DNA from: a virus
Strand: one strand, 5' to 3'
Length of the DNA stretch: 56,743 nucleotides
Virus record (IMG/VR): IMGVR_UViG_3300037484_000539
Coordinates: 1-56,743 of that record
Part shown: positions 1 to 56,743 of the stretch, one piece after another
Numbering within the stretch: position 1 is the first letter of the stretch
Layout of the letters: each line of letters opens with the position of its first letter
Position numbers and translations under genes: made by a program
Notes under the pieces: generated by a model
Told to the model about the DNA's origin: nothing
What the model saw: the letters and a program-made list of their open reading frames with translations, nothing else
Databases searched by the model: none

Positions 1-127
1 AGCCAGACCGTCACCGCACCATGCCATGGCTACCCCGCTAATGCAGGGACTCCCATGCCTGTATAAGACCCCTGTTTAACAGCAGGTGCGTTCCAAAACT
101 TCTCCAAGCGCATCTCCAGTTGTTCGC
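1..127. repeat. Exact 127-bp duplication of the window ends (1-127 = 56617-56743)
   Basis: Read directly: agccagaccgtcacc...ccagttgttcgc at the start recurs verbatim at the end. This implies a circular or terminally redundant 56,616-bp unit; the length fits an assembler k-mer overlap. Confidence 0.95.
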
Positions 128-247
128 TGCTATCGAGCATCTCAAGCTATCTTTTACGCAGTAGCACCCATGCCCGTGATGGCGCAAAATCTCCCCATAC
201 CCCTCTTTCTGCCTCTGCATCTGAGTTATACACCCCTTTACACGTAA

Positions 248-258
248 ATACACTTGCG
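248..258 (+). promoter_or_regulatory. Degenerate copy (ATACACTTGCG) of the TTCCACTTGAC box
   Basis: Matches 7 of 11 positions of the box. It ends 31 nt before ATG 290, the same spacing as the strong copies. Confidence 0.3.
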
Positions 259-289
259 TTACCACTGTCAAAGGCGTTACCACATACCC

Positions 290-766
290 ATGTACGGGAA
301 AGCATTTGTGTCGATGTATGAAGGGTCAATGGTGGGGGCGGGGTGCGCTGTATTTGCAGTGTGGAATTACGCGATAGCGAAGAACAGGATGGGGGTGGTG
401 GAGTTGAACCCCAAGCTGCTGGCGTTCATCCTTGGTGGTTCGGAGAAGGAAATAACGGATGCGCTGGCATATCTGTGCGCGGCGGACTCCCAGTCCCGAT
501 CTGGGGCGGAGGGTGGGCGAAGGCTGGTCAAGGAGGGGCAGTTTCAGTATCGGATGGTGAACTGGGACTTGTATGACAAGATCAAGTCAGCGGAGGGGCT
601 TCGGGAGTACAACGCCAGAAAACAGGCGGAATACCGGGCAAGGAACAAGCTGAAAGCTGGCAAACCCCTCAAAGGTGAATCCGAAACCCTTCACAGGCTC
701 AACAATGGCGAAATATCACAGGAGCAGGCTGACGACAGGGCCTCCCTGACCCGTGAGCGTAAATGA
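290..766 (+). CDS. Hypothetical phage protein with a basic C-terminal tail
   Basis: ORF 254..766, with the first ATG at 290. Contains RLVKEGQFQYRMVNWDLY and an Arg/Lys-rich tail, and is followed by a hairpin terminator. Confidence 0.6.
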   Translation: MYGKAFVSMYEGSMVGAGCAVFAVWNYAIAKNRMGVVELNPKLLAFILGGSEKEITDALAYLCAADSQSRSGAEGGRRLVKEGQFQYRMVNWDLYDKIKSAEGLREYNARKQAEYRARNKLKAGKPLKGESETLHRLNNGEISQEQADDRASLTRERK

Positions 767-788
767 CTGGCGGGCCGGGTTGCTGACT

Positions 789-809
789 CCCGCGCGAAGG
801 CGGGCTTTT
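789..809 (+). terminator. Rho-independent terminator candidate
   Basis: CCCGC-gcgaag-GCGGG hairpin followed by CTTTTG, 23 nt after the stop at 766. Confidence 0.6.
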
Positions 810-833
810 GCTGTCATTCGGCCCATTGAAAAA

Positions 834-950
834 TCAATGCTTCCTCCCCTTGCGCTTTTTCTTCATGGCCATCATTTCCTTAAGCCGCTTCTCACCCTGC
901 TGGTGCACTTTCATTATCAGTCCAATATCCATCTTCCATCGCTTGTTCAT
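834..950 (-). CDS. Small basic protein, 38 aa (below the ORF-track cutoff)
   Basis: ATG 950 overlaps the upstream stop as ATGA. Sequence: MNKRWKMDIGLIMKVHQQGEKRLKEMMAMKKKRKGRKH. Confidence 0.35.
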   Translation of the reverse strand: MNKRWKMDIGLIMKVHQQGEKRLKEMMAMKKKRKGRKH

Positions 951-1411
951 GTTCCCTTCCTCCCCGCCTCGTAGCCAGCCAGATAAGCTGCTTTGACATC
1001 TACTGGCTTCCAATCACAGGTCACGCTTCCGCAACTCCAGTTGTCCCACGCCTTCTCCCCCTCCCTCTCCACCTTTGGAGGTTCAGGCGGGTGCGCGGGC
1101 TGCCAGTGGGTAATCCAGCCATTGGTCCAGGATGAGTCCGTAATCTCCAACATGGCTTTATTGGCAAACATGCACCCGTCACGTGGCAGCATCCACACAA
1201 GCAGGCCGGGTTCCGGCAGCCTGTCCTTCACGCTTATCCACCCCTCTTTTACCACGATGGGTTTGCGCCATACATGTCCATCAGGTGGCCACGGATATGC
1301 AATTCCCTTGAGTTCCCACCTATGAGGGGGGTTCTGCAACCAGAAATGCGTGCGTTCAGGATCATTCGCTTCACATAAAATGAAGCCCTCTCCGGGATTG
1401 GGTGTGCTCAT
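947..1411 (-). CDS. DUF551-like phage protein
   Basis: GWISVKDRLPEPG matches the DUF551 core as I recall it. Start set at ATG 1411, just after the upstream stop; the ORF could extend to 1471. Confidence 0.6.
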   Translation of the reverse strand: MSTPNPGEGFILCEANDPERTHFWLQNPPHRWELKGIAYPWPPDGHVWRKPIVVKEGWISVKDRLPEPGLLVWMLPRDGCMFANKAMLEITDSSWTNGWITHWQPAHPPEPPKVEREGEKAWDNWSCGSVTCDWKPVDVKAAYLAGYEAGRKGT

Positions 1412-1415
1412 AAAT

Positions 1416-1754
1416 TTAATCCCATCCGTGGCACCCGCAGTAAAATCGGTCATAGGGTTTATCTGGTTCATACGTAAAGAAGGCCAGTTGCTCTAATGAA
1501 GATGGCTGTTCGCAATGACAAATGGATTCATGCGACTCGCCGTAATTGCATTCGTTCATTCTGCCGGTTCGCTTTCCGTAGTATGTGCATCTGGCTTTCC
1601 TGCCGGCAAGATTGGGCGATTCCACCTGCTCTATGCAGTCATGAACAACACAGGACGGGATGGGAGGATCGTAATCTATGCCATCTTTTCTGTTGCAAAG
1701 TGCTTGTGCGGCGCATCCGCATTTCATCATTGGATGTTTGGCAATAGTGCTCAT
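1416..1754 (-). CDS. Cys-rich hypothetical protein (putative zinc-binding)
   Basis: 112-aa ORF with many Cys/His (KCGCAA, CVVHDC, CHC, CGCHGWD). ATGA overlap with the upstream gene. Confidence 0.6.
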   Translation of the reverse strand: MSTIAKHPMMKCGCAAQALCNRKDGIDYDPPIPSCVVHDCIEQVESPNLAGRKARCTYYGKRTGRMNECNYGESHESICHCEQPSSLEQLAFFTYEPDKPYDRFYCGCHGWD

Positions 1755-2176
1755 AAATTTAGTCCATAGTTCCAGCTATACGATTTTTTGAACAACCTCG
1801 GCCCGCCCATTCTCACCCCCACATAGTAAGCCCCACGGATTAACTGTAATGCCGCACGGGTGGTACGGGTGCTGCCAAGCTTCTTAACAACTTCCAGGGA
1901 TGCCCTGAAAAACGCCATATCGGCTTCACGTCTTGTTTTTCCACTGTAATCCCCAATCTCGTAGTCATCGTCATGAGCATCGCAGTGGGGCTCCATAACT
2001 TCCGAGAAACCCGGTATCCACGAATCAATCAACCGGCAGAGTCCGTAGTCCGAACACCCGTCCCTTGTTTTGGGTTTGAGAAGCCCGATCTTCCTCGCCA
2101 GAAAAATGTCCTGCGCGTTCCAGACCTTCTTTTTCAGGAGGATGGAGCGAAGCCCGTTTGTAGTTTCAGGCTTCAT
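1751..2176 (-). CDS. DUF1353-like protein
   Basis: PHCDAHDDDYEIG...READMAFF resembles the HD..Y / R.EAD core of DUF1353 (from memory). ATGA overlaps at both ends. Confidence 0.55.
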   Translation of the reverse strand: MKPETTNGLRSILLKKKVWNAQDIFLARKIGLLKPKTRDGCSDYGLCRLIDSWIPGFSEVMEPHCDAHDDDYEIGDYSGKTRREADMAFFRASLEVVKKLGSTRTTRAALQLIRGAYYVGVRMGGPRLFKKSYSWNYGLNL

Positions 2177-2391
2177 CGTTCCTTTTGGGCCACAAATTCC
2201 AGCGTTTGCGGGGTGGTGATCTTCAGGGCGGCCCTCTTGAGTTGGTCGAGTTCCTCTCTGGCCGCGTTCAGTTCAGCTTCTAAATATGCGATGCGTTCAG
2301 CCTGCCATGTCAGTTGCGCATGGGTTCTGCCCGTTTCAGACGTGTCGATTCCAAACTTCGCCAACTCATCAGTGCGAGGTGTATCACTCAT
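2173..2391 (-). CDS. Hypothetical coiled-coil protein, 72 aa
   Basis: ORF whose stop overlaps the downstream ATG 2176 as ATGA. Heptad-like sequence ERIAYLEAELNAAREELDQLKRAAL. Confidence 0.55.
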   Translation of the reverse strand: MSDTPRTDELAKFGIDTSETGRTHAQLTWQAERIAYLEAELNAAREELDQLKRAALKITTPQTLEFVAQKER

Positions 2392-2471
2392 GGCTCGTGC
2401 GATCCCTCTTGTTGCTGCATTTGTTCGTAGTGCTGCCGTTCGCGATACTCCTGCTCTGCTGCCTCTCGTTC

Positions 2472-2699
2472 CTATTCTTCTCGGCGTTCTTCGGCCCTGC
2501 GTTCCGACGCTCGCACATCGCGATATGCTTCTTCTGCTCGGTCGCCAGCATAAGTATGTTGCGCTCCGTCAGCGGGATTGTATCTGTCCACGCTTTGATG
2601 CTCACTGATTCCGTTCTCGCGCAGACTGTCTTTGTAGTCGCTGGCGGCGCTGTAATCACCATTGCACTCCATGCGGTCGATAATCTCTCGGTATCTCAC
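2472..2699 (-). CDS. Hypothetical charged protein; reading frame uncertain
   Basis: GTG 2699 overlaps the stop of the 2696..3670 gene. A competing ORF, 2384..2662 (-), overlaps it in another frame. Confidence 0.4.
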   Translation of the reverse strand: MRYREIIDRMECNGDYSAASDYKDSLRENGISEHQSVDRYNPADGAQHTYAGDRAEEAYRDVRASERRAEERREE

Positions 2700-3670
2700 T
2701 TCCCCGCCTCCTTCCCGGCAGGCGGTTCGGTGGAGGAGAGGAACGGTCGAATAGCTTCAATCCAATCATTCAATTGCTTGTCATCAATATGATGGTAGCC
2801 ATCGCCGTCGTGGTGTTTGCGCCAGAAGATGCCACCGTAAACCAGATCGAGCGCCTTGACCGCCTCCTCCAGCCTCGCTTCCGCCGCGTCTTTTGCGGCG
2901 CGCAGTTCACGCACTTCCGCCATCGTGGGCGCGTCACAGTCCTCGCACGCCTTTTGAGCGGCTCGGAAGGTTTCGTTTTCCTTGCGCAGTTCCGCATTCA
3001 CAGCGGCCAGATCGCCCTGCATGATTTCGGTATTCGAGAACTTGTCACAGGCATCTTTCAGGCTTGCGATTTCGGCGCGGAGTTGAGAAACTACCTTACC
3101 GGCTTCGATGGCTTTCTTCCATTGCTCCTCGCGCAGCCTCGCCGTGGCGCGCTCCAGCCGTTCCATGATTTTACGTGCCGTGCTTTCCGGGGTGGCGGAG
3201 CGGATGAAAAGATGAATGTCCTCCGCGCAATCCTTCGCCAGCTTCTCGATTTCCGGTTGCGGCGCTGTGAGGCGGGCGAGTTGCTGCTCCTTGTTTTTAA
3301 GTTTATGCAGGAACATTTGCACGGACTGGCCTTGTGCTTTCTGCCAGCCGTAAACCTGAAGCAACTCTGCCAAGTCGTTTTGCTCCTGCTCTAACTCACG
3401 GATGCGCCAGGTGAGTGGTGCTAACTGCTCGCGTAGAATCGCTGCGATTTCTTCAGCTTGGGCGCGAGTTCCGCCAAGATGCGTGACACACGCACACATG
3501 TTGGCAATGCCAGAAAAGTCCACCTCCACCGCTCCCGTCTCCGAGGTGGGGTTGAATACAACTTTCTGGCTTCCGCAGTTCAGGCACAGGGCTACGTTTT
3601 GATCCCAAGTAGTCCAGCCACACTCGCTGCACATTCTTGAAATGACTGGCTGCGTGTTTTGTTCGCTCAT
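2696..3670 (-). CDS. Zinc-ribbon plus long coiled-coil protein
   Basis: Start taken at ATG 3670 (MSEQNTQ). CSECGW...CLNCGS ribbon, then about 250 aa rich in Glu, Ala and Leu heptads. Confidence 0.7.
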   Translation of the reverse strand: MSEQNTQPVISRMCSECGWTTWDQNVALCLNCGSQKVVFNPTSETGAVEVDFSGIANMCACVTHLGGTRAQAEEIAAILREQLAPLTWRIRELEQEQNDLAELLQVYGWQKAQGQSVQMFLHKLKNKEQQLARLTAPQPEIEKLAKDCAEDIHLFIRSATPESTARKIMERLERATARLREEQWKKAIEAGKVVSQLRAEIASLKDACDKFSNTEIMQGDLAAVNAELRKENETFRAAQKACEDCDAPTMAEVRELRAAKDAAEARLEEAVKALDLVYGGIFWRKHHDGDGYHHIDDKQLNDWIEAIRPFLSSTEPPAGKEAGK

Positions 3671-3674
3671 GGCT

Positions 3675-3890
3675 TTATAGCGCCTTTCGGTTTCTATCAA
3701 GTGCGGCCTTACGGCATACGACTTCAACGCAGTAATCCGTGTCGGACAGCATAAAACAAGACGCGCTCATTTTCTTCAGAGTGGATTCTTCAAAATCCAG
3801 TTCATCTTTCCAAGCAAGTCTGCACCGGCCTATATCCAAACATTTGTTTGCGGTGTCACACTCGGTTAGTGGGCATCCAGATATTCTCAC
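3675..3890 (-). CDS. Small Cys-rich protein; start uncertain
   Basis: ORF 3675..3953. GTG 3890 avoids overlapping the 3913..4098 gene; TTG 3953 is the alternative start. Confidence 0.45.
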   Translation of the reverse strand: MRISGCPLTECDTANKCLDIGRCRLAWKDELDFEESTLKKMSASCFMLSDTDYCVEVVCRKAALDRNRKAL

Positions 3891-3912
3891 TTCCCCGCCT
3901 CGCTTTCGGTGG

Positions 3913-4098
3913 TCATACCTCCCTGCACTTCTCCTTCTCTTGAATGACCCCAATCGCCAGTTTTAATCTTTCATCATAGACCTTGAACGCCCTTAATAAT
4001 GGCTGGTTCACATGCGGTGGGATCATCTGGTTGTGCTTCACGCAAAACAAAAGATGAGGCATGGCCTGTAATTGGCAGTTGGTGGCGTGGCAGGTCAT
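3913..4098 (-). CDS. Small Cys/His protein, 61 aa
   Basis: MTCHATNCQ...FCVKH. Its ATG overlaps the stop of the unlisted 4095..4265 ORF as ATGA. Confidence 0.55.
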   Translation of the reverse strand: MTCHATNCQLQAMPHLLFCVKHNQMIPPHVNQPLLRAFKVYDERLKLAIGVIQEKEKCREV

Positions 4099-4265
4099 TC
4101 CTGTTTGGATTGCTCTGATTTTGACCTGTCAATGTTCTCCTGAATCCGGGCCTTGTAGTCATCTCCAATGTGGAGATGCTGGCACTGCTGCAATTTCTGG
4201 AACCGCTCCTCACGATCTTCGCAGGTGCATTCCACCAAATCATTCTGGCATCTTGCGCAAAACAT
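4095..4265 (-). CDS. Small Cys-rich protein, 56 aa (below the ORF-track cutoff)
   Basis: Hand-translated: MFCARCQNDLVECTCEDREERFQKLQQCQHLHIGDDYKARIQENIDRSKSEQSKQE. Lies downstream of the box at 4320-4330 and has an ATGA overlap with the next gene. Confidence 0.55.
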   Translation of the reverse strand: MFCARCQNDLVECTCEDREERFQKLQQCQHLHIGDDYKARIQENIDRSKSEQSKQE

Positions 4266-4319
4266 AATTTTACCTTGATCCTTTCATGCGCGCCTGTTCT
4301 GCCATGCGGGCGGGCGGGT

Positions 4320-4330
4320 GTCAAGTGGAA
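4320..4330 (-). promoter_or_regulatory. TTCCACTTGAC box (exact), facing left
   Basis: The plus strand reads gtcaagtggaa. A 5-codon mini-ORF ATG lies 32 nt downstream, and the ATG of the 56-aa ORF lies 54 nt downstream. Confidence 0.6.
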
Positions 4331-4632
4331 ATTATTTCACGCTTCATTCTGGCATGTCGGACGGTTCCGGGGTGGCAGCCAAGCTTGCGTGCAATGGCGC
4401 TGTTGGTGCGGCCCCAGTCCGTTTTGCTGAAGTCATATTTTACGGGAGCGCCCATGGGCCGCAAAATCCAGGCCACCGGCCACGGGGGCACGTTGATGAC
4501 CTTGGAGTTGGTGAAATAGCGCCGCAGTTCCGGGTACTGGCCGTTGCAGACCCGGCTTTGAATGGTGTTGGGATGGACGCGCCATCTTTGGGCTTCTTCG
4601 ATGACCCATTGCTTGTAGGGGATGAGGTTCAT
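4321..4632 (-). CDS. HTH DNA-binding protein
   Basis: 103 aa. The C-terminal NSAIARKLGCHPGTVRHARMK looks like a helix-turn-helix. Confidence 0.6.
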   Translation of the reverse strand: MNLIPYKQWVIEEAQRWRVHPNTIQSRVCNGQYPELRRYFTNSKVINVPPWPVAWILRPMGAPVKYDFSKTDWGRTNSAIARKLGCHPGTVRHARMKREIIST

Positions 4633-5060
4633 ATCGAATCCGCCATGCTGTTGGTTCGCGCAATTTCCTCAATCCCGTGTTTGTAGGCAGCCATGCGGGC
4701 ACCGGCGTTTTCTGGTTTGCGCATAAACCCGGACAGGAAGTCTGGATCGAGAACGGTTTGCAGACGTTGGGCTGCGCAGACTGCTTCTGCGAACACAGGC
4801 ACGGATTCCTCAAGAATTTTTAATGCTCCATCCCGCGTGGTTTTGGGGTCTTTGAATTTATCCGCGTGAAGCAATAGGTGACACGCTTTGAAAATCCATT
4901 TCTCGGCCTCCAGCCGCCTCTCCCGCGCGTCGTAACAGATATTGCAGCACAAACCCCCTACCAGCTTGTCAATCCATTCTGGAGGGCATTCCAGCGCGGC
5001 CTCAGCCACTCCTTCACGACCGCAGATTTTGCACTTGTAGAGAATTTTATGGGCTTTCAT
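4629..5060 (-). CDS. Zinc-ribbon protein, 143 aa
   Basis: CKICG...CCNIC at the N-terminus. ATGA overlap with the downstream gene. Confidence 0.6.
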   Translation of the reverse strand: MKAHKILYKCKICGREGVAEAALECPPEWIDKLVGGLCCNICYDARERRLEAEKWIFKACHLLLHADKFKDPKTTRDGALKILEESVPVFAEAVCAAQRLQTVLDPDFLSGFMRKPENAGARMAAYKHGIEEIARTNSMADSI

Positions 5061-5775
5061 GTTTTCCTAGAGAGCGGCGCATCACGGCCAAGTCCTGATC
5101 CAATGATTTCTCGCCAAGGCTTTTGGGTTTGGGCTTGCCATCAGGAAGCTTCTGGCTGGGAAAGAAGCCTTGAGATTTCCATTGAGCGATGGTGTGGGGA
5201 TAGCTCCTGATGGGTTTGCCGTTGTTTTTCCAGCCATTGCCCTCCCATTTGTTGAAAAGCCAGTCTGCGTCGGAGTCGGGAAGGCCGGTTTTGGCACAGA
5301 CAAGTTTCAGTTCTTCAAGGGAGGGATGGCCATTGCTAACCCTTTGCCCTTCCTTTTCCTTTTCCTTTTCCTTTTCCTGTAGGTTTCCCTTACCCTTCAT
5401 AGAAGGGTATGCTAACCCTTTGACTTCCCAAATGAATGGGTCTATTTCTAAGTTATGACGGGAAAGGGAAGAAAAAACAGCAAGGTGGGGCTTGCACTCT
5501 CTACTGAGAGAACCGTACTGAAACCTTATGAAGCTTCGGATCAGGATTTTACCTTCCTCCAATGCGTGCAGCCGACTCTCAAGTTCGGCCAAGTGCTGTT
5601 CCTTTACCGGGCTTCCAATCTTGGCGCTGGCGATCTTAAGACTGAACTGGACAATTCCAGCACCATCGCAGTGATCGCATAGAAAGAGCCAGAGAAGTTT
5701 TGCGGTTGGAGAGAGTTCCCAGAACCACGGGTCGTCCCATTTTTGGGTGTCGGTGAAGCGTTTCAGAAAGTCCCA
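5047..5775 (-). CDS. Replisome-organizer/DnaD-like replication protein; start codon unresolved
   Basis: The frame is open back to 5775. It encodes WDDPWFWELSPTAKLLWLFLCDHCDGAGIV, an organizer-like N-terminus, but has no in-frame ATG/GTG/TTG before TTG 5592. ATG 5776 is one nt out of frame. Confidence 0.55.
   Translation of the reverse strand, partial: WDFLKRFTDTQKWDDPWFWELSPTAKLLWLFLCDHCDGAGIVQFSLKIASAKIGSPVKEQHLAELESRLHALEEGKILIRSFIRFQYGSLSRECKPHLAVFSSLSRHNLEIDPFIWEVKGLAYPSMKGKGNLQEKEKEKEKEGQRVSNGHPSLEELKLVCAKTGLPDSDADWLFNKWEGNGWKNNGKPIRSYPHTIAQWKSQGFFPSQKLPDGKPKPKSLGEKSLDQDLAVMRRSLGKHESP
5352..5377. repeat. Hexanucleotide microsatellite (CCTTTT)x4
   Basis: Read directly. It encodes an (EK)4 linker in the 5047..5775 gene. 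Confidence 0.9.
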
Positions 5776-5927
5776 TCACTGCCGAGTCCAACACCCACCC
5801 ACCACGCGCCCATGAACGACGAATCGAAGATGGATGACAGATAGGTGCTGGACTCGATTGTGAATAGGCGTCGATTCATGGCGCACCCCAAGAGTGCCAA
5901 AGCCAACTACCGGAAGGCAACTAAATT

Positions 5928-6080
5928 CTACTTCCCGTTCTGCTTTCTTTCCCTGTCCCTGCGCTTGTGCTTTTTACAGTAGTAGCTCCCATTAGTGGGT
6001 TTTCCACAGCGCGGGCATTTCCCTTTTTCCGACTGCTTGTTCCACCATCGCATCTGGCGCGAAACTTTCTTCACCCGCAT
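5928..6080 (-). CDS. Small basic zinc-ribbon protein, 50 aa (below the ORF-track cutoff)
   Basis: Hand-translated: MRVKKVSRQMRWWNKQSEKGKCPRCGKPTNGSYYCKKHKRRDRERKQNGK. The CxxCGKP..G.YC..H pattern recurs in the 32972 HNH protein. I found no clear SD or promoter geometry. Confidence 0.35.
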   Translation of the reverse strand: MRVKKVSRQMRWWNKQSEKGKCPRCGKPTNGSYYCKKHKRRDRERKQNGK

Positions 6081-6097
6081 GGGAGGGGAGTGTATAG

Positions 6098-6108
6098 GAC
6101 AAGTGGAA
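6098..6108 (-). promoter_or_regulatory. One-mismatch box (TTCCACTTGTC), facing left
   Basis: The plus strand reads gacaagtggaa. It forms an inverted pair with the plus-strand box at 6127-6137. Confidence 0.35.
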
Positions 6109-6126
6109 TTTGTAAAGAGTTTCTAT

Positions 6127-6137
6127 TTCCACTTGAC
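6127..6137 (+). promoter_or_regulatory. TTCCACTTGAC box (exact)
   Basis: ATG 6169 lies 31 nt downstream. A TTGAAT -10-like hexamer sits 18 nt after TTGACG. No SD. Confidence 0.7.
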
Positions 6138-6168
6138 GTGGCGTGGATAGCCGTGGTTGAATCCAGTG

Positions 6169-6594
6169 ATGAAAATGAAGCAACTCCAAGTTCTTAAGGA
6201 TCAGCACAAACGCTATGTAGGAATGATTGGCGACCCCAAGGTGGACGAGCCGGACGCGGCCTGCCACATTGTTCATGCGCTGGTGCGCGGCGAAAACCCA
6301 CCACTTCAAACCGTGGCTGCCATTAGCAATAAAGCCCGTGAGGCGGTAGCGAACTGCCGGTATAGCAGTGAGCGCACATTAAAGTTGTCGGATGTATTTC
6401 AGGTGCCAGCCAGCTACCGAAAAGCTGAAAGAGAATTTCAAGCAGCCAAGGAGAAGTCCGTAAAGGCATCAGTGAAATACCAGAAGGAAGCAGAGTTGTT
6501 GTTGCGTAAGGCAGAACTGAATGACGGCCTAGACCCCGAAGAAGTCTCAGTGGAGCTTCGTCTGCTTGCCATACGGCACGGAATTGATGCGTAA
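6169..6594 (+). CDS. Hypothetical protein, 141 aa
   Basis: ORF 6157..6594. ATG 6169 is preferred because it fits the leaderless geometry. Confidence 0.6.
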   Translation: MKMKQLQVLKDQHKRYVGMIGDPKVDEPDAACHIVHALVRGENPPLQTVAAISNKAREAVANCRYSSERTLKLSDVFQVPASYRKAEREFQAAKEKSVKASVKYQKEAELLLRKAELNDGLDPEEVSVELRLLAIRHGIDA

Positions 6595-6727
6595 AGTGGA
6601 TTGACAGGCTCTCCCATTTGCGCTTGAATGCTTCTGCGTAGTCCAGTTGCCCGTTCGTTTGGATACAGCGGGCTAGAGTAGGGGCCGCTCACAGGTTTAG
6701 GGGATTCCGGTGGGCGGCCCTTTTCTT

Positions 6728-6934
6728 ATGAAGATTGATTTAACAGGCACGAGCATAATGCAGAACTATACGTCCAAGGCTGTCTGCTGCGTGTGTGGTG
6801 AAAACAAATCCAGCACCCACCACGATCCTGAAATGAAGGAGCTTGGTGGATTGGTGTGCCGTGAGTGCCTTTTACCCCTGATTATCGCTGACAGGATTTT
6901 GAATCGCGTGATACCGGGATTCCAAAGACCCTAA
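6728..6934 (+). CDS. Small zinc-ribbon protein
   Basis: ATG 6728. CCVCG...CREC Cys pairs. Confidence 0.55.
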   Translation: MKIDLTGTSIMQNYTSKAVCCVCGENKSSTHHDPEMKELGGLVCRECLLPLIIADRILNRVIPGFQRP

Positions 6935-6977
6935 GCTTGCAGGGCGACATGGGCACAACACCCCATCTTGCGTTTGT

Positions 6978-7319
6978 ATGGATGAGGAGGATAGTAAACG
7001 AATGGGTAATGAGAGGCATGGCGGACATGATGAGCAACTAGCTCAATCCGTGTCACGGCTGGCCTACGAAATAGCCCATTTGAACAAACACTGGAAAGAA
7101 TTTATGAATGCTTTAGACACGATCACGCAGGCCGTCACGGCCAACACCGCCGCCAGCACAGCCCTCACAGAGTCCGTAAACCTCGCCATTACCAAATTGG
7201 GCACGCCAGCCAACGAAGCGGAGATTATCGCGCTGGCGGGCGTTGTGGACGCAAATACGGCCAATGCTGCTGCTCTCAAGACTGCCCTGGATGCGGCGCT
7301 GAATCCTCCCCAACCCTAA
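6978..7319 (+). CDS. Hypothetical Ala/Thr-rich helical protein
   Basis: 113-aa ORF containing NTAASTALTESVNLAI...ANTANAAALKTALDAAL. Confidence 0.55.
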   Translation: MDEEDSKRMGNERHGGHDEQLAQSVSRLAYEIAHLNKHWKEFMNALDTITQAVTANTAASTALTESVNLAITKLGTPANEAEIIALAGVVDANTANAAALKTALDAALNPPQP

Positions 7320-7355
7320 GGCTTGCATTTTAGCCAGCGGAAGTGAACATGGGGC

Positions 7356-7535
7356 GTGGCAAAGAAGCTGGTGCCAAATCCTGAGTACGAGAACGCCAGA
7401 TACAGGGTGGACTATATCTGGTTTGGAGAGCCGCCCAAAATCACATTGCCGGATATTCGCACAAACAATCCGCGCTATCTGGTTGATGGATCGGTGGCCG
7501 ATCAGATACCAAGCCACATTGAGGTGGATGAATGA
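7356..7535 (+). CDS. Small protein, 59 aa (just below the ORF-track cutoff)
   Basis: GTG 7356; its stop overlaps ATG 7532 as ATGA. Sequence: VAKKLVPNPEYENARYRVDYIWFGEPPKITLPDIRTNNPRYLVDGSVADQIPSHIEVDE. Confidence 0.4.
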   Translation: MAKKLVPNPEYENARYRVDYIWFGEPPKITLPDIRTNNPRYLVDGSVADQIPSHIEVDE

Positions 7536-8707
7536 ATTTTCCCTGCCCCGGTCGCTCGGATTGCGCCCCCGCAGCAGCGGAGAGCATAGTCAGCCGAAAT
7601 TTCACGGCGGAACTGCCAGACCGGCTCACGTTCTTTAGCATTTTTTATCCTCCCCTTGGTTTTCCCGGTTTCCCTCCCGGTGGTGGAGATGGCTCAAGCC
7701 CTCCTTCATTCTGTGAATCAGACACTCAGGAAGCTGCTGATTTATGCGCCACCAGACCCCAGCCGATCCCATTTGGGGAAGGTTATCCACCCCCCATTGG
7801 AAACAACGCGCAGACCTGTGATGGGAATACAGTACCAGCCGACACGTTTTTCGCCATGACGCAGGAGCTTGCGGATGCGATTGCGTTCGCCGTGGCGTGT
7901 GATCCTGAAATCATCCTGTTCAACAACACCTCCCAGACCTGTACTCAGGACTGTGCCGGGGAAACACTGACTTACACCGTTCCTCCTGATGTGTTTGTAG
8001 GATTAGATCAGGCGAGTGCTGATTTGACGGCATTTCTGTTTGCGTGCGCCGTCCTAAGTCTGTCCTGTCAGGAAGGAAAGGAGCTCCCACCTCCTCCTAC
8101 TGCACCCAATACCAAACAGTCCTGCTCCGTAGCTTGTACAGGAGGAACTTTTACTTATACCGTTTCCTATAACACATATAGGGCGGAAAATCAGTCAGCG
8201 GCCAATGCCGTAGCTTCCACAGCGGCGTGTAATTTAGCTTCTACGTTTCTGACATGTATTACACCCATAGACGATGAGACGTGTGTGGATGATTTTTACG
8301 GTCAGGTAGTGGCTGTCACGGGGCTGTTTTCAGGCAATGTAACCAGCTTGGTGGTATCATCGGGTTCATTGCCTCCGGGAGTAATACTTTCTGGTAATTC
8401 ACTTATAGGAGTTCCAACTGTAGCTGGAGAATACAACTTCACCCTAAGAGCTACGTTCAACGGAGGACATACAGCCACAACGACTGGGGTAATCACCGTG
8501 GGTGATGTCATAGGAACACTGGCGAATGGAACTGACAACGCCCCCTACGTTGGGGTTGTGACGGCACCGGGATTTACCAATCCTATATTCTCCATTGTGG
8601 GGGGATTATTACCCAGCGGTCTGGCCCTCAATCCTAACACGGGAGTCATCAGTGGCACACCGGACACTCCGGGAGTTTACGACTTTGTGGTGGAGGCGAG
8701 CGAATGA
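7532..8707 (+). CDS. Cys-repeat protein with two C-terminal Ig-like (He_PIG-type) domains; receptor-binding candidate
   Basis: GAGGTG SD. About 3.5 repeats ending in A..A...AC, then GSLPPGVILSGNSLIGVPTVAGEYNFTL and GLLPSGLALNPNTGVISGTPDTPGVYDF. Confidence 0.6.
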   Translation: MNFPCPGRSDCAPAAAESIVSRNFTAELPDRLTFFSIFYPPLGFPGFPPGGGDGSSPPSFCESDTQEAADLCATRPQPIPFGEGYPPPIGNNAQTCDGNTVPADTFFAMTQELADAIAFAVACDPEIILFNNTSQTCTQDCAGETLTYTVPPDVFVGLDQASADLTAFLFACAVLSLSCQEGKELPPPPTAPNTKQSCSVACTGGTFTYTVSYNTYRAENQSAANAVASTAACNLASTFLTCITPIDDETCVDDFYGQVVAVTGLFSGNVTSLVVSSGSLPPGVILSGNSLIGVPTVAGEYNFTLRATFNGGHTATTTGVITVGDVIGTLANGTDNAPYVGVVTAPGFTNPIFSIVGGLLPSGLALNPNTGVISGTPDTPGVYDFVVEASE

Positions 8708-9222
8708 CATGCGCAAAGCCATTCTCGATTACGATTGATCCAGACGTGGTATGCCCGGACTGGCCCACCCTGTTATGGGACGCGGCCATTATCATCGGCA
8801 CCAGTCCTCCTGATGCGGAGGGTGCATTCACTCCCAACGCTGCGCCGGGGGACAGCTACCAAGCCACGGCAAGCTGTGTGGATTTCTTCACTGGGGGACT
8901 GTTGCTGGTACAAGCATCCGTAGAGGGGAATATCACCTACAACGGAGGAGGTTGTAACTGTCAGGTGACGGTCAATTTTACCGGAGTAGGCGATCCCACG
9001 GAAGCCACCTGCTCCATTAGAATCCAGCAGAATGGCGTGGACGTGCTGGCCATACAGTCATTTGATTCCAGCACCAGTGGAAACTACACGTTCCCGTTCT
9101 CCCTTGTGGACACCTTGGGAAACCCGGAGACGGTCAACGTGCGAATCGTATGGGAGTCGGACAATCTGGCGGGCGGGCCGTCTTCCGTGGACATGGCCGG
9201 AACGCTTTCCAACGTGCCCTGA
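8704..9222 (+). CDS. Hypothetical protein coupled to the adhesin gene
   Basis: 172-aa ORF. ATGA overlap with 7532..8707. Confidence 0.55.
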   Translation: MTCAKPFSITIDPDVVCPDWPTLLWDAAIIIGTSPPDAEGAFTPNAAPGDSYQATASCVDFFTGGLLLVQASVEGNITYNGGGCNCQVTVNFTGVGDPTEATCSIRIQQNGVDVLAIQSFDSSTSGNYTFPFSLVDTLGNPETVNVRIVWESDNLAGGPSSVDMAGTLSNVP

Positions 9223-9225
9223 TTA

Positions 9226-9236
9226 TTCCACTTGAC
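9226..9236 (+). promoter_or_regulatory. TTCCACTTGAC box (exact)
   Basis: ATG 9266 of the unlisted 43-aa ORF lies 29 nt downstream. No SD. Confidence 0.65.
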
Positions 9237-9265
9237 ACGGTGCGCAAAAACCCCATGATGCGCGC

Positions 9266-9397
9266 ATGAAGCAATGGTGGGTAGCTCAAATCGCTCTGTT
9301 CCTGCTTGGTGTCACAATCGCCCTGTGCTTCGCCTACAAAGCCAAGCTGGAGAAGGCCAACCAATACATCGAACACCTTGAGAAAGGAAGAAAGTGA
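9266..9397 (+). CDS. Small single-pass membrane protein, 43 aa (below the ORF-track cutoff)
   Basis: MKQWWVAQIALFLLGVTIALCFAYKAKLEKANQYIEHLEKGRK. Its stop overlaps GTG 9394 as GTGA. Confidence 0.5.
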   Translation: MKQWWVAQIALFLLGVTIALCFAYKAKLEKANQYIEHLEKGRK

Positions 9398-9747
9398 CAC
9401 CAGAAGCACAACGAATTGCGATTGCGGAGGAAATGCCAAAACATTTAATCCACGTGAAAGCACACGTGCTGGAGTGGATGTCTCCATACGGCTGGATTAT
9501 TTTTGACCCATTGCGTGACCTGAACGCGATGCACGAGGCGGAGAAGACACTTACACGCGAGCAGCAAGACGAATACGTTGACCGCCATCTTTACCCGATG
9601 CTTCCGTGCGACGAGAACCACGGGCCATGCGATTTGGCTGACGGCGAGGACATTCTCATAGCGAGCAGCTTTCAGATTGCCCACGCCACCGCCGCACAAC
9701 GCGCCGAAGCCTTCCTGCGCACGATTGGGAAGTGGGTGGAGAAGTGA
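9394..9747 (+). CDS. Hypothetical protein, 117 aa
   Basis: ORF with a GTG start coupled to the upstream small ORF. Confidence 0.55.
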   Translation: MTPEAQRIAIAEEMPKHLIHVKAHVLEWMSPYGWIIFDPLRDLNAMHEAEKTLTREQQDEYVDRHLYPMLPCDENHGPCDLADGEDILIASSFQIAHATAAQRAEAFLRTIGKWVEK

Positions 9748-10202
9748 ACATACGCCTTCACAAATCCAATCGTGGTGCCGTCATCACTTCAATGGTTGGC
9801 ATCATCGTGGCGATAATCCTGTTTCTATTGGCCATGTTTTTAATCATCTACCTGCTTCTGGCCCTGCTCAGTTTGCCAATACGGGCACTCCCAAGAGAAG
9901 CGGACGAGTTTTACGCGCCATATATCTTCGAGCCTGCCACTAACAACACTAAATGGTCGCAGCCACAAACCCCCGAAGGAATGCAGTACCGATCTGTGCC
10001 ACTATTCACCAGCACCAATATGATAAATTGGGAAACAGTATGGTGTCAGGTGGACAGCAATGGTGGAATCCATGCCCCTGACGGGGCCGTGCTCCAGTTG
10101 CGTGGAAGCTGGGATGATGAAGCGCAGGCATGGGTGGAGATGGAGCCGAAGCTGGTCGTGCCGGGGAGAAGTGAGATGAGGGTGTTTAGGTTGGTGAAGT
10201 AA
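9744..10202 (+). CDS. Membrane-anchored hypothetical protein
   Basis: GTG 9744 overlaps the upstream stop as GTGA. N-terminal hydrophobic stretch VGIIVAIILFLLAMFLIIYLLLALL. Confidence 0.55.
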   Translation: MNIRLHKSNRGAVITSMVGIIVAIILFLLAMFLIIYLLLALLSLPIRALPREADEFYAPYIFEPATNNTKWSQPQTPEGMQYRSVPLFTSTNMINWETVWCQVDSNGGIHAPDGAVLQLRGSWDDEAQAWVEMEPKLVVPGRSEMRVFRLVK

Positions 10203-10217
10203 CGAAAAGGTCAGCGC

Positions 10218-10547
10218 ATGAGCCGCCATAGCCCAAAAGAGATCGAACGGTGCAAGCGCGTCGCCAGCAAGATGAACGTCGAAACTGGTGAGGCTAAGGC
10301 TCATTCGCTGCACCGTCTTGTTATGCCGCTGGCTCAACGTCAGCAACTCGCGCTCGACCACATAAAGCGTCTCAAAAAAGACTATCCGCACTATGAAGTA
10401 ATCGCGGTCTGCCTCGAATGCGCAAAAGTGAATCTTGATCCACACAGGGCCGGTGCTCGTCCTGTGCTCGGTAAATGGCCACCGGTGAAAGTGCCGGCGG
10501 ACTGGGAATGTGAATCGTGTCAAAGCAAACAACTCGTAGCAGCATGA
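10218..10547 (+). CDS. Hypothetical protein, 109 aa
   Basis: ORF with an ATG start. Contains CLEC...CESC Cys pairs. Confidence 0.55.
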   Translation: MSRHSPKEIERCKRVASKMNVETGEAKAHSLHRLVMPLAQRQQLALDHIKRLKKDYPHYEVIAVCLECAKVNLDPHRAGARPVLGKWPPVKVPADWECESCQSKQLVAA

Positions 10548-10792
10548 AACAAAAACTCGATGAAGTCCGCACGCTCGCAATCAAACTTTTCGAGGCCGGC
10601 GAAGCGGAAAAACGCAAACAGCCGAAACACATCTGGGAAGGTCAGACGCGCACATGGCGCGACCTTCCAAGTGAATCGGTGGCCGTGTGGGACGCGATAG
10701 CAATTTGCGCCTACGGGCAACTCAAGCGGCATAACGACCAAGCTCACCCCACTGCCGCGAGAGCGCCCGTGGACGGCACTGAAAATCTATGA
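10544..10792 (+). CDS. Hypothetical protein, 82 aa
   Basis: ATG 10544 overlaps the upstream stop as ATGA (ORF 10517..10792). Confidence 0.5.
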   Translation: MKQKLDEVRTLAIKLFEAGEAEKRKQPKHIWEGQTRTWRDLPSESVAVWDAIAICAYGQLKRHNDQAHPTAARAPVDGTENL

Positions 10793-11241
10793 GTGAAATC
10801 AAAAGCATCGAATCGGAAACGCCAGCGGCAGTTGCGGGTGCAGCGCCTTGTTCGGCACATTGGACACACGAACTCTATCAAAGCGGAACTCAGGTAGTAA
10901 AACGCTCTGGAAGCTTCGAGGGTGCTCACTACCACATCGGCCACCTCGCGACTGACACTGAGGGCGACGCCGGGCGGCATGACGTGGGCGGTGAACTGTG
11001 CGTGTGGCTGAACGGTGGCGAAGAGCCGTGGTGGATGGACATGCTGAATCGCACATCGCCCGATACGGTGAGAACGCCTCATGGCTGCGACATTCGAGCC
11101 ACTGGCCCGATGATAGATGTAGCAACCGTTGGTTGGGGATGTTGGAAGGAAGATGACTCCGCCGAGGCGCAAATCGAGCGAGGACTAATGACCGACGCAC
11201 TGATGAAGCGCGACCGACGGATTGTGCCGAACAGTGATTAA
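10789..11241 (+). CDS. Hypothetical protein, 150 aa
   Basis: ORF with an ATGA overlap upstream. Confidence 0.55.
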   Translation: MSEIKSIESETPAAVAGAAPCSAHWTHELYQSGTQVVKRSGSFEGAHYHIGHLATDTEGDAGRHDVGGELCVWLNGGEEPWWMDMLNRTSPDTVRTPHGCDIRATGPMIDVATVGWGCWKEDDSAEAQIERGLMTDALMKRDRRIVPNSD

Positions 11242-11273
11242 CAGACTGGAGTTCGCATAGCACGATATGCTGC

Positions 11274-11302
11274 TTGATTTCTAGCGCCAACAAGCGTGAA
11301 TA
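11274..11302 (+). promoter_or_regulatory. Sigma70-like promoter candidate without the CCAC extension
   Basis: TTGATT, a 17-nt spacer, then TGAATA, with GTG 11310 seven nt later. This is the same roughly 31-nt geometry seen at the box promoters. Confidence 0.3.
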
Positions 11303-11309
11303 GGGGGCA

Positions 11310-12347
11310 GTGAAGGTCACTGTCAACGATGTACTGCAAAGCAGGATTCCGCATTCAATCGGAAAGTGCGCCACCGACCTTCCTGAAATTTGCAGCTATC
11401 TGAACGAGGCAATCAGCCGACTGCTCATCGCCGCTCCCGATACGGGTTGGTGGAAAACTTGGGAAAAAGTAGTCTTCAACGTCGATAGAACCACTCCTTA
11501 CCTGACACTTCCGGCCAAGTACGCCCGTGCTGCCGGAATTGATATTTGCAGAACCCCAGTTGGGGTGAACAATGAGTGGTACGAGTTCATGGAGTACGGT
11601 GTGGGCCTTCAAACCATCTGCACTTCCAAATCTCCTTGTGCCGTGATGGATGCGTTTGATCGGGGTTCAGTTGCCACGGCTTACGATCTTACCCCGACCA
11701 ACCAACTCATCCGAGTTTATCTAACGGACATAAGGGACGTGGGCCGGAAAATTCTTTTTACTGGTGCCATCGACCAGAACGGAAACGGGATTTACGAGCA
11801 AAATGGACTAACAAGTTTGAATGGGTTCATGCTTACTCTCACCACCCCATTTGTCACCAGCGGATTCATCGTGACAGCATTCAGTTCTGTAACGAAAGAC
11901 CCGACCTATGGAGACGTGGTGGTAAAACAGGTGGATGCTACTACAGGAGTGGAAGTATTGCTTGCTCGCTATACCCCTGACGAAATAACCCCCCAGTACC
12001 GGCGCTATTTGATTAGTGGAATGCCGTGCAATTGTTGTCCTGTTACCGGAACCAACACCGTTCAAGTGACAGCGATGTGCAAGCTGGACTTCAAGCCCGT
12101 GAAAAGACCCACGGATGTTTTGCTGATTGGCAACCTAGCGGCGTTGAAGGAGGAGATGCAGAGCATCAAGTTTTCGGAACAGGATTCTTCCAAGGCCATG
12201 CAGTTCTCACTTCTCAAACACCAGCAGGCCGTCAAGCTCTTAAATCTGGAGCTTGCGAGCTATACTGGCCCAACGGATGTAGCTGTGAACGTGAGCATAT
12301 TTGGCAGCGCGCGTTTGGAGCATCAGGGAATAGGGACGATGGTTTGA
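11310..12347 (+). CDS. Putative virion structural protein, 345 aa
   Basis: GTG start after AGGGGG. First gene of a tightly coupled run that leads to the giant protein. The structural role is inferred from context only. Confidence 0.5.
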   Translation: MKVTVNDVLQSRIPHSIGKCATDLPEICSYLNEAISRLLIAAPDTGWWKTWEKVVFNVDRTTPYLTLPAKYARAAGIDICRTPVGVNNEWYEFMEYGVGLQTICTSKSPCAVMDAFDRGSVATAYDLTPTNQLIRVYLTDIRDVGRKILFTGAIDQNGNGIYEQNGLTSLNGFMLTLTTPFVTSGFIVTAFSSVTKDPTYGDVVVKQVDATTGVEVLLARYTPDEITPQYRRYLISGMPCNCCPVTGTNTVQVTAMCKLDFKPVKRPTDVLLIGNLAALKEEMQSIKFSEQDSSKAMQFSLLKHQQAVKLLNLELASYTGPTDVAVNVSIFGSARLEHQGIGTMV

Positions 12348-12348
12348 T

Positions 12349-12852
12349 ATGACACTTGCTGAACTCGCATTTATGCAGAGCACCAATCCGGCGATGTTTG
12401 CCGGTGTGTTGCGAAATAACCAGCGCGCTGGGGCCAATGCTGATTCTCCCTATCGGGACAACAATGGAAACCCCATCAGCAAGGAGCAGTTTGACCGCCT
12501 GCCAACATCGCGCCGGTACATGGTGGGTGATTTGCAGAGGTATCAGGCGGAGCAACGGGGATTGCAAGGTGTTGGTACTATGAACGCGCCTCCGACAGAC
12601 GGAGTTACACGTCCAGTTTACGATCCAAGGATTGACCAGCGCATTGTTGCCGGTGGCCCCAACGATCCGAATATGGTGAGGGGTGCATTTCAGGGTGGTG
12701 GGGTAGGGCCGTTGACGCAGGTGTCAGCCACACCTGCCAGCGCCCAAACCTATGCTCCAACTGTAAAACCTCCGCCTATTCCAAATATGTTTGGGAGCAC
12801 CCAGCAAAATGAACTTCCGTACTGGATGCGTCCCAAGGGAGGAATGGCTTAA
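12349..12852 (+). CDS. Hypothetical (putative internal virion) protein
   Basis: 167 aa, Gly/Pro/Gln-rich, one nt after the upstream stop. Confidence 0.5.
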   Translation: MTLAELAFMQSTNPAMFAGVLRNNQRAGANADSPYRDNNGNPISKEQFDRLPTSRRYMVGDLQRYQAEQRGLQGVGTMNAPPTDGVTRPVYDPRIDQRIVAGGPNDPNMVRGAFQGGGVGPLTQVSATPASAQTYAPTVKPPPIPNMFGSTQQNELPYWMRPKGGMA

Positions 12853-12855
12853 TTT

Positions 12856-13638
12856 ATGGCAACTCAAGTTTACACAGGCGGGGCACCAGCCGCACGGGCG
12901 GGAATCGACTGGATACTCAATCCCAACATCGACTTTACCGAAACCGACACCAACGCAGCCGAGCAGGCGGTAGGTGGGGGTTTCAGTGGTTCTCAGTTCG
13001 GGGCCATCAACAATTTGCGCCTTCGAGATTCCGAGCGGATGAACCGCATTGAGCTTGGCAACCAGTTGCTCAATCCCTTTCTGGAACGGGAACAACAGGC
13101 GTCACTATTTCAACAGGGGGAAGCAGGCCAGACCAGCCGCCTTCAGATGACCATCAATGCTCAGGCCGCACAGCAAGCCCTTGAGCAATCAGGGTTGGAT
13201 CGCAGGCTTGGGCAAACCACAGCAGCACAAATGCAACTGGCGCTCTTGAACGGGGACATTGCTACGCAGCAGCAATTGCTCACGGAAGCCGGGGCAGACA
13301 GAAGGCAGGCTGCCGATATTGCCGCCGATTTGAACCGCACCCGGATTACCGCGCAGAACCAGTTGCTCTCCACACTGATTGGGGCAGGAGGGGGTGGAAC
13401 TTCAACAGGAAGAACTCCCGTAGCACCTCCAGGTACGAACAACGTAGCTACAGGCCAGCCGGGGTGGGCCTCCAGTGTGGCGGGAGTAAGTGCTCCAGGA
13501 TCATCCGGACAAAATGTATTTGGATCACCCGTGGCGTATAACCCGGCAGCGCGGAATGTGAGGAGTGGAACCAGCGGGGGTGCAAACCAGTACACAACCT
13601 ATATCAATCAAATTTTGAGCAGCTACGGGCTTCAATAA
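12856..13638 (+). CDS. Gln/Ala-rich hypothetical (putative internal virion) protein
   Basis: 260 aa with long Q/A-rich helical segments and a Gly/Ser-rich tail. Confidence 0.5.
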   Translation: MATQVYTGGAPAARAGIDWILNPNIDFTETDTNAAEQAVGGGFSGSQFGAINNLRLRDSERMNRIELGNQLLNPFLEREQQASLFQQGEAGQTSRLQMTINAQAAQQALEQSGLDRRLGQTTAAQMQLALLNGDIATQQQLLTEAGADRRQAADIAADLNRTRITAQNQLLSTLIGAGGGGTSTGRTPVAPPGTNNVATGQPGWASSVAGVSAPGSSGQNVFGSPVAYNPAARNVRSGTSGGANQYTTYINQILSSYGLQ

Positions 13639-13639
13639 T

Positions 13640-14500
13640 ATGCCCATCGTTTATCCAGAAGAAATTCAGGACGCTCCAGCGATTCCGTTGCGTGATCCTG
13701 AACTCCAGCCTTACTACGGCCCTCAACCGGGAGAGCTTGAGGCATCTGGTTATATCGCCCCGTTCGTGGATGAGTTTGGGCAGGCTCAATCAACTGCTTA
13801 CGATTCAAGACAGGCCGACATTGAAGCCCAAACGATGGCGAGGAGATTCAAGGGGGCACAACTTTATCAGAGCCTTGTAAGCGGAGGCGCCACACCCCCA
13901 GAAGCATTTCGGCTGGCTGCTCCTGACTTGTTGTTCAATGATGTAAGTGCCCAGATAAAGGCAATCCCAAAGATGGGCAGCCAGCCCTTCAATCCCACGT
14001 TTACGGACGTGGAGGGGGGCAGGCTTTTAAGACGTGGCCCAAACTCAGTGCAGTTCATCCGCAATCCAACACCTCCAGCCGATCAAGCTGAGAAGGAATT
14101 GTCCCGCCGAAGAACGCGGTTGGACGAGGGCCAACTGGCTATTGCCAGACAGGATTTGCAACGGGCCAAAGCCATACGGGACAAGCTGGAAAAGTCCGAT
14201 CCGGGAAGGATGCAGGCCGCACAGGAAGTGGCCAGACTGGAATCTGCTTTAGGGGAACTGCAAACTGGCTACACAAACATTCCGCAATCAACCGCCGTGT
14301 CCATTCCTTCAGCACTTGAACCACAGACTGTAGTGGAAAGAACTCCTGAAGGTATTTCCATGCGGAGAGAAACACCCCAAAGGCCCGCTGAAACAGCCAC
14401 GGATGAGAAGGTAGTTGTGACGAAGGGTGGAAAAAGATTCCGTTTGCCAAAGAGCCAGCTTGAACAAGCCCGGAAAGAGGGATACAAACTGGCTCAGTAG
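13640..14500 (+). CDS. Hypothetical (putative internal virion) protein
   Basis: 286 aa, abutting both neighbouring genes. Confidence 0.5.
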   Translation: MPIVYPEEIQDAPAIPLRDPELQPYYGPQPGELEASGYIAPFVDEFGQAQSTAYDSRQADIEAQTMARRFKGAQLYQSLVSGGATPPEAFRLAAPDLLFNDVSAQIKAIPKMGSQPFNPTFTDVEGGRLLRRGPNSVQFIRNPTPPADQAEKELSRRRTRLDEGQLAIARQDLQRAKAIRDKLEKSDPGRMQAAQEVARLESALGELQTGYTNIPQSTAVSIPSALEPQTVVERTPEGISMRRETPQRPAETATDEKVVVTKGGKRFRLPKSQLEQARKEGYKLAQ

Positions 14501-17500
14501 ATGCCACTCGATTTAGAGGAATTGTCCGATCTTGATCTGGAGCCGATTGAGGAAGAATCGGAAACTCCTCGTCTGGCGCAAAAGCAGGAACTTCCAGATA
14601 CCAAACCAGCAGTCACAATCGAGCAGACTACCTTTCGGCCACGCACGGCTTCATTGGAGGATACTCGTCCAGCATTCGATTTCGATGAACCTCTGGTCGC
14701 TCCCGAAGCTGTCCGGGCCGCAATGGAACTTGGGCAGGGAGGGATTTCGCGGGCCATCCCACTGCTTCCTGAGGGAATGCGGGAGACAGCGCAGGGCTTC
14801 AAGGAGGGAATTGAGGAGCAGGTGATTGGGCTTACCACGCCAAAATCAGTGGCGATGACCCCGATATTTGCAATTCCCTATGTTGGGCAGGGATTGGCCC
14901 TTGGAATGGGCGCTAAAGCCATAGGCGCTGGAGCAGGAACGGCCACAGGGGCGATTGAATCGGGAAACAGGAGAGAGTTAGGGACTGGACTGAGCGAAGT
15001 CACTGGCGGGGCGGCAATGGTGGCTGCTCCACTGTTACACGGCAGGGCAAAGGTCATTGATATTCCACCCGAAGTCCGAGCCACACTTCCCAAAGCATCC
15101 GCAGCAGTCGAACAAACAACCAAAGGAGCAGAAAGTGCCAAAACAATACGAAGCGATACGGGACAAGTGCGTGAAGAAGGGCGGCAAGCTGAAGTCGTGC
15201 AAGACAAAGGCGGCGAAAATCTACAACAGCCTGCACCCGAACAACCCAAACCCGTGGGCGCACGAGGCGGCGAAGAAGCCCAAGTATTACTGAAGCAGGA
15301 ACTTGCTGCTCCAGATGCGCAAGCTGCGCTCACAAAGCCTGTTGAGCAATTGCGTGTTGAATTAGAATCTAAAAACGCTGAGGCTGACGCACTTCCAAAA
15401 CCAGCCGCCGATGCGCCTATAGCTGACAAAATGGCGTACCTTACGGCCAAGAACAAACTCAAGGGAGAGGCCAGTTTTCTGAGGGAGGCTTTAGAATTGA
15501 AAAAGCAGGAGCGGGTCAAGCCATCTCAAAATGTTATCACGAAGGAAGCACAGCCTGAGCGAGTAGTGGTGCAACCTCCAGAAGATGTTGGTGGAGGAGA
15601 AATGACTCCGGGTTACGTTACGATCCAATCTAAAGGCAACGCACAATCTGGGCCACCCGAAGCATGGAAATCAGCAGGACACGATTTGCCTGAGTTTTCA
15701 AAGCTTCCCAAAGGAACTTATGGAATCAAAGAAGCAAGAGAGCTTGCCCAAAAAGCCCAAGCCCCTGAACTGGCAGCTGAAGGAGTGGGAGGAGTTCCTG
15801 AAAAGCTACCCGCCGCAGAAGCAGCTACTAAAACTGAACCAGTTAGTAGTGAATTAGTAGTTGAGTCTGCACCCGAACGCACTGCTATAGCGCCGGAAAC
15901 AATCAAAGCCGCTGCGGCCCGCAGTGAGGATGGAACGATTTACACCGGAAAATGGCACCCTGCTGCGTATGAAGAACTGATGCGAGCCAAGGGTCTGACC
16001 AAAGATCAGGTCATTGGCCAAATACAAAGCGGTCAGTTAGCTGATGGTTTTATTACGTCTAAAGGAAGATTTGTATCGCGCGAAGAGGCCGCTGTAATAG
16101 CGAAGGAACGCAACCAGTTCCGCCCTGACAAGGAAGGCGATATAGCATTTGCTGGGGGACTCAAGGGAATGGAAGCGGGGCCGGGAGTGGTAGCACCAAA
16201 GCCTGAACTCGCAGAAACGCAAGGTGCCATTGCCACATCCGGGGCACCCATGATGCCAGCTACACCCGCTGGCGTTCCTGCGAAGCCAGTCAAGCCCATT
16301 TCGGAAGTGATACGGGATTTGGCAAAGGGGTTGGACATGCCCATCCGCTTTGGTCGGCTTACCACCAGCAAGTACGCAGGCTACTTCAAAAAGAACCCCA
16401 ATCTCATAGGGGCCAAGTTTGCCAATGACATGCCAATTGTAGCGCATGAAACCGGGCACAAGCTGGATTCCATTTATCCTTTTACGAAAGACCCGGCCTT
16501 GCGGGCTGAATTGGATGCGCTGGGCGATCCTGCGATAGCAGGTTCCAGATCATCGTGGACGCCATCCAAATCCGGCGTTTACAAGCGCGGGGAGGGTTTT
16601 GCTGAATTCGTACGCCATTGGCTGACAGACCCCGCTGAAGCCAAACGTCTAGCGCCTGACACGTTTACCAAGTATGAGCAAATGCTGGATGCCAGCGAAG
16701 ACCTTGGGAATGTGATGCGGCAGGCACAATCCGATATTCAGCTTTGGCGCAACGCCCCACAGGAAGCGCGGCTGGATTCATTTATTTCCAGAAGCGATCC
16801 GAATGGAGCACGTTATCGGCTTCCCAACCTGATGCGTGACGTGGTGGATGATTTACACTTCCTGCGCATGGCGGTGGACGATGCGAAAGTTTCAGGGCCA
16901 CTGCCACCCAGCCAGAATCCATACCAGCTTGCCCGCGCTTTACGGGGAAGCTACGGCATGGCGGACAGTTTCGTGCGTAATGGCGTGGCCGACTTCAAGA
17001 CCCGTGAAGTAACGCCGGGAACCGGCCTTCAGGACGCTTTGAAACCCGTGTCGGGCAGGATTGATGAGTTTCGCAGGTGGATAGTGGCTAAACGCGCCCA
17101 GGAGCTTGCAGCCAACGGTAAGGAGACGGGCCTTAACCCCAACGACGTGGATTTTGTGGCTCAAAAGTATGATACTGACCCCGCTTTTCAGGAAGCCTTC
17201 ACCAAGGTCAAGACATGGAATGATGCCCTGCTCAAGTATGCTGGTGATTCCGGGCTTATTGCTCCTGAGTCCCTGAAGGCCATGCGGGACATGAATCAGG
17301 ACTACGTTCCGTTTCATCGGGTATTCGAGGTGGGGGCTGGAGAATCAGCGGCCCAATCAGGTGGTGCCGGACGAGGATTGAATGTGGGAAAGCCCGGCAG
17401 CCTGAAGCGTTTATCAGGCTCGCAACGGGACATTGTTGACCCATTGGAAACGATGGTCAAAAACGCCTACACGTTGATTACTGCCGCTGAGAAAAACGCC

Positions 17501-19273
17501 ATCAATACCGCCGTGGCCGATCTGGCACCCAAAACCGACATGGGCCGCTGGGTGGAAAAGGTGGCTGCTCCAAAGGAGATGGTGAAGGTTGAACTGGAGC
17601 GCATTAAAAAACAACTGGAGGATGCCGGGGCAGACCTGACGGGGGTTCCAGACGATCTGGTAATGGGGTTTTTCAAGCCTTCTGGCCGTGCTCCATTCGG
17701 CGAAAACATCATCAAAGTAAATCGCGCCGGGAAACAGGAATTCTACCGGCTGGACAAGGATTTGTTCGACACCTTTCATGCGCTGGACATGGAATCGAGC
17801 AGCCGATTGCTCAAGCTATTGTCGGCTCCCGCCCAATTGTTGCGCGCAGGCGTGACGCTGACTCCTGATTTTGCGCTGTCCAATGCGATGAGGGACACGG
17901 TAAGCGCGGCGGTGGTGTCCAAGTACGGCACATACCCATTCGTAAACACCGTGAAGGGAATGGCGGCGCTTTTGAACAATCCCAAGCTGGTGTCGGAATG
18001 GGCGGCTTCAGGTGGAAAACAGTCGGTGGAGGCAAATTATTTTGACCGGGCAAAGGTGCAGAAGTTTTTGTCAGAACGGATTACCAAAGACCTGACACCA
18101 GCGGAGCGGGCCACCATTCTGGCAAAGAGTCCATTGACCGCATTGCGAATGTTCACCGGAACACTGGAGGAGGCGACCCGTATTGGTGAGTATCAGAACG
18201 CGCTAAAAAAGCTGACCGATGAGGGAATGCCAATTGGAGACGCCCGAAGACAGGCGGCATTTGAAGCCCGTGATTTGCAGGACTTTGCCAAGGGTGGCGC
18301 GCAGACCAAAATAGTCCGCAGTCTGGCGGCATTTTGGAATGCTGGATTGCAGGGAAATGTGCGTTTGGCGCAAGCCTTCCGGCAGCGCCCATTTCAAACG
18401 ACGTTGAAGGGTTTGGCATTTATTACGCTCCCCAAACTTCTGGAGCAGGCGGTGAACTGGAACGACGAGGATTATTGGGATCGCCCGCAGTGGGAGAGGG
18501 ACTTATTTTTTATGATTCCCCGTGGAAAGGATGCGAATGGGCATACCAGATTCCTGCGCATCCCAACCCCGTTTGAGGTGGGTGTTATTTTTGGAACAGT
18601 GCCGGGTAGAATTTTGCAAACCGTACGGGAGAAAGACCCAAAGGCTTTGGAATCCCTACCTCGCGTGATGCTTCAGCAAACGATCCCCAACCCAACGCCA
18701 CAATCAGTCCTGACTTTGCTGGAGGTGAATGCCGGAAAGGGGGGTTACTCATTCTTCAGGGGCAGGCCAATTGTGCCGGAAGCCATGAAAAATGCGCCGC
18801 CAGAAATGCAGTTCACATCACAGAACAGCCTGACCGCAAAGAAGGTGGGTAAGTTGCTCAATCTGTCACCAGCCAAGGTGGATTACGCGATTGGAGGATT
18901 GACAGGCGGGGTTGGAAGGCAACTGACTCATCAAGTGTCGGATCGCGCAATATCGGCCATGACGGGTGATGAACGCACGGCCCAAAGCACGATGCCGGGA
19001 GCAAGGTTTGTGGCGACCCCGGCAGGAACCCAAAGCGATGCTGTGGAAAAGTTCTATCAGGCGTTGGAGGAGGCGGTAGCGGACAGGGAGAGAGTGAAGG
19101 CCGGAGAAGCATCCAGGGGACAGGCCAGGTTTGCACGGCGGCTGGAGGCTGTGGCGGACAAGTTATCTGAATTGCGCAAGAAGGCGAAGTTGGAGAAAGA
19201 CGAAAAGCAAAGACAGTCCATCAATCTGGAGATTTCAGCCAGAGCCAGGGACGCGTTGAAACAAATCAAGTAA
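14501..19273 (+). CDS. Giant 1590-aa multidomain protein with a zincin-type HExxH motif; putative virion-borne/ejected polyvalent protein
   Basis: Uninterrupted 4.8-kb ORF. HETGH at 16445-16459, followed by GEGFAEF. The N-terminal third is low-complexity and rich in Ala, Pro and Glu. Confidence 0.6.
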   Translation: MPLDLEELSDLDLEPIEEESETPRLAQKQELPDTKPAVTIEQTTFRPRTASLEDTRPAFDFDEPLVAPEAVRAAMELGQGGISRAIPLLPEGMRETAQGFKEGIEEQVIGLTTPKSVAMTPIFAIPYVGQGLALGMGAKAIGAGAGTATGAIESGNRRELGTGLSEVTGGAAMVAAPLLHGRAKVIDIPPEVRATLPKASAAVEQTTKGAESAKTIRSDTGQVREEGRQAEVVQDKGGENLQQPAPEQPKPVGARGGEEAQVLLKQELAAPDAQAALTKPVEQLRVELESKNAEADALPKPAADAPIADKMAYLTAKNKLKGEASFLREALELKKQERVKPSQNVITKEAQPERVVVQPPEDVGGGEMTPGYVTIQSKGNAQSGPPEAWKSAGHDLPEFSKLPKGTYGIKEARELAQKAQAPELAAEGVGGVPEKLPAAEAATKTEPVSSELVVESAPERTAIAPETIKAAAARSEDGTIYTGKWHPAAYEELMRAKGLTKDQVIGQIQSGQLADGFITSKGRFVSREEAAVIAKERNQFRPDKEGDIAFAGGLKGMEAGPGVVAPKPELAETQGAIATSGAPMMPATPAGVPAKPVKPISEVIRDLAKGLDMPIRFGRLTTSKYAGYFKKNPNLIGAKFANDMPIVAHETGHKLDSIYPFTKDPALRAELDALGDPAIAGSRSSWTPSKSGVYKRGEGFAEFVRHWLTDPAEAKRLAPDTFTKYEQMLDASEDLGNVMRQAQSDIQLWRNAPQEARLDSFISRSDPNGARYRLPNLMRDVVDDLHFLRMAVDDAKVSGPLPPSQNPYQLARALRGSYGMADSFVRNGVADFKTREVTPGTGLQDALKPVSGRIDEFRRWIVAKRAQELAANGKETGLNPNDVDFVAQKYDTDPAFQEAFTKVKTWNDALLKYAGDSGLIAPESLKAMRDMNQDYVPFHRVFEVGAGESAAQSGGAGRGLNVGKPGSLKRLSGSQRDIVDPLETMVKNAYTLITAAEKNAINTAVADLAPKTDMGRWVEKVAAPKEMVKVELERIKKQLEDAGADLTGVPDDLVMGFFKPSGRAPFGENIIKVNRAGKQEFYRLDKDLFDTFHALDMESSSRLLKLLSAPAQLLRAGVTLTPDFALSNAMRDTVSAAVVSKYGTYPFVNTVKGMAALLNNPKLVSEWAASGGKQSVEANYFDRAKVQKFLSERITKDLTPAERATILAKSPLTALRMFTGTLEEATRIGEYQNALKKLTDEGMPIGDARRQAAFEARDLQDFAKGGAQTKIVRSLAAFWNAGLQGNVRLAQAFRQRPFQTTLKGLAFITLPKLLEQAVNWNDEDYWDRPQWERDLFFMIPRGKDANGHTRFLRIPTPFEVGVIFGTVPGRILQTVREKDPKALESLPRVMLQQTIPNPTPQSVLTLLEVNAGKGGYSFFRGRPIVPEAMKNAPPEMQFTSQNSLTAKKVGKLLNLSPAKVDYAIGGLTGGVGRQLTHQVSDRAISAMTGDERTAQSTMPGARFVATPAGTQSDAVEKFYQALEEAVADRERVKAGEASRGQARFARRLEAVADKLSELRKKAKLEKDEKQRQSINLEISARARDALKQIK

Positions 19274-19275
19274 CC

Positions 19276-19959
19276 ATGCCACTAAAATCCAGAAACGACT
19301 TCCCCCCCAACGGTTTTACTTTCTACCAAGCCGAGACAGGCTGGACTTCCCCACCCTATATTGGCTTTTCCCCCACCGTGGATGAAATCATAAAACACCG
19401 TCAGTCCAACCCAAGATTCAAGCTGTCCACAAACAGGGGTGAAGTGGAGGTGGAGTTGGAGAACTACACCATTGCGAGATTGAAATCCCAGTACGGCGAC
19501 AAGGCCGACCAATGGATAACGGGCAATGCCCCGCCAACGGTTTTTACACCGCCCCTCCCGCGTCGCCGCGTGGTGGGGGCAGTGGGTGCTGTGGCAATCG
19601 TGCATAAGGCAGTGGCGGGGGTTGGACTTGTCCTTGATTTCCTTGGCCCCAAGCTCAAACCCGTTGATCGTCCATTGGCGGAAAAACGAGGTTCCATTTG
19701 TGCCGTATGTCCCCTAAACCAGCCCGGTACAGCTTTGGAGCAGGCCGGGGGAAAAGCCCTTCACTTATTGCTCGAATACAAGGCCGATCAAAAGATGGAG
19801 ACGATTTGGGATGACCGGCTGCTCTGGTGCCATGCTTGCGGGTGTTCGCTCAAATTAAAGGTGCATGTGGGGCTGGACTACATCCTGAGCAGGCTCAAAC
19901 CGGAGGAAGCAGCGGCGCTTGATCCAAAATGCTGGATTAGGAACCACGATTCCACTTGA
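19276..19959 (+). CDS. Hypothetical protein with a C-terminal Cys cluster
   Basis: 227 aa with CAVC...CHACGC. Its TGA stop lies inside the TTGAC of the next box. Confidence 0.55.
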   Translation: MPLKSRNDFPPNGFTFYQAETGWTSPPYIGFSPTVDEIIKHRQSNPRFKLSTNRGEVEVELENYTIARLKSQYGDKADQWITGNAPPTVFTPPLPRRRVVGAVGAVAIVHKAVAGVGLVLDFLGPKLKPVDRPLAEKRGSICAVCPLNQPGTALEQAGGKALHLLLEYKADQKMETIWDDRLLWCHACGCSLKLKVHVGLDYILSRLKPEEAAALDPKCWIRNHDST

Positions 19960-19960
19960 C
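19950..19960 (+). promoter_or_regulatory. TTCCACTTGAC box (exact)
   Basis: ATG 19992 lies 31 nt downstream. No convincing SD. Confidence 0.7.
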
Positions 19961-19991
19961 CCATATTGCTGTCCTTGGTTAGGTGTAGTGC

Positions 19992-20564
19992 ATGGTTAAT
20001 GACAAGCCTTGTTCCGTATTCTTTGTGATAGACGTGGAATCTGTCGGTCTGCACGGCGAGGGCTTTGCCGTCGCGGGCGGCGTCTATCTCACCAACGGCT
20101 CTGCTCTGTGGGAGTTCCGACTGGCGTGTCCGATAGATGAGTGTGCTGGTGACGAAGATGACCGCAAATGGGTGAAAGACAACATCCCGGCCATCGATGA
20201 AACCCACCGCTCACCAAAAGCCATGCGCGACGAGTTCTGGAAACAGTGGATGCGGGCGAAGAAGAACGGCGCAGTAATGGCTGCTGACTGCCAATGGCCG
20301 GTCGAAGCCGGATTCGTGAAAGCCTGCATTGCCGATGACCCTGCGCGTAAATGGGAAGGCCCGTATCCTCTCCATGAAATCGCAAGCTACCTCGCCGCCG
20401 CTGGACTAGACCCAATGGCAAAATACCCGCGCATTCCGAGCGAGATGCCAATGCACGACCCACTCGCTGACGCGAGGCAATCGGCTCGACTACTATCCGA
20501 TGCGCTCGCGAGAATGGGGAACGACAAGCTGAGGCACGGCGGCGAAATTATCAAATGCTCGTAG
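19992..20564 (+). CDS. DEDDh (DnaQ-like) 3'-5' exonuclease
   Basis: Exo I FFVIDVES; Exo III HDPLADA (H-x4-D); the length is right for the fold. Confidence 0.7.
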   Translation: MVNDKPCSVFFVIDVESVGLHGEGFAVAGGVYLTNGSALWEFRLACPIDECAGDEDDRKWVKDNIPAIDETHRSPKAMRDEFWKQWMRAKKNGAVMAADCQWPVEAGFVKACIADDPARKWEGPYPLHEIASYLAAAGLDPMAKYPRIPSEMPMHDPLADARQSARLLSDALARMGNDKLRHGGEIIKCS

Positions 20565-22012
20565 TAACACCTTGCCATGTCGGGGACATAGACGCCCTAA
20601 GACAACTGCTTCTTTGGATTCAGAAGCTTGGTGCTTGTAAAGCCCACCAACTGCTTCTTGTGGCGGATGCTGGAACCCCCATAGACAAGGTGGTGGAGGT
20701 AATGGAACTGGCAGGGCAAGTCTTTGGGGAGGTGAGGCTTGTCACCAATCCTACTTCGGTCATTGGGTGGCCGGACGGCTGTTATTCCCTTTTCAACACA
20801 GCCACGAAATACATTTCAGAGCACTGGCCCCAGCCCTTCCTGATTCTGGAACCAGATGCGATCCCCCTTAAACCCGGCTGGCTGGATCAAATCGAGCAAG
20901 CCTACCAGAAATCAGGAACCCCCTTCATGGGATGTATTTACGACGCACCGGGATTCGGTTCCCACGGAAAGTGCATGAGCGGGATAGCAGTGTATCCCCC
21001 AAATGCCGTCACACTCCTTCCTCCATGCCCATTGCCAGTTCCGTGGGACATGTACGGGGCGGACGTAATGACGGGGAATGGTTCCCACACACCCCTCATC
21101 AAACACTTCTTTGGGCAGCACAAACTTCCCCCGACATTTGTGCATGAGAAAAGCGAGTTAGCGCCCATAAATGCTTTCACGCTGGACTGGCTTGGGAGTG
21201 AGTGTGTGCTGTTCCATCGCGACAAGACCCACTCATTGATTCCACTGCTGGCCAGGAAGCTGGGTATTGAATGGCAGCACGCGATTAAGCATGAGCCGGT
21301 GCCAGCCAGCGAAAGGCTCGTGCTGGTTTTAGGGTTTTGCTGGAATGACCAGTATCTCGCCTTGAAAAATCTTTACTGGATGATTCAACTGGGTGGCCGG
21401 GTTGATGGCACGATTGTTTTACAAACTGATATGTCTGTGTCGAAGGAGATTTTCAATACCATTGTGAAGGTGGCGGGCGAAGCGTTTACCCATGTAGTTC
21501 CCAAGCGCCTACCCACTACTACAGTTGGCTGGCCACAGGGTTCCAATATGCTTTGGCAATCTGCTGGGAGGTTCATGGCTTCTTTACAGAAGCCGTGGAT
21601 TTGGAGCGAGCCGGATGCGGTGTTTGTGAAAGAGGGTTGGCTGGAACTATTATCGGATGAATATCTAAGGGCGGACAAACCTTTCATGGGCCACGTTGTC
21701 GGCGGGATGGGGCACATGAATGGGGTTGGTGTTTACCCCGCCGATGTTGGGCGGTTTGCGCCACATGCAATGACCTGCACCAACGCGGCATTTGACATGG
21801 TTTTGCACCCAGCCATCGCACCACATGTCCACAAGGCCAATCATTTGATTCGGCACTGTCGGGCAGCCGTTAATGGGTGTTGTTTGGATCAGCACGGCCA
21901 GCCGCCCGTTTTCAGGAGCGCCGCCGATTTAAGCATGGTGGGAGCCGATACTGTGCTGTTCCACCCAAGCAAAGATGGCTCCTTGATTGATCGGTTAAAC
22001 GAAAAATTATGA
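20555..22012 (+). CDS. Tandem-duplicated two-domain protein; possible glycosyl/nucleotidyl-transferase-like fold
   Basis: The two halves align. GWPDGCYS vs GWPQGSNM; EPDAIPLKPGWL..PFMG vs EPDAVFVKEGWL..PFMG; VLFHRDKTHSLI vs VLFHPSKDGSLI. Confidence 0.45.
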   Translation: MLVVTPCHVGDIDALRQLLLWIQKLGACKAHQLLLVADAGTPIDKVVEVMELAGQVFGEVRLVTNPTSVIGWPDGCYSLFNTATKYISEHWPQPFLILEPDAIPLKPGWLDQIEQAYQKSGTPFMGCIYDAPGFGSHGKCMSGIAVYPPNAVTLLPPCPLPVPWDMYGADVMTGNGSHTPLIKHFFGQHKLPPTFVHEKSELAPINAFTLDWLGSECVLFHRDKTHSLIPLLARKLGIEWQHAIKHEPVPASERLVLVLGFCWNDQYLALKNLYWMIQLGGRVDGTIVLQTDMSVSKEIFNTIVKVAGEAFTHVVPKRLPTTTVGWPQGSNMLWQSAGRFMASLQKPWIWSEPDAVFVKEGWLELLSDEYLRADKPFMGHVVGGMGHMNGVGVYPADVGRFAPHAMTCTNAAFDMVLHPAIAPHVHKANHLIRHCRAAVNGCCLDQHGQPPVFRSAADLSMVGADTVLFHPSKDGSLIDRLNEKL

Positions 22013-23376
22013 ATGCGGAAATTTTGATTGTTACTTTCAAACGGGACTTCAGGTATTTGAAGTTTTGCCTCGAATCAATCCGGCGTTTCGCGACGGGCTT
22101 CAGCGGCATAACGCTGGTCGTGCCTGATTATGATGCAGCACAGGCCGTGTTGGAATTTTCGGGTGTCACCATCAAAAGCGGCGCGGAATGGCCGGATAAT
22201 CCGATGCTCTGGCATGAGTGGGTGATTATGAATGCTGACCAATGGTGCCCCAAGGCTGACTATGTTGTGCATCTGGATGCGGACTGCCTGGTGCGCGCTC
22301 CGGTGAGTCCAGATACATACATTCGTGATGGAAAGCCATATCTGCGTCACGAACCGTTTGCGGATGTGGCAACGCGTGAGCCGGGAGTGATGGAGTGGGA
22401 GCGGGTAACAAGGCTGTGCCTTCCCTTTGAGAACCTGCAAGAGACGATGAGGGCCATGCCGCTGGTGTATCATCGAAGCACTTACCCGCTAACACGCAAG
22501 GTGATGACGCAGAAAACAAAGCGTGATGCCGGGGAATACATCCGCTCCTGCAAGGGAATATACCCACAAGGCTTCTGTGAATTTGTGACGCTGGGAAATG
22601 TGGCCATGAATCTGGAGCGTGAAAAATACGAATGCGTGTTGCAGCTTGGGGACAAGGCCAGTCCGCCGACGAACATCATCCAATTTTGGGGGCATGGCGA
22701 TCCAGCCTTGGAGCAGACGATTTGGATGGATGGAATCAGCCAGATGGTTGTGCCGCAGAACGTCATAAATCAGGTTTTGGAACACAAGTCGCCTGCACTT
22801 ACCGGCAAACGTCCATGCCCGGAAAATATCAAGGTAATCGCCCATCGTGAACAGTTGGGCACTTGGCTTAACGAGCAGGGGATGCTGGGGGCTGGTGCGG
22901 AGATTGGCGTCATGCACGGCGGCTATTCTGAATCCGTTCTGAAAATCTGGAATGGCGAAAAATATTACATGGTGGACTTGTGGGGGAGACAAGACCCGCA
23001 GGTGTATCGGGAGCGCACGGATGACATTGATTACGAAGGCAAGTATCGCGATTGTGTTGCCATAGCGGAACGCTTTCCCATTGTGCAAATCATCAGGGAT
23101 TACTCTGTGGCGGCGGCAGGGCAGGTGCCGGACGGCTCCCTCGATTGGGTGTTCATCGACGCCAACCATTCCTATCGAACTGTCTTAGAAGACATGGATG
23201 CGTGGTTTCCAAAACTTAAACCGGGCGGCGTGTTTGCAGGACACGACTACGGTGACGATACGAACTACCCGCACTGGTGCGAGGTTAAATCAGCGGTGGA
23301 TCGATGGATGGGCGAACACAACATCGCCTTTCGCGTCACGGAATGCTCAAGCTGGTGGTCGATAAAGCCGTTATGA
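22009..23376 (+). CDS. Fusion of a GT-A-like (DxD) N-terminal domain and a class I SAM methyltransferase (Methyltransf_24/TylF-like) C-terminal domain
   Basis: N-terminal half: ILIVTFKRD...VVHLDADCLV. C-terminal half: GAEIGVMHGGYS...FIDANHSYRTVLEDMDAWFPKLKPGGVFAGHDY. Confidence 0.6.
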   Translation: MNAEILIVTFKRDFRYLKFCLESIRRFATGFSGITLVVPDYDAAQAVLEFSGVTIKSGAEWPDNPMLWHEWVIMNADQWCPKADYVVHLDADCLVRAPVSPDTYIRDGKPYLRHEPFADVATREPGVMEWERVTRLCLPFENLQETMRAMPLVYHRSTYPLTRKVMTQKTKRDAGEYIRSCKGIYPQGFCEFVTLGNVAMNLEREKYECVLQLGDKASPPTNIIQFWGHGDPALEQTIWMDGISQMVVPQNVINQVLEHKSPALTGKRPCPENIKVIAHREQLGTWLNEQGMLGAGAEIGVMHGGYSESVLKIWNGEKYYMVDLWGRQDPQVYRERTDDIDYEGKYRDCVAIAERFPIVQIIRDYSVAAAGQVPDGSLDWVFIDANHSYRTVLEDMDAWFPKLKPGGVFAGHDYGDDTNYPHWCEVKSAVDRWMGEHNIAFRVTECSSWWSIKPL

Positions 23377-24191
23377 AAATTGTAATCGTTGGCTCCAGCC
23401 GTGGCATAGGAAATCATCTCAAGAAGTATTTTCTGGATAATGGCCATGAAGTGTGGGGCATCAGCCGTTCCGCGCAGCAGCCATCGGAAAGATTTATCCC
23501 AATCATGGGAAACGCATGTGTGGAAATGGAATACAATCAGGTGCCAGCCATTGACGCCCTTATTTATTGCGCTGGCTCTCAGATGCCCATTGGAGCGGCT
23601 ATGACCATTGAGCCGCACGAATGGTTGATGGGAATACGCGACAACCTGTTTGGGGCGTTCAATGTGGTTCATACGTTTTTCAGCAGGCTTCATGGGGATG
23701 GAAGGGTTGGAAAGATCGTGCTGTTCAGCGGCGGTGGGGCGACAAATGCCAGACCCAACCTGAGCGCGTATTCATGCGCCAAAACAGCCATTGTCAGGCT
23801 GGTGGAAACACTCTCAGAAGAATGGGTGGACGTGGACATTGATATTAACGCCATTGCTCCGGGGGCGGTATGTACTGACATGACCCGGCAAATACTGGAT
23901 TTGGGGGTGTCAATCACGGGGGTAAAAGAAGCACAGGATGCTGTAAGGCTTGCCAAACAGGACAATACCAAAGCGCTGCAAGATATTGCTGGCTGCATTG
24001 ACTGGCTGATAAGCGACAAATCAGACGGGATAACAGGCAAGTTGATTTCCGCCAAATGGGATGATTGGAAAACCAGCTCTGGAATTAAACTGATAAGGCA
24101 GCGGGAAAACATGGTCTTGAGAAGGGTTCCAGATGGCAGGCTGAAAGCGTACGTGCCAACACCTGAGGAAGAGGGCAGGATGGCGCAATGA
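23373..24191 (+). CDS. Short-chain dehydrogenase/reductase (classical SDR)
   Basis: ATG 23373 overlaps the upstream stop as ATGA. VGSSRGIG glycine motif and the YSCAK (YxxxK) catalytic motif. Confidence 0.75.
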   Translation: MKIVIVGSSRGIGNHLKKYFLDNGHEVWGISRSAQQPSERFIPIMGNACVEMEYNQVPAIDALIYCAGSQMPIGAAMTIEPHEWLMGIRDNLFGAFNVVHTFFSRLHGDGRVGKIVLFSGGGATNARPNLSAYSCAKTAIVRLVETLSEEWVDVDIDINAIAPGAVCTDMTRQILDLGVSITGVKEAQDAVRLAKQDNTKALQDIAGCIDWLISDKSDGITGKLISAKWDDWKTSSGIKLIRQRENMVLRRVPDGRLKAYVPTPEEEGRMAQ

Positions 24192-24712
24192 CTCCTGAAA
24201 TGACCGTGGCTGTGCAGTATCAAAGTCACCTTCCCGCATTGCTGGCGTGTATTGCTGTGACGGATGGGCCAGTGCTGGAGCTTGGTGTGGGGCATTTCTC
24301 CACGCCACACTTGCACGCCCTTTGCGGGGCGATGGGGCGCTTGCTGGGTTCGTGGGAGGACAACCGTGAATGGTTTGAGGAATTCCGACTCAAATACGAA
24401 TCCAAAAAACATTGGTTTCAGTGCGGATCGTACTTGGAAGCGGTAAAAGTCGGGCCGGACAACCGGGGAAGATTTGGCGTGGCGTTTATTGATAATTCTC
24501 CAGGAGGAGAAGGCCGTTCAGTGCCATTTCGGGCGCTGATTGAGATAAGTGAATTCGTTGTTGTCCACGACGCGCAGAAAGACGCGGAAAATTTTCAGGC
24601 GGTGGAGATGATGTTGGAGGGACTGCACTGGCACCTTTGCACGGGCTACTTCCCCCATACGCTTGTGGCCAGCAAAACAAGACAGATACCGGAAGTTCTT
24701 TTAGGAATGTAG
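24188..24712 (+). CDS. Methyltransferase-fold-like protein (weak)
   Basis: LELGVGHFST (motif I-like) and VAFIDNSPG...VVVHD. ATGA overlap upstream. Confidence 0.4.
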   Translation: MTPEMTVAVQYQSHLPALLACIAVTDGPVLELGVGHFSTPHLHALCGAMGRLLGSWEDNREWFEEFRLKYESKKHWFQCGSYLEAVKVGPDNRGRFGVAFIDNSPGGEGRSVPFRALIEISEFVVVHDAQKDAENFQAVEMMLEGLHWHLCTGYFPHTLVASKTRQIPEVLLGM

Positions 24713-24743
24713 TTGACGACCTAAGCGGCTTAGGAACATTATT

Positions 24744-25130
24744 ATGAATGCCATCAGTCGATACATGTCAGCTATCGGTAAAAAAGGCGGTAGCGTCAAA
24801 AGTGAGAGAAAAGCGAATGCGTCCAGAAACAATGGCCGACTTGCTGTGCAATCCCGGACTGGCTGTGATGATAAGGAACAGATGAAAATTCATTCGTGCT
24901 CTACTTGTTATCATTGGGCTGGCCCGGAAGCGTTACTGGGGAAAGGTGTGCGCGGTCGTGTCTGCGTGCATGACGATTTGTATATGCACGCTCCAACATC
25001 CTTCCAAAAGGACGGGGCTATTGGTGTGAATTGCGATTTTTCCTGTAATCAGGATACGCCCCCGAAATACGATCATATTTTAACCGGCCCGGATTTCTGC
25101 TGTGTTCATCATGTGGAAAAAGAATCGTGA
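24744..25130 (+). CDS. Cys/His-rich hypothetical protein
   Basis: 128 aa. Basic N-terminus, then CSTCYH, CVHDD, CDFSC and CCVHH. Confidence 0.5.
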   Translation: MNAISRYMSAIGKKGGSVKSERKANASRNNGRLAVQSRTGCDDKEQMKIHSCSTCYHWAGPEALLGKGVRGRVCVHDDLYMHAPTSFQKDGAIGVNCDFSCNQDTPPKYDHILTGPDFCCVHHVEKES

Positions 25131-25769
25131 ATGATATTTGTATCCAGCGCCCGCCCGATGGGAAACGATCCGCAGTATGATCGCAATCAACTTGCTGCTA
25201 AGGCATCGTGGGACAAGTGCGCTAGCAAAATAGTTTATTTCAATGATATTCAGCCCCAGCTTCGTAGTCCCAAGACGTGGTTTGTGGATGCAGAACCATA
25301 CCCACGCATCCTTGATATACTGGAGTTCTGCATGTCTCAGGAGGAATGGTGTGCGATCCTGAACGCGGACATTGTGGTTGGCCCAAACTTCCCTGTTGTA
25401 GAGGCGAAACTGCGTTCCAAAAATGCCATGTGTGCCTCAAGCTGGCGTTACAACTTCGATCCTGCGATTGGCATTTCCAGTGGTGTTCACAACGACAATG
25501 GGATTGATTTCTTTGCGGCCACACCGGAGGTCTGGGGAAGGGCGTACGAGTTATGTCAGGAGGAGCTAAGGCTGGGAAGTGGGTACTGGGATGGGTGGAT
25601 GCTGAGTGTGTTTGGCACGTTTTTCATGCTGGGATTCTGGAATCTCACTCCGGCTAGGGTGATTTTCCACCCCAACCATTCAGGGCGCATTCATGGCCCA
25701 CATTTCGACATTACCCGAATCAAGATTTACCAGTGGCCGGTAATGCCAAGCCCAACCCTGATAACTTGA
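25131..25769 (+). CDS. GT-A-like nucleotide-sugar transferase candidate
   Basis: AILNADIVV (DxD-like) and NGIDFFAATPEVW. Starts one nt after the upstream stop. Confidence 0.4.
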   Translation: MIFVSSARPMGNDPQYDRNQLAAKASWDKCASKIVYFNDIQPQLRSPKTWFVDAEPYPRILDILEFCMSQEEWCAILNADIVVGPNFPVVEAKLRSKNAMCASSWRYNFDPAIGISSGVHNDNGIDFFAATPEVWGRAYELCQEELRLGSGYWDGWMLSVFGTFFMLGFWNLTPARVIFHPNHSGRIHGPHFDITRIKIYQWPVMPSPTLIT

Positions 25770-25772
25770 TGC

Positions 25773-25783
25773 CTCCACTTGAC
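25773..25783 (+). promoter_or_regulatory. CTCCACTTGAC box (one mismatch, at position 1)
   Basis: ATG 25814 lies 30 nt downstream. No SD. Confidence 0.65.
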
Positions 25784-25813
25784 GCAACCAATCTGAAATG
25801 ATTTCATCCATCA

Positions 25814-26077
25814 ATGAAAGCGATAACAAATTCAGAACTGTCAATAATTCGCAGGGCAGAGTGGGTGGTGGGATTGTTTTCAGATATGCGTGCGGCGCGT
25901 GCGGCGGTTAAGTCAGGGGCGCTGTTTCCAGGCAGTGGGCTGATAAGGTTTTATGGCCATGCAACTCACAGGCGGGTGCTCGCAATCATAGGAATGAAAC
26001 CAACCAAACAAAAGAGGCCCACATCGACCAATTTCATAGCGGCAATAGAATTGTCGAAAACGTTTTGGAGGAAATGA
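25814..26077 (+). CDS. Hypothetical protein, 87 aa
   Basis: First ORF after the box; precedes the putative portal gene. Confidence 0.55.
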   Translation: MKAITNSELSIIRRAEWVVGLFSDMRAARAAVKSGALFPGSGLIRFYGHATHRRVLAIIGMKPTKQKRPTSTNFIAAIELSKTFWRK

Positions 26078-26109
26078 TTTACTTCCACTTCCGCCCAAGT
26101 GCGCTATAG

Positions 26110-28512
26110 ATGGGGGCGTTGAAGATAAAAGACGCGAGCAAGGTTGAGGAGCTTTGTTGGGCCATGAGGCTCGCCGACCAGCCAAGGTCGGTTGACCGAG
26201 CCTTGATAGACACGCTTTTCAATGGATTCCCTCCCTACACCCAGCATCAGGTTCAGCAGAACAACATCGACGTAAATGTAAATTTTCTTGAACCTACCAA
26301 ACTTGCACAGGACGCCCGCTCCCAGTACGAGACGGCTTACTTCACCCCAAACCAATATTTTCAAGTCCGTGTAGATCGTGGGCCTTCCCATAAGCGGGAC
26401 GAGTGGAGCGAGATAATTACCACTCAATTACGGCGTGCGATGAAGGATGGCCAGTCCGCACAGGTGTATCGAAGACAGAAGTACAGTATTTTCTCCCAGC
26501 TTGTTTTACACGGTTCCGGCCCATTGGTCTGGGGAGACAGGGAGAAGTGGGCACCCACCATGCAGGCGATGGCGGATGTTCTCATACCCAGCCGGACGTT
26601 GCTGACCCTAGAAAACCTGACTCACTTCTCGATCTACCGACGTTACACCGCCGCCGATCTGGCTAGAAAGATAAACGGCCCCAACGTGGACAGGGGTTGG
26701 AAGAAGGAGATTGCCAATAGCTGCATCAGATGGGCGGTAAAGGAATCAGGACAAGCTATTCCCGGTGATGACATGACGTGGAATCAGGAACGGGTGGTGG
26801 CTGACATGAAGGCCAACAGCTTGTTTTATGCTTCTGATGCTGTCCCTACGATCAACTGTTTTGACTTCTACTACTTTGACGAGGAATCCAAAGACGCTGG
26901 ATGGAAGCGAAAGATAGTGTTGGACTCCCCCAGTATAAGTGAAGCCGGAGCCACCAAAGCATCCGTCAAAGAAGCTAAAAACATATTGGAGAAACGAGGC
27001 CAGTACCTCTATGACAGTGGTAGGAACTATGCACCCAAACTCAGCGAGATTATCAACTTCCAGTTCGCGGACGGCTCCGTGGTCGCGCCGAACCGTTACG
27101 ATAGCATTCGATCCCTGGGGTTCCTGCTTTACGCCGTATGTCACTTACAAAACAGGTTACGGTGCTCGCTTACTGCGGCTTCCTTTGAAGCTGCCATGCA
27201 GTATTTCCGAGTTCATAGTCCTGAGGATGTACAACGAGCGATAAGGATCAACCTTGGGAACAAATGCGTCATTCCTGACAATGTTCAATTTGTCGGGGCA
27301 CAGGAGAGATGGAAAGTGGATGCCCAGCTTATCCAGACTGTGATGGGTCTAAACCGCCAGAGCATGGCTGATAATTCCACGGCTTATACCCGAAACTTTG
27401 GACTCAGTGAAAATGAGCCTCGTGAGAAAACAGCCACGCAGATCAACGCGGAAGTAAATGCTGCTACGGCGATGGTCGGGGCGATGCTGGAAACCTCCTA
27501 CGGGGATGCCAAGTTTGAGTACATGGAGGAGTGCCGGAGATTCTGCATTCCCAACAGCAAAGACCCCGATGTAAGAAAATTCAGGCTTAGATGTTTGAAG
27601 GATGGAGTACCCGAAGAAATCCTGAACCCTGAATGCTGGGAGATTTCCGTGGAGCGGGTGATGGGTTCTGGAAATCGGGAGTTAGCCCAAGCCCAAGCGC
27701 AATTGATAATGAGTCAGTACCATTTACTGGAACCGGATGCGCAACGTATTGCTCTGAGGAAGTTCATGTTCGCTGTTACAAACGATGCGGGTGTGACGGA
27801 ATTGTTGGTGCCTCAGAAGCCAAACATGGTTACGGACTCAATCCACGATGCGCAAATGTCCGCTGCTACGATGTTGCTTGGTCTTCCAATGGGGTTGAAG
27901 CAGGGGGTAAGTCACGGAGAATACGCGAGCGTGTTGCTTGGCACCATGAACGTCCAGATTTCCAAAATTGACGGACGTGGAGGGGTTGCAACCGCCGAAG
28001 AAATTACAGGTTTGATGAGTCTGGCCGGTCAGGATGTTGGCGGTCAGCCGTTGATGATGGGAGATCAGCCCGGAAATGGCGCATTTTTCCATATTCAAAT
28101 TCTCAGTCAGGACGCGGGTTCAAAAGAAATTGTCAAACAGCTTGGTGACACCTTAGCTAAGCTGATGAACAGCGTCAGGGCTTACGTTCAAAGATTAGAG
28201 GAGCAGCAGGAGTCGGCACAACAAAACGGAAATGGGCAGCCACCAATAGACCCGGCTTCAGCGGCGAAGATCAAAGGCCAGCTTTTGGCTGCGGAAGTTA
28301 AAGCGGAGAGCATGAGGGAGGCCCATTCCCAAAGGTCTGAGCAGCGCGCCCAAATTCATGCGCAAAATTTGTCTGAACGCCAAGCGGATGCAGAGATGAA
28401 AAACGCACAAGAGGTAAGGAAGACACAGGTGGACGTGGCTGCCAAAGACCTTGTAACGCAGGGGGAAATTCAGCGGATGGCTGCCAAGCCTGACAAACCA
28501 TCCGCTGAATAA
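26110..28512 (+). CDS. Putative portal protein, 800 aa
   Basis: Based on size, position upstream of the scaffold/capsid genes, and a Q/A/E-rich helical C-terminal tail like the P22-type portal barrel. No search was run. Confidence 0.55.
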   Translation: MGALKIKDASKVEELCWAMRLADQPRSVDRALIDTLFNGFPPYTQHQVQQNNIDVNVNFLEPTKLAQDARSQYETAYFTPNQYFQVRVDRGPSHKRDEWSEIITTQLRRAMKDGQSAQVYRRQKYSIFSQLVLHGSGPLVWGDREKWAPTMQAMADVLIPSRTLLTLENLTHFSIYRRYTAADLARKINGPNVDRGWKKEIANSCIRWAVKESGQAIPGDDMTWNQERVVADMKANSLFYASDAVPTINCFDFYYFDEESKDAGWKRKIVLDSPSISEAGATKASVKEAKNILEKRGQYLYDSGRNYAPKLSEIINFQFADGSVVAPNRYDSIRSLGFLLYAVCHLQNRLRCSLTAASFEAAMQYFRVHSPEDVQRAIRINLGNKCVIPDNVQFVGAQERWKVDAQLIQTVMGLNRQSMADNSTAYTRNFGLSENEPREKTATQINAEVNAATAMVGAMLETSYGDAKFEYMEECRRFCIPNSKDPDVRKFRLRCLKDGVPEEILNPECWEISVERVMGSGNRELAQAQAQLIMSQYHLLEPDAQRIALRKFMFAVTNDAGVTELLVPQKPNMVTDSIHDAQMSAATMLLGLPMGLKQGVSHGEYASVLLGTMNVQISKIDGRGGVATAEEITGLMSLAGQDVGGQPLMMGDQPGNGAFFHIQILSQDAGSKEIVKQLGDTLAKLMNSVRAYVQRLEEQQESAQQNGNGQPPIDPASAAKIKGQLLAAEVKAESMREAHSQRSEQRAQIHAQNLSERQADAEMKNAQEVRKTQVDVAAKDLVTQGEIQRMAAKPDKPSAE

Positions 28513-28931
28513 TCCAGCCAATCCCATCCGGTTAATAAGTCTCCCAACCGGCCCGAAACCTTTATGCTCCGCTCCTGCCGTAACAGTACTCACCAATCTT
28601 CACCACTCACTTTGCGTCCTTTCCCCTCCTGCCATTCCGCTCCGGTACGTTCCGTTCCCCACAGTCCGTTATTGTCCTGACCATGCCCGTCGCACCAATC
28701 CTTACCTATCCTGCCGATCCTATACGATCTGCCACGATTTGTTCCGAGACGTTCCGATCCCCGCCTGCCATTCCTGAACCTTCCGTGACGCAACAAACAG
28801 CACCAATCCAATCCTGCCTCTCCGGTATCGTCCGTAACCTGCACACCAATACTTCCTAAACAGCCCTCACCTCTCCTGCCGCTCCGAAGCGCTATCCACC
28901 CGATCCTTTCCGGTACTTACGCATCCTGCCG
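28513..28931. repeat. C-rich, G-poor non-coding spacer with iterated TCCTGCC (6 copies plus 1 CCTGCC) and CACCAAT (4 copies)
   Basis: Lies between convergent genes. CCTGCC starts at 28574, 28628, 28710, 28764, 28813, 28875 and 28925. CACCAAT starts at 28591, 28693, 28801 and 28844. Confidence 0.85.
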
Positions 28932-29762
28932 CTATTCTGTTTCGGAAGCTTGTTCAATATCCTTACCGTGAAGAATGTCACTGATAAGTTGGGGGTCTAT
29001 TTCAGCATCCAGCGCCCAATCAGGTATTGTCAGTGGCACAAGTGGAGCCGCGCATTCTGCTTCGATTGTTCCGATCTCCTTGGCTTCATGGATGTGCCTA
29101 CAAACGCGGAAAGTCCCAAATGTGCCATTCCGCTGCGGCCTCCACTCACCAACCCCGCCTTTTCCAGCGCGGTTCAGCAAGTCCACCACTGTCTGCACCG
29201 AGAGCATATCGCTGAATTCAATAATCATGCGCGCCTTCCAGTTTTGGAACGCGGGACGAAAACGAATATCAGGTGCCCTGTTCATGCCACTTGTGCGCGT
29301 CACGTCCATGCGTGGAATCATCTTGTCAAAGGTGATGGGAATGGAACTGCCCTGCACAAACAGTGAAGTTCGCAGTTGCGTTTTCTTGAACGTTTTGATT
29401 TGGCTGGCTGCGCCAAGCATAGCCTGCTTGAAACAGCTTGGTGAAATGCACACACGTTTGTCCGTGTTGTAAACCGTGGCTTCCTCCAGACATTCGCGGG
29501 GCTTTTTTGGCTCGCGCTGCACCGATATGCCCATGTGCTTTCGCAGCATTTGCTCCACGGATTTCTGGCTGAAGTTGTTTTGTATCAGGTCAGCCGTGCC
29601 CTGAATTTCCAGACACACGCTGAATGTTTTTGGTTGCTGGATCACGAGTGATTTGGCATCAGCAAGAAGCTCTTTAGCTCCATTACGTTTGCTTGCGATG
29701 CGATTGGAGGACGGGAACGTGCGTGCTCCAGCCACTAATTCTGACAGATTTTTGGGTTTCAT
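28932..29762 (-). CDS. Hypothetical phage protein, 276 aa
   Basis: Long ORF containing GKGGVGEWRPQRNGTFGTFRV. It weakly recalls the N4 gp49 / Sf6 gp66 family; this is unverified. Confidence 0.55.
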   Translation of the reverse strand: MKPKNLSELVAGARTFPSSNRIASKRNGAKELLADAKSLVIQQPKTFSVCLEIQGTADLIQNNFSQKSVEQMLRKHMGISVQREPKKPRECLEEATVYNTDKRVCISPSCFKQAMLGAASQIKTFKKTQLRTSLFVQGSSIPITFDKMIPRMDVTRTSGMNRAPDIRFRPAFQNWKARMIIEFSDMLSVQTVVDLLNRAGKGGVGEWRPQRNGTFGTFRVCRHIHEAKEIGTIEAECAAPLVPLTIPDWALDAEIDPQLISDILHGKDIEQASETE

Positions 29763-29804
29763 ATAGTTATGTTGTTTATGGTTGTTGTTTAAGTGGGGCT
29801 GAAA

Positions 29805-30311
29805 TTATTCACCAAGCTGGGTTTCAATTGTTTCGCGCAGCGGCTTGAGTTCCTCAATGTCCACGACCGATTGGCACCACGAGCGAAGGGACGCCTTCTT
29901 CTTTTCGATGATGCCGTTGCGATCCTCGCTGTTCTTGAGCGCGTCGGTGCGCAATTTGAATCCCTCGCCATTGAAGCTGTTGACGAGCTTGCGCACACGG
30001 CAGGACTTGAGCACTTTCATGTGACTGTTTTCCTGCTCAACCAGTTGAACAGTGAAGCGCGAAGAAAGAATCATCGCGTAAGCCTGCATTTTGCGGAACT
30101 TCTCAGCCGCTTCGGCGTCATCCCACTCAAACAGCTTGTGGAGCGGGTGCTGTGTATCACGGGCTTCATTGAGCACCAAATCCACCGTGACGGTTTTGTG
30201 CTTCTTCAACATGCCCTCAAGGGCTGTGTCGATGATGAGTTGTTTTTTCTCGCGCTTGGTTTCGGAACCTAGGTAGCGCACCAGATCGGTTGTGACTGCT
30301 TTTGTTTTCAT
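29805..30311 (-). CDS. Hypothetical protein, 168 aa
   Basis: ATG 30311 lies 33 nt downstream of a minus-strand TTGACA-17-TTTACT promoter. Confidence 0.55.
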   Translation of the reverse strand: MKTKAVTTDLVRYLGSETKREKKQLIIDTALEGMLKKHKTVTVDLVLNEARDTQHPLHKLFEWDDAEAAEKFRKMQAYAMILSSRFTVQLVEQENSHMKVLKSCRVRKLVNSFNGEGFKLRTDALKNSEDRNGIIEKKKASLRSWCQSVVDIEELKPLRETIETQLGE

Positions 30312-30314
30312 GTT

Positions 30315-30349
30315 CTCTTGAGTAAATCAGCATTCCACTTGACTGTCAA
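30315..30349 (-). promoter_or_regulatory. Leftward promoter candidate TTGACA-17-TTTACT
   Basis: Its TTGACA comes from the palindrome CTTGACtGTCAAG, which is shared with the first plus-strand box. Confidence 0.5.
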
Positions 30350-30403
30350 GGAGTATTTCCACTTGACATAAAACAGTGAAAATAGGGTTTTTATCCACTT
30401 GAC
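30333..30403 (+). promoter_or_regulatory. Three tandem boxes: TTCCACTTGAC at 30333 and 30357, ATCCACTTGAC at 30393
   Basis: Read directly. The third copy ends 30 nt before ATG 30434 and has an ATACTT -10-like hexamer after a 17-nt spacer. Confidence 0.7.
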
Positions 30404-30433
30404 TCATAAGGTGGAAAGCGCATACTTCCGGGG

Positions 30434-30661
30434 ATGGATGAACCAATTCAACTCCCCGCCATGAAAAGGCTCTGGCGGGTCAGATTCGCCGATTCATTGG
30501 ACAACCCCAAAATATCCAGCACGGTTCTGGTGAGGGGATCGCAGACCTGTTTTGACGCCATGACGCAGTGCAAGAAATACGAGGGCTGGCAGAACTTTCG
30601 CAAAGCCTATCCTGAAGCGGAGATTGTGGCAGTGGAGTACGGGGGACGAATCGAGAATTAG
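30434..30661 (+). CDS. Hypothetical protein, 75 aa
   Basis: First ORF after the triple box. No SD. Confidence 0.55.
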   Translation: MDEPIQLPAMKRLWRVRFADSLDNPKISSTVLVRGSQTCFDAMTQCKKYEGWQNFRKAYPEAEIVAVEYGGRIEN

Positions 30662-30664
30662 CTA

Positions 30665-31123
30665 ATGATTGAAATTTCCAAATCCTCCACTGCGGATACT
30701 AGAACCTGCGATTTCGCCAACACGCCGAAGAATGTTCTGCTTTCGTCCAGCCTACAGCACATCGGCGACGTGGTAAAAGCTCTAGCCTTCTTCTCTTCCA
30801 AAATCACTGAAGCTGCTGGAGAACACGACTACGATAAGCTTACCTCGATAGACTGGTTTCATGCCGACTTCGTGACTGGCTTCAAACAAACCGGATGGTG
30901 GGATAATCACCGCAAGATTCACCGGCACCACTTGGACAAGGAGGATGGTGTTCCTGCCGATGTGAACCTGCTTGACGTGATTGAACATATCTCTGATTGT
31001 GTGATGGCGGGAATGGCCCGTAGTGGCAGCGTTTACGAATTAAAGTTGTCGGATGAACTGCTTCAGCGAGCTTTTCAGAACACCGTAAAATTGTTAAAGG
31101 AACAAGTAGTAGTAAAACCATGA
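30665..31123 (+). CDS. Hypothetical His-rich protein, 152 aa
   Basis: ORF containing WWDNHRKIHRHHLDKED. Confidence 0.55.
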   Translation: MIEISKSSTADTRTCDFANTPKNVLLSSSLQHIGDVVKALAFFSSKITEAAGEHDYDKLTSIDWFHADFVTGFKQTGWWDNHRKIHRHHLDKEDGVPADVNLLDVIEHISDCVMAGMARSGSVYELKLSDELLQRAFQNTVKLLKEQVVVKP

Positions 31124-31386
31124 CCGCCAAGGAGCGATTTTTAGCAACCCCCGCCGCCAAATCCGTAGCCTCCATGCTGGCCAGCAAGGAATTCGAGACA
31201 GCTTTGGACGTGGCCATTCTGGAAGCCATGCAGGCACTTGGAACCGCTCAGGACTCAGAAAGCGCAGCCGCAAGGCATTGGAGATTGGAAGGGGTTGCAC
31301 TGCTCGCCAGAACTCTGGTAAAAGTGGCTACTCCAGAGGCACAGCCTGTCACGGAACAGTTTGGACACTTGAAAGGGAATGTGTGA
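31120..31386 (+). CDS. Hypothetical protein, 88 aa
   Basis: ORF with an ATGA overlap upstream. Confidence 0.55.
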   Translation: MTAKERFLATPAAKSVASMLASKEFETALDVAILEAMQALGTAQDSESAAARHWRLEGVALLARTLVKVATPEAQPVTEQFGHLKGNV

Positions 31387-31571
31387 AGCCCACGGTGGAA
31401 AATTCGACCTTGCAGGAATTGCAGCTTTTGAAGCGCCAGCTTCAGTCGGCCATTGAAATCGAGCAGTCCCAACAGATGAAGCAAATGACTGAAAAGGAAG
31501 TGCGTGAGCACGTTGAGAAATATGGCCACGGAGCTTTTCTTATCGGGGATTTCGTAATAAAACGCAGATAA
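31383..31571 (+). CDS. Hypothetical coiled-coil protein, 62 aa
   Basis: GTG 31383 overlaps the upstream stop as GTGA (ORF 31278..31571). Confidence 0.45.
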   Translation: MKPTVENSTLQELQLLKRQLQSAIEIEQSQQMKQMTEKEVREHVEKYGHGAFLIGDFVIKRR

Positions 31572-31574
31572 CTT

Positions 31575-32867
31575 ATGCCAGAAGCAGCCGTAGCACCAGC
31601 ACCCACACCCGCTCCAGCCGGGGTTATTGAGTCAGCGCCTAAAACGTCCGTGGATACTTTTCCAGGGCTGTCAGCCGATCTGGACAGCATTATTGGAAAG
31701 TCCGGACTTGGTTCGGATGCTTCCGAGCAAAGGGCTAAGGGGCGGGGGAGAAAAACAGCCGAACCCAAACCTGAAAAACCCAAGGAGGAGAAGGCCATTG
31801 TTCAGGTACCGGACAAGCCGGAAACCAAGCCCGAAGCAAAACCGGAAACCAAACCAGAGTCCAAAGAGGAACCCAAGCCCGAAGACAAATCAGCCGACAA
31901 GCCACCTGAAAAACCCACTGAGACTGCTGGCGAGAAGGCGTTAGGCCCATGGCAGAGAACTCATGCCGCTGAGAGAAAAGTGAAGGAACTGGAGGCCAAG
32001 GTTCAGGAGCTTTCCAACAGAAAACCAACGGACGATCCCGAGAAGCTGGAAATCCAGAAACGGCATGATGACATAGCCAAGAAGTATAAGGAACTGGATG
32101 ATGAAATACGCTACATCAACTACGAAAAGTCCTCCGAGTTTCAGGAGAAGCACCACAAGCCCTACATCGGGGTCTGGAAGGATTCCATCGCCGCCATCGC
32201 GGATTTCACGGTCAACAACGCTGATGGCACAACACGAGCGGCTACGGCTCAAGACCTTGAGAGCATTGTCGCGATTGGAAACAACAAACAAGCCCTCGCA
32301 AAAGCAGAGGAATTATTTGGCAGCGCTGCTGATGCGGCTTTTGTTACAAAGCTACGCGCTGATATTATCTCGGCACATCGTTCAATGGAGGCGGCAAAAC
32401 AGGATTACAGGGCCAAGGGAGAAGAAAGATTCAAGGCTTGGGAAGCTGAACAGACCAAAGCGCAACAGGAGCAGACCAAACAACAGGAGCACTATCAAAG
32501 CCTCTGGAAACAATTCAACGAAGCTGCCTTAGAACAGCATAAGGATTGGTTCGTAGCGGAGGAAGGTGACGAGGAGGGAAAGGAGTTGCTGGCCAAGGGG
32601 TTTGAACTGGCTGATCTTGCGTGGAATGGATCGGACAAGCTCGATCCTGAGAAACTGATTGCCCTTCGTTCCGCCGAGAGAAACAAGGCTGCGGCTTTTC
32701 GTTACATGGTTCACAAAAACGAAAAGGCCAACGCACGAATCGCTGAACTGGAAAAGCAATTGAAGGACTATCAGGATTCCGAGCCGGGAGAGGGCGCGGT
32801 AGAGAGTGACAAGAAAAGTGAAGGTTACGACATTGACGCGGCCATTGCGAAGATTCCAAGGGCGTGA
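31575..32867 (+). CDS. Putative scaffolding protein
   Basis: 430 aa. A KPE-rich disordered N-terminus is followed by long coiled coils. Lies upstream of the putative capsid gene. Confidence 0.5.
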   Translation: MPEAAVAPAPTPAPAGVIESAPKTSVDTFPGLSADLDSIIGKSGLGSDASEQRAKGRGRKTAEPKPEKPKEEKAIVQVPDKPETKPEAKPETKPESKEEPKPEDKSADKPPEKPTETAGEKALGPWQRTHAAERKVKELEAKVQELSNRKPTDDPEKLEIQKRHDDIAKKYKELDDEIRYINYEKSSEFQEKHHKPYIGVWKDSIAAIADFTVNNADGTTRAATAQDLESIVAIGNNKQALAKAEELFGSAADAAFVTKLRADIISAHRSMEAAKQDYRAKGEERFKAWEAEQTKAQQEQTKQQEHYQSLWKQFNEAALEQHKDWFVAEEGDEEGKELLAKGFELADLAWNGSDKLDPEKLIALRSAERNKAAAFRYMVHKNEKANARIAELEKQLKDYQDSEPGEGAVESDKKSEGYDIDAAIAKIPRA

Positions 32868-32888
32868 CCCGGAGGGAACCGGGTAGCC

Positions 32889-32925
32889 AGTGCGTCGGCT
32901 GAGGAGTCGGCGCACTTTTTATTTG
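32889..32925 (+). terminator. Rho-independent terminator
   Basis: 11-bp stem (agtgcgtcggc / gtcggcgcact, with two G-U pairs), a 6-nt loop, then TTTTTATTT. Confidence 0.7.
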
Positions 32926-32971
32926 AGTAAGTACTTGTTACTGTAGAACTCCATGTGGAACAATATCGCGC

Positions 32972-33277
32972 GTGGACAATCCCGTATGTAAGTGTGGAAA
33001 GCCACAGAGGAAGTCGGGTAGATACTGTCTTGCTTGTCACGCTGCCTACCTAAGGAACTGGAGGAAGTCTCACCCGTTAAATGCGGGGCAACTATACAGA
33101 GCCAATGCCCGATCCTACGCTAAAGTATATTTGAAGCGTGGGCTACTCGTGAAACAGCCATGCGCGGTTTGCGGAAATCCAAAATCTCAAATGCACCACG
33201 CTGATTACAGCAAGCCACTCCAAGTAGAGTGGCTATGCCGGAACCATCATTTGGAATTACACTATAAAACCTGTTGA
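32972..33277 (+). CDS. Free-standing HNH endonuclease
   Basis: CAVCGNPKSQMHHADYSKPLQVEWLCRNHHLELH matches the small phage HNH signature. GTG start. Confidence 0.75.
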   Translation: MDNPVCKCGKPQRKSGRYCLACHAAYLRNWRKSHPLNAGQLYRANARSYAKVYLKRGLLVKQPCAVCGNPKSQMHHADYSKPLQVEWLCRNHHLELHYKTC

Positions 33278-33524
33278 CGACAATCAGGAGATGAGATAGA
33301 GATTCGATCAAGCGCCTCAACCAGCGACGGAGTTGCTGGAGGTGGGGAAACATCCAAGACGAGCTTGGATCGGGATTGGCACTAAGGCCATTTTCGTGAT
33401 GCTCTCCGTTTATCGGAGCAAGGGGCCGAAAGCCCTGAAGAACTGGCCAGCTTCAAAAATACACGGTTCGTGAGTCCATACGCATGGTGCGTTGGGCAAT
33501 AGCGGCCAAACTTTTTGAAGCGTT

Positions 33525-34886
33525 ATGGCAGACCAATGTTCCGGCGAGGCATTTGCCCAGTTCCTCGTAGATCAACAGCCTCACTACGACAAGCTCATTC
33601 TCGAAACAGTAGCCCCCACTGATGGGTGGATTGGCCACGTCAGCACCGGGACTCAGGAAGCCGGGGTGGGCAACATCCTCTATCAGGATCGCTTGGAAGG
33701 CGTGTATCCTGACGTGACGCAGATTTGGACGACCCCCAACGACGCCAGTTGTGTGGGTACTCCCTGCGATCCCACCGAGAACGAAATCGGCTACGGGGCT
33801 ACACGTCGTTCCTACGTTCCCCTCATGCAGTCGTGGTCTTCGCAGCTTTTCTGCTATGACCAGATGCTCCCGATTTCGCACGTCAAACCGCATCTCACAC
33901 AGATTATCGGTGGAGTTCTCCGTCCAGCTACGAACACCATCGTATCCAATTTGCTGAAAAAGCAGGCGTTATTGTGGGCGGACACCAAGATTGTCACCGA
34001 TGCCACACTGTCCACCTTCACCTATGCGTGGGTGAGCGTGGGAACCAGCGAGAGATTTCTGGACGTGAGCGTGCTTCCGACAAGCTTGCTCCTTCCCCAG
34101 ATGCTCCAGAGGCAGTACCAGCCCCTCGTAGCACGAGGTTACTTCGGCAAAAACCCATACGCGGGTATGCCGGACATGGCCCCCATCATGGAGCTTGTGA
34201 CCGACATGGACACAGCCCACAGCCTGGAACATCTCGGAGGTTCTCAAGGAGTGGGTGGGATCGCCTCCATCGCGGGAAACTGGCGATTTGAGCAGTTCCC
34301 GGCCTCATCCAAGATGTGGGCGTATGGACTGACCGGCCAAGTCGGCAACTTCGCTGTCCGTGTTGATAAAGAACAATTGAGGTTCAACTTCATCGGGGCT
34401 TCAGGGAATCCGGCGTTGCCTTTCCGGTTGCAAGTGGTGCTTCCGTTCATCAACGTGCCGTCCAGCGGTGCGGGCGGCGCTCCCGGTATTCGGCGTATTC
34501 CCAACCCGGATTACTTCACGGCACAGATTCGCCTCTCCTTCATCTGGCACAAGCGGGCGATAGAAATCCTGACCCAGGAAAGCCCATCCCTGAACCCGAA
34601 CATGCCATTCATGAAGCGGGATTTCGGAGGCAAGTGGTTTTTCGCGATGGACAACATCACTTGCGGACGGGATGTGAACGGCAATCCCATCGCAGTTGAT
34701 AACACCCGGCGTAACAAGGGCATGTTCAAAGCGGACTTCCGCTTCTGGATACGTCCTCTTTACACCGAGTACGCGGTGGCGATATTGCACTTAGGGGAAG
34801 CCATGTGCTTCGTTCCGATTGCTCCGTGTGCGACGCCGAGTTATGCGACGCAGACTTACGGCAGTAGCAATCCTCCTTGCGACTAA
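33525..34886 (+). CDS. Putative major capsid protein, 453 aa
   Basis: Inferred from position after the scaffold-like gene and from size. No motif-level proof. Confidence 0.45.
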   Translation: MADQCSGEAFAQFLVDQQPHYDKLILETVAPTDGWIGHVSTGTQEAGVGNILYQDRLEGVYPDVTQIWTTPNDASCVGTPCDPTENEIGYGATRRSYVPLMQSWSSQLFCYDQMLPISHVKPHLTQIIGGVLRPATNTIVSNLLKKQALLWADTKIVTDATLSTFTYAWVSVGTSERFLDVSVLPTSLLLPQMLQRQYQPLVARGYFGKNPYAGMPDMAPIMELVTDMDTAHSLEHLGGSQGVGGIASIAGNWRFEQFPASSKMWAYGLTGQVGNFAVRVDKEQLRFNFIGASGNPALPFRLQVVLPFINVPSSGAGGAPGIRRIPNPDYFTAQIRLSFIWHKRAIEILTQESPSLNPNMPFMKRDFGGKWFFAMDNITCGRDVNGNPIAVDNTRRNKGMFKADFRFWIRPLYTEYAVAILHLGEAMCFVPIAPCATPSYATQTYGSSNPPCD

Positions 34887-34928
34887 CGTGACAGGCGGCA
34901 GGCGTAAAAACCTGCCGCCTTCAACAAT

Positions 34929-35225
34929 ATGGAGGACGACTTCTACCAGACTTCCAAAACCACTGAAAACGAGGGCAATGAGGACGTTGGCCCTGAGACA
35001 TTCCTCGCCCCCAAGTCAGCCTTCGCCGGGAAGGAACTCAAAGTGGGGAACAAATGTGAGGTGGAGATCAAGAGCCTGATGGATGACGAAGTGGAGTTGG
35101 CTTACGTTCCCCACGAGTCCAAAAAAGAGGAGGGCAGGGAAGTTCCCGACGAAGCTCAGGCCAGCATGGATCGCGGCATCGAAAAGATGCGCCGTGGTGG
35201 TATGGGCATGATGGAGGGGGCGTGA
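34929..35225 (+). CDS. Acidic hypothetical protein, 98 aa
   Basis: ORF directly after the putative capsid gene. Confidence 0.5.
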   Translation: MEDDFYQTSKTTENEGNEDVGPETFLAPKSAFAGKELKVGNKCEVEIKSLMDDEVELAYVPHESKKEEGREVPDEAQASMDRGIEKMRRGGMGMMEGA

Positions 35226-35226
35226 G

Positions 35227-36075
35227 GTGGCCATTGATGTTCAGGGACTACTTTCCGAAGCGAGAGGCAGCGTGGGCCTTGGTTTCGCAGTGCAGGAATC
35301 CCTTGGGATTGCACTGCTGAACCGGATTGCCACGGGCAAACCATACGAGCTTCAAGTGCAGCAGGGTTTGGTGGAAGGTGCCAGCAGAGTGCTTATCATG
35401 GGCCATAACCAGGACGTGGACATTGCCACCGTGCCGGAGGATATTTGGGAGGGTGGCGGCGCATATCCATTCCAGACTTCAGCACAATCACTTGAAATTC
35501 TAAGCAGTGCGGCGGCTGACACGGCAGCCGGAACGGGGGCGCAATCCGTCCGGGTATCAGGGCTTGATGCGTCATGGACGGAGCAAAGCGAGGTGGTGGT
35601 CCTGAACGGAGTGACCCCGGTGCCGTTGGCCTTGCAATTTTTCAGGGTAAATGCGTGTGAGTGCGTGACAGCCGGAAGCGGCCTTTCCAATGCCGGGACG
35701 ATAACACTGCGGGTGGCCGGGGCTGGAGCATCTCAAGCCGTGATTGAAATCGGGGATGGCCGTGCCCATCAGGCCATTTACACCGTGCCTGCCGGTAAAA
35801 CCCTGTTCTTCATCAGCCGGGAAGTTGCGACACTAAGGCAGGCGGTGCCGGTAGGTTGTGAAATAAATATATTCGTGCGGAACGGCAGCGCTTCGCAGCC
35901 CTGGATTGCGAGGAACATCTTTGGCACCACATCGGACGGCACGTCCTCTTATGTCAAAGAGCTTCCATTTTTGAGCGTGGGACAGCGCAATGATTTCCGG
36001 GTCACGGTGGTGGGGGTAACTGCAAATAATGTGGCCCTGAGCGTGACCATTGAGGCGTTCCTGATAAATAATTGA
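35227..36075 (+). CDS. Putative virion protein, 282 aa
   Basis: GTG start abutting the upstream stop. The composition suggests beta-rich structure. Confidence 0.5.
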   Translation: MAIDVQGLLSEARGSVGLGFAVQESLGIALLNRIATGKPYELQVQQGLVEGASRVLIMGHNQDVDIATVPEDIWEGGGAYPFQTSAQSLEILSSAAADTAAGTGAQSVRVSGLDASWTEQSEVVVLNGVTPVPLALQFFRVNACECVTAGSGLSNAGTITLRVAGAGASQAVIEIGDGRAHQAIYTVPAGKTLFFISREVATLRQAVPVGCEINIFVRNGSASQPWIARNIFGTTSDGTSSYVKELPFLSVGQRNDFRVTVVGVTANNVALSVTIEAFLINN

Positions 36076-36076
36076 A

Positions 36077-36286
36077 ATGGCAACACAAACCGAAATAGCC
36101 CAAGGAGCCAATTGCCTGTGTCTTCCTCAGGGGATGGAACTGGCCGCGCAGACTTATCTGCTGGCCCAACTAGCTGGAATTACCGATCCCGCCACCATCA
36201 TGGAGGGGGCGAAGTGTTTTAAGTGCATACCGGATGGGATGCAACTCCCCGCGCAAATCTTTCTTCTTAACGAGCTTTTGACGTAA
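36077..36286 (+). CDS. Small protein made of two copies of a C..C(I/L)P.GM..A...(Y/F)LL motif
   Basis: ANCLCLPQGMELAAQTYLLAQL and AKCFKCIPDGMQLPAQIFLLNEL. The same motif opens the next gene. Confidence 0.6.
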   Translation: MATQTEIAQGANCLCLPQGMELAAQTYLLAQLAGITDPATIMEGAKCFKCIPDGMQLPAQIFLLNELLT

Positions 36287-37062
36287 TGACCGTCCAGCAA
36301 ATAGTTGATGGTGCGCAGTCCATTTCCTGCTGCATTCCAAAAGGCTTGCAGCAGGCGTCCGTTGTTTACCTCCTGAACCAGATTCTCAGTGGCAACAGCA
36401 GCAATCAGGGTGTCTCCCTATTAGCCAACCTCTACGACCATTGGAGGTTCGATGGTGATACGAACGGGGTGAATGGACATAATTTCACGGTGGTTACTCC
36501 GGTATTTGAGTCAGGAAAGGTAACGGCCAGTGCCATACGGTTTAACATAGCCACCCCGGCTGGGACAGGCACGGCACTCGGAACAGCGGGAGATTTGGTG
36601 CTGACGCAATCGATCAGTTTTGCGTTCTGGTTCAACTTTGCCACTTTCCAAACATCCACCCAGAACAATCTGGTGGGAAATCACGTTGGGCCGGGAACTT
36701 CCGGTGTGAAAATAAGGGGAAGAACTTCTCCAAGCCTTACGATCCAGCAGGCGGGCAGCGTGGTGAATTCCCCAACGGCATTCGTGCTTGGCAATTGGGT
36801 GTTTGTGGCGGGGGGAATTGATTTAATCACACCCACCAGATGGATCACGATTGATGGAGCGGCCAAAACCATAGGTGGAGTGCCCGTCTCCGATGCCACT
36901 CCGGTCAATAACCTTTACATCGGCAAAGACCCGCTTGTGGCCCAGGTGTGCGACATGAGAATGAACAGCTTGTCCATCTGGAGGGGGAAAGTATTGAGCG
37001 CCGCAGATATTGCCTACCTCTACAACGCCGGGGCGGGGCGTAATTATCCTTTCTTTACGTAG
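36286..37062 (+). CDS. LamG/concanavalin-like domain protein; fibre or receptor-binding candidate
   Basis: The N-terminal SCCIPKGLQQASVVYLLNQIL motif, and the C-terminal LSIWRGKVLSAADIAYLYNAGAGRNYPF typical of Laminin_G_3. Confidence 0.6.
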   Translation: MTVQQIVDGAQSISCCIPKGLQQASVVYLLNQILSGNSSNQGVSLLANLYDHWRFDGDTNGVNGHNFTVVTPVFESGKVTASAIRFNIATPAGTGTALGTAGDLVLTQSISFAFWFNFATFQTSTQNNLVGNHVGPGTSGVKIRGRTSPSLTIQQAGSVVNSPTAFVLGNWVFVAGGIDLITPTRWITIDGAAKTIGGVPVSDATPVNNLYIGKDPLVAQVCDMRMNSLSIWRGKVLSAADIAYLYNAGAGRNYPFFT

Positions 37063-37073
37063 GTCATAGCCTA

Positions 37074-37763
37074 ATGTCGGGCATGAGAATTGTTACATTA
37101 CTGCTGGCCCTATCGCTTCCATTGTTCGGTGCTTCCAAGCTGCCCCACCTTTACAACTGCTGGACGTTTGATGACACAGTTTACGGTATCAACACACAGC
37201 CATTCCAGATCACATCACCCGCCTTTGAGCCGGGATTGTTTGGCAATGGATTGAGATGCAATTCCACTCCAGATGCGTCCGGCACGGCTATTGGCACTGT
37301 CACGATGGTTTACACGCAGGACTGGACGGGAATGGTGTGGGTGAATCCGAACATCATCAGCGGCACTCAAACGGTTCTCGATAACGTGACGGGAAGCGGA
37401 GTAAACCGGCGTGGATTCTCATTGCAAATCCAAAGTACCGGGGCGGTGGTTTTGGTAGTGCATGGAGGGGGTTCTGTATTCAATGTGGCTACAAGCATTC
37501 CCATAACATCCGGCACATGGAACTGCGTTCTGTTTGGCTATAACGCCACTACTCTCAAATCATTCATAAGGGTCAATGACGTGCAGACAGATCATCCGGG
37601 AGTTGTCCTTCCCGGTGGAGGCCCGCCCGCCAATCTGCGCATAGGATCGTCATTGGACGGTGTTCTGGATAATCTCGCGTTATGGAAGGGAAAAGTCCTG
37701 ACCGCCACAGAGATGAGTGAACTTTACAACTCAGGAACAGGGGTTGATTATCCATTCCCATGA
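37074..37763 (+). CDS. LamG/concanavalin-like paralog with a signal peptide
   Basis: MSGMRIVTLLLALSLPLFGAS at the N-terminus, and LALWKGKVLTATEMSELYNSGTGVDYPF at the C-terminus. Confidence 0.6.
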   Translation: MSGMRIVTLLLALSLPLFGASKLPHLYNCWTFDDTVYGINTQPFQITSPAFEPGLFGNGLRCNSTPDASGTAIGTVTMVYTQDWTGMVWVNPNIISGTQTVLDNVTGSGVNRRGFSLQIQSTGAVVLVVHGGGSVFNVATSIPITSGTWNCVLFGYNATTLKSFIRVNDVQTDHPGVVLPGGGPPANLRIGSSLDGVLDNLALWKGKVLTATEMSELYNSGTGVDYPFP

Positions 37764-38239
37764 AGCACCGCACCCATAAGGGTGGAATGAGCCAGAGCAT
37801 AAACGGCTGGATGGGACTCAGGAAAACTTGGAAACAAATGAAGGACATGGAGTTGAATATGTTGAAAGCTGAAAACCAGAAAATGCGCGACGAGATCGCC
37901 AAAAAGATAATCAAGCTGGCTGCGATGATTATGTGCCTGTGCTCTGTGAATGCCCAATCCGTCCAGAGAACCCTGTCATGGGACTATGATACCAATCAGC
38001 TTGAGCCGGACATGGTGTTCCGGGTTCATAGTACAACCAACATTACCATCTCACTGGAGCAATGGCCCGTCGTATCCATGGTCACCAACATGGTGACAGG
38101 ATCAACCAATGTTCCGGTGACGATTCAACTGCCCGCCACGTTTTTCACGGTGTCAGTCAGCAATGTGGTGGGAATCACTTTTTCCGAAGTTCTCGCAGCG
38201 AGGCTTCCGGCTTCGGGAACAAGGCTAAAACTGCGCTGA
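37760..38239 (+). CDS. Hypothetical protein with an internal signal-peptide-like segment; start uncertain
   Basis: ATGA overlap at 37760. KIIKLAAMIMCLCSVNAQS suggests a later start is possible. Confidence 0.5.
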   Translation: MKHRTHKGGMSQSINGWMGLRKTWKQMKDMELNMLKAENQKMRDEIAKKIIKLAAMIMCLCSVNAQSVQRTLSWDYDTNQLEPDMVFRVHSTTNITISLEQWPVVSMVTNMVTGSTNVPVTIQLPATFFTVSVSNVVGITFSEVLAARLPASGTRLKLR

Positions 38240-38270
38240 TTCAAACAGCAGGGAGCAAACAGGGAAAGTT

Positions 38271-38459
38271 ATGGACAAAACCTCAATAACCGTGGCGGTA
38301 ATAGCGGGCCTGTTTAACGTGATCGTGGTGATAGCAGGGCGGTGGTTGAGCCATTTGGAACACAAAAAGACGGCATGTGACGTGCGGGAAATAAAGGCGG
38401 CTGTGAATGGAAAAACACTGGTTGCCAATGACGCAACTCCTCCTACAATAAGCCCATGA
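38271..38459 (+). CDS. Small single-pass membrane protein
   Basis: 62 aa with the hydrophobic stretch ITVAVIAGLFNVIVVIAG. Confidence 0.5.
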   Translation: MDKTSITVAVIAGLFNVIVVIAGRWLSHLEHKKTACDVREIKAAVNGKTLVANDATPPTISP

Positions 38460-38812
38460 AAAAGCTGCGTGTCAGTTGGGCCATCTCGTTAATCGTTCTT
38501 GCTTGTTCCCTGCCCATCATGCTGGGGCCGGGGTGCATGAGCAACAACCGGGAGGAGGCGATTGATACCCTGTTTGGTTTCGGCCAAAAGACAGACGCGG
38601 CCTACCAGCTCTATCTTGGCTTGGTGGCATCAGGGGCAATCCCAACAAACTCAGTGCCGGAAATCACCCAGTACTACCAGTTGTTCCAGTCCAATTTTAC
38701 CTTCGTGGCAGCGTCTTCTGCTTTGAACTCCAACGTCCCTTCAGCCATCAATCTCTCCAATGCCCAGTCCCAATTATTGCTGGCCATTGAAGCCCAGAAA
38801 CCAAAGAAGTAA
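38456..38812 (+). CDS. Putative lipoprotein
   Basis: MKKLRVSWAISLIVLAC looks like a signal peptide with a lipobox-like VLAC. ATGA overlap upstream. Confidence 0.55.
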   Translation: MKKLRVSWAISLIVLACSLPIMLGPGCMSNNREEAIDTLFGFGQKTDAAYQLYLGLVASGAIPTNSVPEITQYYQLFQSNFTFVAASSALNSNVPSAINLSNAQSQLLLAIEAQKPKK

Positions 38813-38941
38813 CTAGCCTTCCCAGCAAGTTCCTGCCTCATCGTGAATGAGACAGGCAAGGCAGTCCACATGCTGGATTTGCTCTGTAACAGGATCGTTT
38901 CGGGTGTTGTAAGCCCCGCACAGGGCGTGATCGTCATCCAC
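38813..38941 (-). CDS. Small Cys/His protein, 42 aa; start uncertain
   Basis: Frame of ORF 38813..39013. GTG 38941 overlaps the Dam stop (GTGGATGA). The end abuts the convergent gene. Confidence 0.3.
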   Translation of the reverse strand: MDDDHALCGAYNTRNDPVTEQIQHVDCLACLIHDEAGTCWEG

Positions 38942-39476
38942 CGGGTGGGGGAGATGGGTGGTGCGGTTGGTAAAGGATTTTGATGGCTCCAAAGCTTTTG
39001 AATTCATGGGCAAACCTTTCCACGTTGGAACCGAGATAGGTTACAACGCTTCCCTTCGTGACTCCTCTCATCACACTTCCATCCGGCAGCAGGTAGTTGG
39101 TACGGGGAGAAAGAAAGCACTGTGGATATTCCAGCAATGGTTGGAACCACGCTTCGGAAGTGCTGGCGAAGGTGATGCAGGTGATGGCCATTACTTCCTC
39201 GCGTTTGTATTCCCACACTACCTTGCGCACCCACAGTGGGTTGGCGATCCGGCCAAAAGGATGATTCAACCATACATTGCCAAACCAGTCCTGCCTCAAC
39301 CCGTCGTGCAGTTCAGTAAAAAAGCAGCCCGCCTTAACTCGTTTATTGGCTGCTGAAGACGAGGCAGGATCAAGGTCTATCCCACCCATCGTCCTTCTAG
39401 CCGCCTCAATAATGGGCTGCGGTGTCCAGAATTCGGTTTTACCCGACGTTTGATTTATCAGGCTTGCTGCGTTCAT
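38934..39476 (-). CDS. Phage Dam-family N6-adenine DNA methyltransferase-like protein
   Basis: EFWTPQPIIEAARRTMGGIDLDPASS, with WLNHPFG in place of the (D/N)PP(Y/F) motif. Confidence 0.6.
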   Translation of the reverse strand: MNAASLINQTSGKTEFWTPQPIIEAARRTMGGIDLDPASSSAANKRVKAGCFFTELHDGLRQDWFGNVWLNHPFGRIANPLWVRKVVWEYKREEVMAITCITFASTSEAWFQPLLEYPQCFLSPRTNYLLPDGSVMRGVTKGSVVTYLGSNVERFAHEFKSFGAIKILYQPHHPSPPPGG

Positions 39477-39834
39477 CTTTAATTAGCCCCCATCTGGCCA
39501 GCATTCCAATTCTCCTGCCGATAGTGCTGGCATCCATATCCAATGTTTCCGCTACTTTCTTCACATGCTTTTTCCACGCATGGCTGGAAGGTTTTTCAGG
39601 CCCGCTCCCCCAAAGCTCGATTAGCTCAAGATTGTCGTTGCGTAGCTCCTGTTGCATCTCCGCTCTTTCCATCTCCTCATAAGCCTCTTTGGTAATTAAC
39701 TCAGACAGCCTGCACGTCATTTCCCCGTTCCCATTGGTTATGCGGCAGGCGTCCTGAAAACTATAGGGATGGATGAAACGGTGCTCCGTCCAGTGCCCGT
39801 GGAGCTTGAGGTAAACTATGTCGCCAGTGTTCAC
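39439..39834 (-). CDS. Hypothetical protein with a possible C-terminal HTH
   Basis: 131 aa containing DMDASTIGRRIGMLARWGLIK. Confidence 0.5.
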   Translation of the reverse strand: MNTGDIVYLKLHGHWTEHRFIHPYSFQDACRITNGNGEMTCRLSELITKEAYEEMERAEMQQELRNDNLELIELWGSGPEKPSSHAWKKHVKKVAETLDMDASTIGRRIGMLARWGLIKDERSKPDKSNVG

Positions 39835-40133
39835 AATTGAGCACTTTCAAATGATTGCTCGGCCATTATTGACTCTTTCCGTCGTTCCCTTTCCTTGCGT
39901 GTTTGAGCGTAGCTTGGGATGGATTCAAGAAACACACTCCCAGTTCTTCGGTAGCAACTTGGCTTTCTAACTTTTAGATATGCTTCCCGAATATTCATGG
40001 GTGTGTTGATCCCAAGCTCAAATCGGGTAATTAGTTTTGCTTGCGGCAGGCTCCAGCATTTGCCGGTCGTGCTATTGCCGGGTTGGTTGTAGTGGTTGTT
40101 GTAGCAACCGACGCAGTGTTCAGTGGTTTTCAT
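39831..40133 (-). CDS. Cys-containing hypothetical protein, 100 aa
   Basis: ORF with an ATGA overlap downstream. Contains HCVGC...GKC. Confidence 0.5.
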   Translation of the reverse strand: MKTTEHCVGCYNNHYNQPGNSTTGKCWSLPQAKLITRFELGINTPMNIREAYLKVRKPSCYRRTGSVFLESIPSYAQTRKERERRKESIMAEQSFESAQL

Positions 40134-40308
40134 TGGATTCCTTAAACAGCGGCAGCTTCTCCGTGCTGAACACAGCCGCCTCTTTTCTTAATTGTTCCGC
40201 TTGCGCATCCCAACCCGCCGCGCCCTGTCTGGCTTTGGCGGCGCGGGAGCGGCAGTCGGCAATGGCTTCCTGATAGTCCTCCAGCTTCCATTCTGATTTG
40301 GGCTTCAT
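40120..40308 (-). CDS. Hypothetical protein, 62 aa
   Basis: ATG 40308 overlaps the upstream stop as ATGA (ORF 40120..40320). Confidence 0.5.
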   Translation of the reverse strand: MKPKSEWKLEDYQEAIADCRSRAAKARQGAAGWDAQAEQLRKEAAVFSTEKLPLFKESNENH

Positions 40309-40490
40309 GGTTTGAAACACTCAGGCAGTGTTAACTCTGGGAACACAGTCCTGAAGCTGGCTGCCTCAAGCTGCTCACGCGTCCAGTCTGGATGGATAAG
40401 CTCCAAATCTACAGACCCATTGGCCCATTCGTAATACTTGCGTTTGTCACCCATGTTCCACACGTAATCATTCAGTGTTTGCAGGCTCAT
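40305..40490 (-). CDS. Hypothetical protein, 61 aa
   Basis: ORF with ATGA overlaps at both ends. Confidence 0.5.
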   Translation of the reverse strand: MSLQTLNDYVWNMGDKRKYYEWANGSVDLELIHPDWTREQLEAASFRTVFPELTLPECFKP

Positions 40491-40939
40491 TTACTCCCCC
40501 TAAGCTTCCGTATCACGGCCCCTTTAAGGGAGTCCAGTTGTTTTCTGACTTCCGCCTCCTCACACTTCCTGTCCACGTTTTGTATGGCATGGATGACGGT
40601 GGAGTGATCCAGGCGGTTGAACACCAATGCAACTTCCGGCGTGGAAAGGCTGGAAAGCTCGTAGGCAATGGTCATGGCGCAATGTCTTGGCCATACGATG
40701 GAAGCCATCCGGCACGGGGAGAGCATTCTTTCCCAGTTCACGTTAAAATGACCGCACACCACTTCGATGCAGGTTTCCGCCACGAAGAACTTCTCCGCCA
40801 GCAGGCTGAAGAAATGCTTGCGCACCCTCAATTTATGCTCGCGGACTTTCTTGCGAACGGGCGCGCAATGTATCATCGCCCTGTTCCGGTGGATAATGTC
40901 CGCCATCCCATACCGGACTATTGAGGCGTAGGGGGTCAT
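40487..40939 (-). CDS. Stand-alone DnaA domain IV-like DNA-binding protein
   Basis: IVWPRHCAMTIAYELSSLSTPEVALVFNRLDHSTVIHAIQNV parallels the DnaA C-terminal signature (RQIAMYL...GRDHTTVLHA). There is no AAA+ domain. Confidence 0.65.
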   Translation of the reverse strand: MTPYASIVRYGMADIIHRNRAMIHCAPVRKKVREHKLRVRKHFFSLLAEKFFVAETCIEVVCGHFNVNWERMLSPCRMASIVWPRHCAMTIAYELSSLSTPEVALVFNRLDHSTVIHAIQNVDRKCEEAEVRKQLDSLKGAVIRKLRGSK

Positions 40940-41130
40940 AGCTGTGGAATCTTGCCGCTCTTTTCCCCGCCTTCATTGCTCTTGCGGCTGGCCTTCATGC
41001 ACACGATGGAATGTTTTACGCTGGCAATCAATCCATCCACACGATCCGTGCAGCCCTTGATGCGTTTGGGAAGTTCTGCTTCAGCCTTCTTTCTGGCTGC
41101 TTCCTGCTCCAGTGTTTCACCTTTTCTCAT
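40936..41130 (-). CDS. Hypothetical protein, 64 aa
   Basis: ORF with an ATGA overlap downstream. Confidence 0.5.
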   Translation of the reverse strand: MRKGETLEQEAARKKAEAELPKRIKGCTDRVDGLIASVKHSIVCMKASRKSNEGGEKSGKIPQL

Positions 41131-41132
41131 AG

Positions 41133-41423
41133 CTAGTGCATGGTAATGCCGATGACCGCAAACGCCTCTTTTACAGATGTAACAACGTGGACTTCAGCTT
41201 TCCATTTGGCTCTCCATTCCACCTCGTCTGGCGTGAGCTTTCTTCCACTGGGAGGTTTGGAGCCGTCTTTTATCTCCATCAAGTGATTGGTACCGCAGCG
41301 AGCCACCAGTAAATCCGGCACACCCCTCCCAAGCGCGGCAAGTGATTGGACACTGCATCCTATATCACGCAGGGCTTGCACAATCTCAGTCTGATTACGA
41401 TCCACTTTAGCGCGGAATCTCAT
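41133..41423 (-). CDS. VRR-NUC / PD-(D/E)xK nuclease
   Basis: GVPDLLVARCGTNHLMEIKDG provides the D...E.K core. The size is typical of VRR-NUC. Confidence 0.65.
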   Translation of the reverse strand: MRFRAKVDRNQTEIVQALRDIGCSVQSLAALGRGVPDLLVARCGTNHLMEIKDGSKPPSGRKLTPDEVEWRAKWKAEVHVVTSVKEAFAVIGITMH

Positions 41424-41604
41424 CGTTCAGAATAGTTGTTAACGCTCTTGCGCAGTCTTCGCATAAACGTATTTGGTTGTGATCGAACTCAATAACCATA
41501 ATGTTTTCAGGGCGGCACGAACAGCATTGGCACCCACCGAACCACTGCCTTTCACCCCAGAAGCATTTTACCTTTGCAATCGTTTCTTCAGCTTTCATTT
41601 CCAC
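41407..41604 (-). CDS. Small Cys-rich protein
   Basis: 65 aa with CQCCSC...CEDC. Confidence 0.5.
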   Translation of the reverse strand: MEMKAEETIAKVKCFWGERQWFGGCQCCSCRPENIMVIEFDHNQIRLCEDCARALTTILNDEIPR

Positions 41605-41792
41605 CTCTCAAAATGCCGCGCCATGTAAAGCTGGAGCCGCCAGATGTAGCCCTGCAATTGCACTTCCGGCCCTGGTGCCTGCTGGTAGGCTGTATGATGG
41701 GGAGTGCGCTCCCATATCCTTCTGAGGGCGTTTCTCCACTCAAGTTGGGCGTGGGTGAACTGCATGGGCTGGTGGATGGTAAAGGTGGTCAT
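41595..41792 (-). CDS. Hypothetical protein, 65 aa
   Basis: ORF within the coupled operon. Confidence 0.45.
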   Translation of the reverse strand: MTTFTIHQPMQFTHAQLEWRNALRRIWERTPHHTAYQQAPGPEVQLQGYIWRLQLYMARHFERWK

Positions 41793-41995
41793 TTAATTAC
41801 TCCTTTCTCCTGCAAAACGTGGGAAAGCCTGTCCATGAAAGTGTTAAGCCATCCACCACATCTGGTTTTCACCTTTGGGCTTCTCCCGCAATTCATGCAG
41901 CGCGTTTTGAGAATCGTCATGTAGTTATGGCCGTTGGATTCCTTCATACGCTTGTCCGCTTCACGCACGCACTCGTTGAATTGTTCCAAGGTCAT
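41789..41995 (-). CDS. Small Cys-containing protein, 68 aa
   Basis: ATG 41995 overlaps the upstream stop as ATGA (ORF 41789..42013). Confidence 0.5.
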   Translation of the reverse strand: MTLEQFNECVREADKRMKESNGHNYMTILKTRCMNCGRSPKVKTRCGGWLNTFMDRLSHVLQEKGVIK

Positions 41996-42315
41996 TTTAC
42001 GGGTTTGTTCCATTCTCCAATCTGGCAGAGGAGGGTTAAGTAGCGACCGTCAGAGAGCAATGCCTTGGTGTCTCTGGCCCACTCAGGATGGGCATGGATT
42101 GTTCCATGACCTTGAGCAGAGACAGGAATCCAAAAGCGCTCATCCATCTTAAGCGATCCAGCCCTGCCTCGCTGATGATGGACTTGCGTAGCTGGCATCC
42201 ACGTATAAACCGCACACCACTTGTCCACCAGCCACTCTTTGACTCGTTTATTGTAGGCGCGGTCTGATTTGGCTTTGGCCTTGGAGACACGGCGGATGGG
42301 TTTGCGGGGTTTCAT
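41992..42315 (-). CDS. HNH-like / NinG-like zinc-finger nuclease candidate
   Basis: Start MKPRKPIRRVSKAK, then C..(x)..QVHHQRGRAG...HGTIHAHPEWA. I recall this pattern from phage NinG/HNH-like proteins. Confidence 0.45.
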   Translation of the reverse strand: MKPRKPIRRVSKAKAKSDRAYNKRVKEWLVDKWCAVYTWMPATQVHHQRGRAGSLKMDERFWIPVSAQGHGTIHAHPEWARDTKALLSDGRYLTLLCQIGEWNKPVK

Positions 42316-42509
42316 AGATCGTTCTTCTCCAAAAACCAATCCGGCAACGTAACAATATGCTGGTTTCCCATCTTGCTCGTGTGCTCTACAACGCTTCGCG
42401 GCACCCAAATCTCATCGTCCTTCGTGGGGCGACGCTCCGGTGGAATCTTGGTGTAGAGACGGGCCAACGGAGTCTCGCGCACAAACCATAATGTTCGCTG
42501 TGAGGTCAT
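42312..42509 (-). CDS. Hypothetical protein, 65 aa
   Basis: ORF whose ATG overlaps the stop of the unlisted 42506..42670 ORF. Confidence 0.5.
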   Translation of the reverse strand: MTSQRTLWFVRETPLARLYTKIPPERRPTKDDEIWVPRSVVEHTSKMGNQHIVTLPDWFLEKNDL

Positions 42510-42670
42510 TCTTCCTCTGGATTGAATCGCATCTCCGCTTCAATAATTACATCGTCCACCGATGGCACGATTATGCCAATATCTCCTTCAGGAGTGAGTT
42601 CATTGCATCGTTCCAAGGTTGCCACCAACTGTTCTGCCAAATACCGGATAATACGATCTTCAATGGTCAT
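42506..42670 (-). CDS. Small acidic protein, 54 aa (below the ORF-track cutoff)
   Basis: Hand-translated: MTIEDRIIRYLAEQLVATLERCNELTPEGDIGIIVPSVDDVIIEAEMRFNPEEE. ATGA overlaps at both ends fill an otherwise empty gap. Confidence 0.55.
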   Translation of the reverse strand: MTIEDRIIRYLAEQLVATLERCNELTPEGDIGIIVPSVDDVIIEAEMRFNPEEE

Positions 42671-42873
42671 TGCTCACCATCCTGCAACGCTCGATTGACC
42701 GCTGCTTTAATGTTTTCACGAGTGGGGCGTTCAATTTCGCATATAGGACACACACGCCATGAGCGGGGGATTGGCACGTAAGCAACATGACCGCCCCAAT
42801 CACGCGCTTTAATCTCCCATCGGTCTTCAGCGATGCCGCACTGCCAATGAATATGAGAGCACCATTTTTTCAT
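42667..42873 (-). CDS. Small Cys-containing protein, 68 aa
   Basis: ORF with C..H...C and CPIC. Confidence 0.5.
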   Translation of the reverse strand: MKKWCSHIHWQCGIAEDRWEIKARDWGGHVAYVPIPRSWRVCPICEIERPTRENIKAAVNRALQDGEQ

Positions 42874-43598
42874 GGTATCGGCACATCCACCAGCTTGGTT
42901 TCAGTGGGTTTGAGGTGGGGCATCACTTCTTTCTGGAAGCGGGTTACGTTTGGGTCTGGCTTGATTCCCAGCATCCGTTCAGCACACCGACGGGTGAGCG
43001 TTAAATCGTTTGAGACGTATTCCAATGCTGCTTTGCGATCTTCAGCCCAAAGTCTGGCAAAGTCGGCTCCTGAGCCTGTTTTAGCTCCAAGGCCGAGCGT
43101 TTTGGCGAGTGTATCGAGAGACACCCGCTGGTCGTAGTTCCCGCACTTCCAAACCTCCTGCAAATCCAGCAAGTCCTCGTGCCAGTAGCGGCCCCGTCTC
43201 ACACACTTGGGAACCTCCACATCCAATGCCCATGAGCGACGAACAAGGAAGGGCAGATCAAAGTGGAAGATGGAGAACCCAACGACAAGCTCAGAGCGTT
43301 GAAGCTTCAACTCCAGCCAGTTCCAAAAGCGCTCAATCGTTTCTGCTTCCGGTGCCTGCGTAATGTCGATGTTGTTGACGGTAGCCCCGCCGCTCCACAT
43401 GCCAATGCAGAGCACTTGCCCCGTGGTAGCGTCAAGAGCGGCGTTGTCGCGCCATGCAATTTCTTTCTCTGCCACGTCGAGCTTGATTTTCTCTGGATCG
43501 CGCAGGTTTTTGGCGGGCTTGAATTCAGGCTTTACTCGCCCCAATTGATCAGGCGGTAAAGCGGAAGTTTCGATGTCGAATACGCTCAGGAGCTTCAT
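42870..43598 (-). CDS. DEDDy 3'-5' exonuclease (PolB-exonuclease-like)
   Basis: Exo I VFDIETS; Exo II FSIFHFDLPFL; Exo III YVSNDLTLT (Y-x3-D). Confidence 0.7.
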   Translation of the reverse strand: MKLLSVFDIETSALPPDQLGRVKPEFKPAKNLRDPEKIKLDVAEKEIAWRDNAALDATTGQVLCIGMWSGGATVNNIDITQAPEAETIERFWNWLELKLQRSELVVGFSIFHFDLPFLVRRSWALDVEVPKCVRRGRYWHEDLLDLQEVWKCGNYDQRVSLDTLAKTLGLGAKTGSGADFARLWAEDRKAALEYVSNDLTLTRRCAERMLGIKPDPNVTRFQKEVMPHLKPTETKLVDVPIP

Positions 43599-43888
43599 AG
43601 AAATCCAAATGTGGGTTTAGCCCGGTTGCTCGGCGCTTCATGGGCTATGCGTTTACGTTTGTTGAATTCAATTTCTTCCAGAAGAAGTGCGCCGATTACG
43701 TACTCCTTCAAAGGGTCGGAGTAAGATAATGCTTTTTTCGTATCCGTTCTGACCGGATCGCCGAATCCCCCAAACGATCTGGCTAAAGCCTTGACAGTTA
43801 CTTCAGATTTTAGAAATCTCTTTGTGACTTCCAAAACAACGGTGCCGTAATCTTCCGTGATGTTTACGTATTTAACCCTTACTCTCAT
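43595..43888 (-). CDS. Hypothetical protein, 97 aa
   Basis: ORF with ATGA overlaps. Confidence 0.5.
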   Translation of the reverse strand: MRVRVKYVNITEDYGTVVLEVTKRFLKSEVTVKALARSFGGFGDPVRTDTKKALSYSDPLKEYVIGALLLEEIEFNKRKRIAHEAPSNRAKPTFGFL

Positions 43889-44199
43889 AAATTCGCCATC
43901 TTAAGAATTTGCTCAACGGTCATGTCTTTCAGTTTTCTTTTAGCTATGCCACGCATCTGAAGAACGATTTCCCGTTTTATTGCCTCCCGCATTTCATTTT
44001 CAATCGAGGCAATCATTTCCGACTCGGCTGGCCATGGAATTTTAGCCATAATCTTTTCCGCCATTGCCCGCCCAGCCTCACGTCCCACATCCATAAACGA
44101 CATGGACGCTCCCAAATTGAATTCTCCAACTATCTTTCCAAGTGAGAAAGTCCCACTGAATTCCACAACGTCTTCGTTTAAGTTCAGCTTGTTTCTCAT
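43885..44199 (-). CDS. Hypothetical protein, 104 aa
   Basis: ORF with ATGA overlaps. Confidence 0.5.
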   Translation of the reverse strand: MRNKLNLNEDVVEFSGTFSLGKIVGEFNLGASMSFMDVGREAGRAMAEKIMAKIPWPAESEMIASIENEMREAIKREIVLQMRGIAKRKLKDMTVEQILKMANL

Positions 44200-44390
44200 A
44201 AATTCCTCGTCATGTCCCGCTGCAATAACTTAAATGCTTTTACCTTAGCCTGAAACCTCAACCATTTTCGGGCGCATGATTTTGCACTATTCCGGGTTCT
44301 GTGCATGTGGGTGCAGGTCAGGTTGTCGCCCACCATCCCCATGTAATAATTTCCAAACACACCCTTTTTGGCTCCGACTTCCGTGCTCAT
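44196..44390 (-). CDS. Hypothetical protein, 64 aa
   Basis: ATG 44390 overlaps the upstream stop as ATGA (ORF 44196..44465). Confidence 0.45.
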   Translation of the reverse strand: MSTEVGAKKGVFGNYYMGMVGDNLTCTHMHRTRNSAKSCARKWLRFQAKVKAFKLLQRDMTRNL

Positions 44391-44764
44391 AAATTCCTGC
44401 TCAAATCCCGCTGCATCGCCAAGAGGCTTCTCGCACTCTCCCACTGGATTTTCTGCGCTTCCCATTCCAGCAATGCTTTTTCTGCCTGCTGAAATTCTGT
44501 GGCCAGCTTTTGCATCTCAAGTTTGTAGCCGTCCGAGCTTCTGGCGCAGGTATCGGCTGCTGCTGAAGATTCCCCGGCTTTGATGAACGGCAAAGCAGCA
44601 ATGGCCAATGCTCGCTTGGTGCGGTCATTGCTGAATTCTTTAACTTGTTTTGCCACGGCTACCTGCGGTGCCATGTGCGAGAGCTTGTCAGCCGCTTGAG
44701 TAAGCTTCATCTGGAGAGCGAGCACATCGCTGTGATCGGCGGCGTTTTGGGTTTGGAACTTCAT
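44387..44764 (-). CDS. Coiled-coil hypothetical protein, 125 aa
   Basis: ORF whose ATG overlaps the stop of the SSB-like gene by 1 nt (TGATG). Confidence 0.5.
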   Translation of the reverse strand: MKFQTQNAADHSDVLALQMKLTQAADKLSHMAPQVAVAKQVKEFSNDRTKRALAIAALPFIKAGESSAAADTCARSSDGYKLEMQKLATEFQQAEKALLEWEAQKIQWESARSLLAMQRDLSRNL

Positions 44765-45393
44765 CAGAAGGGAATTTCCGACTCTTGTTGTGAGCTTGCC
44801 GAAGCATCTGCGTCATTGTCTGATTGATCGCCCGGAGAAGGATCGGCAAACAGCGCGGCATACTCAGGTGACTTGCCAATCTTCTCCTTGGTTTTGTCGT
44901 GCAGCGTGGCAAACACAGCGCCATCGAATTCACCGTCGTTCAACGACAGATACACGCTGGGATTGACTTGCGGGGGGCAGGTTTCACCCTCTCCCAACGG
45001 GCTGATGGAGGAGATATTGACGTATTCACCATCTTCCACCAATGCAAGTCGGCACGGTTTGCCAGTGAGGTTTTTGGGGTCGAAGCCCGCTAATTCCTCC
45101 TTGGTGAACTTTCGTCCGCGCCAACCTTCCAGCATGGGACGAAGCTTCGCTTTGGAGTGCAGGCTTTGCTTGACCGTGAGATGGATCGAGAACGGTTTGC
45201 CCTTCACTTCCGGGTTGTATTTGCCCGTCATCAATTTCAGCGGCATCTCGAATGAGATTCGCACATCCCGGCTGCCCCATGTTTCGCCCTGCCATGAGTG
45301 CTGCTGAGTGCCCAAATCAATCACCGCGTAACAGCGGGCGATGTGTGATCCCGTGGGCGGGTTCTCGAACTGCTGTCCTTCTTTCCACTTCAT
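44764..45393 (-). CDS. Phage single-stranded DNA-binding protein (DUF669-like) with an SSB-type acidic IPF tail
   Basis: The C-terminus ...DNDADASASSQQESEIPF mimics the bacterial SSB DDDIPF tip. The N-terminal PPTGSHIARCYAVIDLG is DUF669-like. Confidence 0.6.
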   Translation of the reverse strand: MKWKEGQQFENPPTGSHIARCYAVIDLGTQQHSWQGETWGSRDVRISFEMPLKLMTGKYNPEVKGKPFSIHLTVKQSLHSKAKLRPMLEGWRGRKFTKEELAGFDPKNLTGKPCRLALVEDGEYVNISSISPLGEGETCPPQVNPSVYLSLNDGEFDGAVFATLHDKTKEKIGKSPEYAALFADPSPGDQSDNDADASASSQQESEIPF

Positions 45394-45443
45394 TTAGTTT
45401 GTCTCCTTAAGTTTTGGTTTCCTTGGCTTCTGAAATTGGGATT

Positions 45444-45782
45444 TTATGCGCCTGACAGCCGCCTCCCGTGGCGGGCGAGGCGTGTTTGTAATTCGATGAA
45501 GCTGACTTTTCCAAAGTTGCGGTATTTGAAAAATGCGTGTGAGGGCATAGCGCACAACTGTCCGATGGTGGCAATGTTCGCATTGTTCAGCACGTTGGCC
45601 AGCCGCACGGAAAGTCCCAGCATGTGAACAGGCTCATCATCGCGCAAGGTTTTAGGGCCGGGTTCCGGAACGCGCATCTCCAGTTCGTGCATCAGCCTGT
45701 CTGCTGACCGGTGTAGCCTGCGCTTAACTTCTTCAGCTACGATGCTTCGTATTTCCGACTCCGACATGATATTGACTTTCAT
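45444..45782 (-). CDS. RNA polymerase alpha-subunit C-terminal-domain (alpha-CTD, HhH)-like protein
   Basis: LGLSVRLANVLNNANIATIGQLCAMPSHAFFKYRNFGKVSFIELQTRLARHG parallels alpha-CTD (LSVRSANCL...I.YIGDL...L...PNLGKKSL.EI). ATG 45782 overlaps the upstream stop as ATGA. Confidence 0.6.
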   Translation of the reverse strand: MKVNIMSESEIRSIVAEEVKRRLHRSADRLMHELEMRVPEPGPKTLRDDEPVHMLGLSVRLANVLNNANIATIGQLCAMPSHAFFKYRNFGKVSFIELQTRLARHGRRLSGA

Positions 45783-45973
45783 GTTCTTGGCTTCTGAAAT
45801 TGCTGCCGCTTTGCTTTGTTTATGTCTCTGCGCTGAAGGGCTACCGCGATGAGTGCTGAAATAGTTCCAATGACTCCAATCATCGCTATTCCAGTGAGCC
45901 ACATAATCACCGTAATAACGCCAGCCGCAATGATAAGCCCAACCTGGATTTTAAAGTACCTGTCGTTGTTCAC
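45779..45973 (-). CDS. Small two-TM membrane protein, 64 aa
   Basis: GTG 45973 lies 31 nt downstream of the box at 46005. Contains VGLIIAAGVITVIMWLTGIAMIGVIGTISALIAVAL. Confidence 0.45.
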   Translation of the reverse strand: MNNDRYFKIQVGLIIAAGVITVIMWLTGIAMIGVIGTISALIAVALQRRDINKAKRQQFQKPRT

Positions 45974-46004
45974 ACCTGCGAGCAAACCACCGCGCGGGAA
46001 ATGT

Positions 46005-46015
46005 GTCAAGTGGAA
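46005..46015 (-). promoter_or_regulatory. TTCCACTTGAC box (exact), facing left
   Basis: The plus strand reads gtcaagtggaa. It heads the 7-kb leftward DNA-metabolism operon. Confidence 0.65.
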
Positions 46016-46366
46016 TAAGTGTTGACGGGCGATTATTTTTGGGGGAGGATGGGGCATGGATTTTCTATGCGGAATATGGACAGGGCTGTGTGCTTACTAC
46101 ACATTTGACTGCATTAAAGCGATCCTCCGAATGAAACTTGAGGAGCGCCAAACGCGTGCCGTGAGACGCGCCAACCTTTGCGCATTACTGTCTCCAAAAC
46201 CAAACTGTCCGGGAAATAATTAAAACCGGGCGCTAAAGTCTCCGCTGTAAACCTGTTCTGAGACTCTAGCTATTTCTAGCGCTGGGCTGGGAACTCCGTC
46301 CAACGCATCGCCCGGAAAGAACCTGAAGGTTTGGATTTCGTTTTAATGCAACGCACTTGCCACACC

Positions 46367-46387
46367 TTAAAGCTTTGTACTTTAAGC
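46367..46387. other. 7-bp inverted repeat CTTAAAG-n7-CTTTAAG
   Basis: Read directly, about 40 nt beyond the stop of the 762-aa gene. The stem is AT-rich and there is no U-tract, so it is a weak terminator candidate. Confidence 0.3.
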
Positions 46388-46427
46388 CGCAAGTTCCTGA
46401 CGCCATCTGTTGATGGATAATACTTAC

Positions 46428-48716
46428 TCATAAAACTCTCTGCGGCACATCCGCCAACAACCCCGGATCGGTGCAGCGAATCCCCTCATAGAGGGCGCGG
46501 TCACGAGTCAAGGCGTGTACAATGATTCCCCGCACCCGGCAATTCCCTTTGATGGTGATTCTAAACTGGAACTGACCATCAATGTCCATTGGTCTGTTCA
46601 CGTTGTCGTTGCAACCCCTGGGAGGGGTAGGGAGTACCATAGGAATCCTGTACTGAGGCAGGTATGGCTGCTCAGGATAGTCACATGGAAGCAATGGGTT
46701 GGGCAATTCACAAGTATTCCGTGAAGCGCATTCCTCCCAGTGGTGCCAGAACTGCCAGCAGGGGTATTGTCCGGGACGGAACTCGACTGTGAATTCAACT
46801 TTCCCAATGAGCCTGTCCACCCACAATTCCATCGTGTCCAGTTGCTTGAACTGGAAAGGATCGCCCCAAGTAAAAGCGGGAGTTTCAAACGACCAGCGAA
46901 CCCTGTTTTCTCCTTCCACTCCACGATCCTGCGCGGCGTCTGAGGTCAATTCCCAGAGTTCTATAGCCTGATGCTCCTCGCTCCAGACAAATGCAAAAGC
47001 CCTCTGTCTCCCACCGAAGTCTCCTTTGAGCATTTGAAGGATGTTTAACCCTTCCCATGCTCCTTCCCAAGCCTGGGGAAGTTTCTCCCCAATGCTGTTC
47101 AGGAGGTCAAAATTCAGGCTCAGGATGGCCCTGTGAGCGACTCCGACGGGAGTTTGGAAGGGAAGGCAGCTTTCGAGCAAACGGTTGTCAAACGCGATTC
47201 CTGTGCCAAACCGAAGCAGGCTCCGGTCATTCTGGGAAGTAGCTCTCTGGACTTCATGTGAGATGGGGGTATTGCCAGGGCCGGAACCAAAGTTTCGGAT
47301 GGCCTGTAATAGTGAACGAACCCCATCCACGGACTGGTAATAGAGGTCGCCGTTGACCGCCACCACACTTCTGTCGCTCGTAGTTCCGAAATTGATTTGG
47401 GCCACCCTTTGAATGGGCTCTTTGAGCAAGACCCACTCGGCGCGGGTAGGAACCACGTTCACGGAATAGACATTTCGACGGGTCATGGGAAGCAACTGTC
47501 CCTCCCCTAACGCGGTGTCGAGATTGGCCGGATGTTTGAGTGCCCGGATATTCCCGGCCATCGTTGGAACGGTAAATACTCCTCCTGAAGTGAGGTAAAG
47601 ATTTTCGGTAATCTTGAGAATGGAGTCTTTGAGATTGTAGGATGCAGTGCCGGATGGCCCGCCCACAATGTCCCCGGCGAGATAATCCCGGCCATTGGCT
47701 TCCCACAACCTTCCCATGTAGTAATCCATCGGCCCCGCAGCAGGGAGTTCGGGTATGGAATAAAGTGTTGAACCAATGGCGTTAACTGTGGCTGGCACTG
47801 CACTGTCCGTGATATTGATGGCGTAAATCTGGTTGGCTCCGGGAGGGGGAAGGGTAGGGGGGTTGATGACCCAATCCGGTATAGGAAAAGGAGATGATTG
47901 GCCAGCCACGCACACACTTTGCAAAGCTTCGGTAAAGGCGGGATCAACTGGCACGGGTACGGCATTGGCAAGTCCATTGATGGGAACTACAAATGGGGCC
48001 GTGACAGTAGTGAGCAGGGTCACGCCATCATTGCGGAAAATTTGCGTGCCTGCCGGGTAGGTGCTTCCAACATTCGTGTCGCCATTGTTTTGCAGGAGGG
48101 CGGTGTCAGCCACATCTACCTGCTGATAAATCTGGCCGTTGACAATGAACCTGTCCCCCGTCCCTCCGCTATAAGGGGCTGTGAGCGTGATAAGCACGGG
48201 CTGTCCAATGGTGGGAGCGGTGAAGGCCACACTGGCCACGCCAAATGCAGTCGTGCTTCCACGGGATCGGCGCATGGTGGTACCGTCCCAAAAGAGGGGA
48301 AGGGTGGTGAAGTCCCCGGCTTGAATGACAAGGAATTGTTCTCCCTGAACCATGAAGCCAAGATCAATGTTGGGGTTGGGAAGCCCCTGAGTTATCTCGT
48401 CTGTGGAATTGTCGGTATCAACACGGGTTCTCCAGATACGCCCACCGATGGAAGAAACGATGTAAGGGAATTCTCCCGGAGGCTCATACATGTACGCCCC
48501 ATTGAACAAATCGACAATGGGCATAGTGGTGAGATACTCCCAGCCCCCTCTTGGGGAAATTCCACCCGCCCGCAGGTCGCAGTTATTACACCACGCGAGT
48601 TGGTTGGGTTTAAGTCCGTTGGGGTTTAGCTGGCCAGCGATAGTCGGGGCGACACCGCTGTTCACCCCGCCATCGAAGGAAAGCTGCCCGGTCGTGATTC
48701 GCGTCTCGCTTGGCAC
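46428..48716 (-). CDS. Large virion structural protein candidate (tail/nozzle-like), 762 aa
   Basis: Uninterrupted ORF with a GTG start. Beta-rich, Gly/Pro/Thr-rich composition. Divergent from terL. The structural role is inferred from size and context. Confidence 0.5.
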   Translation of the reverse strand: MPSETRITTGQLSFDGGVNSGVAPTIAGQLNPNGLKPNQLAWCNNCDLRAGGISPRGGWEYLTTMPIVDLFNGAYMYEPPGEFPYIVSSIGGRIWRTRVDTDNSTDEITQGLPNPNIDLGFMVQGEQFLVIQAGDFTTLPLFWDGTTMRRSRGSTTAFGVASVAFTAPTIGQPVLITLTAPYSGGTGDRFIVNGQIYQQVDVADTALLQNNGDTNVGSTYPAGTQIFRNDGVTLLTTVTAPFVVPINGLANAVPVPVDPAFTEALQSVCVAGQSSPFPIPDWVINPPTLPPPGANQIYAINITDSAVPATVNAIGSTLYSIPELPAAGPMDYYMGRLWEANGRDYLAGDIVGGPSGTASYNLKDSILKITENLYLTSGGVFTVPTMAGNIRALKHPANLDTALGEGQLLPMTRRNVYSVNVVPTRAEWVLLKEPIQRVAQINFGTTSDRSVVAVNGDLYYQSVDGVRSLLQAIRNFGSGPGNTPISHEVQRATSQNDRSLLRFGTGIAFDNRLLESCLPFQTPVGVAHRAILSLNFDLLNSIGEKLPQAWEGAWEGLNILQMLKGDFGGRQRAFAFVWSEEHQAIELWELTSDAAQDRGVEGENRVRWSFETPAFTWGDPFQFKQLDTMELWVDRLIGKVEFTVEFRPGQYPCWQFWHHWEECASRNTCELPNPLLPCDYPEQPYLPQYRIPMVLPTPPRGCNDNVNRPMDIDGQFQFRITIKGNCRVRGIIVHALTRDRALYEGIRCTDPGLLADVPQRVL

Positions 48717-48771
48717 TATTCAGTTGTAGCGTGATTTACAAGCGCCCGCAATTGTTGTTTGATGGGGTGAG

Positions 48772-50601
48772 ATGGAACTGGAAACATTTGGTCTGAAGTG
48801 GGAGGGAAGCTGCCAGCTTAAGATTGAAATGTTTTTCGTGAAGCATGGCGGTTATTACACCAACAAGGCCGGGGAACGGGTCGGCCTTGGGTTGAGCGCC
48901 CACCTTGAGAGGATGCGCCGAATCATCTGGCCAGAGTTGGACGGGGAGCATAATGGACAGCGCTGGCACAAGCTTTGTCGGGACACAATAAGTTCGCACA
49001 AGGTAACGGTATTGATGGGGCCGGGAAGCTCAGGAAAGACGCATGAGGCAGCATGGTCTTCTCTTTGCCGGTGGCTCTCCGATCCTGAAAATACGTGCGT
49101 GCTCGTGTCCTCAACGGACATGCGCGGGTTGAGAATGAGGGTATGGGGCGAGTTGAGTTCGCTATGGGAATCCGCTGTGGCCCGCTTTGATTTCCTTCCC
49201 GGACACATGCTCGACTCCAAGCTGGCCATCACCTTCGACGCTTCGGATGTGGACGGTGATTACAATGACCGCGTAGTGCGAAACTTTCGCGCGGCCATGA
49301 TTGGCATTCCCACCGTGCAAAATGGAAAACAGATCGGCCTTGGAAAGTGGATCGGACTGAAACAGAAGCACGTGATTTTAGTTGCAGACGAGGCCCAATT
49401 CATGGGGCCGTCCTTCCTTTCTGCTTTCGCCAACCTGAACAAGAATGAGAAGTTCACGGCGATTGTTTTGGGAAACCCTAATGACTTCCTTGATCCTCTG
49501 GGAAAAGCTGCCGAACCGATTGATGGGTGGGACAATCATCTTGAGCCGGAGAAGACCAGCGTGTGGAAAACGAGGTTCATGGACGGGGCCTGTGTGAACC
49601 TTATAGGTACCGACTCTCCAAACCTTGATTTCCCCGCAGATAAACCAACCCGGTTCAAGTACCTTATATCTCGTGAGAAGATAGCCGAGACGGCATCGTT
49701 CTTCGCCAAGGATTCGTTCGAGTATTATTCACAATGCGTAGGGGCCATGAAGATAGGTTCTCTCGCCAGACGTGTCCTTACCCGGAGGATGTGCGAGGAA
49801 GGGAAAGCCCTTGATACCAACATCGCATGGGAGGGAAGTTCGCGCACTTCAGTTTACTTTGTGGACTCCAGCTATGGAGGAGATCGCTGCGTTGGTGGGT
49901 GGGGCGAGTTTGGGAAATGCGTGGACAGGAAAGTGAGACTTCTACTTCATCCTCCAGTTATCATTCCCATCTCAGCAAGAGTGGACAAAGAACCGGAGCA
50001 GCAGATTGCCGAGTTTGTAAGACGTGAATGTGAAGGGCTTAACATCCCACCGCAGAATATGGGGCATGATGCTACCGGAAGGGGAAGCCTTGGAACCTAT
50101 TTGGCCCGTGTGTGGAGCGCGGAAACAAATCCCGTGGAATCAGGCGGGTCACCCACAGAACGCCCAGTGTCCGCCGACACGTTCACCAATGAGCCGGGAA
50201 AGCGGGGCCAGACAAGGATCGGAAGGCGGTTAAAACTCTGCAATGAGCATTACGTAAAACGGATAAGTGAATTCTGGTTCTCCGTCCGCTACGCAGTCCA
50301 GTCCAGCCAGATACGGGGAATGACGCAGGACACAATGGAGGAGTTTTGCCAGCGCGAATGGGATCGGGTGAAGGATGACAAGATTGAGATCGAGAGCAAG
50401 CTGGACATGAAGGATCGCATTGGGCGATCTCCTGACCTGGCAGACTGGGCGGCAGGCATCGTGGAAATGGCCCGGCGAAAAGGATTTGTGATTGCCAAGC
50501 TGGAGAACAATGAGGGTAAATCCAACTCCCTCCAATGGTTCGCCGATCTGGCGGCAGAGCAGGCAAGGCTCAATCAGGCGAGGGAGTTGTCGGTGGTGTA
50601 A
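48772..50601 (+). CDS. terL: Terminase large subunit
   Basis: Walker A GPGSSGKT (49018-49041), Walker B-like HVILVADEAQF, about 600 aa, and an acidic nuclease-half. Confidence 0.8.
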   Translation: MELETFGLKWEGSCQLKIEMFFVKHGGYYTNKAGERVGLGLSAHLERMRRIIWPELDGEHNGQRWHKLCRDTISSHKVTVLMGPGSSGKTHEAAWSSLCRWLSDPENTCVLVSSTDMRGLRMRVWGELSSLWESAVARFDFLPGHMLDSKLAITFDASDVDGDYNDRVVRNFRAAMIGIPTVQNGKQIGLGKWIGLKQKHVILVADEAQFMGPSFLSAFANLNKNEKFTAIVLGNPNDFLDPLGKAAEPIDGWDNHLEPEKTSVWKTRFMDGACVNLIGTDSPNLDFPADKPTRFKYLISREKIAETASFFAKDSFEYYSQCVGAMKIGSLARRVLTRRMCEEGKALDTNIAWEGSSRTSVYFVDSSYGGDRCVGGWGEFGKCVDRKVRLLLHPPVIIPISARVDKEPEQQIAEFVRRECEGLNIPPQNMGHDATGRGSLGTYLARVWSAETNPVESGGSPTERPVSADTFTNEPGKRGQTRIGRRLKLCNEHYVKRISEFWFSVRYAVQSSQIRGMTQDTMEEFCQREWDRVKDDKIEIESKLDMKDRIGRSPDLADWAAGIVEMARRKGFVIAKLENNEGKSNSLQWFADLAAEQARLNQARELSVV

Positions 50602-50658
50602 TCATAGTGCTGGCGTGGATTGTTGCTGTAGTGTTAAGGTTTGGGCGTGCGAGAGGAA

Positions 50659-51054
50659 TTAAGCAGAACCAACGATCCAGTCTCTACCGTCGCCGCTGAT
50701 TTGGAATCGGTTGGCCGAAGTCGTTTCACGGAGCGTGGTTTGAGTAATGAAGCCTCGCGCCTTCAGCGTGTCGAGATGGTGATCGAGCAATCCGCCTTTC
50801 AGCCCCGTCTTGCGCGTAATGTCTTCCCCGGAAGCATCGCCATCTACATCAAACAGAAACTTGAGAATCATGTGCGCTTCAGGCTTGAGCGACTCCACCG
50901 GATTCGTCCCGGCTTTCAGCTTCAGATTTTCCGCAACAACCTTTTGATGCTCAAGCTGAAGCTTCTCATGCGCTGGAATGAGATTATCCAATGCGCGCTT
51001 TACCTTCGCATACTCTATTTGCAGTTTCGCATATTCATCGTTGTTCGTGCCCAT
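50659..51054 (-). CDS. Coiled-coil plus winged-helix-like DNA-binding protein
   Basis: 131 aa. The C-terminal ILKFLFDVDGDASGEDITRKTGLKGGLLDHHLDTLKARGFI looks like a wHTH. Confidence 0.5.
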   Translation of the reverse strand: MGTNNDEYAKLQIEYAKVKRALDNLIPAHEKLQLEHQKVVAENLKLKAGTNPVESLKPEAHMILKFLFDVDGDASGEDITRKTGLKGGLLDHHLDTLKARGFITQTTLRETTSANRFQISGDGRDWIVGSA

Positions 51055-51099
51055 AATTGGAGTGCGCCAATCGAATATCCCGGAATGGCAATCGTGCTA

Positions 51100-51225
51100 T
51101 CAGGTGGACTTCCAGAAACGCCAGATGCAAAAGCTAAAACCAGCCACGCCTAGAATCGCAGTCATTATGACTCCAAGGCGCGCGGCGATGCCGAAGGCAA
51201 GCCATAACGCCGCCGACGCCAACAT
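51100..51225 (-). CDS. Small hydrophobic protein, 41 aa (below the ORF-track cutoff)
   Basis: MLASAALWLAFGIAARLGVIMTAILGVAGFSFCIWRFWKST. Its ATG lies 2 nt after the upstream stop. Confidence 0.4.
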   Translation of the reverse strand: MLASAALWLAFGIAARLGVIMTAILGVAGFSFCIWRFWKST

Positions 51226-51227
51226 GG

Positions 51228-51443
51228 CTATAACCAGAACTTTAAAAGTGCCCTTGAAGCTTTCCATAGATTGTGAAGGTGAAGCTTGACTACACTTTCT
51301 TGCGGGAAAACCGCGCGCTCAATAATCCGGCAGAGCCGCAAGGCCGTGAAATGCCCGTCCAGCCTGACAGAATGCGCTACGGCGCGAACAATCAAAAACG
51401 CACTCAGCAATAGAAGCACCTGCTTGGCCGTGATCGATTTCAT
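51228..51443 (-). CDS. Hypothetical protein with an N-terminal TM segment, 71 aa
   Basis: ORF containing VLLLLSAFLIVRAVA. Confidence 0.45.
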   Translation of the reverse strand: MKSITAKQVLLLLSAFLIVRAVAHSVRLDGHFTALRLCRIIERAVFPQESVVKLHLHNLWKASRALLKFWL

Positions 51444-51634
51444 TCCTTGGTAGCGGCGGAAAACGCAATGGGCTTGATGGTGCAGGCTGAAATGTACGTC
51501 TGTTGCCTCTTGGCTATTCGCTGATTATCGAATAGCGTTAGCGCGTGCGAAGCAGTAAATGAGCAAGCGCCTTAGAAAGGGGTCAAAACGATGGTGCAGG
51601 GCCATGTTTGGCGTGCCATTCAATCCGCTGACAA

Positions 51635-52021
51635 TCAGCGATCAAGAGCTTGCGAGGCGTTTCGGTGCCGGGCGTACTGCTCCCAAAATCCAATCAGCAA
51701 AAAATGCAGAATCTTATCCCGTGTTGCTTCGCTCTGGACGCATAGTCCACCGAAAACATAAAACATCCGCCCGGCAAGCTGGGCCTCATTCAGCCGCTCC
51801 CAAACAAAAGCCGCATCTTCCCTTTCCATTACCGGCCACTGCCCATGCTCAATCCAATACTCGCACGCCAGATCAATCCGCTTACGGGCGGAAGGTTCCA
51901 GCCTTAAATGAGCAAGGCGCAATTCCTCAATCGAGCCTTGGCTTCTCTCTAAGTGAATTGCTTTTGCAAGCTGCGCCGAAGCAAGTTCGGTGAAATTTCC
52001 AGCGCGCAAGCCCGCCCCCAA
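51635..52021 (-). CDS. Hypothetical protein; start uncertain (TTG)
   Basis: 128-aa ORF that looks more protein-like than the antisense ORF 51559..51993. Confidence 0.4.
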   Translation of the reverse strand: MGAGLRAGNFTELASAQLAKAIHLERSQGSIEELRLAHLRLEPSARKRIDLACEYWIEHGQWPVMEREDAAFVWERLNEAQLAGRMFYVFGGLCVQSEATRDKILHFLLIGFWEQYARHRNASQALDR

Positions 52022-52090
52022 AAAGCCGCGCCATAAAAGCCGCTAAACGAGATTGGCGGGACGGTCTTTTTAAGATACGATCTGTCCATC

Positions 52091-52393
52091 ATGGATAGAT
52101 CGAACAATGGAGCGATGGCGGCTACAAAGCTTCGGCGGATTGTTGAAGCCTTGAATCAGGAACATCATTGGAGCATTCAGGCGCGGCCAGCGAGCTTTGA
52201 AATCGTAGTGATGAATGCCGCCTTCACAACTTCATCGCTGAGTGAGGCGTTGCTGATCGCGCTTAAAGCTTCTCTGGCGTATAATCATGCAAAGAAGAAT
52301 GCCATTCACTCACTACCCGCACTAATTCACAGCGGACAATACGAAACTCCTGCGTGGTTGTGTTCAGGACCACAATATGATCGCGCCGATTAG
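52091..52393 (+). CDS. Hypothetical protein, 100 aa
   Basis: A lone plus-strand ORF, convergent with the HEPN-like gene and followed by a terminator. Confidence 0.45.
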   Translation: MDRSNNGAMAATKLRRIVEALNQEHHWSIQARPASFEIVVMNAAFTTSSLSEALLIALKASLAYNHAKKNAIHSLPALIHSGQYETPAWLCSGPQYDRAD

Positions 52394-52415
52394 GTAACTT
52401 TTTCTCTTCAATGTA

Positions 52416-52446
52416 GCCCACTACCACCGTGCGGGCCTTTTGTTTT
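52416..52446 (+). terminator. Rho-independent terminator candidate
   Basis: GCCCAC-taccacc-GTG(C)GGGC hairpin, then CTTTTGTTTT. Confidence 0.55.
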
Positions 52447-53308
52447 AGTTTGTTGTCTTTTGACGCTCTTTAAGTTTCGTCGCCAAATGTTGCATAAAAT
52501 GTTTCACTTCGTTGAAAATTCGCAATGCCGCCTTGTCGTCTGGCGCGACATATTGTCGAACCGGAAGATCGATATGAACAGCGCGGTTCCTGATGTCTTT
52601 GAAAAACATGAAGTGGCTTGCTGCTTCCGTGTAAAATACGCGCTGCTTTGTCCACGCTTTAGGACGTTGAGGAAGGTTGTCCCGCCGATTTATCTCCGTC
52701 TCGATAGCCTCTAAAACCTTATGCCAGTTAGGATTTTTGGATTTCACCTTTAGTCGGGCCTGCAATCGCTGAAGTCCAAATTCCATGACTCTCATCACAT
52801 GGAACACGGAAGCGTGCGGCTGTTCAGTTGCTAAACATTTACCAGCCCCGGCAATATCATGCATGATTGATGGAAACGCTTTAGCTACGGATGGCCCGAA
52901 AAGATTGTCAGATTCAAAATACTCTCTGGCGTCATGGCCTATATGGAGAAACAAAACCTGCTCCATTTCTATCCGTATTGTTGAGGACACCCGATCCAGA
53001 AAAGAGCGCAGGGTGTGAACATCATTATTGCCGCGCTTCAGGAACCGGATGAACTCACCGATCTGCGCCCTTGAAACCTTAAGGCCGTCATGGCGGCAAA
53101 TACGGCGCAACTCAGCGAGACTTTTCTGGACTTCCGGCAGTCCCGTGCTGCCGCTTGTGCCGGGATTGGTTTCCTGAATATGCGCAATGCACTGGCTGAC
53201 CCTTCCGAGATAGGTTGCCACTTCAAAAAGCTGCGATGCTTTCAGATATTCCATTATCTGAAAGAGGGTAGCGGTGTCTTTCCACGGAAAATGAAATCGG
53301 GGCTTCAT
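52445..53308 (-). CDS. HEPN-like protein with an Rx4H motif (DUF4145/Abi-like)
   Basis: KDIRNRAVH (R240-x4-H245) near the C-terminus, preceded by DIAGAGKCLATEQPHASVFHVMRVMEFGL helices typical of HEPN folds. Confidence 0.55.
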   Translation of the reverse strand: MKPRFHFPWKDTATLFQIMEYLKASQLFEVATYLGRVSQCIAHIQETNPGTSGSTGLPEVQKSLAELRRICRHDGLKVSRAQIGEFIRFLKRGNNDVHTLRSFLDRVSSTIRIEMEQVLFLHIGHDAREYFESDNLFGPSVAKAFPSIMHDIAGAGKCLATEQPHASVFHVMRVMEFGLQRLQARLKVKSKNPNWHKVLEAIETEINRRDNLPQRPKAWTKQRVFYTEAASHFMFFKDIRNRAVHIDLPVRQYVAPDDKAALRIFNEVKHFMQHLATKLKERQKTTN

Positions 53309-53432
53309 AGCGGGTCATTGGGTTTTCAGCAACAAAGCGTGCCATCACTATGCGCCGCCGACTTGCTCTTTTTGTCCGTGCTTTCCGATGAACACGCTAC
53401 CGTCTTTCAGTGGGAACGAATTGGCTTTCATA

Positions 53433-53855
53433 TCAGTAAACGGCAACGCCGCGAGTGTAGATTGAATCAATGTTCTGCCCGCGCACGTCCTGCTTTCTCA
53501 AGATGTAAACAGACGCTCCCCGGCAATCGCCTTGAATGTAGGGAACGAGCCGCCGTGAGTAAGGTTTCATAAGTAAAGCGAGGCGGCGCTTGGCCCCAGC
53601 TTCACGATCTGGAATTGGTATGCGGTAATTCTTTTCGCCAGAGTAATGCGGGTAAACGCACCGAAACGGCTTATCTGTTTTCTCGTCTCTTTCTATAGAC
53701 CATGACGCATGACCATTTGAGTCTCCGCATTCCTGCTCAAACCAACTGTGAAGTGTCTTGCTGATTCGCCGCAACGCTTCCGCGTCGTGGTAGCTGATGC
53801 CGAGTTGGATTAAGCGGGCGATTACTTCCGCCCGTTCTTTAGCTGTAGTTCGCAT
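53433..53855 (-). CDS. Hypothetical protein, 140 aa
   Basis: ATG 53855 is preceded by a GGAGA SD. It is the first gene after the box at 53934. Confidence 0.55.
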   Translation of the reverse strand: MRTTAKERAEVIARLIQLGISYHDAEALRRISKTLHSWFEQECGDSNGHASWSIERDEKTDKPFRCVYPHYSGEKNYRIPIPDREAGAKRRLALLMKPYSRRLVPYIQGDCRGASVYILRKQDVRGQNIDSIYTRGVAVY

Positions 53856-53933
53856 TTGTTTATCTCCGTTGTTATGGGCTGAGTCCGCCCGTTTTTGTTT
53901 TACACGCCCACTCTGGGGCATGGCTGTTTAAGT

Positions 53934-53944
53934 GTCAAGTGGAA
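53934..53944 (-). promoter_or_regulatory. TTCCACTTGAC box (exact), facing left
   Basis: The plus strand reads gtcaagtggaa. This copy has a leader: 78 nt to ATG 53855, with an SD. Confidence 0.6.
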
Positions 53945-53947
53945 AGT

Positions 53948-54640
53948 TCAGAACCGTTCGCCGTCTGCCGTGAAGTCGTATTCGTTGGCGCAGATCGTTT
54001 CGTCAACATTTTCGTCGGATTGCTCGTACTCGTAAGCGGCTTCAAGCTGGCCGTAAATCCATTCCATGAAATCGCGGGCGGCTTCGATTAGGTCTTTTTC
54101 GGCTTGCTCAAATCTCAATTCCCAAGCCTCGCACGGGCCTTGTGTTTCGGGCAGTGCCGCGCAGTGCTCCTCATAGCAGCCGGGATCGCAGTCGAATTCG
54201 GTGCAATACTTGTGCGAGTAATGACCGCGATGCACAACGGAGAATGACGCTTGCGGAAACTCTGCCGCGATGCGTTCAAACTCTGAGGCAATGCGTTTCA
54301 ATTCCTTGCATGAATCAGAATCGCCAACATGTTTGGCAATGCCGCCCGGTTTGACACTGGCCGCGCTCCATTCACCTTCAAAGCAAGCTCCGTCGCCTTG
54401 TGAGCTAAACCCACTCCAAAAGACGCATGATTCTTGCCGTTTTCCTCCGCCATACAGCGTCACGTCGCGCTTGCGAAACGTGATACCGATCAACTCCGCG
54501 CATGTTTCGGCGTCTTCAATGACACCCTCGGAAGAGGAATTATCGCCCGCGCTGGCTTCGCGATACCACTCTCGCGCCTTCTCTTTGGCTTTGTCGCTCA
54601 ATTCGTCGAACTGGTAAACGGTTGTTTCGATTGTCTTCAT
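53948..54640 (-). CDS. Conserved phage/plasmid protein of unknown function
   Basis: YQFDELSDKAKEKAREWYRE...FWSGFSSQGDGACFEG...HRGHYSH. I recall this pattern from plasmid leading-region and prophage genes that are sometimes labelled antitoxin. Unverified. Confidence 0.5.
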   Translation of the reverse strand: MKTIETTVYQFDELSDKAKEKAREWYREASAGDNSSSEGVIEDAETCAELIGITFRKRDVTLYGGGKRQESCVFWSGFSSQGDGACFEGEWSAASVKPGGIAKHVGDSDSCKELKRIASEFERIAAEFPQASFSVVHRGHYSHKYCTEFDCDPGCYEEHCAALPETQGPCEAWELRFEQAEKDLIEAARDFMEWIYGQLEAAYEYEQSDENVDETICANEYDFTADGERF

Positions 54641-54828
54641 GTTGGTTTGTTCTTTCTGTTGTTCATCTGCTCTCTAATGGCCGTCCATTCACGCACCAAA
54701 GCCTTAAGGCGGGGCGGAATGGGTTTAGGACACCGCAAGTAGCTCTCCTGCCACTCAAGAGCCTCTAAAGCCAATTCCTCAGCTATGTAGAACGTGCGGT
54801 GGCGGATGTTGAGGGTGAGGATTTTCAT
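54637..54828 (-). CDS. Hypothetical protein, 63 aa
   Basis: ORF with ATGA overlaps at both ends. Confidence 0.5.
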   Translation of the reverse strand: MKILTLNIRHRTFYIAEELALEALEWQESYLRCPKPIPPRLKALVREWTAIREQMNNRKNKPT

Positions 54829-55085
54829 GATGTTAGCGCGTGAATGAGTGATCGCATCGTTGGAATGCGCTCTATGCCATCGAAAGCCAGCCCCTCACCA
54901 TGCAAGCGATAACCCTTAGGCAAGGGGATTTGTCCGCCTTTGGGAACGACTCGCACGCAGTCCAACTTGCTCCTGGTGAGCTTGCGGAATTCGTTCATAT
55001 CCCTGGCAAAGGCGAACGAGCCGTGGAAATCGGTATAAAGCCAAAGCCTTGAGCTATCGCCGTGCGGAATTGATTGTGTTTTCAT
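54825..55085 (-). CDS. Hypothetical protein, 86 aa
   Basis: ATG 55085 is preferred within ORF 54825..55106. Confidence 0.45.
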   Translation of the reverse strand: MKTQSIPHGDSSRLWLYTDFHGSFAFARDMNEFRKLTRSKLDCVRVVPKGGQIPLPKGYRLHGEGLAFDGIERIPTMRSLIHALTS

Positions 55086-55145
55086 ATTTTCAGTGCTTAA
55101 TCGCACCCCGCAACCGCCCGCAAGGGAGCGGTTGGAGGGCAGCTA

Positions 55146-55418
55146 TCAGGCTTCACAGCCGGCAAGGATCGCTTCTGATTCTTCGCTGGCAAAGTCACGC
55201 ACAACGGTTTCCGTGCGTGTCATCTGCATTTTGAGCGGTGATTCGCAGAGCCGTTTCACGCTCGTTTCAATCTCCGTTATCCGGTGATCGGAGATGCTTT
55301 CAAAGTCACCAAACTCTGATTTGAGATTGGCTGGAATGGCATTGAATGACTTTGAATAGCCAGCTTGCGGCCCGCTCCAAAGATGGCCGATCACTTCGAT
55401 TCTGTAGTATTGTTTCAT
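55146..55418 (-). CDS. Hypothetical protein, 90 aa
   Basis: ORF with an ATG start. Confidence 0.5.
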   Translation of the reverse strand: MKQYYRIEVIGHLWSGPQAGYSKSFNAIPANLKSEFGDFESISDHRITEIETSVKRLCESPLKMQMTRTETVVRDFASEESEAILAGCEA

Positions 55419-55460
55419 CGGTGTTTTATGGGTTATGCCTTGCGGCGGTTAATGGTTCAT

Positions 55461-55652
55461 TTATTCGGCGACGTAAGGGACGAGTTCAAAGCAACTCCAT
55501 TTTTCTGGCGCGCCGTATTGCTCAACGGCAGGGTCGTTGAGCCAAGCATCCCAATTGGCTCGTTCTTCCGCCGTCCATGCATCGTCAGTCTTATGGCTGG
55601 CAAGAATCGTTTTTTCGTCCGAATCCAAGTAGTTAATCTGTATCTTTTTCAT
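55461..55652 (-). CDS. Hypothetical acidic Trp-rich protein, 63 aa
   Basis: ORF with an ATG start. Confidence 0.5.
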   Translation of the reverse strand: MKKIQINYLDSDEKTILASHKTDDAWTAEERANWDAWLNDPAVEQYGAPEKWSCFELVPYVAE

Positions 55653-55731
55653 GTTTCATCGGTGTTTTCGCACCTTTTCCCACTTCTGCCCTTCCACTTC
55701 GCAAGAGAGAACGGTTCAGACGGGGCAAAGG

Positions 55732-55998
55732 CTAGTCAGCATTCTTTTTCAATCGTGCCAGTTCAACAGTGTCGCGATAGGCTTGTTCTACTTGAGCCTC
55801 TGGCAGTCTGAATCTAAGTCCGTTCTTGAATGCTCTGGCAGCTTTGAATCGTTGCCCCAATGCCTTGCCAGAGGCGAATTCATCGAAGCAAACCAATGTT
55901 GCCCAATAGCAGGCAATCTTTTCGCAATGGCTTGGCAGTGTGCCGGTATTGATTCCAGTCCAAGTATAACGACTCATACCCCAAAGCATTGCAGCCAT
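55732..55998 (-). CDS. Hypothetical protein; start uncertain
   Basis: Internal ATGs at 55998, 55989 and 55977 of ORF 55732..56148. The longer form would collide with the divergent gene at 56053. Confidence 0.4.
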   Translation of the reverse strand: MAAMLWGMSRYTWTGINTGTLPSHCEKIACYWATLVCFDEFASGKALGQRFKAARAFKNGLRFRLPEAQVEQAYRDTVELARLKKNAD

Positions 55999-56052
55999 TG
56001 TGCCAGCTAGAAAGCGTCCAAGACATGGACAGATTAGCGATAGCGAAAGGGC

Positions 56053-56538
56053 ATGGAAGCAAAGAGGCTGAATGAAAGCTGGACAGTGTCCAAAGACAGT
56101 GCGAGAAATCAAGGCATGGAAGCACTGGCTGAAACTCCAATGAAACAAGGTGAAGGCAAGGCAAAGCCTTTCTTTACCAAGGAGAATGCCAAGCTATACG
56201 CAATCCAAGCTACAGAAGCCCGTAAACAAGCTGCCATTAGAAGGCAAGAGCAGCTTGAAAAGAGTAAAGAAGTAACTGCGCTCGAACCTAGCGAGCTTTA
56301 TAGGCTGAACAGACTGGCTCGTATTCGCGCACAATTGGCGTTAGTGGATTCAGAGATAGAAAAAGCCATCAAAGAGCACAAACCAGATCAAAACCGCCTT
56401 AAATCGCTTGTAGATGCGCAAATCAAGCTCAGCCAGCAAGAGCAGAAGCTTGATAATCGCCCTGATCCTGGAAGCTACCGTCCACGTACCCCCAGTACCA
56501 AGCAATCCAGTACTGGCTTTGCTCCTATTGAGGAATAG
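56053..56538 (+). CDS. Basic coiled-coil protein, 161 aa; weak small-terminase or DNA-binding candidate
   Basis: ORF containing KPFFTKENAKLYAIQATEARKQAAIRRQEQ. The function is a guess. Confidence 0.45.
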   Translation: MEAKRLNESWTVSKDSARNQGMEALAETPMKQGEGKAKPFFTKENAKLYAIQATEARKQAAIRRQEQLEKSKEVTALEPSELYRLNRLARIRAQLALVDSEIEKAIKEHKPDQNRLKSLVDAQIKLSQQEQKLDNRPDPGSYRPRTPSTKQSSTGFAPIEE

Positions 56539-56616
56539 CCCGTAAACATTGGCTGTCTTTGGGCTTGTGAGCATAATGGTTATTGTGCGCAGCAATATTT
56601 AAGGGTTCTCTTGAAT

Positions 56617-56743
56617 AGCCAGACCGTCACCGCACCATGCCATGGCTACCCCGCTAATGCAGGGACTCCCATGCCTGTATAAGACCCCTGTTTAACAGCA
56701 GGTGCGTTCCAAAACTTCTCCAAGCGCATCTCCAGTTGTTCGC
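56617..56743. repeat. Second copy of the 127-bp terminal duplication
   Basis: Identical to 1-127. Confidence 0.95.

Follow-up and report, generated by a model that had tools for sequence, protein, structure and literature searches.

What does a short sequence specify when it recurs, always in the same orientation, ahead of the gene blocks of a phage? The DNA in which this question arises (the window, a whole stretch of 56,743 nt) comes from a phage family that is known from metagenomes only and has more than 1000 terminase relatives. Positions 1–127 of the window are an exact repeat of 56617–56743, which shows that the contig is closed, with a genome length of 56,616 bp. Within this 56.6-kb genome the 11-mer TTCCACTTGAC occurs in eight exact copies and three copies with one mismatch, 11 in all. 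A sequence-only reading had listed the exact copies and two variants at position 1, all of which were found on the same strands and at the same coordinates; the third one-mismatch copy, TTCCACTTGTC at 6098–6108 on the minus strand, was absent from that list. In dinucleotide shuffles, copies with at most one mismatch numbered 1.17 on average (maximum 6), and none of 100 shuffles reached 11. Copies with two mismatches (14, against about 13 expected by chance by our own estimate) are at chance level and none looks functional, so the set of boxes is sharply bounded.

All 11 boxes lie between genes or on a stop or last codon and, as had been claimed, all point towards the downstream gene block. An ATG or GTG follows 29–31 nt 3′ of the box at seven of the 11 sites (P = 2.5e-5 for at least seven of 11). 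Six of these codons open genes, at distances of 31, 29, 31, 30, 30 and 31 nt that reproduce the earlier figures, the last being GTG 45973, which opens a valid 64-codon ORF; the seventh, at 31 nt, is the ATG of a five-codon mini-ORF. TTGAC is intact in 10 boxes (it is TTGTC at 6098) and is followed by A as the sixth base in five of the 11. There is no second conserved element beside the box, and the information content outside the 11-mer is close to zero.

TTGAC is separated by a spacer of 16–18 bp from a weak −10-like element (nAnnnT), which is followed by a discriminator of 6–7 nt, and five of the seven start-codon-linked sites have TG at the extended −10 position. On the plus strand, the box at 6127–6137 precedes TGgTTGAAT (hexamer 6157–6162) and ATG 6169 of a 141-aa gene (31 nt), while that at 9226–9236 forms TTGACA-16-CATGAT (9254–9259) ahead of ATG 9266 of a 43-aa gene (29 nt). 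The TGA (19957–19959) of the box at 19950–19960 is the stop codon of gene 19276–19959, and TGgTTAGGT (19979–19984) then leads to ATG 19992 (31 nt), the start of a 190-aa gene heading a sugar/methyl-modification cluster. The variant CTCCACTTGAC at 25773–25783 is followed by TGaTTTCAT (25802–25807) and, at 30 nt, by ATG 25814 of an 87-aa gene, beyond which lies an 800-aa gene. On the minus strand, the box at 46005–46015 has TGgTTTGCT (45981–45986) and GTG 45973 of the 64-aa gene (31 nt), followed by an alpha-CTD-like gene and the replication module. The box at 4320–4330 (minus strand), whose TGA is the stop of the upstream gene 4321–4632, has a candidate −10, CAGAAC (4296–4301), with TG just before the hexamer; its mini-ORF, ATGAAAGGATCAAGGTAA at 4271–4288, includes an AAGG upstream of ATG 4265 of a 56-aa gene.

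A usable start codon at about 30 nt is lacking for the boxes at 6098, 30333, 30357 and 53934. The first of these stands head-to-head with the box at 6127, 18 bp apart, and has no recognisable −10; it may be either a weak leftward promoter or simply a binding site. The boxes at 30333–30343 and 30357–30367 belong to a triple array on the plus strand, completed by the variant ATCCACTTGAC at 30393–30403, which forms TTGACT-16-CATACT (30421–30426) 30 nt ahead of ATG 30434 of a 75-aa gene, in a promoter region that is conserved in the related phage L110 (position 7080). The box at 30333 is part of a palindrome, CTTGACtGTCAAG, and lies within the spacer and −10 region of a leftward boxless promoter, whose TTGAC (30345–30349, minus strand) is 33 nt upstream of ATG 30311 of a 168-aa gene in the leftward three-gene block 28590–30311. 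For the box at 53934–53944 (minus strand), with a candidate −10, CAGAGT, at 53910–53915, transcription is predicted to yield a leader of about 48 nt ahead of ATG 53855. This start has a Shine-Dalgarno (SD) sequence in front of it; the SDs that had been noted there and before 7532 are both present.

At the correct spacing, the match to a −10 averages 3.08 of six positions against a background of 2.17 (p = 7e-4); the best hexamers match at two to four positions and are no weaker than those of boxless promoters. A generic sigma70 scan accepts only two of the 11 box sites, and it gave no excess of promoter-like sites over shuffles. Taken together, TTGAC, the spacer, the −10 and the discriminator make the start codon's first base the predicted +1, and it is from this geometry that we infer transcription start sites and leaderless translation. 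Anti-SD duplex energies at the six gene starts are −5.8 kcal/mol (GTG 45973) or weaker, mostly −3.3 or weaker, in keeping with the claim that these starts lack an SD; however, SDs are weakly used throughout this genome, at many internal genes too, and the absence is therefore not diagnostic of leaderless translation. Among four degenerate or motif-less sites credited with a similar 31–33-nt geometry, that at 11278 to 11310 carries AGGGGG, a good SD (−8.7 kcal), and probably does not give a leaderless start. The proposal that TTGAC is a −35 element, that the box marks the start of a unit and that the first gene is leaderless is supported, to the single nucleotide, by the geometry, the −10 match and the related phages considered below. 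The 11-mer is most likely the upstream half of this phage's promoters, and the box sites are well described as putative sigma70-type promoters giving a leaderless first gene.

The motif scan in related phages suggested by the sequence-only reading recovered the same box, at a spacing of 29–32 nt, in six genomes. Its positions are partly homologous, for example ahead of the 75-aa gene homologues and directly behind that of gene 19276. Four genomes carry the extension TTCCAC (the window, the ERZ25039476 contig (L001/L002), L049/L109 and L110) and three carry TTCCGC (L006, L047 and L112); no genome mixes both, and phages with 70–81% terminase identity can carry alleles that differ by one base. 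At the site of the triple array, L110, L109 and L112 keep a single box, and they have no leftward block. Three close relatives (L048, L026 and L113) have no box and use plain promoters, one of them at the position equivalent to 46005. In about 40 more distant relatives, also boxless, TTGAC-N29–32-ATG of a long ORF occurs 50 times against 20.5 expected (P = 2.5e-8), many of these sites having good TAnnnT −10 elements, while the control pentamers GTCAA, TTGAA and CTGAC were flat in the same test. Since plain TTGAC promoters of the same geometry serve the more distant and some of the close relatives, the extension is not needed by the family; on the genomes compared, the TTCCAC extension is specific to one lineage. 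Genome matches that could assign a host were only MAG bins, from three different phyla.

A protein that might read the extension was sought among the phage's own products. At Pfam and PHROG sensitivity, the approximately 75 proteins of this closed genome contain no RNA polymerase, sigma factor, integrase, repressor-like or CI-like, or partition domain, and no MotA or AsiA homologue was detected; the phage looks virulent. The largest protein (1590 aa) contains LPD38 and matches only PHROGs of unknown function, with a remote relative annotated as 'putative virion structural protein'. The next are an 800-aa protein with no assignment, a 762-aa protein with a weak 'virion structural protein' match (possibly the portal) and the 609-aa terminase. 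None of the candidates compared tracks the presence of the box or its allele. A DnaA-domain-IV-like protein was rejected as allele reader, its signature DH(S/V)T..HA being identical in an A-type (L049) and a G-type (L047) phage, and no such gene occurs in the 36 kb examined of the box-bearing ERZ contig. Nor is the box a DnaA box (TTWTNCACA): the two have only TCCAC in common, the final CACA of the consensus is CACT in the box, and DnaA boxes are not enriched in the genome (five against 4.1 expected). The alpha-CTD-like protein occurs only in the window, and the 75-aa and 88-aa proteins are confined to box-bearing genomes, yet do not split by allele.

We assign a probability of about 0.7 to the explanation that the boxes are promoters with leaderless first genes and that the extension is read by a lineage-specific, most likely phage-encoded protein. 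The 11-mers would be the upstream halves of the phage's main promoter class, used by a sigma70-type RNA polymerase of the host, with TTGAC(N) as the −35 hexamer and a weak −10 made of TGn plus a degenerate hexamer, or of CATnnT, in which A−11 and T−7 are kept. Through the discriminator, often G+C-rich, transcription would begin at the initial A or G of the start codon, and in six or seven units the leading gene would be translated from leaderless mRNA; the unit of box 53934 would give a transcript with leader and SD. TTCCAC, at −41 to −36, falls outside a standard −35 and may be the docking site of the protein. Bound there, where the proximal alpha-CTD subsite lies, the protein would be a neighbour of sigma region 4 and would jointly control almost all of the phage's transcription units, as activator or repressor. 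Whether this upstream part is an extended host −35 or a phage regulator site had been left open; the allele pattern favours a lineage-specific factor, because alleles are never mixed within a genome and are absent from some close relatives. We infer both the existence and the origin of this factor from sequence comparison. It is tentatively conceivable, on a wider scale, that in a clade of soil and sediment phages a phage protein reads a 6-nt box (TTCCAC, TTCCGC, possibly TTCTGA) fused to the −35 and touches sigma region 4, box and reader switching specificity together like immunity groups while the promoters fire leaderless.

Leaderless mRNAs from sigma70-type promoters are known from lambda PRM-cI and from many genes of Actinobacteria and Deinococcus-Thermus and their phages. 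The predicted arrangement is similar in that the start codon's A would be the +1, AUG is strongly favoured (six of the seven box-linked starts, the mini-ORF counted) and an SD is lacking, and in that the first gene of an operon would be leaderless while some internal genes have an SD. The middle and late genes of Thermus phage phiYS40 are leaderless and their promoters, having no −35, rely on an extended −10; here, by contrast, a perfect −35 is fused to an invariant 6-nt upstream extension and the −10 is weak. T4 middle promoters, in which a MotA box centred at −30 replaces the −35 and MotA acts with AsiA in sigma appropriation, offer a parallel for the proposed private promoter class, a phage-specific box in the −35 region being combined with a host sigma70 −10. 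Unlike them, the present sites retain a canonical TTGAC, with the extra box upstream of it.

Alternatively, the promoters may be real while it is the host's RNA polymerase that reads the extension: sigma region 4 or alpha-CTD would contact it as an extended −35 or a UP-like element, with no part for a phage factor, and different hosts would account for the A and G alleles. We regard this as possible though doubtful. The extension abuts the −35 and lies exactly at the proximal alpha-CTD subsite known from E. coli, the place where sigma region 4 is contacted by alpha-CTD or, as in class II activation (about −41.5), by an activator; the strength of the −10 elements relative to boxless promoters means that an activator need not be required, and the failure to find a co-varying phage protein also points this way. 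However, UP elements of E. coli are A/T-rich and degenerate, whereas the box is G+C-rich, invariant within a genome and allelic, with its one-base switch between phages of similar terminases. The boxless relatives L048, L113 and L026 are equally close and keep plain TTGAC promoters, and a boxless promoter coexists with the boxes in the window itself (30349, minus strand). It is unlikely that the boxes are mainly operator- or stoperator-like sites at which a phage repressor blocks initiation or elongation throughout the genome, TTGAC stemming from a prototype operator that overlapped a −35. In Cluster A mycobacteriophages (L5 gp71, TipsytheTRex), which are temperate and have a two-domain HTH repressor, stoperators are short asymmetric 13-bp repressor sites that do not act as promoters and lie at no set distance from a start (PMC9283540). 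The boxes resemble these in their asymmetry (11 bp here), in exceeding 10 copies per genome, in an orientation tied to transcription, in lying in promoters and short intergenic spaces or on stops, and in a specificity that differs among related phages, reminiscent of heteroimmunity; the triple array in a divergent region, one copy overlapping the leftward promoter, also fits. They differ in that −35, −10 and start codon are in register, at a fixed 29–31 nt, at seven of the 11 boxes. Furthermore, the domain searches of the closed genome revealed no integrase, partition system or CI-like repressor, and the relatives without the triple array and leftward block have a single box in that place.

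Invariance within a genome combined with allele switching between phages is typical of promoters of phage RNA polymerases (T7, T3 and SP6), and would speak for an 11-mer recognised by a polymerase or divergent sigma factor that the phage itself encodes. This is very improbable, as the proteins scanned (84 aa or longer) show no RNA polymerase or sigma domain, the conserved block occupies −41 to −31, away from the start site, with no second conserved element beside it, and the TTGAC/−10 geometry is common to boxless relatives. There is scarcely any likelihood that the box acts in RNA, as a 5′-UTR element that recruits ribosomes or a phage RNA-binding protein about 30 nt before SD-less starts. 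The fixed distance to the start codon and the missing SDs would agree with such a role, but the box has, by our own reading, no complementarity to the 3′ end of 16S rRNA, no structure or Rfam family was found, several copies have no downstream start codon, and the box contains a perfect −35 pentamer with a −10 at promoter spacing.

If the promoter reading is correct, the motif maps about nine transcription units for a family that has been seen in metagenomes alone, and gene callers would best place starts at the ATG 29–31 nt after each box. The hosts would be expected to translate leaderless mRNAs efficiently, which would narrow the search for them. The extension would represent a determinant of promoter specificity, with alleles one base apart in sister phages, and, if it is indeed read by a phage protein, a new sigma-adjacent promoter-specificity module, unlike both MotA/AsiA appropriation and repressor-stoperator systems.

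The 11-mer TTCCACTTGAC, referred to here as the box, joins a TTGAC of the −35 type to a TTCCAC extension upstream and is found at eleven positions of the window when one mismatch is allowed (eight exact copies and three with one mismatch), a number never reached in dinucleotide-preserving shuffles (mean 1.17, maximum 6). The search recovered all ten copies listed in the sequence-only reading and added an eleventh, TTCCACTTGTC at 6098–6108(−), which was absent from that list and lies head-to-head with the box at 6127. The motif set is sharply bounded, since copies with two mismatches occur at chance level (14, against about 13 by our own estimate) and none of them has a promoter-like context. 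Information content outside the 11-mer is close to zero, and there is therefore no second strongly conserved element. As had been proposed, all eleven boxes are intergenic or sit on the final codon of the gene before them and are oriented toward downstream genes. At 19957–19959 and 4321–4323(−) the upstream gene ends on the TGA within TTGAC, which serves as its stop codon, so that a gene end and the next promoter overlap; the same overlap is seen at 7087–7089 of L110 and 12305–12307 of L112, two fetched loci of related metagenomic phages. A literature search with the motif string returned unrelated primer sequences only.

The box-to-start distances claimed for the window were borne out. With the C of TTGAC and the start codon itself left out of the count, these are 31 nt for the starts at 6169 and 19992, 29 nt for 9266, 30 nt for 25814 and 30434, and 31 nt for the GTG at 45973, which opens a valid 64-codon ORF. 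Box 4320 is likewise followed after 31 nt by an ATG, that of the five-codon mini-ORF MKGSR* (4271–4288, −), which could represent a leaderless uORF, or nothing more than a short leader. This mini-ORF lies just 5′ of a 56-aa gene at 4265, and its AAGG precedes the ATG of that gene. The chance of finding ATG or GTG at 29–31 nt in at least seven of eleven arbitrary positions is 2.5e-5. With the −35 taken as TTGACN and the best hexamers picked at 16–18 bp spacing, the candidate −10 elements of the seven start-codon sites are CAGAAC, TTGAAT, CATGAT, TTAGGT, TTTCAT, CATACT and TTTGCT; five are preceded by the TGn of an extended −10, and the other two match at 4/6 positions including A−11 and T−7. 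The next 6–7 nt are often G+C-rich (gcgcgc, tccgggg), and the predicted +1 coincides with the start codon's first base. The mean −10 match of box promoters in the window and its relatives is 3.08/6, against 2.17 at random positions (p=7e-4). A generic sigma70 scan of the window found no promoter-like sites in excess of shuffles; it is too strict for the box sites, of which it accepts only 9232 and 30399. Sequence logic and conservation lend good support to the view that the boxes are promoters whose transcripts would begin on the start codon, and we place its probability at roughly 0.7–0.75.

The missing Shine-Dalgarno (SD) sequences, previously taken as a sign of leaderless starts, are not evidence for them, since SD use is weak throughout the genome: judged by anti-SD duplex energies, about one quarter of the genes reach −6 kcal/mol or stronger, and clearly internal genes without an SD include 14501, 26110, 31575, 33525, 46428 and 53948. 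Many genes of the window have A-rich upstream regions. The sites that had been grouped with the boxes as degenerate or motif-less fared unevenly. That before 11310 has a good SD (AGGGGG), those before 290 and 32972 are box-like only loosely, and the leftward TTGAC at 30349–30345(−), 33 nt before the ATG at 30311, can plausibly act as a promoter without a box. There is no start codon about 30 nt downstream of boxes 30333, 30357, 6098 and 53934. For the unit of box 53934 a leader of about 48 nt is predicted between its start and the SD-preceded ATG at 53855, and the sequence at 53855–53933(−) resembles that at about 13860–13945(−) in the related locus L002, which follows the corresponding box there (…gtaaaacaaaaacgggcgg… and …gtaaacaaaagcgggtg…); it may be a conserved leader element.

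Positions 1–127 are identical to 56617–56743, an exact 127-nt terminal direct repeat, and the contig therefore represents either a closed circle or a complete genome with terminal redundancy; its unique sequence amounts to 56,616 bp. In a crude gene map, blocks alternate in strand: 947–6080(−), 6157–28512(+), 28590–30311(−), 30434–38812(+), 38934–48716(−), the terminase at 48772–50601(+), and 50659–55652(−). No tRNA genes or Rfam matches were found in the window. The sole convincing intrinsic terminator of the genome (32889–32916, +; a 12-bp stem followed by TTTTATTT) comes after a 430-aa gene at 31575, which has K/E/P-rich tandem repeats (31752–31922, +) and possibly encodes a capsid or scaffold protein. 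The cluster 19992–25769(+), midway along the long rightward block, includes an SDR/epimerase (23304–24191) and a Methyltransf_24 domain protein (22009–23376) and would be driven by box 19950. Its products may act in the modification of sugars, DNA or the virion, and relatives have additional radical-SAM, glycosyltransferase and HNH genes. Two adjacent Laminin_G_3 (concanavalin-like) proteins and an Ig-like (He_PIG) protein (36286–37763 and 7532–8707, +) are probably receptor-binding or fibre proteins. Among deposited phages the window has no nucleotide or terminase-protein match, and an IMG/VR scan with a single terminase sequence gave none; metagenomes hold more than 1000 terminase relatives, many on contigs of 52–58 kb. 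A genome scan for the host gave just three MAG contigs, each from a different phylum (Armatimonadota, Bryobacteraceae, Verrucomicrobia).

DNA was fetched around homologues of three window proteins (the terminase, a 485-aa protein and an 800-aa protein). Contig ERZ25039476 contig_52757 (loci L001 and L002; terminase 76% identical) carries about nine (A/T)TCCACTTGAC boxes, with a start codon 29–32 nt past at least six of them, and TTCCACTTGAC occurs five times in L049/L109 (71%) and twice in L110. The position 5′ of the 75-aa gene homologues is shared (window 30393, L110 7080, L001 18028), with the spacer likewise conserved in L110, and a further homologous position is L001 7539, directly past the homologue of gene 19276. 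In other relatives the TTCCAC (A-type) box is replaced by the TTCCGC (G-type) TTCCGCTTGAC: seven copies, one ending TTGAT, in L006 (70%), three in L047 (81%, the closest long relative) and two in L112. Promoter-context boxes are never mixed in any one genome, the only two off-type copies being an isolated CTCCGCTTGAC at position 19693 of L049 and, at 43566 of the window, a degenerate TTCCGCTTTAC. In L111 (terminase 75% identical) TTCTGATTGAC occurs three times, at 5839(−), 14508(−) and 2958(+), with two of the copies promoter-like and upstream of genes; it may, tentatively, represent a third allele. No box is present in L048 (73%), L113 (79%) or L026 (69%), and in L048 the positions that correspond to 46005 carry plain TTTAC/TTGAC-N30-ATG promoters. 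A motif scan of related phages, suggested earlier as a check, bears out the pattern, returning the box, an allele variant or plain TTGAC with start codons at about 29–32 nt. In about 40 more distant, boxless relatives, TTGAC followed at 29–32 nt by an ATG opening an ORF of at least 50 codons was observed 50 times against 20.5 expected (P=2.5e-8), and no such enrichment was found there for the control strings GTCAA, TTGAA and CTGAC. Textbook −10 elements (such as TATCAT, TATATT, TAGTGT and TAGGAT) accompany many of these sites. Since boxless distant relatives keep the TTGAC-N29–32-ATG arrangement, leaderless sigma70-type promoters would characterise the whole phage family and, presumably, the hosts as well. 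Judged by these comparisons, the TTCCAC/TTCCGC extension is an add-on of one lineage. Among the relatives (terminase homologues P0009, P0016, P0031, P0036 and others; loci L006 and L111), many have terminase large subunits of 826–1020 aa that contain intein domains (PF14890, PF14528, PF13403, PF07591), and HNH endonuclease genes are dispersed across the related genomes.

A sigma32-like reading of the box (CnCTTGAA / CCCCATnT) was rejected: CCCCAT is rightly placed at 9226 only, and there is no conserved second element. Candidate readers of the extension were sought in about 75 window proteins with Pfam, which showed neither an RNA polymerase or sigma factor nor an integrase or classical repressor; PHROG scans of 20 of them gave nothing further of that kind. 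The second gene past box 46005 (45444–45902, −) encodes a free-standing protein resembling the RNAP alpha-CTD (PF03118, E=1.6e-12; PDB RpoA matches), which could modulate host RNAP; as the box reader it is rejected, since neither the related loci nor deposited phages showed a homologue. DnaA binding is suggested by the TCCAC that the DnaA box TTATCCACA and the motif have in common, site 30393 reading TTATCCACt, and by a 150-aa HTH protein resembling DnaA domain IV (40487–40939, −; E=2e-18), whose base-contacting signature is intact (DHSTVIHA vs DHTTVLHA in E. coli) and which has homologues in several relatives (L047, L049, L110, L113, L007). The idea was nevertheless rejected, because the signature DH(S/V)T(V/I)(I/L)HA is the same in A-type L049 and G-type L047, canonical DnaA boxes are not enriched in the window genome, and the box-bearing ERZ25039476 contig lacks such a gene in the 36 kb examined; the protein is probably a replication-origin binder.

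All-against-all ORF clustering of four A-type, three G-type, three boxless and one possible third-type genome brought out a 75-aa (30434) and an 88-aa (31120) protein, encoded between the 800-aa gene and the 430-aa gene (31575), that are present in every box-bearing genome covering the region and missing from boxless L026. As allele-specific readers they are argued against by their identities, which do not follow the box allele, the protein of G-type L112 being nearer to that of the window than some A-type ones. The same holds for a 161-aa protein (56053), whose identity is not split by allele and which boxless L048 also has. PDB sequence searches with the 75-, 168- and 103-aa proteins gave no match. 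Absent from the window but encoded in several relatives is a stand-alone receiver domain protein of the response-regulator type, about 145 aa long (L002 3679–4122, −; L112 20591–21019, +; and the WUUC01198328.1 contig).

Between 30311 and 30434 three tandem boxes stand opposite the leftward boxless promoter, the first covering the spacer of that promoter inside the palindrome CTTGACtGTCAAG. Occupation of the boxes by RNAP or a factor would be expected to shut the leftward three-gene block. The block and the extra boxes are missing from L110, L109 and L112, which makes this putative switch an elaboration of local scope, as distinct from a conserved immunity region. An IMG/VR scan for tandem boxes gave 59 matches, nearly all of them unrelated coding tandem repeats of CCACTTGA-type codon units. 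The boxes resemble the stoperators of Cluster A mycobacteriophages, which are asymmetric, present in many copies, oriented with transcription and different in specificity between relatives (PMC9283540). However, stoperators have no fixed distance to a start codon, and neither a repressor nor an integrase is detectable in the window.

Phages are already known to have conserved promoter motifs and leaderless transcripts; what is new, as read from these genomes, is that a purely metagenomic phage family apparently has a canonical −35 joined directly to a 6-nt upstream box that is both invariant and allelic. We favour the reading of the extension by a lineage-specific protein, most simply phage-encoded and binding next to sigma region 4, over one in which a conserved host polymerase recognises it directly. 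The reasons are that the extension is invariant within a genome, that single-base alleles separate phages whose terminases are 70–81% identical, and that equally close relatives without the extension use plain promoters. Such a factor, if real, would be a global regulator, since the box fronts nearly every unit, whether structural, replication or accessory.

Follow-up and report, generated by a model that had tools for sequence, protein, structure and literature searches.

The seven-gene operon of an uncultivated 56.6-kb phage genome is one filling of a hypervariable island that lies between two conserved genes, g0 and p800, in viral contigs of ~55 kb that come from metagenomes and form a large family. 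Its centrepiece is g2, a protein whose structural model has a GT-A glycosyltransferase fold in both halves, outside the curated glycosyltransferase sequence families. The window, meaning the whole stretch of 56,743 nucleotides that was analysed, is complete, with a 127-bp terminal overlap closing its ends. A first-pass annotation had described the operon as a self-contained sugar/methyl-modification cassette; the domain assignments support the sugar and methyl part of this description, but "self-contained" fails, as the cassette is only one of the fillings found at this site. We read the cassette, tentatively, as building a methylated glycan in the host cytoplasm on virion proteins, a reading that is plausible though somewhat short of probable.

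Table 1. Features of the cassette and its flanks (window coordinates).
Feature	Coordinates	Strand	Description
g0	19276..19959	+	Conserved 227-aa protein; hydrophobic stretch at residues 98-120, CxxC...CxxC; left anchor of island
Box TCCACTTGAC	19951..19960	+	Promoter-like, contains TTGAC; 31 nt upstream of g1 ATG
g1	19992..20564	+	190 aa; DEDDh-like motifs D14-x-E16, ADC...E105, H155-x4-D160; probable 3'-5' exonuclease
g2	20555..22012	+	485 aa; tandem GT-A glycosyltransferase (predicted); domain A ~20555-21289, domain B ~21290-22012
g3, N-terminal domain	22009..22863	+	DUF6492 family, probably GT-A-like; invariant H88-x-D90-x-D92
g3, C-terminal domain	22900..23250	+	Methyltransf_24 (TylF/CmcI-like) SAM-dependent methyltransferase; ORF end 23376
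g4	23373..24191	+	Classical SDR oxidoreductase; GSSRGIG, YSCAK; start revised from 23304
g5	24188..24712	+	Small class-I O-methyltransferase-like protein; LELGVGHFSTP, D102, D128
g6	24744..25130	+	128-aa orphan; basic N-terminus, 8 Cys, 7 His
g7	25131..25769	+	GT-A-fold protein (predicted), new sequence family; invariant N78, D80, R106, D126, D154, H180, H183, R186
Box TCCACTTGAC	25774..25783	+	Opens next transcription unit: 87-aa ORF at 25814, then 800-aa gene
p800	26110..28512	+	Conserved, portal-sized 800-aa protein; right anchor of island

The seven tightly packed plus-strand reading frames spanning 19992-25769 are all present and, as had been proposed, are bounded by two exact TCCACTTGAC boxes, with no copy between them. 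Exact copies number 10 across the window, and with one mismatch there are 14 matches against 3.6 expected, a count reached by none of 100 shuffles. Genes g1 and g2 overlap by 10 nt, and g2 and g3, like g4 and g5, by 4 nt; g5 and g6 are separated by 31 nt, and the ATG of g7 directly abuts the g6 stop codon. The formal g4 frame opens at 23304, but translation more likely begins at the ATG at 23373 (MKIVIVGSSRGIG), which overlaps g3 by 4 nt (ATGA). That the genes are real is indicated by many homologues for g1, g2, g3, g5, and g7 and by strong Pfam matches for g4; the coding status of g6 is the least certain of the seven, since it has no homologue and a GC3 of 0.46 against 0.56-0.63 in neighbouring genes. 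Membrane segments are missing from all seven products (19-residue hydropathy maximum <=1.56). All motifs quoted in the first-pass annotation were found, namely VVHLDADCLV and FIDANHSY...GGVFAGHDY in g3, the two g4 motifs of Table 1, and ILNADIVV and GIDFFA in g7.

The g2 product had been described as two homologous halves, and the halves do align to each other (27% identity, E = 1e-22); the annotation had left the protein without a function and missed the glycosyltransferase call, which emerged from the structural check that it had itself proposed (AlphaFold and Foldseek). The AF2 model (pLDDT 92.8) matches LH3 (9e-11), LARGE1, PmHS2, COLGALT1, and K4CP in Foldseek, nearly all of the top 50 PDB matches are GT-A enzymes, and viral multi-domain GT-A proteins are matched in BFVD. 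The acidic motif is ExD, not DxD, and is invariant in both domains (E99-P-D101 and E352-P-D354 in 44 sequences); its position after the fourth strand is read from the DSSP string of the model only. Homologues in metagenomes number more than 268. Neither Pfam, NCBIfam nor PHROG gave a match to g2, and none of the 120 homologues listed carries a precomputed Pfam domain.

For g7, the suggestion of a GT-A-like protein was borne out by the same structural check, the model (pLDDT 96.5) predicting a GT-A fold plus an acidic motif. Its Foldseek matches (E = 1e-5 to 1e-4) include the WrtF fucosyltransferase (1.5e-5), mannosylglycerate synthase, alpha3GalT, and KfiA, and GDP-mannose pyrophosphorylase and RmlA-type sugar nucleotidyltransferases score almost equally. 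This likeness to nucleotidyltransferases and the putative status of the glycosyltransferase role of the g3 N-terminal domain (g3N) were both counted against the virion reading. N78-A-D80 is invariant and a conserved S6/R8 loop follows strand 1; g7 has no Pfam or PDB sequence match. Three relatives (L065, L080, and L076) carry the g7 domain in one chain with a g2-like domain.

The annotation had seen g3 as a GT-A-like DxD domain joined to a Methyltransf_24 enzyme. Its methyltransferase half (g3C) stands, with a match to PF13578 of 59 bits against a cut-off of 26.3 (residues 298-414), while the other half is only probably GT-A-like: DUF6492 is matched by 36 of 40 g3N homologues (best 1.9e-7), GT2, GT6 or Stealth_CR2 weakly by just 1-4 of them, and hhalign against the g2 halves places the DxD on the ExD at non-significant E values of 0.07-0.19. 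The g3N profile gave no PDB sequence match. Homologues of g3C are fused to FkbM, DUF115/Maf, GT2, GT4, GT9, and GT34 domains, which points to a glycan context. The proposed second methyltransferase, g5, has no Pfam match alone; within its family Methyltransf_24 is matched by six of 10 members (3e-9) and Methyltransf_3 by two, and the family profile matches the PDB O-methyltransferases 6jcl (4.7e-6) and Rv1220c/5x7f (1.5e-5), in agreement with the proposal. Classification of g4 as a classical SDR is confirmed by both motifs and by adh_short (86 bits against 26.6); its PDB matches are generic, being FabG-like and gluconate-dehydrogenase-like.

The remaining two genes appear to be less closely tied to the glycan genes. 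The family of g1 comprises 922 representative clusters in the library. Forty-two members retain D14, E16, the ADC..E105 block, H155, and D160, a motif pattern that makes g1, earlier named a DEDDh exonuclease, a probable 3'-5' exonuclease; no Pfam or PDB sequence match was obtained from the 42 members or their profile, and a single member matches phrog_255 'exonuclease', weakly (E = 7e-4). In relatives g1 lies outside the glycan module. The Cys/His-rich composition noted for g6 is evident, but the protein is an orphan, with no Pfam, PHROG or NCBIfam match and no homologue in 165 related loci.

The left anchor g0 was found in 70 of 84 g2-anchored loci and in 38 of 46 p800-anchored loci; it has a max KD19 of 2.0 and no Pfam or PHROG match. 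Relatives of p800 are encoded by 277 viral contigs, and p800 has no informative PHROG or PDB match. Because searches did not show a structural role for the flanking 800-aa and 1590-aa proteins, the view that the cassette is embedded among virion genes is an assumption; in two conserved downstream proteins, no Ser/Thr-rich feature varies in step with the presence of the cassette. The tandem glycosyltransferase is found in about one relative in three, and some relatives have no island at all. Relatives lacking g2 hold at the same site Methyltransf_24 (10), DUF5672 (4), and Glyco_tranf_2_4 (4), together with GT2, GT9, GT21, TylF, RmlD, epimerase, cytidylyltransferase, and polysaccharide pyruvyltransferase. 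The WrtF match of g7 and the GT9, RmlD, and pyruvyltransferase of relatives represent classic O-antigen/LPS enzymes and were also counted against the virion reading; enzymes of this type could just as well act on lipid-linked glycans of the host.

Where g2 is present, dozens of contigs share the order g0-g2-g3N-MT-...-g7-p800. The 84 g2-anchored related loci contain neither g1 nor g6 nor the SDR; the closest relative (L165) conserves g3-SDR-g5-g7 and lacks g6, its SDR orthologue being 53% identical and located after the g3 orthologue, and it is the one closer relative in which the SDR is kept. In L164, the glycosyltransferase genes diverge far faster than the flanks, with identities of 36% for g2 and 26% for g3N against 69% for p800 and 76% for g7.

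A Pfam scan of the 61 other reading frames of the genome returned 10 families. Dam is present, and the scan detected no integrase or other lysogeny gene and, as the annotation had maintained for the hydroxymethylase and kinase, no thymidylate-synthase-like hydroxymethylase, kinase, DNA polymerase or dNTP-pool enzyme; these negatives carry little weight, because the majority of the frames have no Pfam match. The phage family likewise has no recognised lysogeny genes. These absences from a complete genome were counted against both lysogenic conversion and DNA glycosylation of the T-even type. In favour of cytoplasmic assembly on a soluble acceptor were counted the lack of membrane segments and the lack of a flippase, Wzy or priming glycosyltransferase. 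The annotation had likewise remarked that flippase and polymerase are missing; no flippase or membrane protein is indeed found in the cassette, but the absence of a polymerase is true only in the Wzy sense, since some of the closest structural neighbours of g2 are bifunctional, single-chain glycan polymerases.

In the scheme that we infer for expression timing, activities, donor sugars, and acceptor, transcription would start at the phage-specific box at 19951 and yield one polycistronic message, from which soluble cytoplasmic enzymes drawing on host nucleotide-sugar and SAM pools would be made. Up to four GT-A-type domains (two in g2, the DUF6492 domain of g3, and g7) may add sugars stepwise or repetitively, the two Methyltransf_24-type enzymes (the g3 C-terminus and g5) would O-methylate them, and the SDR would oxidise or reduce one sugar position. 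The product would be a methylated oligo- or polysaccharide, assembled straight on its soluble acceptor; the likeliest acceptor is a surface protein of the virion, or several of them, a target for which chloroviruses and glycosylated mycobacteriophages offer precedents. Genes g1 and g6 would be passengers in the operon.

Two known systems resemble such a pathway. In PBCV-1, A064R unites a GT-A domain, a second glycosyltransferase, and a methyltransferase in one chain and A061L is a second methyltransferase, both being soluble and acting on the capsid glycan (PMC9614988). Like these, the cassette encodes viral enzymes that are predicted to be soluble and cytoplasmic: g3 joins a putative glycosyltransferase domain to a SAM methyltransferase, g5 adds a methyltransferase-like protein of its own, and g2 is a predicted multi-glycosyltransferase polypeptide; the glycosyltransferase domains similarly escape sequence annotation. 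It shows no detectable sequence homology to them and differs in its Methyltransf_24-type methyltransferase, its SDR, and its putative acceptor, and PBCV-1 has an algal host and 330 kb whereas the phage has a bacterial host and 56 kb. Mycobacteriophages of clusters F, O, and C2 are described as carrying an O-methyltransferase plus 2-3 glycosyltransferases for virion glycosylation (Freeman et al. 2023, via PMC11600133). They too are tailed phages with tandem glycosyltransferase genes beside an O-methyltransferase. However, tblastn of g2 and g7 against 50,697 phage records gave no match, these records contain no cultured relative, and for the methyltransferase domain the only matches among them are to end-of-genome methyltransferases of the cluster-K type, at about 31% identity; the cassette also adds the tandem GT-A protein, the DUF6492-methyltransferase fusion, and the SDR, and sits in a family-wide hypervariable island.

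Remodelling of the host envelope, which we regard as possible but unlikely, would have the soluble glycosyltransferases and methyltransferases act at the cytoplasmic membrane face on undecaprenyl-linked O-antigen, EPS or LPS-core intermediates of the host, whose transporters would export the altered glycan; the surface change could, for example, block superinfection or keep progeny from adsorbing to debris. The top structural match of g7, WrtF, is an O-polysaccharide fucosyltransferase of a soil bacterium, islands of relatives contain a GT9 heptosyltransferase, RmlD, polysaccharide pyruvyltransferase, and cytidylyltransferase, and the island is hypervariable, as surface-antigen loci typically are. 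This route is compatible with the lack of membrane segments, as cytoplasmic O-antigen glycosyltransferases are in many cases soluble or peripheral. Prophage seroconversion cassettes (GtrABC, or the D3-type Iap/Wzy-beta/O-acetylase) offer a parallel in phage-encoded change of a surface glycan by a variable set of modifying genes, but the cassette has no GtrA/B/C, bactoprenol glycosyltransferase, Wzx, Wzy or O-acetylase and encodes no membrane protein at all. Seroconversion, where known, is a trait of prophages, whereas the Pfam scan of the complete genome detected neither an integrase nor another lysogeny gene. Immediately downstream of the cassette, on its strand, comes a large block of conserved genes that look late.

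Much less is to be expected of the proposal that the GT-A enzymes glycosylate a modified phage base, with the sugar then methylated or reduced, in evasion of restriction or CRISPR; it is the least probable of the readings considered. Dam in the window, Mom in L001, and an N6/N4 methyltransferase within the L004 island speak for DNA modification in the family, PHROG labels the methyltransferase family 'DNA methyltransferase', and g2 and g7 weakly match in structure AvpGT, a nucleoside-glycosylating GT-A enzyme (PMC11959488). Glucosylation of T-even DNA by a hydroxymethylase and alpha/beta-glucosyltransferases shares with the cassette phage-encoded sugar transfer from a host UDP-sugar, but the ThyA-like dNMP hydroxymethylase and the 5-hmdU kinase were not detected by Pfam, and the methyltransferases, SDR, and multiple glycosyltransferase domains have no T-even counterpart. 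Moreover, T-even phage DNA glucosyltransferases are GT-B whereas those predicted here are GT-A. Four predicted glycosyltransferase domains, two O-methyltransferases, and the pyruvyltransferase, RmlD, and GT9 of sister islands suggest a glycan exceeding the complexity of known DNA modifications, and the glycan contexts of the Methyltransf_24 homologues argue in the same direction; the balance favours protein or the virion over DNA as target. Very unlikely, too, is that the genes are loose, unrelated morons, or serve to make a small molecule such as a free glycoside or a glycolipid, and are co-located because the g0/p800 junction tolerates insertions, with no single product. The junction does hold non-glycan cargo in relatives (Acb3 anti-CBASS, HNH, VRR-NUC, Cpn10, and radical SAM), conservation of the glycosyltransferase genes does not extend to g1, g6 or, in most relatives, g4, and g4 is a generic classical SDR. 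Against this stand the g2-g3N-MT-g7 order repeated across dozens of divergent contigs, the fusions joining g3N to a methyltransferase and g7 to a g2-like domain, and the overlapping start and stop codons.

If the cassette does act on virion proteins, g2 may contribute more than single transfers. LARGE1, the E. coli K4 chondroitin polymerase (K4CP), the Pasteurella heparosan synthase PmHS2, LH3, and COLGALT1 are bifunctional single-chain enzymes that, like g2, place two GT-A domains in one polypeptide; they are its top structural matches, and g2 retains an acidic motif of metal-binding type in each domain. Sequence identity between g2 and these enzymes is just 8-12%, however, and g2 is much shorter; its halves are paralogues whereas those of LARGE1, K4CP, and the like come from two different glycosyltransferase families, and unlike them it has single-domain relatives (244-300 aa); polymerase activity is a candidate function only. 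By this analogy, g2 could be a template-free glycan polymerase like LARGE1 or K4CP, making a repeating, O-methylated polysaccharide coat for the virion, with the g0/p800 island as a phage 'serotype locus', a suggestion that we consider clearly unlikely at present. If true, the g0/p800 island would diversify virion glycans across a large family of soil phages, as O-antigen loci do bacterial surfaces.

The seven open reading frames of the cassette lie on the plus strand at the coordinates proposed in the first-pass annotation, and the motifs quoted there were all found in the encoded products. Start and stop codons overlap by 10 nt at g1/g2 and by 4 nt at both g2/g3 and g4/g5, and the g3/g4 overlap is also 4 nt provided that g4 begins at the ATG giving MKIVIVGSSRGIG; g5 and g6 are separated by 31 nt, and the g7 ATG directly follows the g6 stop codon. 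The box TCCACTTGAC occurs exactly on either side of the cassette with zero copies in between, and the ten exact copies in the window are all intergenic and oriented toward downstream genes. Allowing one mismatch or fewer, 14 matches were found against 3.6 expected, a count reached by 0 shuffles. The box contains TTGAC and lies 12–31 nt upstream of the start codon across its copies (30–31 nt upstream of the ATG for g1 and for the next unit after the cassette); this spacing, with no conserved -10 element, suggests that leaders are very short or absent. Three tandem copies precede the plus-strand block 30665–38812. Since no convincing terminator was detected within the cassette region, the seven genes can fairly be described as a single transcription unit with a promoter-like box at each end; the box is not shared by relatives, so the operon boundaries receive no comparative support.

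Coordinates of the cassette, its surroundings and related features (in the window unless a locus is named)
Feature	Position	Strand	Remark
g0	19276-19959		left island anchor
g1	19992-20564	+	DEDDh-like
g2	20555-22012	+	tandem GT-A, predicted
g3	22009-23376	+	g3N (DUF6492) and g3C (Methyltransf_24)
g4	23304/23373-24191	+	SDR; two possible starts
g5	24188-24712	+	O-methyltransferase-like
g6	24744-25130	+	Cys/His orphan, putative
g7	25131-25769	+	GT-A-fold protein
p800	26110-28512		right island anchor
TCCACTTGAC, flanking cassette	19951, 25774	+	exact
TCCACTTGAC, tandem copies	30334, 30358, 30394	+	exact
TCCACTTGAC, other copies	6128, 9227	+	exact
TCCACTTGAC, other copies	4320, 46005, 53934	-	exact
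1590-aa protein	14501-19273		HETGH motif
Acidic ~100-aa protein	34929-35225		Ser/Asp/Glu-rich
TerL	48772-50601
g2-like/g7-like fusion	L065:9983-11581
g2-like/g7-like fusion	L080:9959-11602
g2-like/g7-like fusion	L076:15847-17331
Mom-like protein	L001:1460-1981
N6/N4 DNA methyltransferase	L004:5139-5939		inside island

With g2 as query, 159 contigs were retrieved from IMG/VR, many of them 53–60 kb long, in which the order g0 - g2 - g3N - methyltransferase - ... - g7 - p800 recurs. Across 84 g2-anchored loci, homologues of g2 were present in 81, g0 in 70, g3N in 50, g7 in 45, the methyltransferase in 43 and g5 in 15, while g1, g4 and g6 each had 0; in minimal islands (L076, L034), a single-domain g2 stands alone between g0 and p800. 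Relatives of the 800-aa p800 are encoded by at least 277 IMG/VR contigs, and anchoring on p800 gives a less biased sample than anchoring on g2: among the 46 loci whose upstream flank was complete, g0 was present in 38, g7 in 18, g2 in only 14 and g3N in 13, with a g0–p800 spacer ranging from 8 bp to more than 7 kb. Islands devoid of g2 still carry mostly glycan genes, including Methyltransf_24 (10), DUF5672 (4), Glyco_tranf_2_4 (4), GT2, GT9 and GT21, together with TylF, RmlD, epimerase, cytidylyltransferase and polysaccharide pyruvyltransferase. Unrelated cargo is also found in them, and the hotspot is a general accessory-gene site besides a glycan site; among islands upstream of p800 in L090–L155, this cargo comprises an Acb3 anti-CBASS gene, HNH and VRR-NUC nucleases, Cpn10 and four radical-SAM genes. 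The g0 product itself is a conserved 227-aa protein with a single TM-like hydrophobic stretch (residues 98–120) and two CxxC pairs, and it sits beside the island in most relatives regardless of island content.

Of two closer relatives, L165 keeps the order g3-SDR-g5-g7-p800 at identities of 58, 53, 44 and 41%. Comparison of the other, L164 (an SRR16123990 contig of 55,257 bp), with window positions 19276–28512 revealed mosaic divergence, in which identity is 69% for p800, 76% for g7 and 54% for g0 but only 36% for g2 and 26% for g3N, with HNH genes interspersed; such a pattern suggests that the glycosyltransferase genes have undergone recombination or diversifying selection. Because island content varies and relatives diverge in this way, the cassette, which had been described as self-contained, is not a fixed unit but one of the alleles that this hypervariable glycan island can take.

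The halves of the 485-aa g2 product are paralogous (27% identity, E = 1e-22), and a 44-sequence alignment shows an invariant ExD in each (E99/D101 and E352/D354). More than 268 metagenomic homologues exist, with a Pfam domain in none of the matches listed, and a scan with the g2 alignment found no relatives in bacterial and archaeal genome contigs. The AlphaFold model is confident (pLDDT 92.8), and its best PDB matches (E = 1e-10 to 1e-8) are all two-domain GT-A proteins, namely LH3 (lysyl hydroxylase), LARGE1, PmHS2 (heparosan synthase), COLGALT1 and K4CP (chondroitin polymerase); among viral proteins, the structurally closest are multi-domain GT-A proteins from giant viruses and from uncultured tailed phages, none exceeding 12% identity. 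Together, the paralogous halves, the ExD motifs, the model and its two-domain matches indicate that g2 is a tandem GT-A glycosyltransferase whose sequence family has no Pfam model. The tandem architecture and conservation of both acidic motifs would also allow a repeating polymer. No sequence family matched g7; its model adopts a GT-A fold (pLDDT 96.5) closest to WrtF, an O-polysaccharide fucosyltransferase of Rhizobium tropici (PMC12595478), followed by mannosylglycerate synthase, alpha-1,3-galactosyltransferase and KfiA, with sugar nucleotidyltransferases of the same superfamily scoring almost as high, which makes g7 a candidate for either a glycosyltransferase or a nucleotidyltransferase. 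In three contigs, proteins of 494–547 aa combine a g7-like domain with one g2-like GT-A domain, a "Rosetta-stone" arrangement that links the two families. Each of g2 and g7 defines a GT-A family for which Pfam has no model.

The C-terminus of g3 matches Methyltransf_24 far over the Pfam cut-off, and the fusion partners of its homologues are FkbM methyltransferases, DUF115/Maf domains, GT2, GT4, GT9 and GT34, which is a glycan rather than a DNA context. DUF6492 is matched by 36 of the 40 members of the N-terminal family, in which an H-x-D-x-D is invariant; alignment to the g2 halves places its DxD on the g2 ExD, although not significantly, and g3N is probably a GT-A domain. g4 is a generic classical SDR. 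By itself g5 has no Pfam match; however, six of ten family members match Methyltransf_24 and the family profile finds solved O-methyltransferases (E = 5e-6). This family-level evidence replaces a 99.4% hhalign link between g5 and g3C, which was an artefact of contaminated iterative profiles. The g1 family (922 representative clusters) conserves the textbook DEDDh pattern of DxE, D and H-x4-D; g1 has no Pfam or PDB match, and its sole PHROG "exonuclease" match is weak. The 128-aa g6 is an orphan of atypical codon composition and is missing from the closest relative (L165). Pairwise BLAST found no similarity among the cassette proteins, and profile–profile comparison gave no significant link of g3N or g7 to g2.

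Bases 1–127 are repeated exactly at 56617–56743, so the window is a complete genome, circular or circularly permuted, whose unit length is 56,616 bp; tRNA genes were not detected in it. A Pfam scan of 61 ORFs outside the cassette detected Laminin_G_3 (twice), He_PIG, DUF5977, a DnaA C-terminal domain, an RNA polymerase alpha CTD-like domain, Dam, a PolB-exo/RNase H-like nuclease and HTH domains, and no integrase, thymidylate-synthase-like hydroxymethylase, kinase or DNA polymerase. Directly upstream of g0 is a 1590-aa protein whose C-terminal 500 residues match PHROGs 9854, 18222 and 14770 (giant phage proteins). Searches of 50,697 phage records (blastn, tblastn) gave zero matches to the cassette, g2, g7 or p800 and, for g1, one weak match to a hypothetical protein; the matches of the SDR look like bacterial contamination and those of the methyltransferase are generic. 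Nor did the genome match any cultured phage.

Virion glycosylation by virus-encoded enzymes is established in giant algal viruses. In tailed phages, to our knowledge, it has been shown essentially only for some actinophages. No flippase, Wzy, priming GT or nucleotide-sugar synthesis gene is present in this allele, nor are membrane segments in g1–g7, and on these grounds the simplest reading is a cytoplasmic one. Soluble enzymes would draw on host NDP-sugars and SAM, methylating the glycan that they assemble on a soluble acceptor and oxidising or reducing it at one position. With up to four GT-type domains, the product could be at least a tetrasaccharide. Virion proteins are our favoured acceptor, tentatively, because the logic parallels that of the chlorovirus glycosylation enzymes PBCV-1 A064R/A061L (PMC9614988) and of mycobacteriophage GT plus O-methyltransferase cassettes (PMC11600133), because the genome lacks lysogeny genes and prerequisites for base glycosylation, and because diversification of the island resembles that of a surface-antigen locus. 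The cassette works like these known systems but is by sequence a member of none, and it lacks the defining features of Gtr-type seroconversion and T-even DNA glucosylation. It is set apart by its DUF6492-Methyltransf_24 fusion, its SDR and its location within a variable island that runs through the whole family.

No acceptor was identified among downstream proteins or by a gene-presence association test. Ser/Thr content and C-terminal tails of two conserved downstream proteins did not differ between loci with and without the cassette, and the association test recovered only cassette genes and a low-complexity acidic protein of ~100 aa, clustered in 7/14 cassette-bearing loci versus 0/25 others. 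Low complexity and phylogeny probably account for this association as an artefact of clustering, yet the protein could conceivably serve as a glycan acceptor; it lies downstream of a 453-aa conserved protein and recurs at ~15.6 kb in L087, L091, L096, L099 and L117. Searches demonstrated no structural role for the proteins flanking the cassette, and the identity of p800 as portal could not be established. These results and the negative search for an acceptor, together with the resemblance of several cassette enzymes to O-antigen enzymes, keep alive host-glycan remodelling, which we regard as unlikely. Unrelated morons or a small-molecule product are improbable, and DNA glycosylation slightly more so, given the missing base-glycosylation prerequisites and the glycan fusions of g3C homologues. 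The window encodes a Dam-family methyltransferase, and relatives encode a Mom-like protein and an N6/N4 methyltransferase; DNA modification in this phage family therefore goes through separate enzymes.

The large, entirely uncultivated phage family has a glycan-gene island that is fixed in position and hypervariable in composition, built around two GT-A sequence families outside Pfam coverage. Should the virion carry the glycan, diversification of phage "serotype" would be a widespread phenomenon in soil, with consequences for adsorption, for the stability of particles and for how immunogenic therapeutic phages are, and glycoengineering would gain new soluble GT and methyltransferase enzymes as well as tandem-GT ones. 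Should the host envelope or DNA be the target instead, the island would represent a new route for either.

Follow-up and report, generated by a model that had tools for sequence, protein, structure and literature searches.

A probable vrRNA guide array next to a Vipr homologue in the genome of an uncharacterized soil phage

The largest gene-free region of the virus record IMGVR_UViG_3300037484_000539 (56,743 nucleotides, analyzed over its whole length and referred to below as the window) is very probably the vrRNA array of a VIPR system, which also comprises a vipr gene (28932-29762, minus strand) and a probable accessory gene (29805-30311, minus strand). The C-richness of the plus strand in this region and its TCCTGCC, CACCAAT and CCGGTA "iterons" are the complement of an RNA code carried by the opposite strand.

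VIPR (Viral Interference Programmable Repeat) was first described in 2026 (10.64898/2026.04.26.720920, 10.64898/2026.04.26.720927). According to the first preprint, its components are a minimal RAMP protein (Vipr, with an RRM core, a glycine-rich loop and a thumb), an accessory gene (vap) that forms a two-gene locus with vipr, and vrRNAs, the latter consisting of 9-16 YNNGG repeats and encoded in long intergenic tracts beside vipr, on its strand and with at least 4 units; double-stranded DNA is recognized through the NN dinucleotides, one nucleotide being skipped each time, and the system silences competing phages, satellites or prophages (10.64898/2026.04.26.720920). Seven types are distinguished, some of them with NNNGG, YNNNG or NNNNG repeats, and arrays may be tailed, "staggered" (with a 1-nt overlap) or supplied with interspersed hammerhead ribozymes, which lie between the vrRNAs in some type I and type V arrays (10.64898/2026.04.26.720920). 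The experiments of the two preprints concern the type II SUSP1 and P. fulva systems (10.64898/2026.04.26.720920, 10.64898/2026.04.26.720927); "staggered arrays" are mentioned for other types and do not appear among the experimentally confirmed architectures (10.64898/2026.04.26.720920). Cryo-EM of the SUSP1 complex revealed one Vipr protomer per repeat, with G1 held by H17 and D177, G2 held by R138 and W178, and a Y3 pocket lined by R179 and reported to exclude purines (10.64898/2026.04.26.720927).

The following features were distinguished in the window:
28932..29762, minus strand: vipr, encoding a putative Vipr homologue of 276 aa with a predicted RAMP fold (Cas7-like), immediately upstream of the array
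28481..28931, minus strand: candidate vrRNA array, about 90 GGNNN-type pentamers with seven GGCA-GG junctions, directly downstream of vipr
28881..28930, minus strand: unit 1, 50 nt, begins with GGCAGGA
28819..28880, minus strand: unit 2, 62 nt, with phase slips inside
28770..28818, minus strand: unit 3, 49 nt (GGCA and 9 pentamers)
28716..28769, minus strand: unit 4, 54 nt (GGCA and 10 pentamers), junction GGCAGGC instead of GGCAGGA
28634..28715, minus strand: unit 5, 82 nt, with two additional 4-nt steps
28580..28633, minus strand: unit 6, 54 nt (GGCA and 10 pentamers)
28500..28579, minus strand: unit 7, terminal, 3' boundary not fixed
28590..28844, minus strand: 84-aa ORF rich in Gly and Arg, which arises from the G-rich repeats and is not a gene
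29805..30311, minus strand: candidate vap-like gene, 168 aa, the first gene of a two-gene operon with vipr
stop at 28512, plus strand: 800-aa ORF, flanking the array and convergent with vipr
28468..28510, no strand assigned: perfect inverted repeat (13-bp arms, 17-nt loop) across the stop codon of the 800-aa ORF

The plus strand of region 28513-28931 contains 172 C, 104 T, 81 A and 62 G (41% C, 15% G). A preliminary description of the DNA had presented this region as a C-rich, G-poor spacer packed with iterons, and its counts were reproduced: the local composition (23 C and 7 G in 28561-28620, 25 C and 10 G in 28621-28680) was exact, CCTGCC was found seven times, at all the positions noted (28574, 28628, 28710, 28764, 28813, 28875 and 28925; six of the seven as TCCTGCC), and CACCAAT and CCGGTA[CT] occur four and three times, respectively. 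Each of these motifs keeps a single orientation throughout, with no reverse-complement copies. When the region was shuffled 20,000 times with its composition preserved, CCTGCC appeared 0.43 times on average and at most six times, against the seven copies observed, while the four copies of CACCAAT (shuffled mean 0.05) were never reached. The distances between consecutive CCTGCC cores are 50, 62, 49, 54, 82 and 54 nt.

In a crude ORF map of the window the 419-nt region is indeed the largest gene-free gap, the next one being 254 nt. Six-frame translation and codon-phase composition pointed to no convincingly coding frame, in agreement with the preliminary description. A gene with recoded stop codons was considered and ruled out by stops in every frame. 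The 84-aa minus-strand ORF, already suspected of being a product of the repeats, has no Pfam or PHROG match, and the other frames carry stops. The equivalent tract is wrongly called a CDS in locus L007 and in phage Donkeykong. General repeat and RNA searches were silent: BLASTN of the region against INPHARED phages gave no match, Tandem Repeats Finder reported nothing in the window, since the repeat copies are too divergent, and Rfam detected no family at the gathering threshold in the window and, within 28300-30500, nothing at E<=1 except a spurious miRNA match.

On the minus strand the sequence consists of consecutive GGNNN pentamers with a period of 4.9 nt. The Fourier power of G at this period is 5.7, compared with 1.36 +/- 0.34 (maximum 3.2) in 500 shuffles, and no other tract of this kind was found on either strand of the 56.7-kb window (150-nt stretches, 99th percentile 1.26). 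This 5-nt GG sub-periodicity was absent from the preliminary description. The run is interrupted seven times by an invariant GGCA-GG junction. The plus-strand motif TCCTGCC is the complement of GGCAGGA, and the GGCA inside the latter is one 4-nt step separating two in-phase pentamer runs. The 3' end of the array is uncertain, and the array may overlap the 800-aa ORF in antisense by about 30 nt.

The window and two close relatives supplied 23 units for a sequence logo. Around the invariant GGCAGG the logo shows GG at -20, -15, -10, -5 and at +4, +9, +14 and +19; position 3 of the pentamer is partly conserved, with A in most cases and G hardly ever, and it is followed by hypervariable positions 4-5 (about 0 bits). 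The window array itself is comparatively degenerate, with a GG start in 55 of 97 parsed pentamers, and the base that follows GG is A in 30 cases, T in 7, C in 4 and G in 3. With position 3 biased to A, the window fits the class of related consensus or NNNGG repeats and not strict GGY.

The units of the window (49-82 nt) correspond to about 9-16 pentamers; across all Vipr-linked arrays the sizes are 8-17 pentamers, in agreement with the published 9-16, and in-phase runs peak at 9-11. Core spacing equals 4 mod 5 in 12 of the 22 units of the window clade (P=3e-4) and, locus by locus, in 15/18, 13/15, 9/10, 7/7 and 6/6 units elsewhere; within the window this 5n-1 rule is broken by three of the six units. 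A spacing of 4 mod 5 means that a unit is composed of n pentamers, the last of which (GGCAG) shares one G with the first (GGANN) of the next unit. The 4-nt GGCA-GG step would fit the preprint wording on "staggered" arrays with a 1-nt overlap. GGCAGG(A) is the sole invariant stretch among the 23 units, a long invariant 3' tail is absent, and the predicted structure of the minus-strand RNA is no greater than that of shuffled sequences (z -0.58), so this is not an array in the type II style. Rfam found no hammerhead ribozyme between the units, either in the window or in 28300-30500, and the scan for promoter and terminator consensus sequences on the minus strand found none. From its sequence, the array apparently has a tail-less, "staggered" architecture.

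The gene adjoining the array encodes a protein of 276 aa. A family profile constructed from 38 homologues and searched against PDB sequences matched a single solved structure, 36pp_D ("SUSP1 Vipr protein"; E=9.7e-5). Within the aligned segment (RFRPSF...GVGEWRP in the family and SYRPIF...GVGDWRP in SUSP1 Vipr) the SUSP1 residues R138, D177, W178 and R179 align with R169, E206, W207 and R208, which are invariant in the 38 homologues; H17 of SUSP1 falls outside this segment. The similarity to SUSP1 Vipr, the only solved Vipr, covers about 60 residues (E of about 1e-4), and beyond them the assignment of the protein as a putative Vipr homologue is based on its predicted fold. In a Foldseek search with the AF2 model (pLDDT 79.5), the top 50 matches in PDB were all Cas7-family RAMPs (Cmr4, Csm3, type VII Cas7 and gRAMP; E from 9e-7 to 3e-4), with a TM score of about 0.4-0.5 for the predicted fold. 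A protein search returned 283 homologues at E<=1e-5, and none among the best 120 of the 283 carries a name.

The 168-aa protein belongs to family phrog_15946, to which no function is assigned. Members of this family are encoded next to vipr in the window and, among the 27 related loci, in at least 16, and the order of the genes is permuted (vap-vipr-array, vipr-array-vap or vipr-vap-array). The AF2 model is mostly helical (pLDDT 74.5), Foldseek gave no PDB fold match and no recognizable DNA-binding fold (WH, HTH or HNH), and profile searches against PDB, NCBIfam and PADLOC were uninformative. Judged from this linkage, the gene is a probable VIPR accessory (vap-like) gene. On the other side of the array, the 800-aa ORF had been called portal-like; searches of PHROGs, Pfam, NCBIfam and PDB sequences gave neither a family nor a PDB match in support of this label. 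PADLOC gave a sub-threshold JetA match (E=0.025) for this protein, and its use as a query for related loci returned no relatives. None of the three locus proteins, the vipr and vap-like products and the 800-aa protein, has a Pfam or NCBIfam match to a cas family. The inverted repeat at 28468..28510 possibly forms a hairpin ending the convergent transcripts; it has no U-tract and was not picked up by the terminator scan.

Queried with the 276-aa protein, IMG/VR supplied five loci, and four distinct contexts from metagenomes or genomes were covered by five loci, L006-L010; in every locus a G-rich tract of period 5 lies on the strand that is sense for vipr. The arrays are as follows:
L005: canonical (GGCNN)n repeats in 18 units spanning about 1.05 kb, punctuated by GGCAATCACGGCAGGC
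L002: canonical GGC/NN, several units
L006 and L007: 12 GGCAGGA units, 720 nt
L008: 6 units
L009: 910 nt, GGCAGCA cores
L004: array one gene farther downstream
L003: array located upstream instead

Co-directional genes enclose the array in L001, L002, L004 and L005, where the G-rich strand is therefore the transcribed one; the layout is convergent in the window, L006 and L009. Altogether, vipr and a G-rich period-5 array share one strand, in permuted order, in 27 other loci of distant phages, Donkeykong among them, and at least 16 of the 27 also have the helical partner gene of about 170 aa.

The same association was recovered from the opposite direction. IMG/VR was scanned at the DNA level for three GGCAGGA cores 48-65 nt apart, with protein information left unused. 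This yielded 119 stretches, most of which are unrelated repeats without a period-5 signal. Within the fetched locus, a Vipr homologue is present for 13 of the 14 stretches that are G-skewed with a period-5 power of at least 4 (27-38% identity), and for 3 of the remaining 105. The array that was hit is located downstream of vipr on the same strand in 15 of the 16 loci with a Vipr homologue, and upstream on the same strand in one. Position 3 varies between lineages: A prevails in the window, L024, L089 and L096, T prevails in L093, and L005 and Donkeykong have C.

A cultured counterpart is present in the Cluster F mycobacteriophage Donkeykong (NC_051648.1). The homologue of the window Vipr there is gp49 (29% identity, E 3e-17), that of the 168-aa protein is gp50, and what is called CDS gp48 consists of GGC/NN pentamers arrayed with GGCA-GG junctions as in the window; all three are annotated as hypothetical proteins. 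The Donkeykong array is placed upstream of vipr, whereas that of the window is downstream, and its repeats are canonical GGC (position 3: 61 C, 1 A and 1 T), in contrast to the mostly A of the window. It adjoins repressor, antirepressor and excisionase genes.

The content of the arrays changes much faster than the vipr gene. Among the window, L006 and L008, vipr DNA is 73-77% identical, whereas the arrays are 45-61% identical and only one unit is clearly homologous. Possible targets of the guides were searched for under the 1-nt-skip rule. No guide of the window matches the window itself above shuffled guides. Exact scans of IMG/VR gave no matches for two window guides (20 specified bases) and one L006 guide, and a single match, L131 193-218, for a window guide of 18 specified bases, which is about the chance expectation by a rough estimate with the collection assumed to hold about 1e11 bases. 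It is only in a short frame of 56 aa that the skip bases of the L131 match coincide with wobble positions. When 133 parsed guides were compared with 2.4 Mb of fetched loci, 17 real and 12 shuffled guides reached an NN match of at least 85%, which is no excess, and at 90% or more the numbers were four and zero, all four being short (16-18 specified bases). A match of 17/20 between a window guide and L005 was judged to be due to chance, because its skip bases lie at codon position 2. No convincing natural target was found by these searches (1-nt-skip rule; exact scans of IMG/VR and 2.4 Mb of local loci).

By analogy with the type II SUSP1 and P. fulva systems, from which the silencing function, RNP formation and the 1-nt-skip code are inferred, the locus could operate as follows. 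The minus strand would be transcribed, most simply by read-through of the vap-like/vipr operon (30311 to 28932), and the transcript would give rise to about seven RNAs of roughly 50-80 nt each. Each RNA would consist of 9-16 pentamers, G1 G2 (A>Y)3 N4 N5, bounded by the GGCA-GG junction, at which two pentamers would overlap by one G, as expected of a "staggered" array. One 276-aa Vipr protomer would bind per pentamer, with GG and the following base (+1) sequestered by the G-loop and thumb residues and N4N5 exposed. The joined NN dinucleotides would then pair with a DNA target, every third base being skipped, and the resulting filament might block transcription of a competing phage, satellite or prophage.

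Other explanations of the region were weighed against a guide array. The preliminary description had proposed, as the first of its three readings, a Rho-utilization (rut) zone terminating the long rightward transcript. C-rich read-through RNA from the 800-aa gene would in this case load Rho and end the late transcript before it became antisense to vipr. The composition of the plus strand suits this proposal, its RNA is predicted to be less structured than shuffled sequences (z +1.94), the scan found no intrinsic terminator, and the genes converge in the window, L006 and L009; in L001, L002, L004, L005 and most loci of the DNA-only scan, however, the array lies between co-directional genes, with the G-rich strand as the sense strand, so that the C-rich RNA would normally not be made. 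Rho loading would also leave unexplained the GG pentamer register, the invariant GGCA-GG, the 5n-1 spacing and the linkage to a RAMP gene. We therefore regard it as an improbable reason for the existence of the element; a Rho-terminator role may at best be a secondary consequence in convergent genomes, where the complementary C-rich strand might also serve as a Rho-dependent stop of late transcription.

A protein-binding array was also among the early readings, and the part of it that seems to hold is that the repeats are bound, most likely as RNA by the putative Vipr. Double-stranded DNA iterons (pac, a replication origin or a partition centromere) recognized by a phage protein are a very improbable alternative. 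Seven same-orientation 7-mers about five helical turns apart, in the largest non-coding stretch, would be expected of them, but the spacings vary by half-turns (49, 54, 58, 63) and obey the 5n-1 rule, which is not helical phasing. Strand asymmetry in purines and G is strong, the 5-nt sub-repeat continues throughout the "spacers", the sequence between cores is hypervariable between close relatives, the region has no AT-rich unwinding element, and the arrays of other phages, e.g., Donkeykong, lie in early/immunity regions. The suggestion of a G-rich non-coding RNA from the minus strand came closest to the guide array proposed here; the evidence does not favor the G-quadruplex-like mechanism suggested with it, and the RNA is predicted to be no more structured than shuffled sequences (z -0.58). 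As for regulatory RNAs of another kind, the CsrB repeat is CAGGA(U/A/C)G, and GGCAGGA(N)G of the array resembles it; many GGA motifs occur on the minus strand, and G2N3 repeats are formally able to form two-tier quadruplexes. Nevertheless, a CsrA/RsmA-type GGA sponge or a G-quadruplex-forming RNA or DNA is extremely improbable: the homologous arrays of L002, L005 and Donkeykong are GGC-based with GGA almost absent, the GGA motifs are not placed in hairpin loops and fold no better than shuffles, Rfam gave no match, and neither the hypervariable N4N5 nor the linked RAMP protein would have a role. A TRAP-like wrap of 11 x 5 nt, a CsrA sponge, a Chi-site array, an R-loop or switch-region-like origin, an SD/anti-SD sponge and a cold-shock Y-box (ATTGG) had been entertained and were dropped once the Vipr match appeared, since none explains the linked RAMP and most fail in the relatives with GGC repeats.

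As a guide array, an unannotated "C-rich spacer" of an uncharacterized soil phage would gain a function, and the locus adds a divergent Vipr clade with 276-aa proteins. It also documents natural variation at repeat position 3, which is A, C or T depending on the lineage, and a GGCA-GG junction common to the window phage and mycobacteriophages. We tentatively raise the possibility, with some doubt, that a widespread Vipr clade of soil phage contigs uses a modified code, with A at position 3, guides delimited by the GGCA step only and no structured tail. If so, a differently shaped base-3 pocket would be implied, together with a mechanism for processing or measuring staggered arrays beyond those demonstrated experimentally and possibly another skip rule. 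Cluster F mycobacteriophages, which are cultured and genetically tractable, have arrays wrongly annotated as protein genes and would be convenient systems for the questions of staggered-array processing and of a purine at position 3. For annotation, a period-5 GG tract beside a small RAMP-fold gene is a simple and specific detector.

Among known systems, the TRAP and CsrB repeats resemble the array in having short purine motifs on one RNA strand, about 5 nt apart (TRAP) or in many copies (CsrB), that are bound by an oligomeric protein. They differ in that the (G/U)AG repeats of TRAP and the GGA repeats of CsrB sequester a regulator, contain no variable code positions and are not linked to a RAMP. 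Closer parallels are found in Class 1 CRISPR-Cas, in which RAMP protomers also sit on a guide at regular nucleotide intervals, bases being flipped by a thumb; Csm3, Cmr4 and Cas7 are the structures that the window protein matches best, and in both cases the guide array adjoins the protein gene and its content turns over rapidly. The locus, however, has no CRISPR repeats or spacers, and the Pfam, NCBIfam and PADLOC searches of its three proteins revealed no further cas gene; a period of 5 nt (3 bases sequestered and 2 read) takes the place of the 6 nt (5 read) of Class 1 systems, and the guide is non-contiguous, unlike that of Class 1 CRISPR-Cas.

The nearest comparison is with VIPR itself, described in 2026 as non-contiguous RNA-guided DNA recognition and proposed to be ancestral to the CRISPR RAMPs. 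The window protein differs from that of SUSP1 in length (276 vs. 202 aa) and is weakly similar to it in sequence, position 3 of its repeats is mostly A instead of a pyrimidine, and its accessory protein has no recognizable WH, HTH or HNH fold. With respect to type II SUSP1, the array has no invariant pseudoknotted 3' tail of about 40 nt such as follows each repeat tract there, and its units abut via the GGCA-GG junction, apparently with a 1-nt overlap. The shared features are (i) a predicted RAMP fold with a conserved G-loop (D/E-W-R) and thumb arginine, as in SUSP1; (ii) a long "intergenic" tract of tandem pentamers in which GG is conserved and NN is hypervariable; (iii) arrays of several units, each with 9-16 repeats, encoded on the strand of vipr; and (iv) a minimal phage-encoded locus with a second small conserved gene and no self-target above shuffled guides, as reported for VIPR.

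In the window genome, the array is accompanied by the following features:
14501-19273, plus strand: 1590-aa ORF in which Pfam recognises LPD38, a domain of 'large polyvalent proteins', at E 4.5e-35
22009-23376, plus strand: 455-aa ORF with a Methyltransf_24 domain
28468-28510: inverted repeat of two perfectly matched 13-bp arms around a 17-nt loop, lying across the 800-aa ORF's stop codon, at the 3' end of the array

Most of the 20 ORFs scanned gave no match in Pfam, and only two of the 10 compared with PHROGs matched a PHROG family of unknown function; the phage therefore belongs to a poorly charted lineage. Judged from its sequence and position, the inverted repeat, which lacks a U-tract, is possibly a bidirectional hairpin serving both convergent transcripts. 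The motif CACCAAT (ATTGGTG on the RNA strand) occurs four times in the array region, at plus-strand positions 28591, 28693, 28801 and 28844 of the window. When the array is parsed into pentamers, two of the four copies fall on extra 4-nt steps, 'GGTG', and the motif could represent a second junction type or merely guide dinucleotides that recur.

Under the 1-nt-skip rule, in which every third target base is left unpaired, a single exact match of a window guide was found, formed by unit 3 with 18 specified bases (TTcTTcGCgTTaGCgACcAGcCAcAT) at positions 193-218 of locus L131 (IMGVR_UViG_3300027908_000005, a 71.5-kb contig). The number of exact matches is about that expected by chance.

Several of the five IMG/VR loci retrieved with the 276-aa protein (L001-L005) contain more than one period-5 array: two or three distinct tracts lie upstream and downstream of vipr (for example, in L002 at 1551-1725, 2226-2475 and 3226-3525), and the order of vipr, the vap-like gene and the array is permuted from lineage to lineage. 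The synteny of the window is conserved in the relative L009 (GCA_040384205.1, JAWVGZ010000417.1; 3914-4984 and 1-1207), where a 788-aa ORF is convergent on the array. This locus encodes an IS605 OrfB/TnpB-like protein and an adenylosuccinate-synthetase-family protein (PF00709), the latter possibly PurZ-like, which, if true, would hint at a modified-base genome.

The DNA-only scan for spaced GGCAGGA cores also recovered such triplets in G-rich tracts of seven GVMAG giant-virus contigs (L029, L030, L051, L060, L075, L082 and L083) and of many other loci. These tracts have neither a period-5 signal nor a Vipr gene; they presumably represent repeats of an unrelated kind, which may be coding. When composition is combined with period-5 power, vrRNA arrays are cleanly separated from them.

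In a tblastn search, 33 phage records were identified with Vipr homologues (27 Mycobacterium, 5 Gordonia and one cyanophage), and the array was inspected in one of them, Mycobacterium phage Donkeykong:
NC_051648.1, approximately 36866-37290 (2051-2475 of locus L130): array of GGC/NN pentamers, its units joined at GGCA|GG, with a period-4.9 power of 12.4

The annotated CDS gp48 (36870-37256; 'hypothetical protein') has the sequence of a textbook GGC/NN pentamer array. Since Donkeykong alone was inspected, we limit the claim to gp48, which at least looks, from its sequence, like a guide array mis-annotated as a protein gene. The Vipr homologue of this phage is gp49, and gp50 is homologous to the 168-aa protein of the window.
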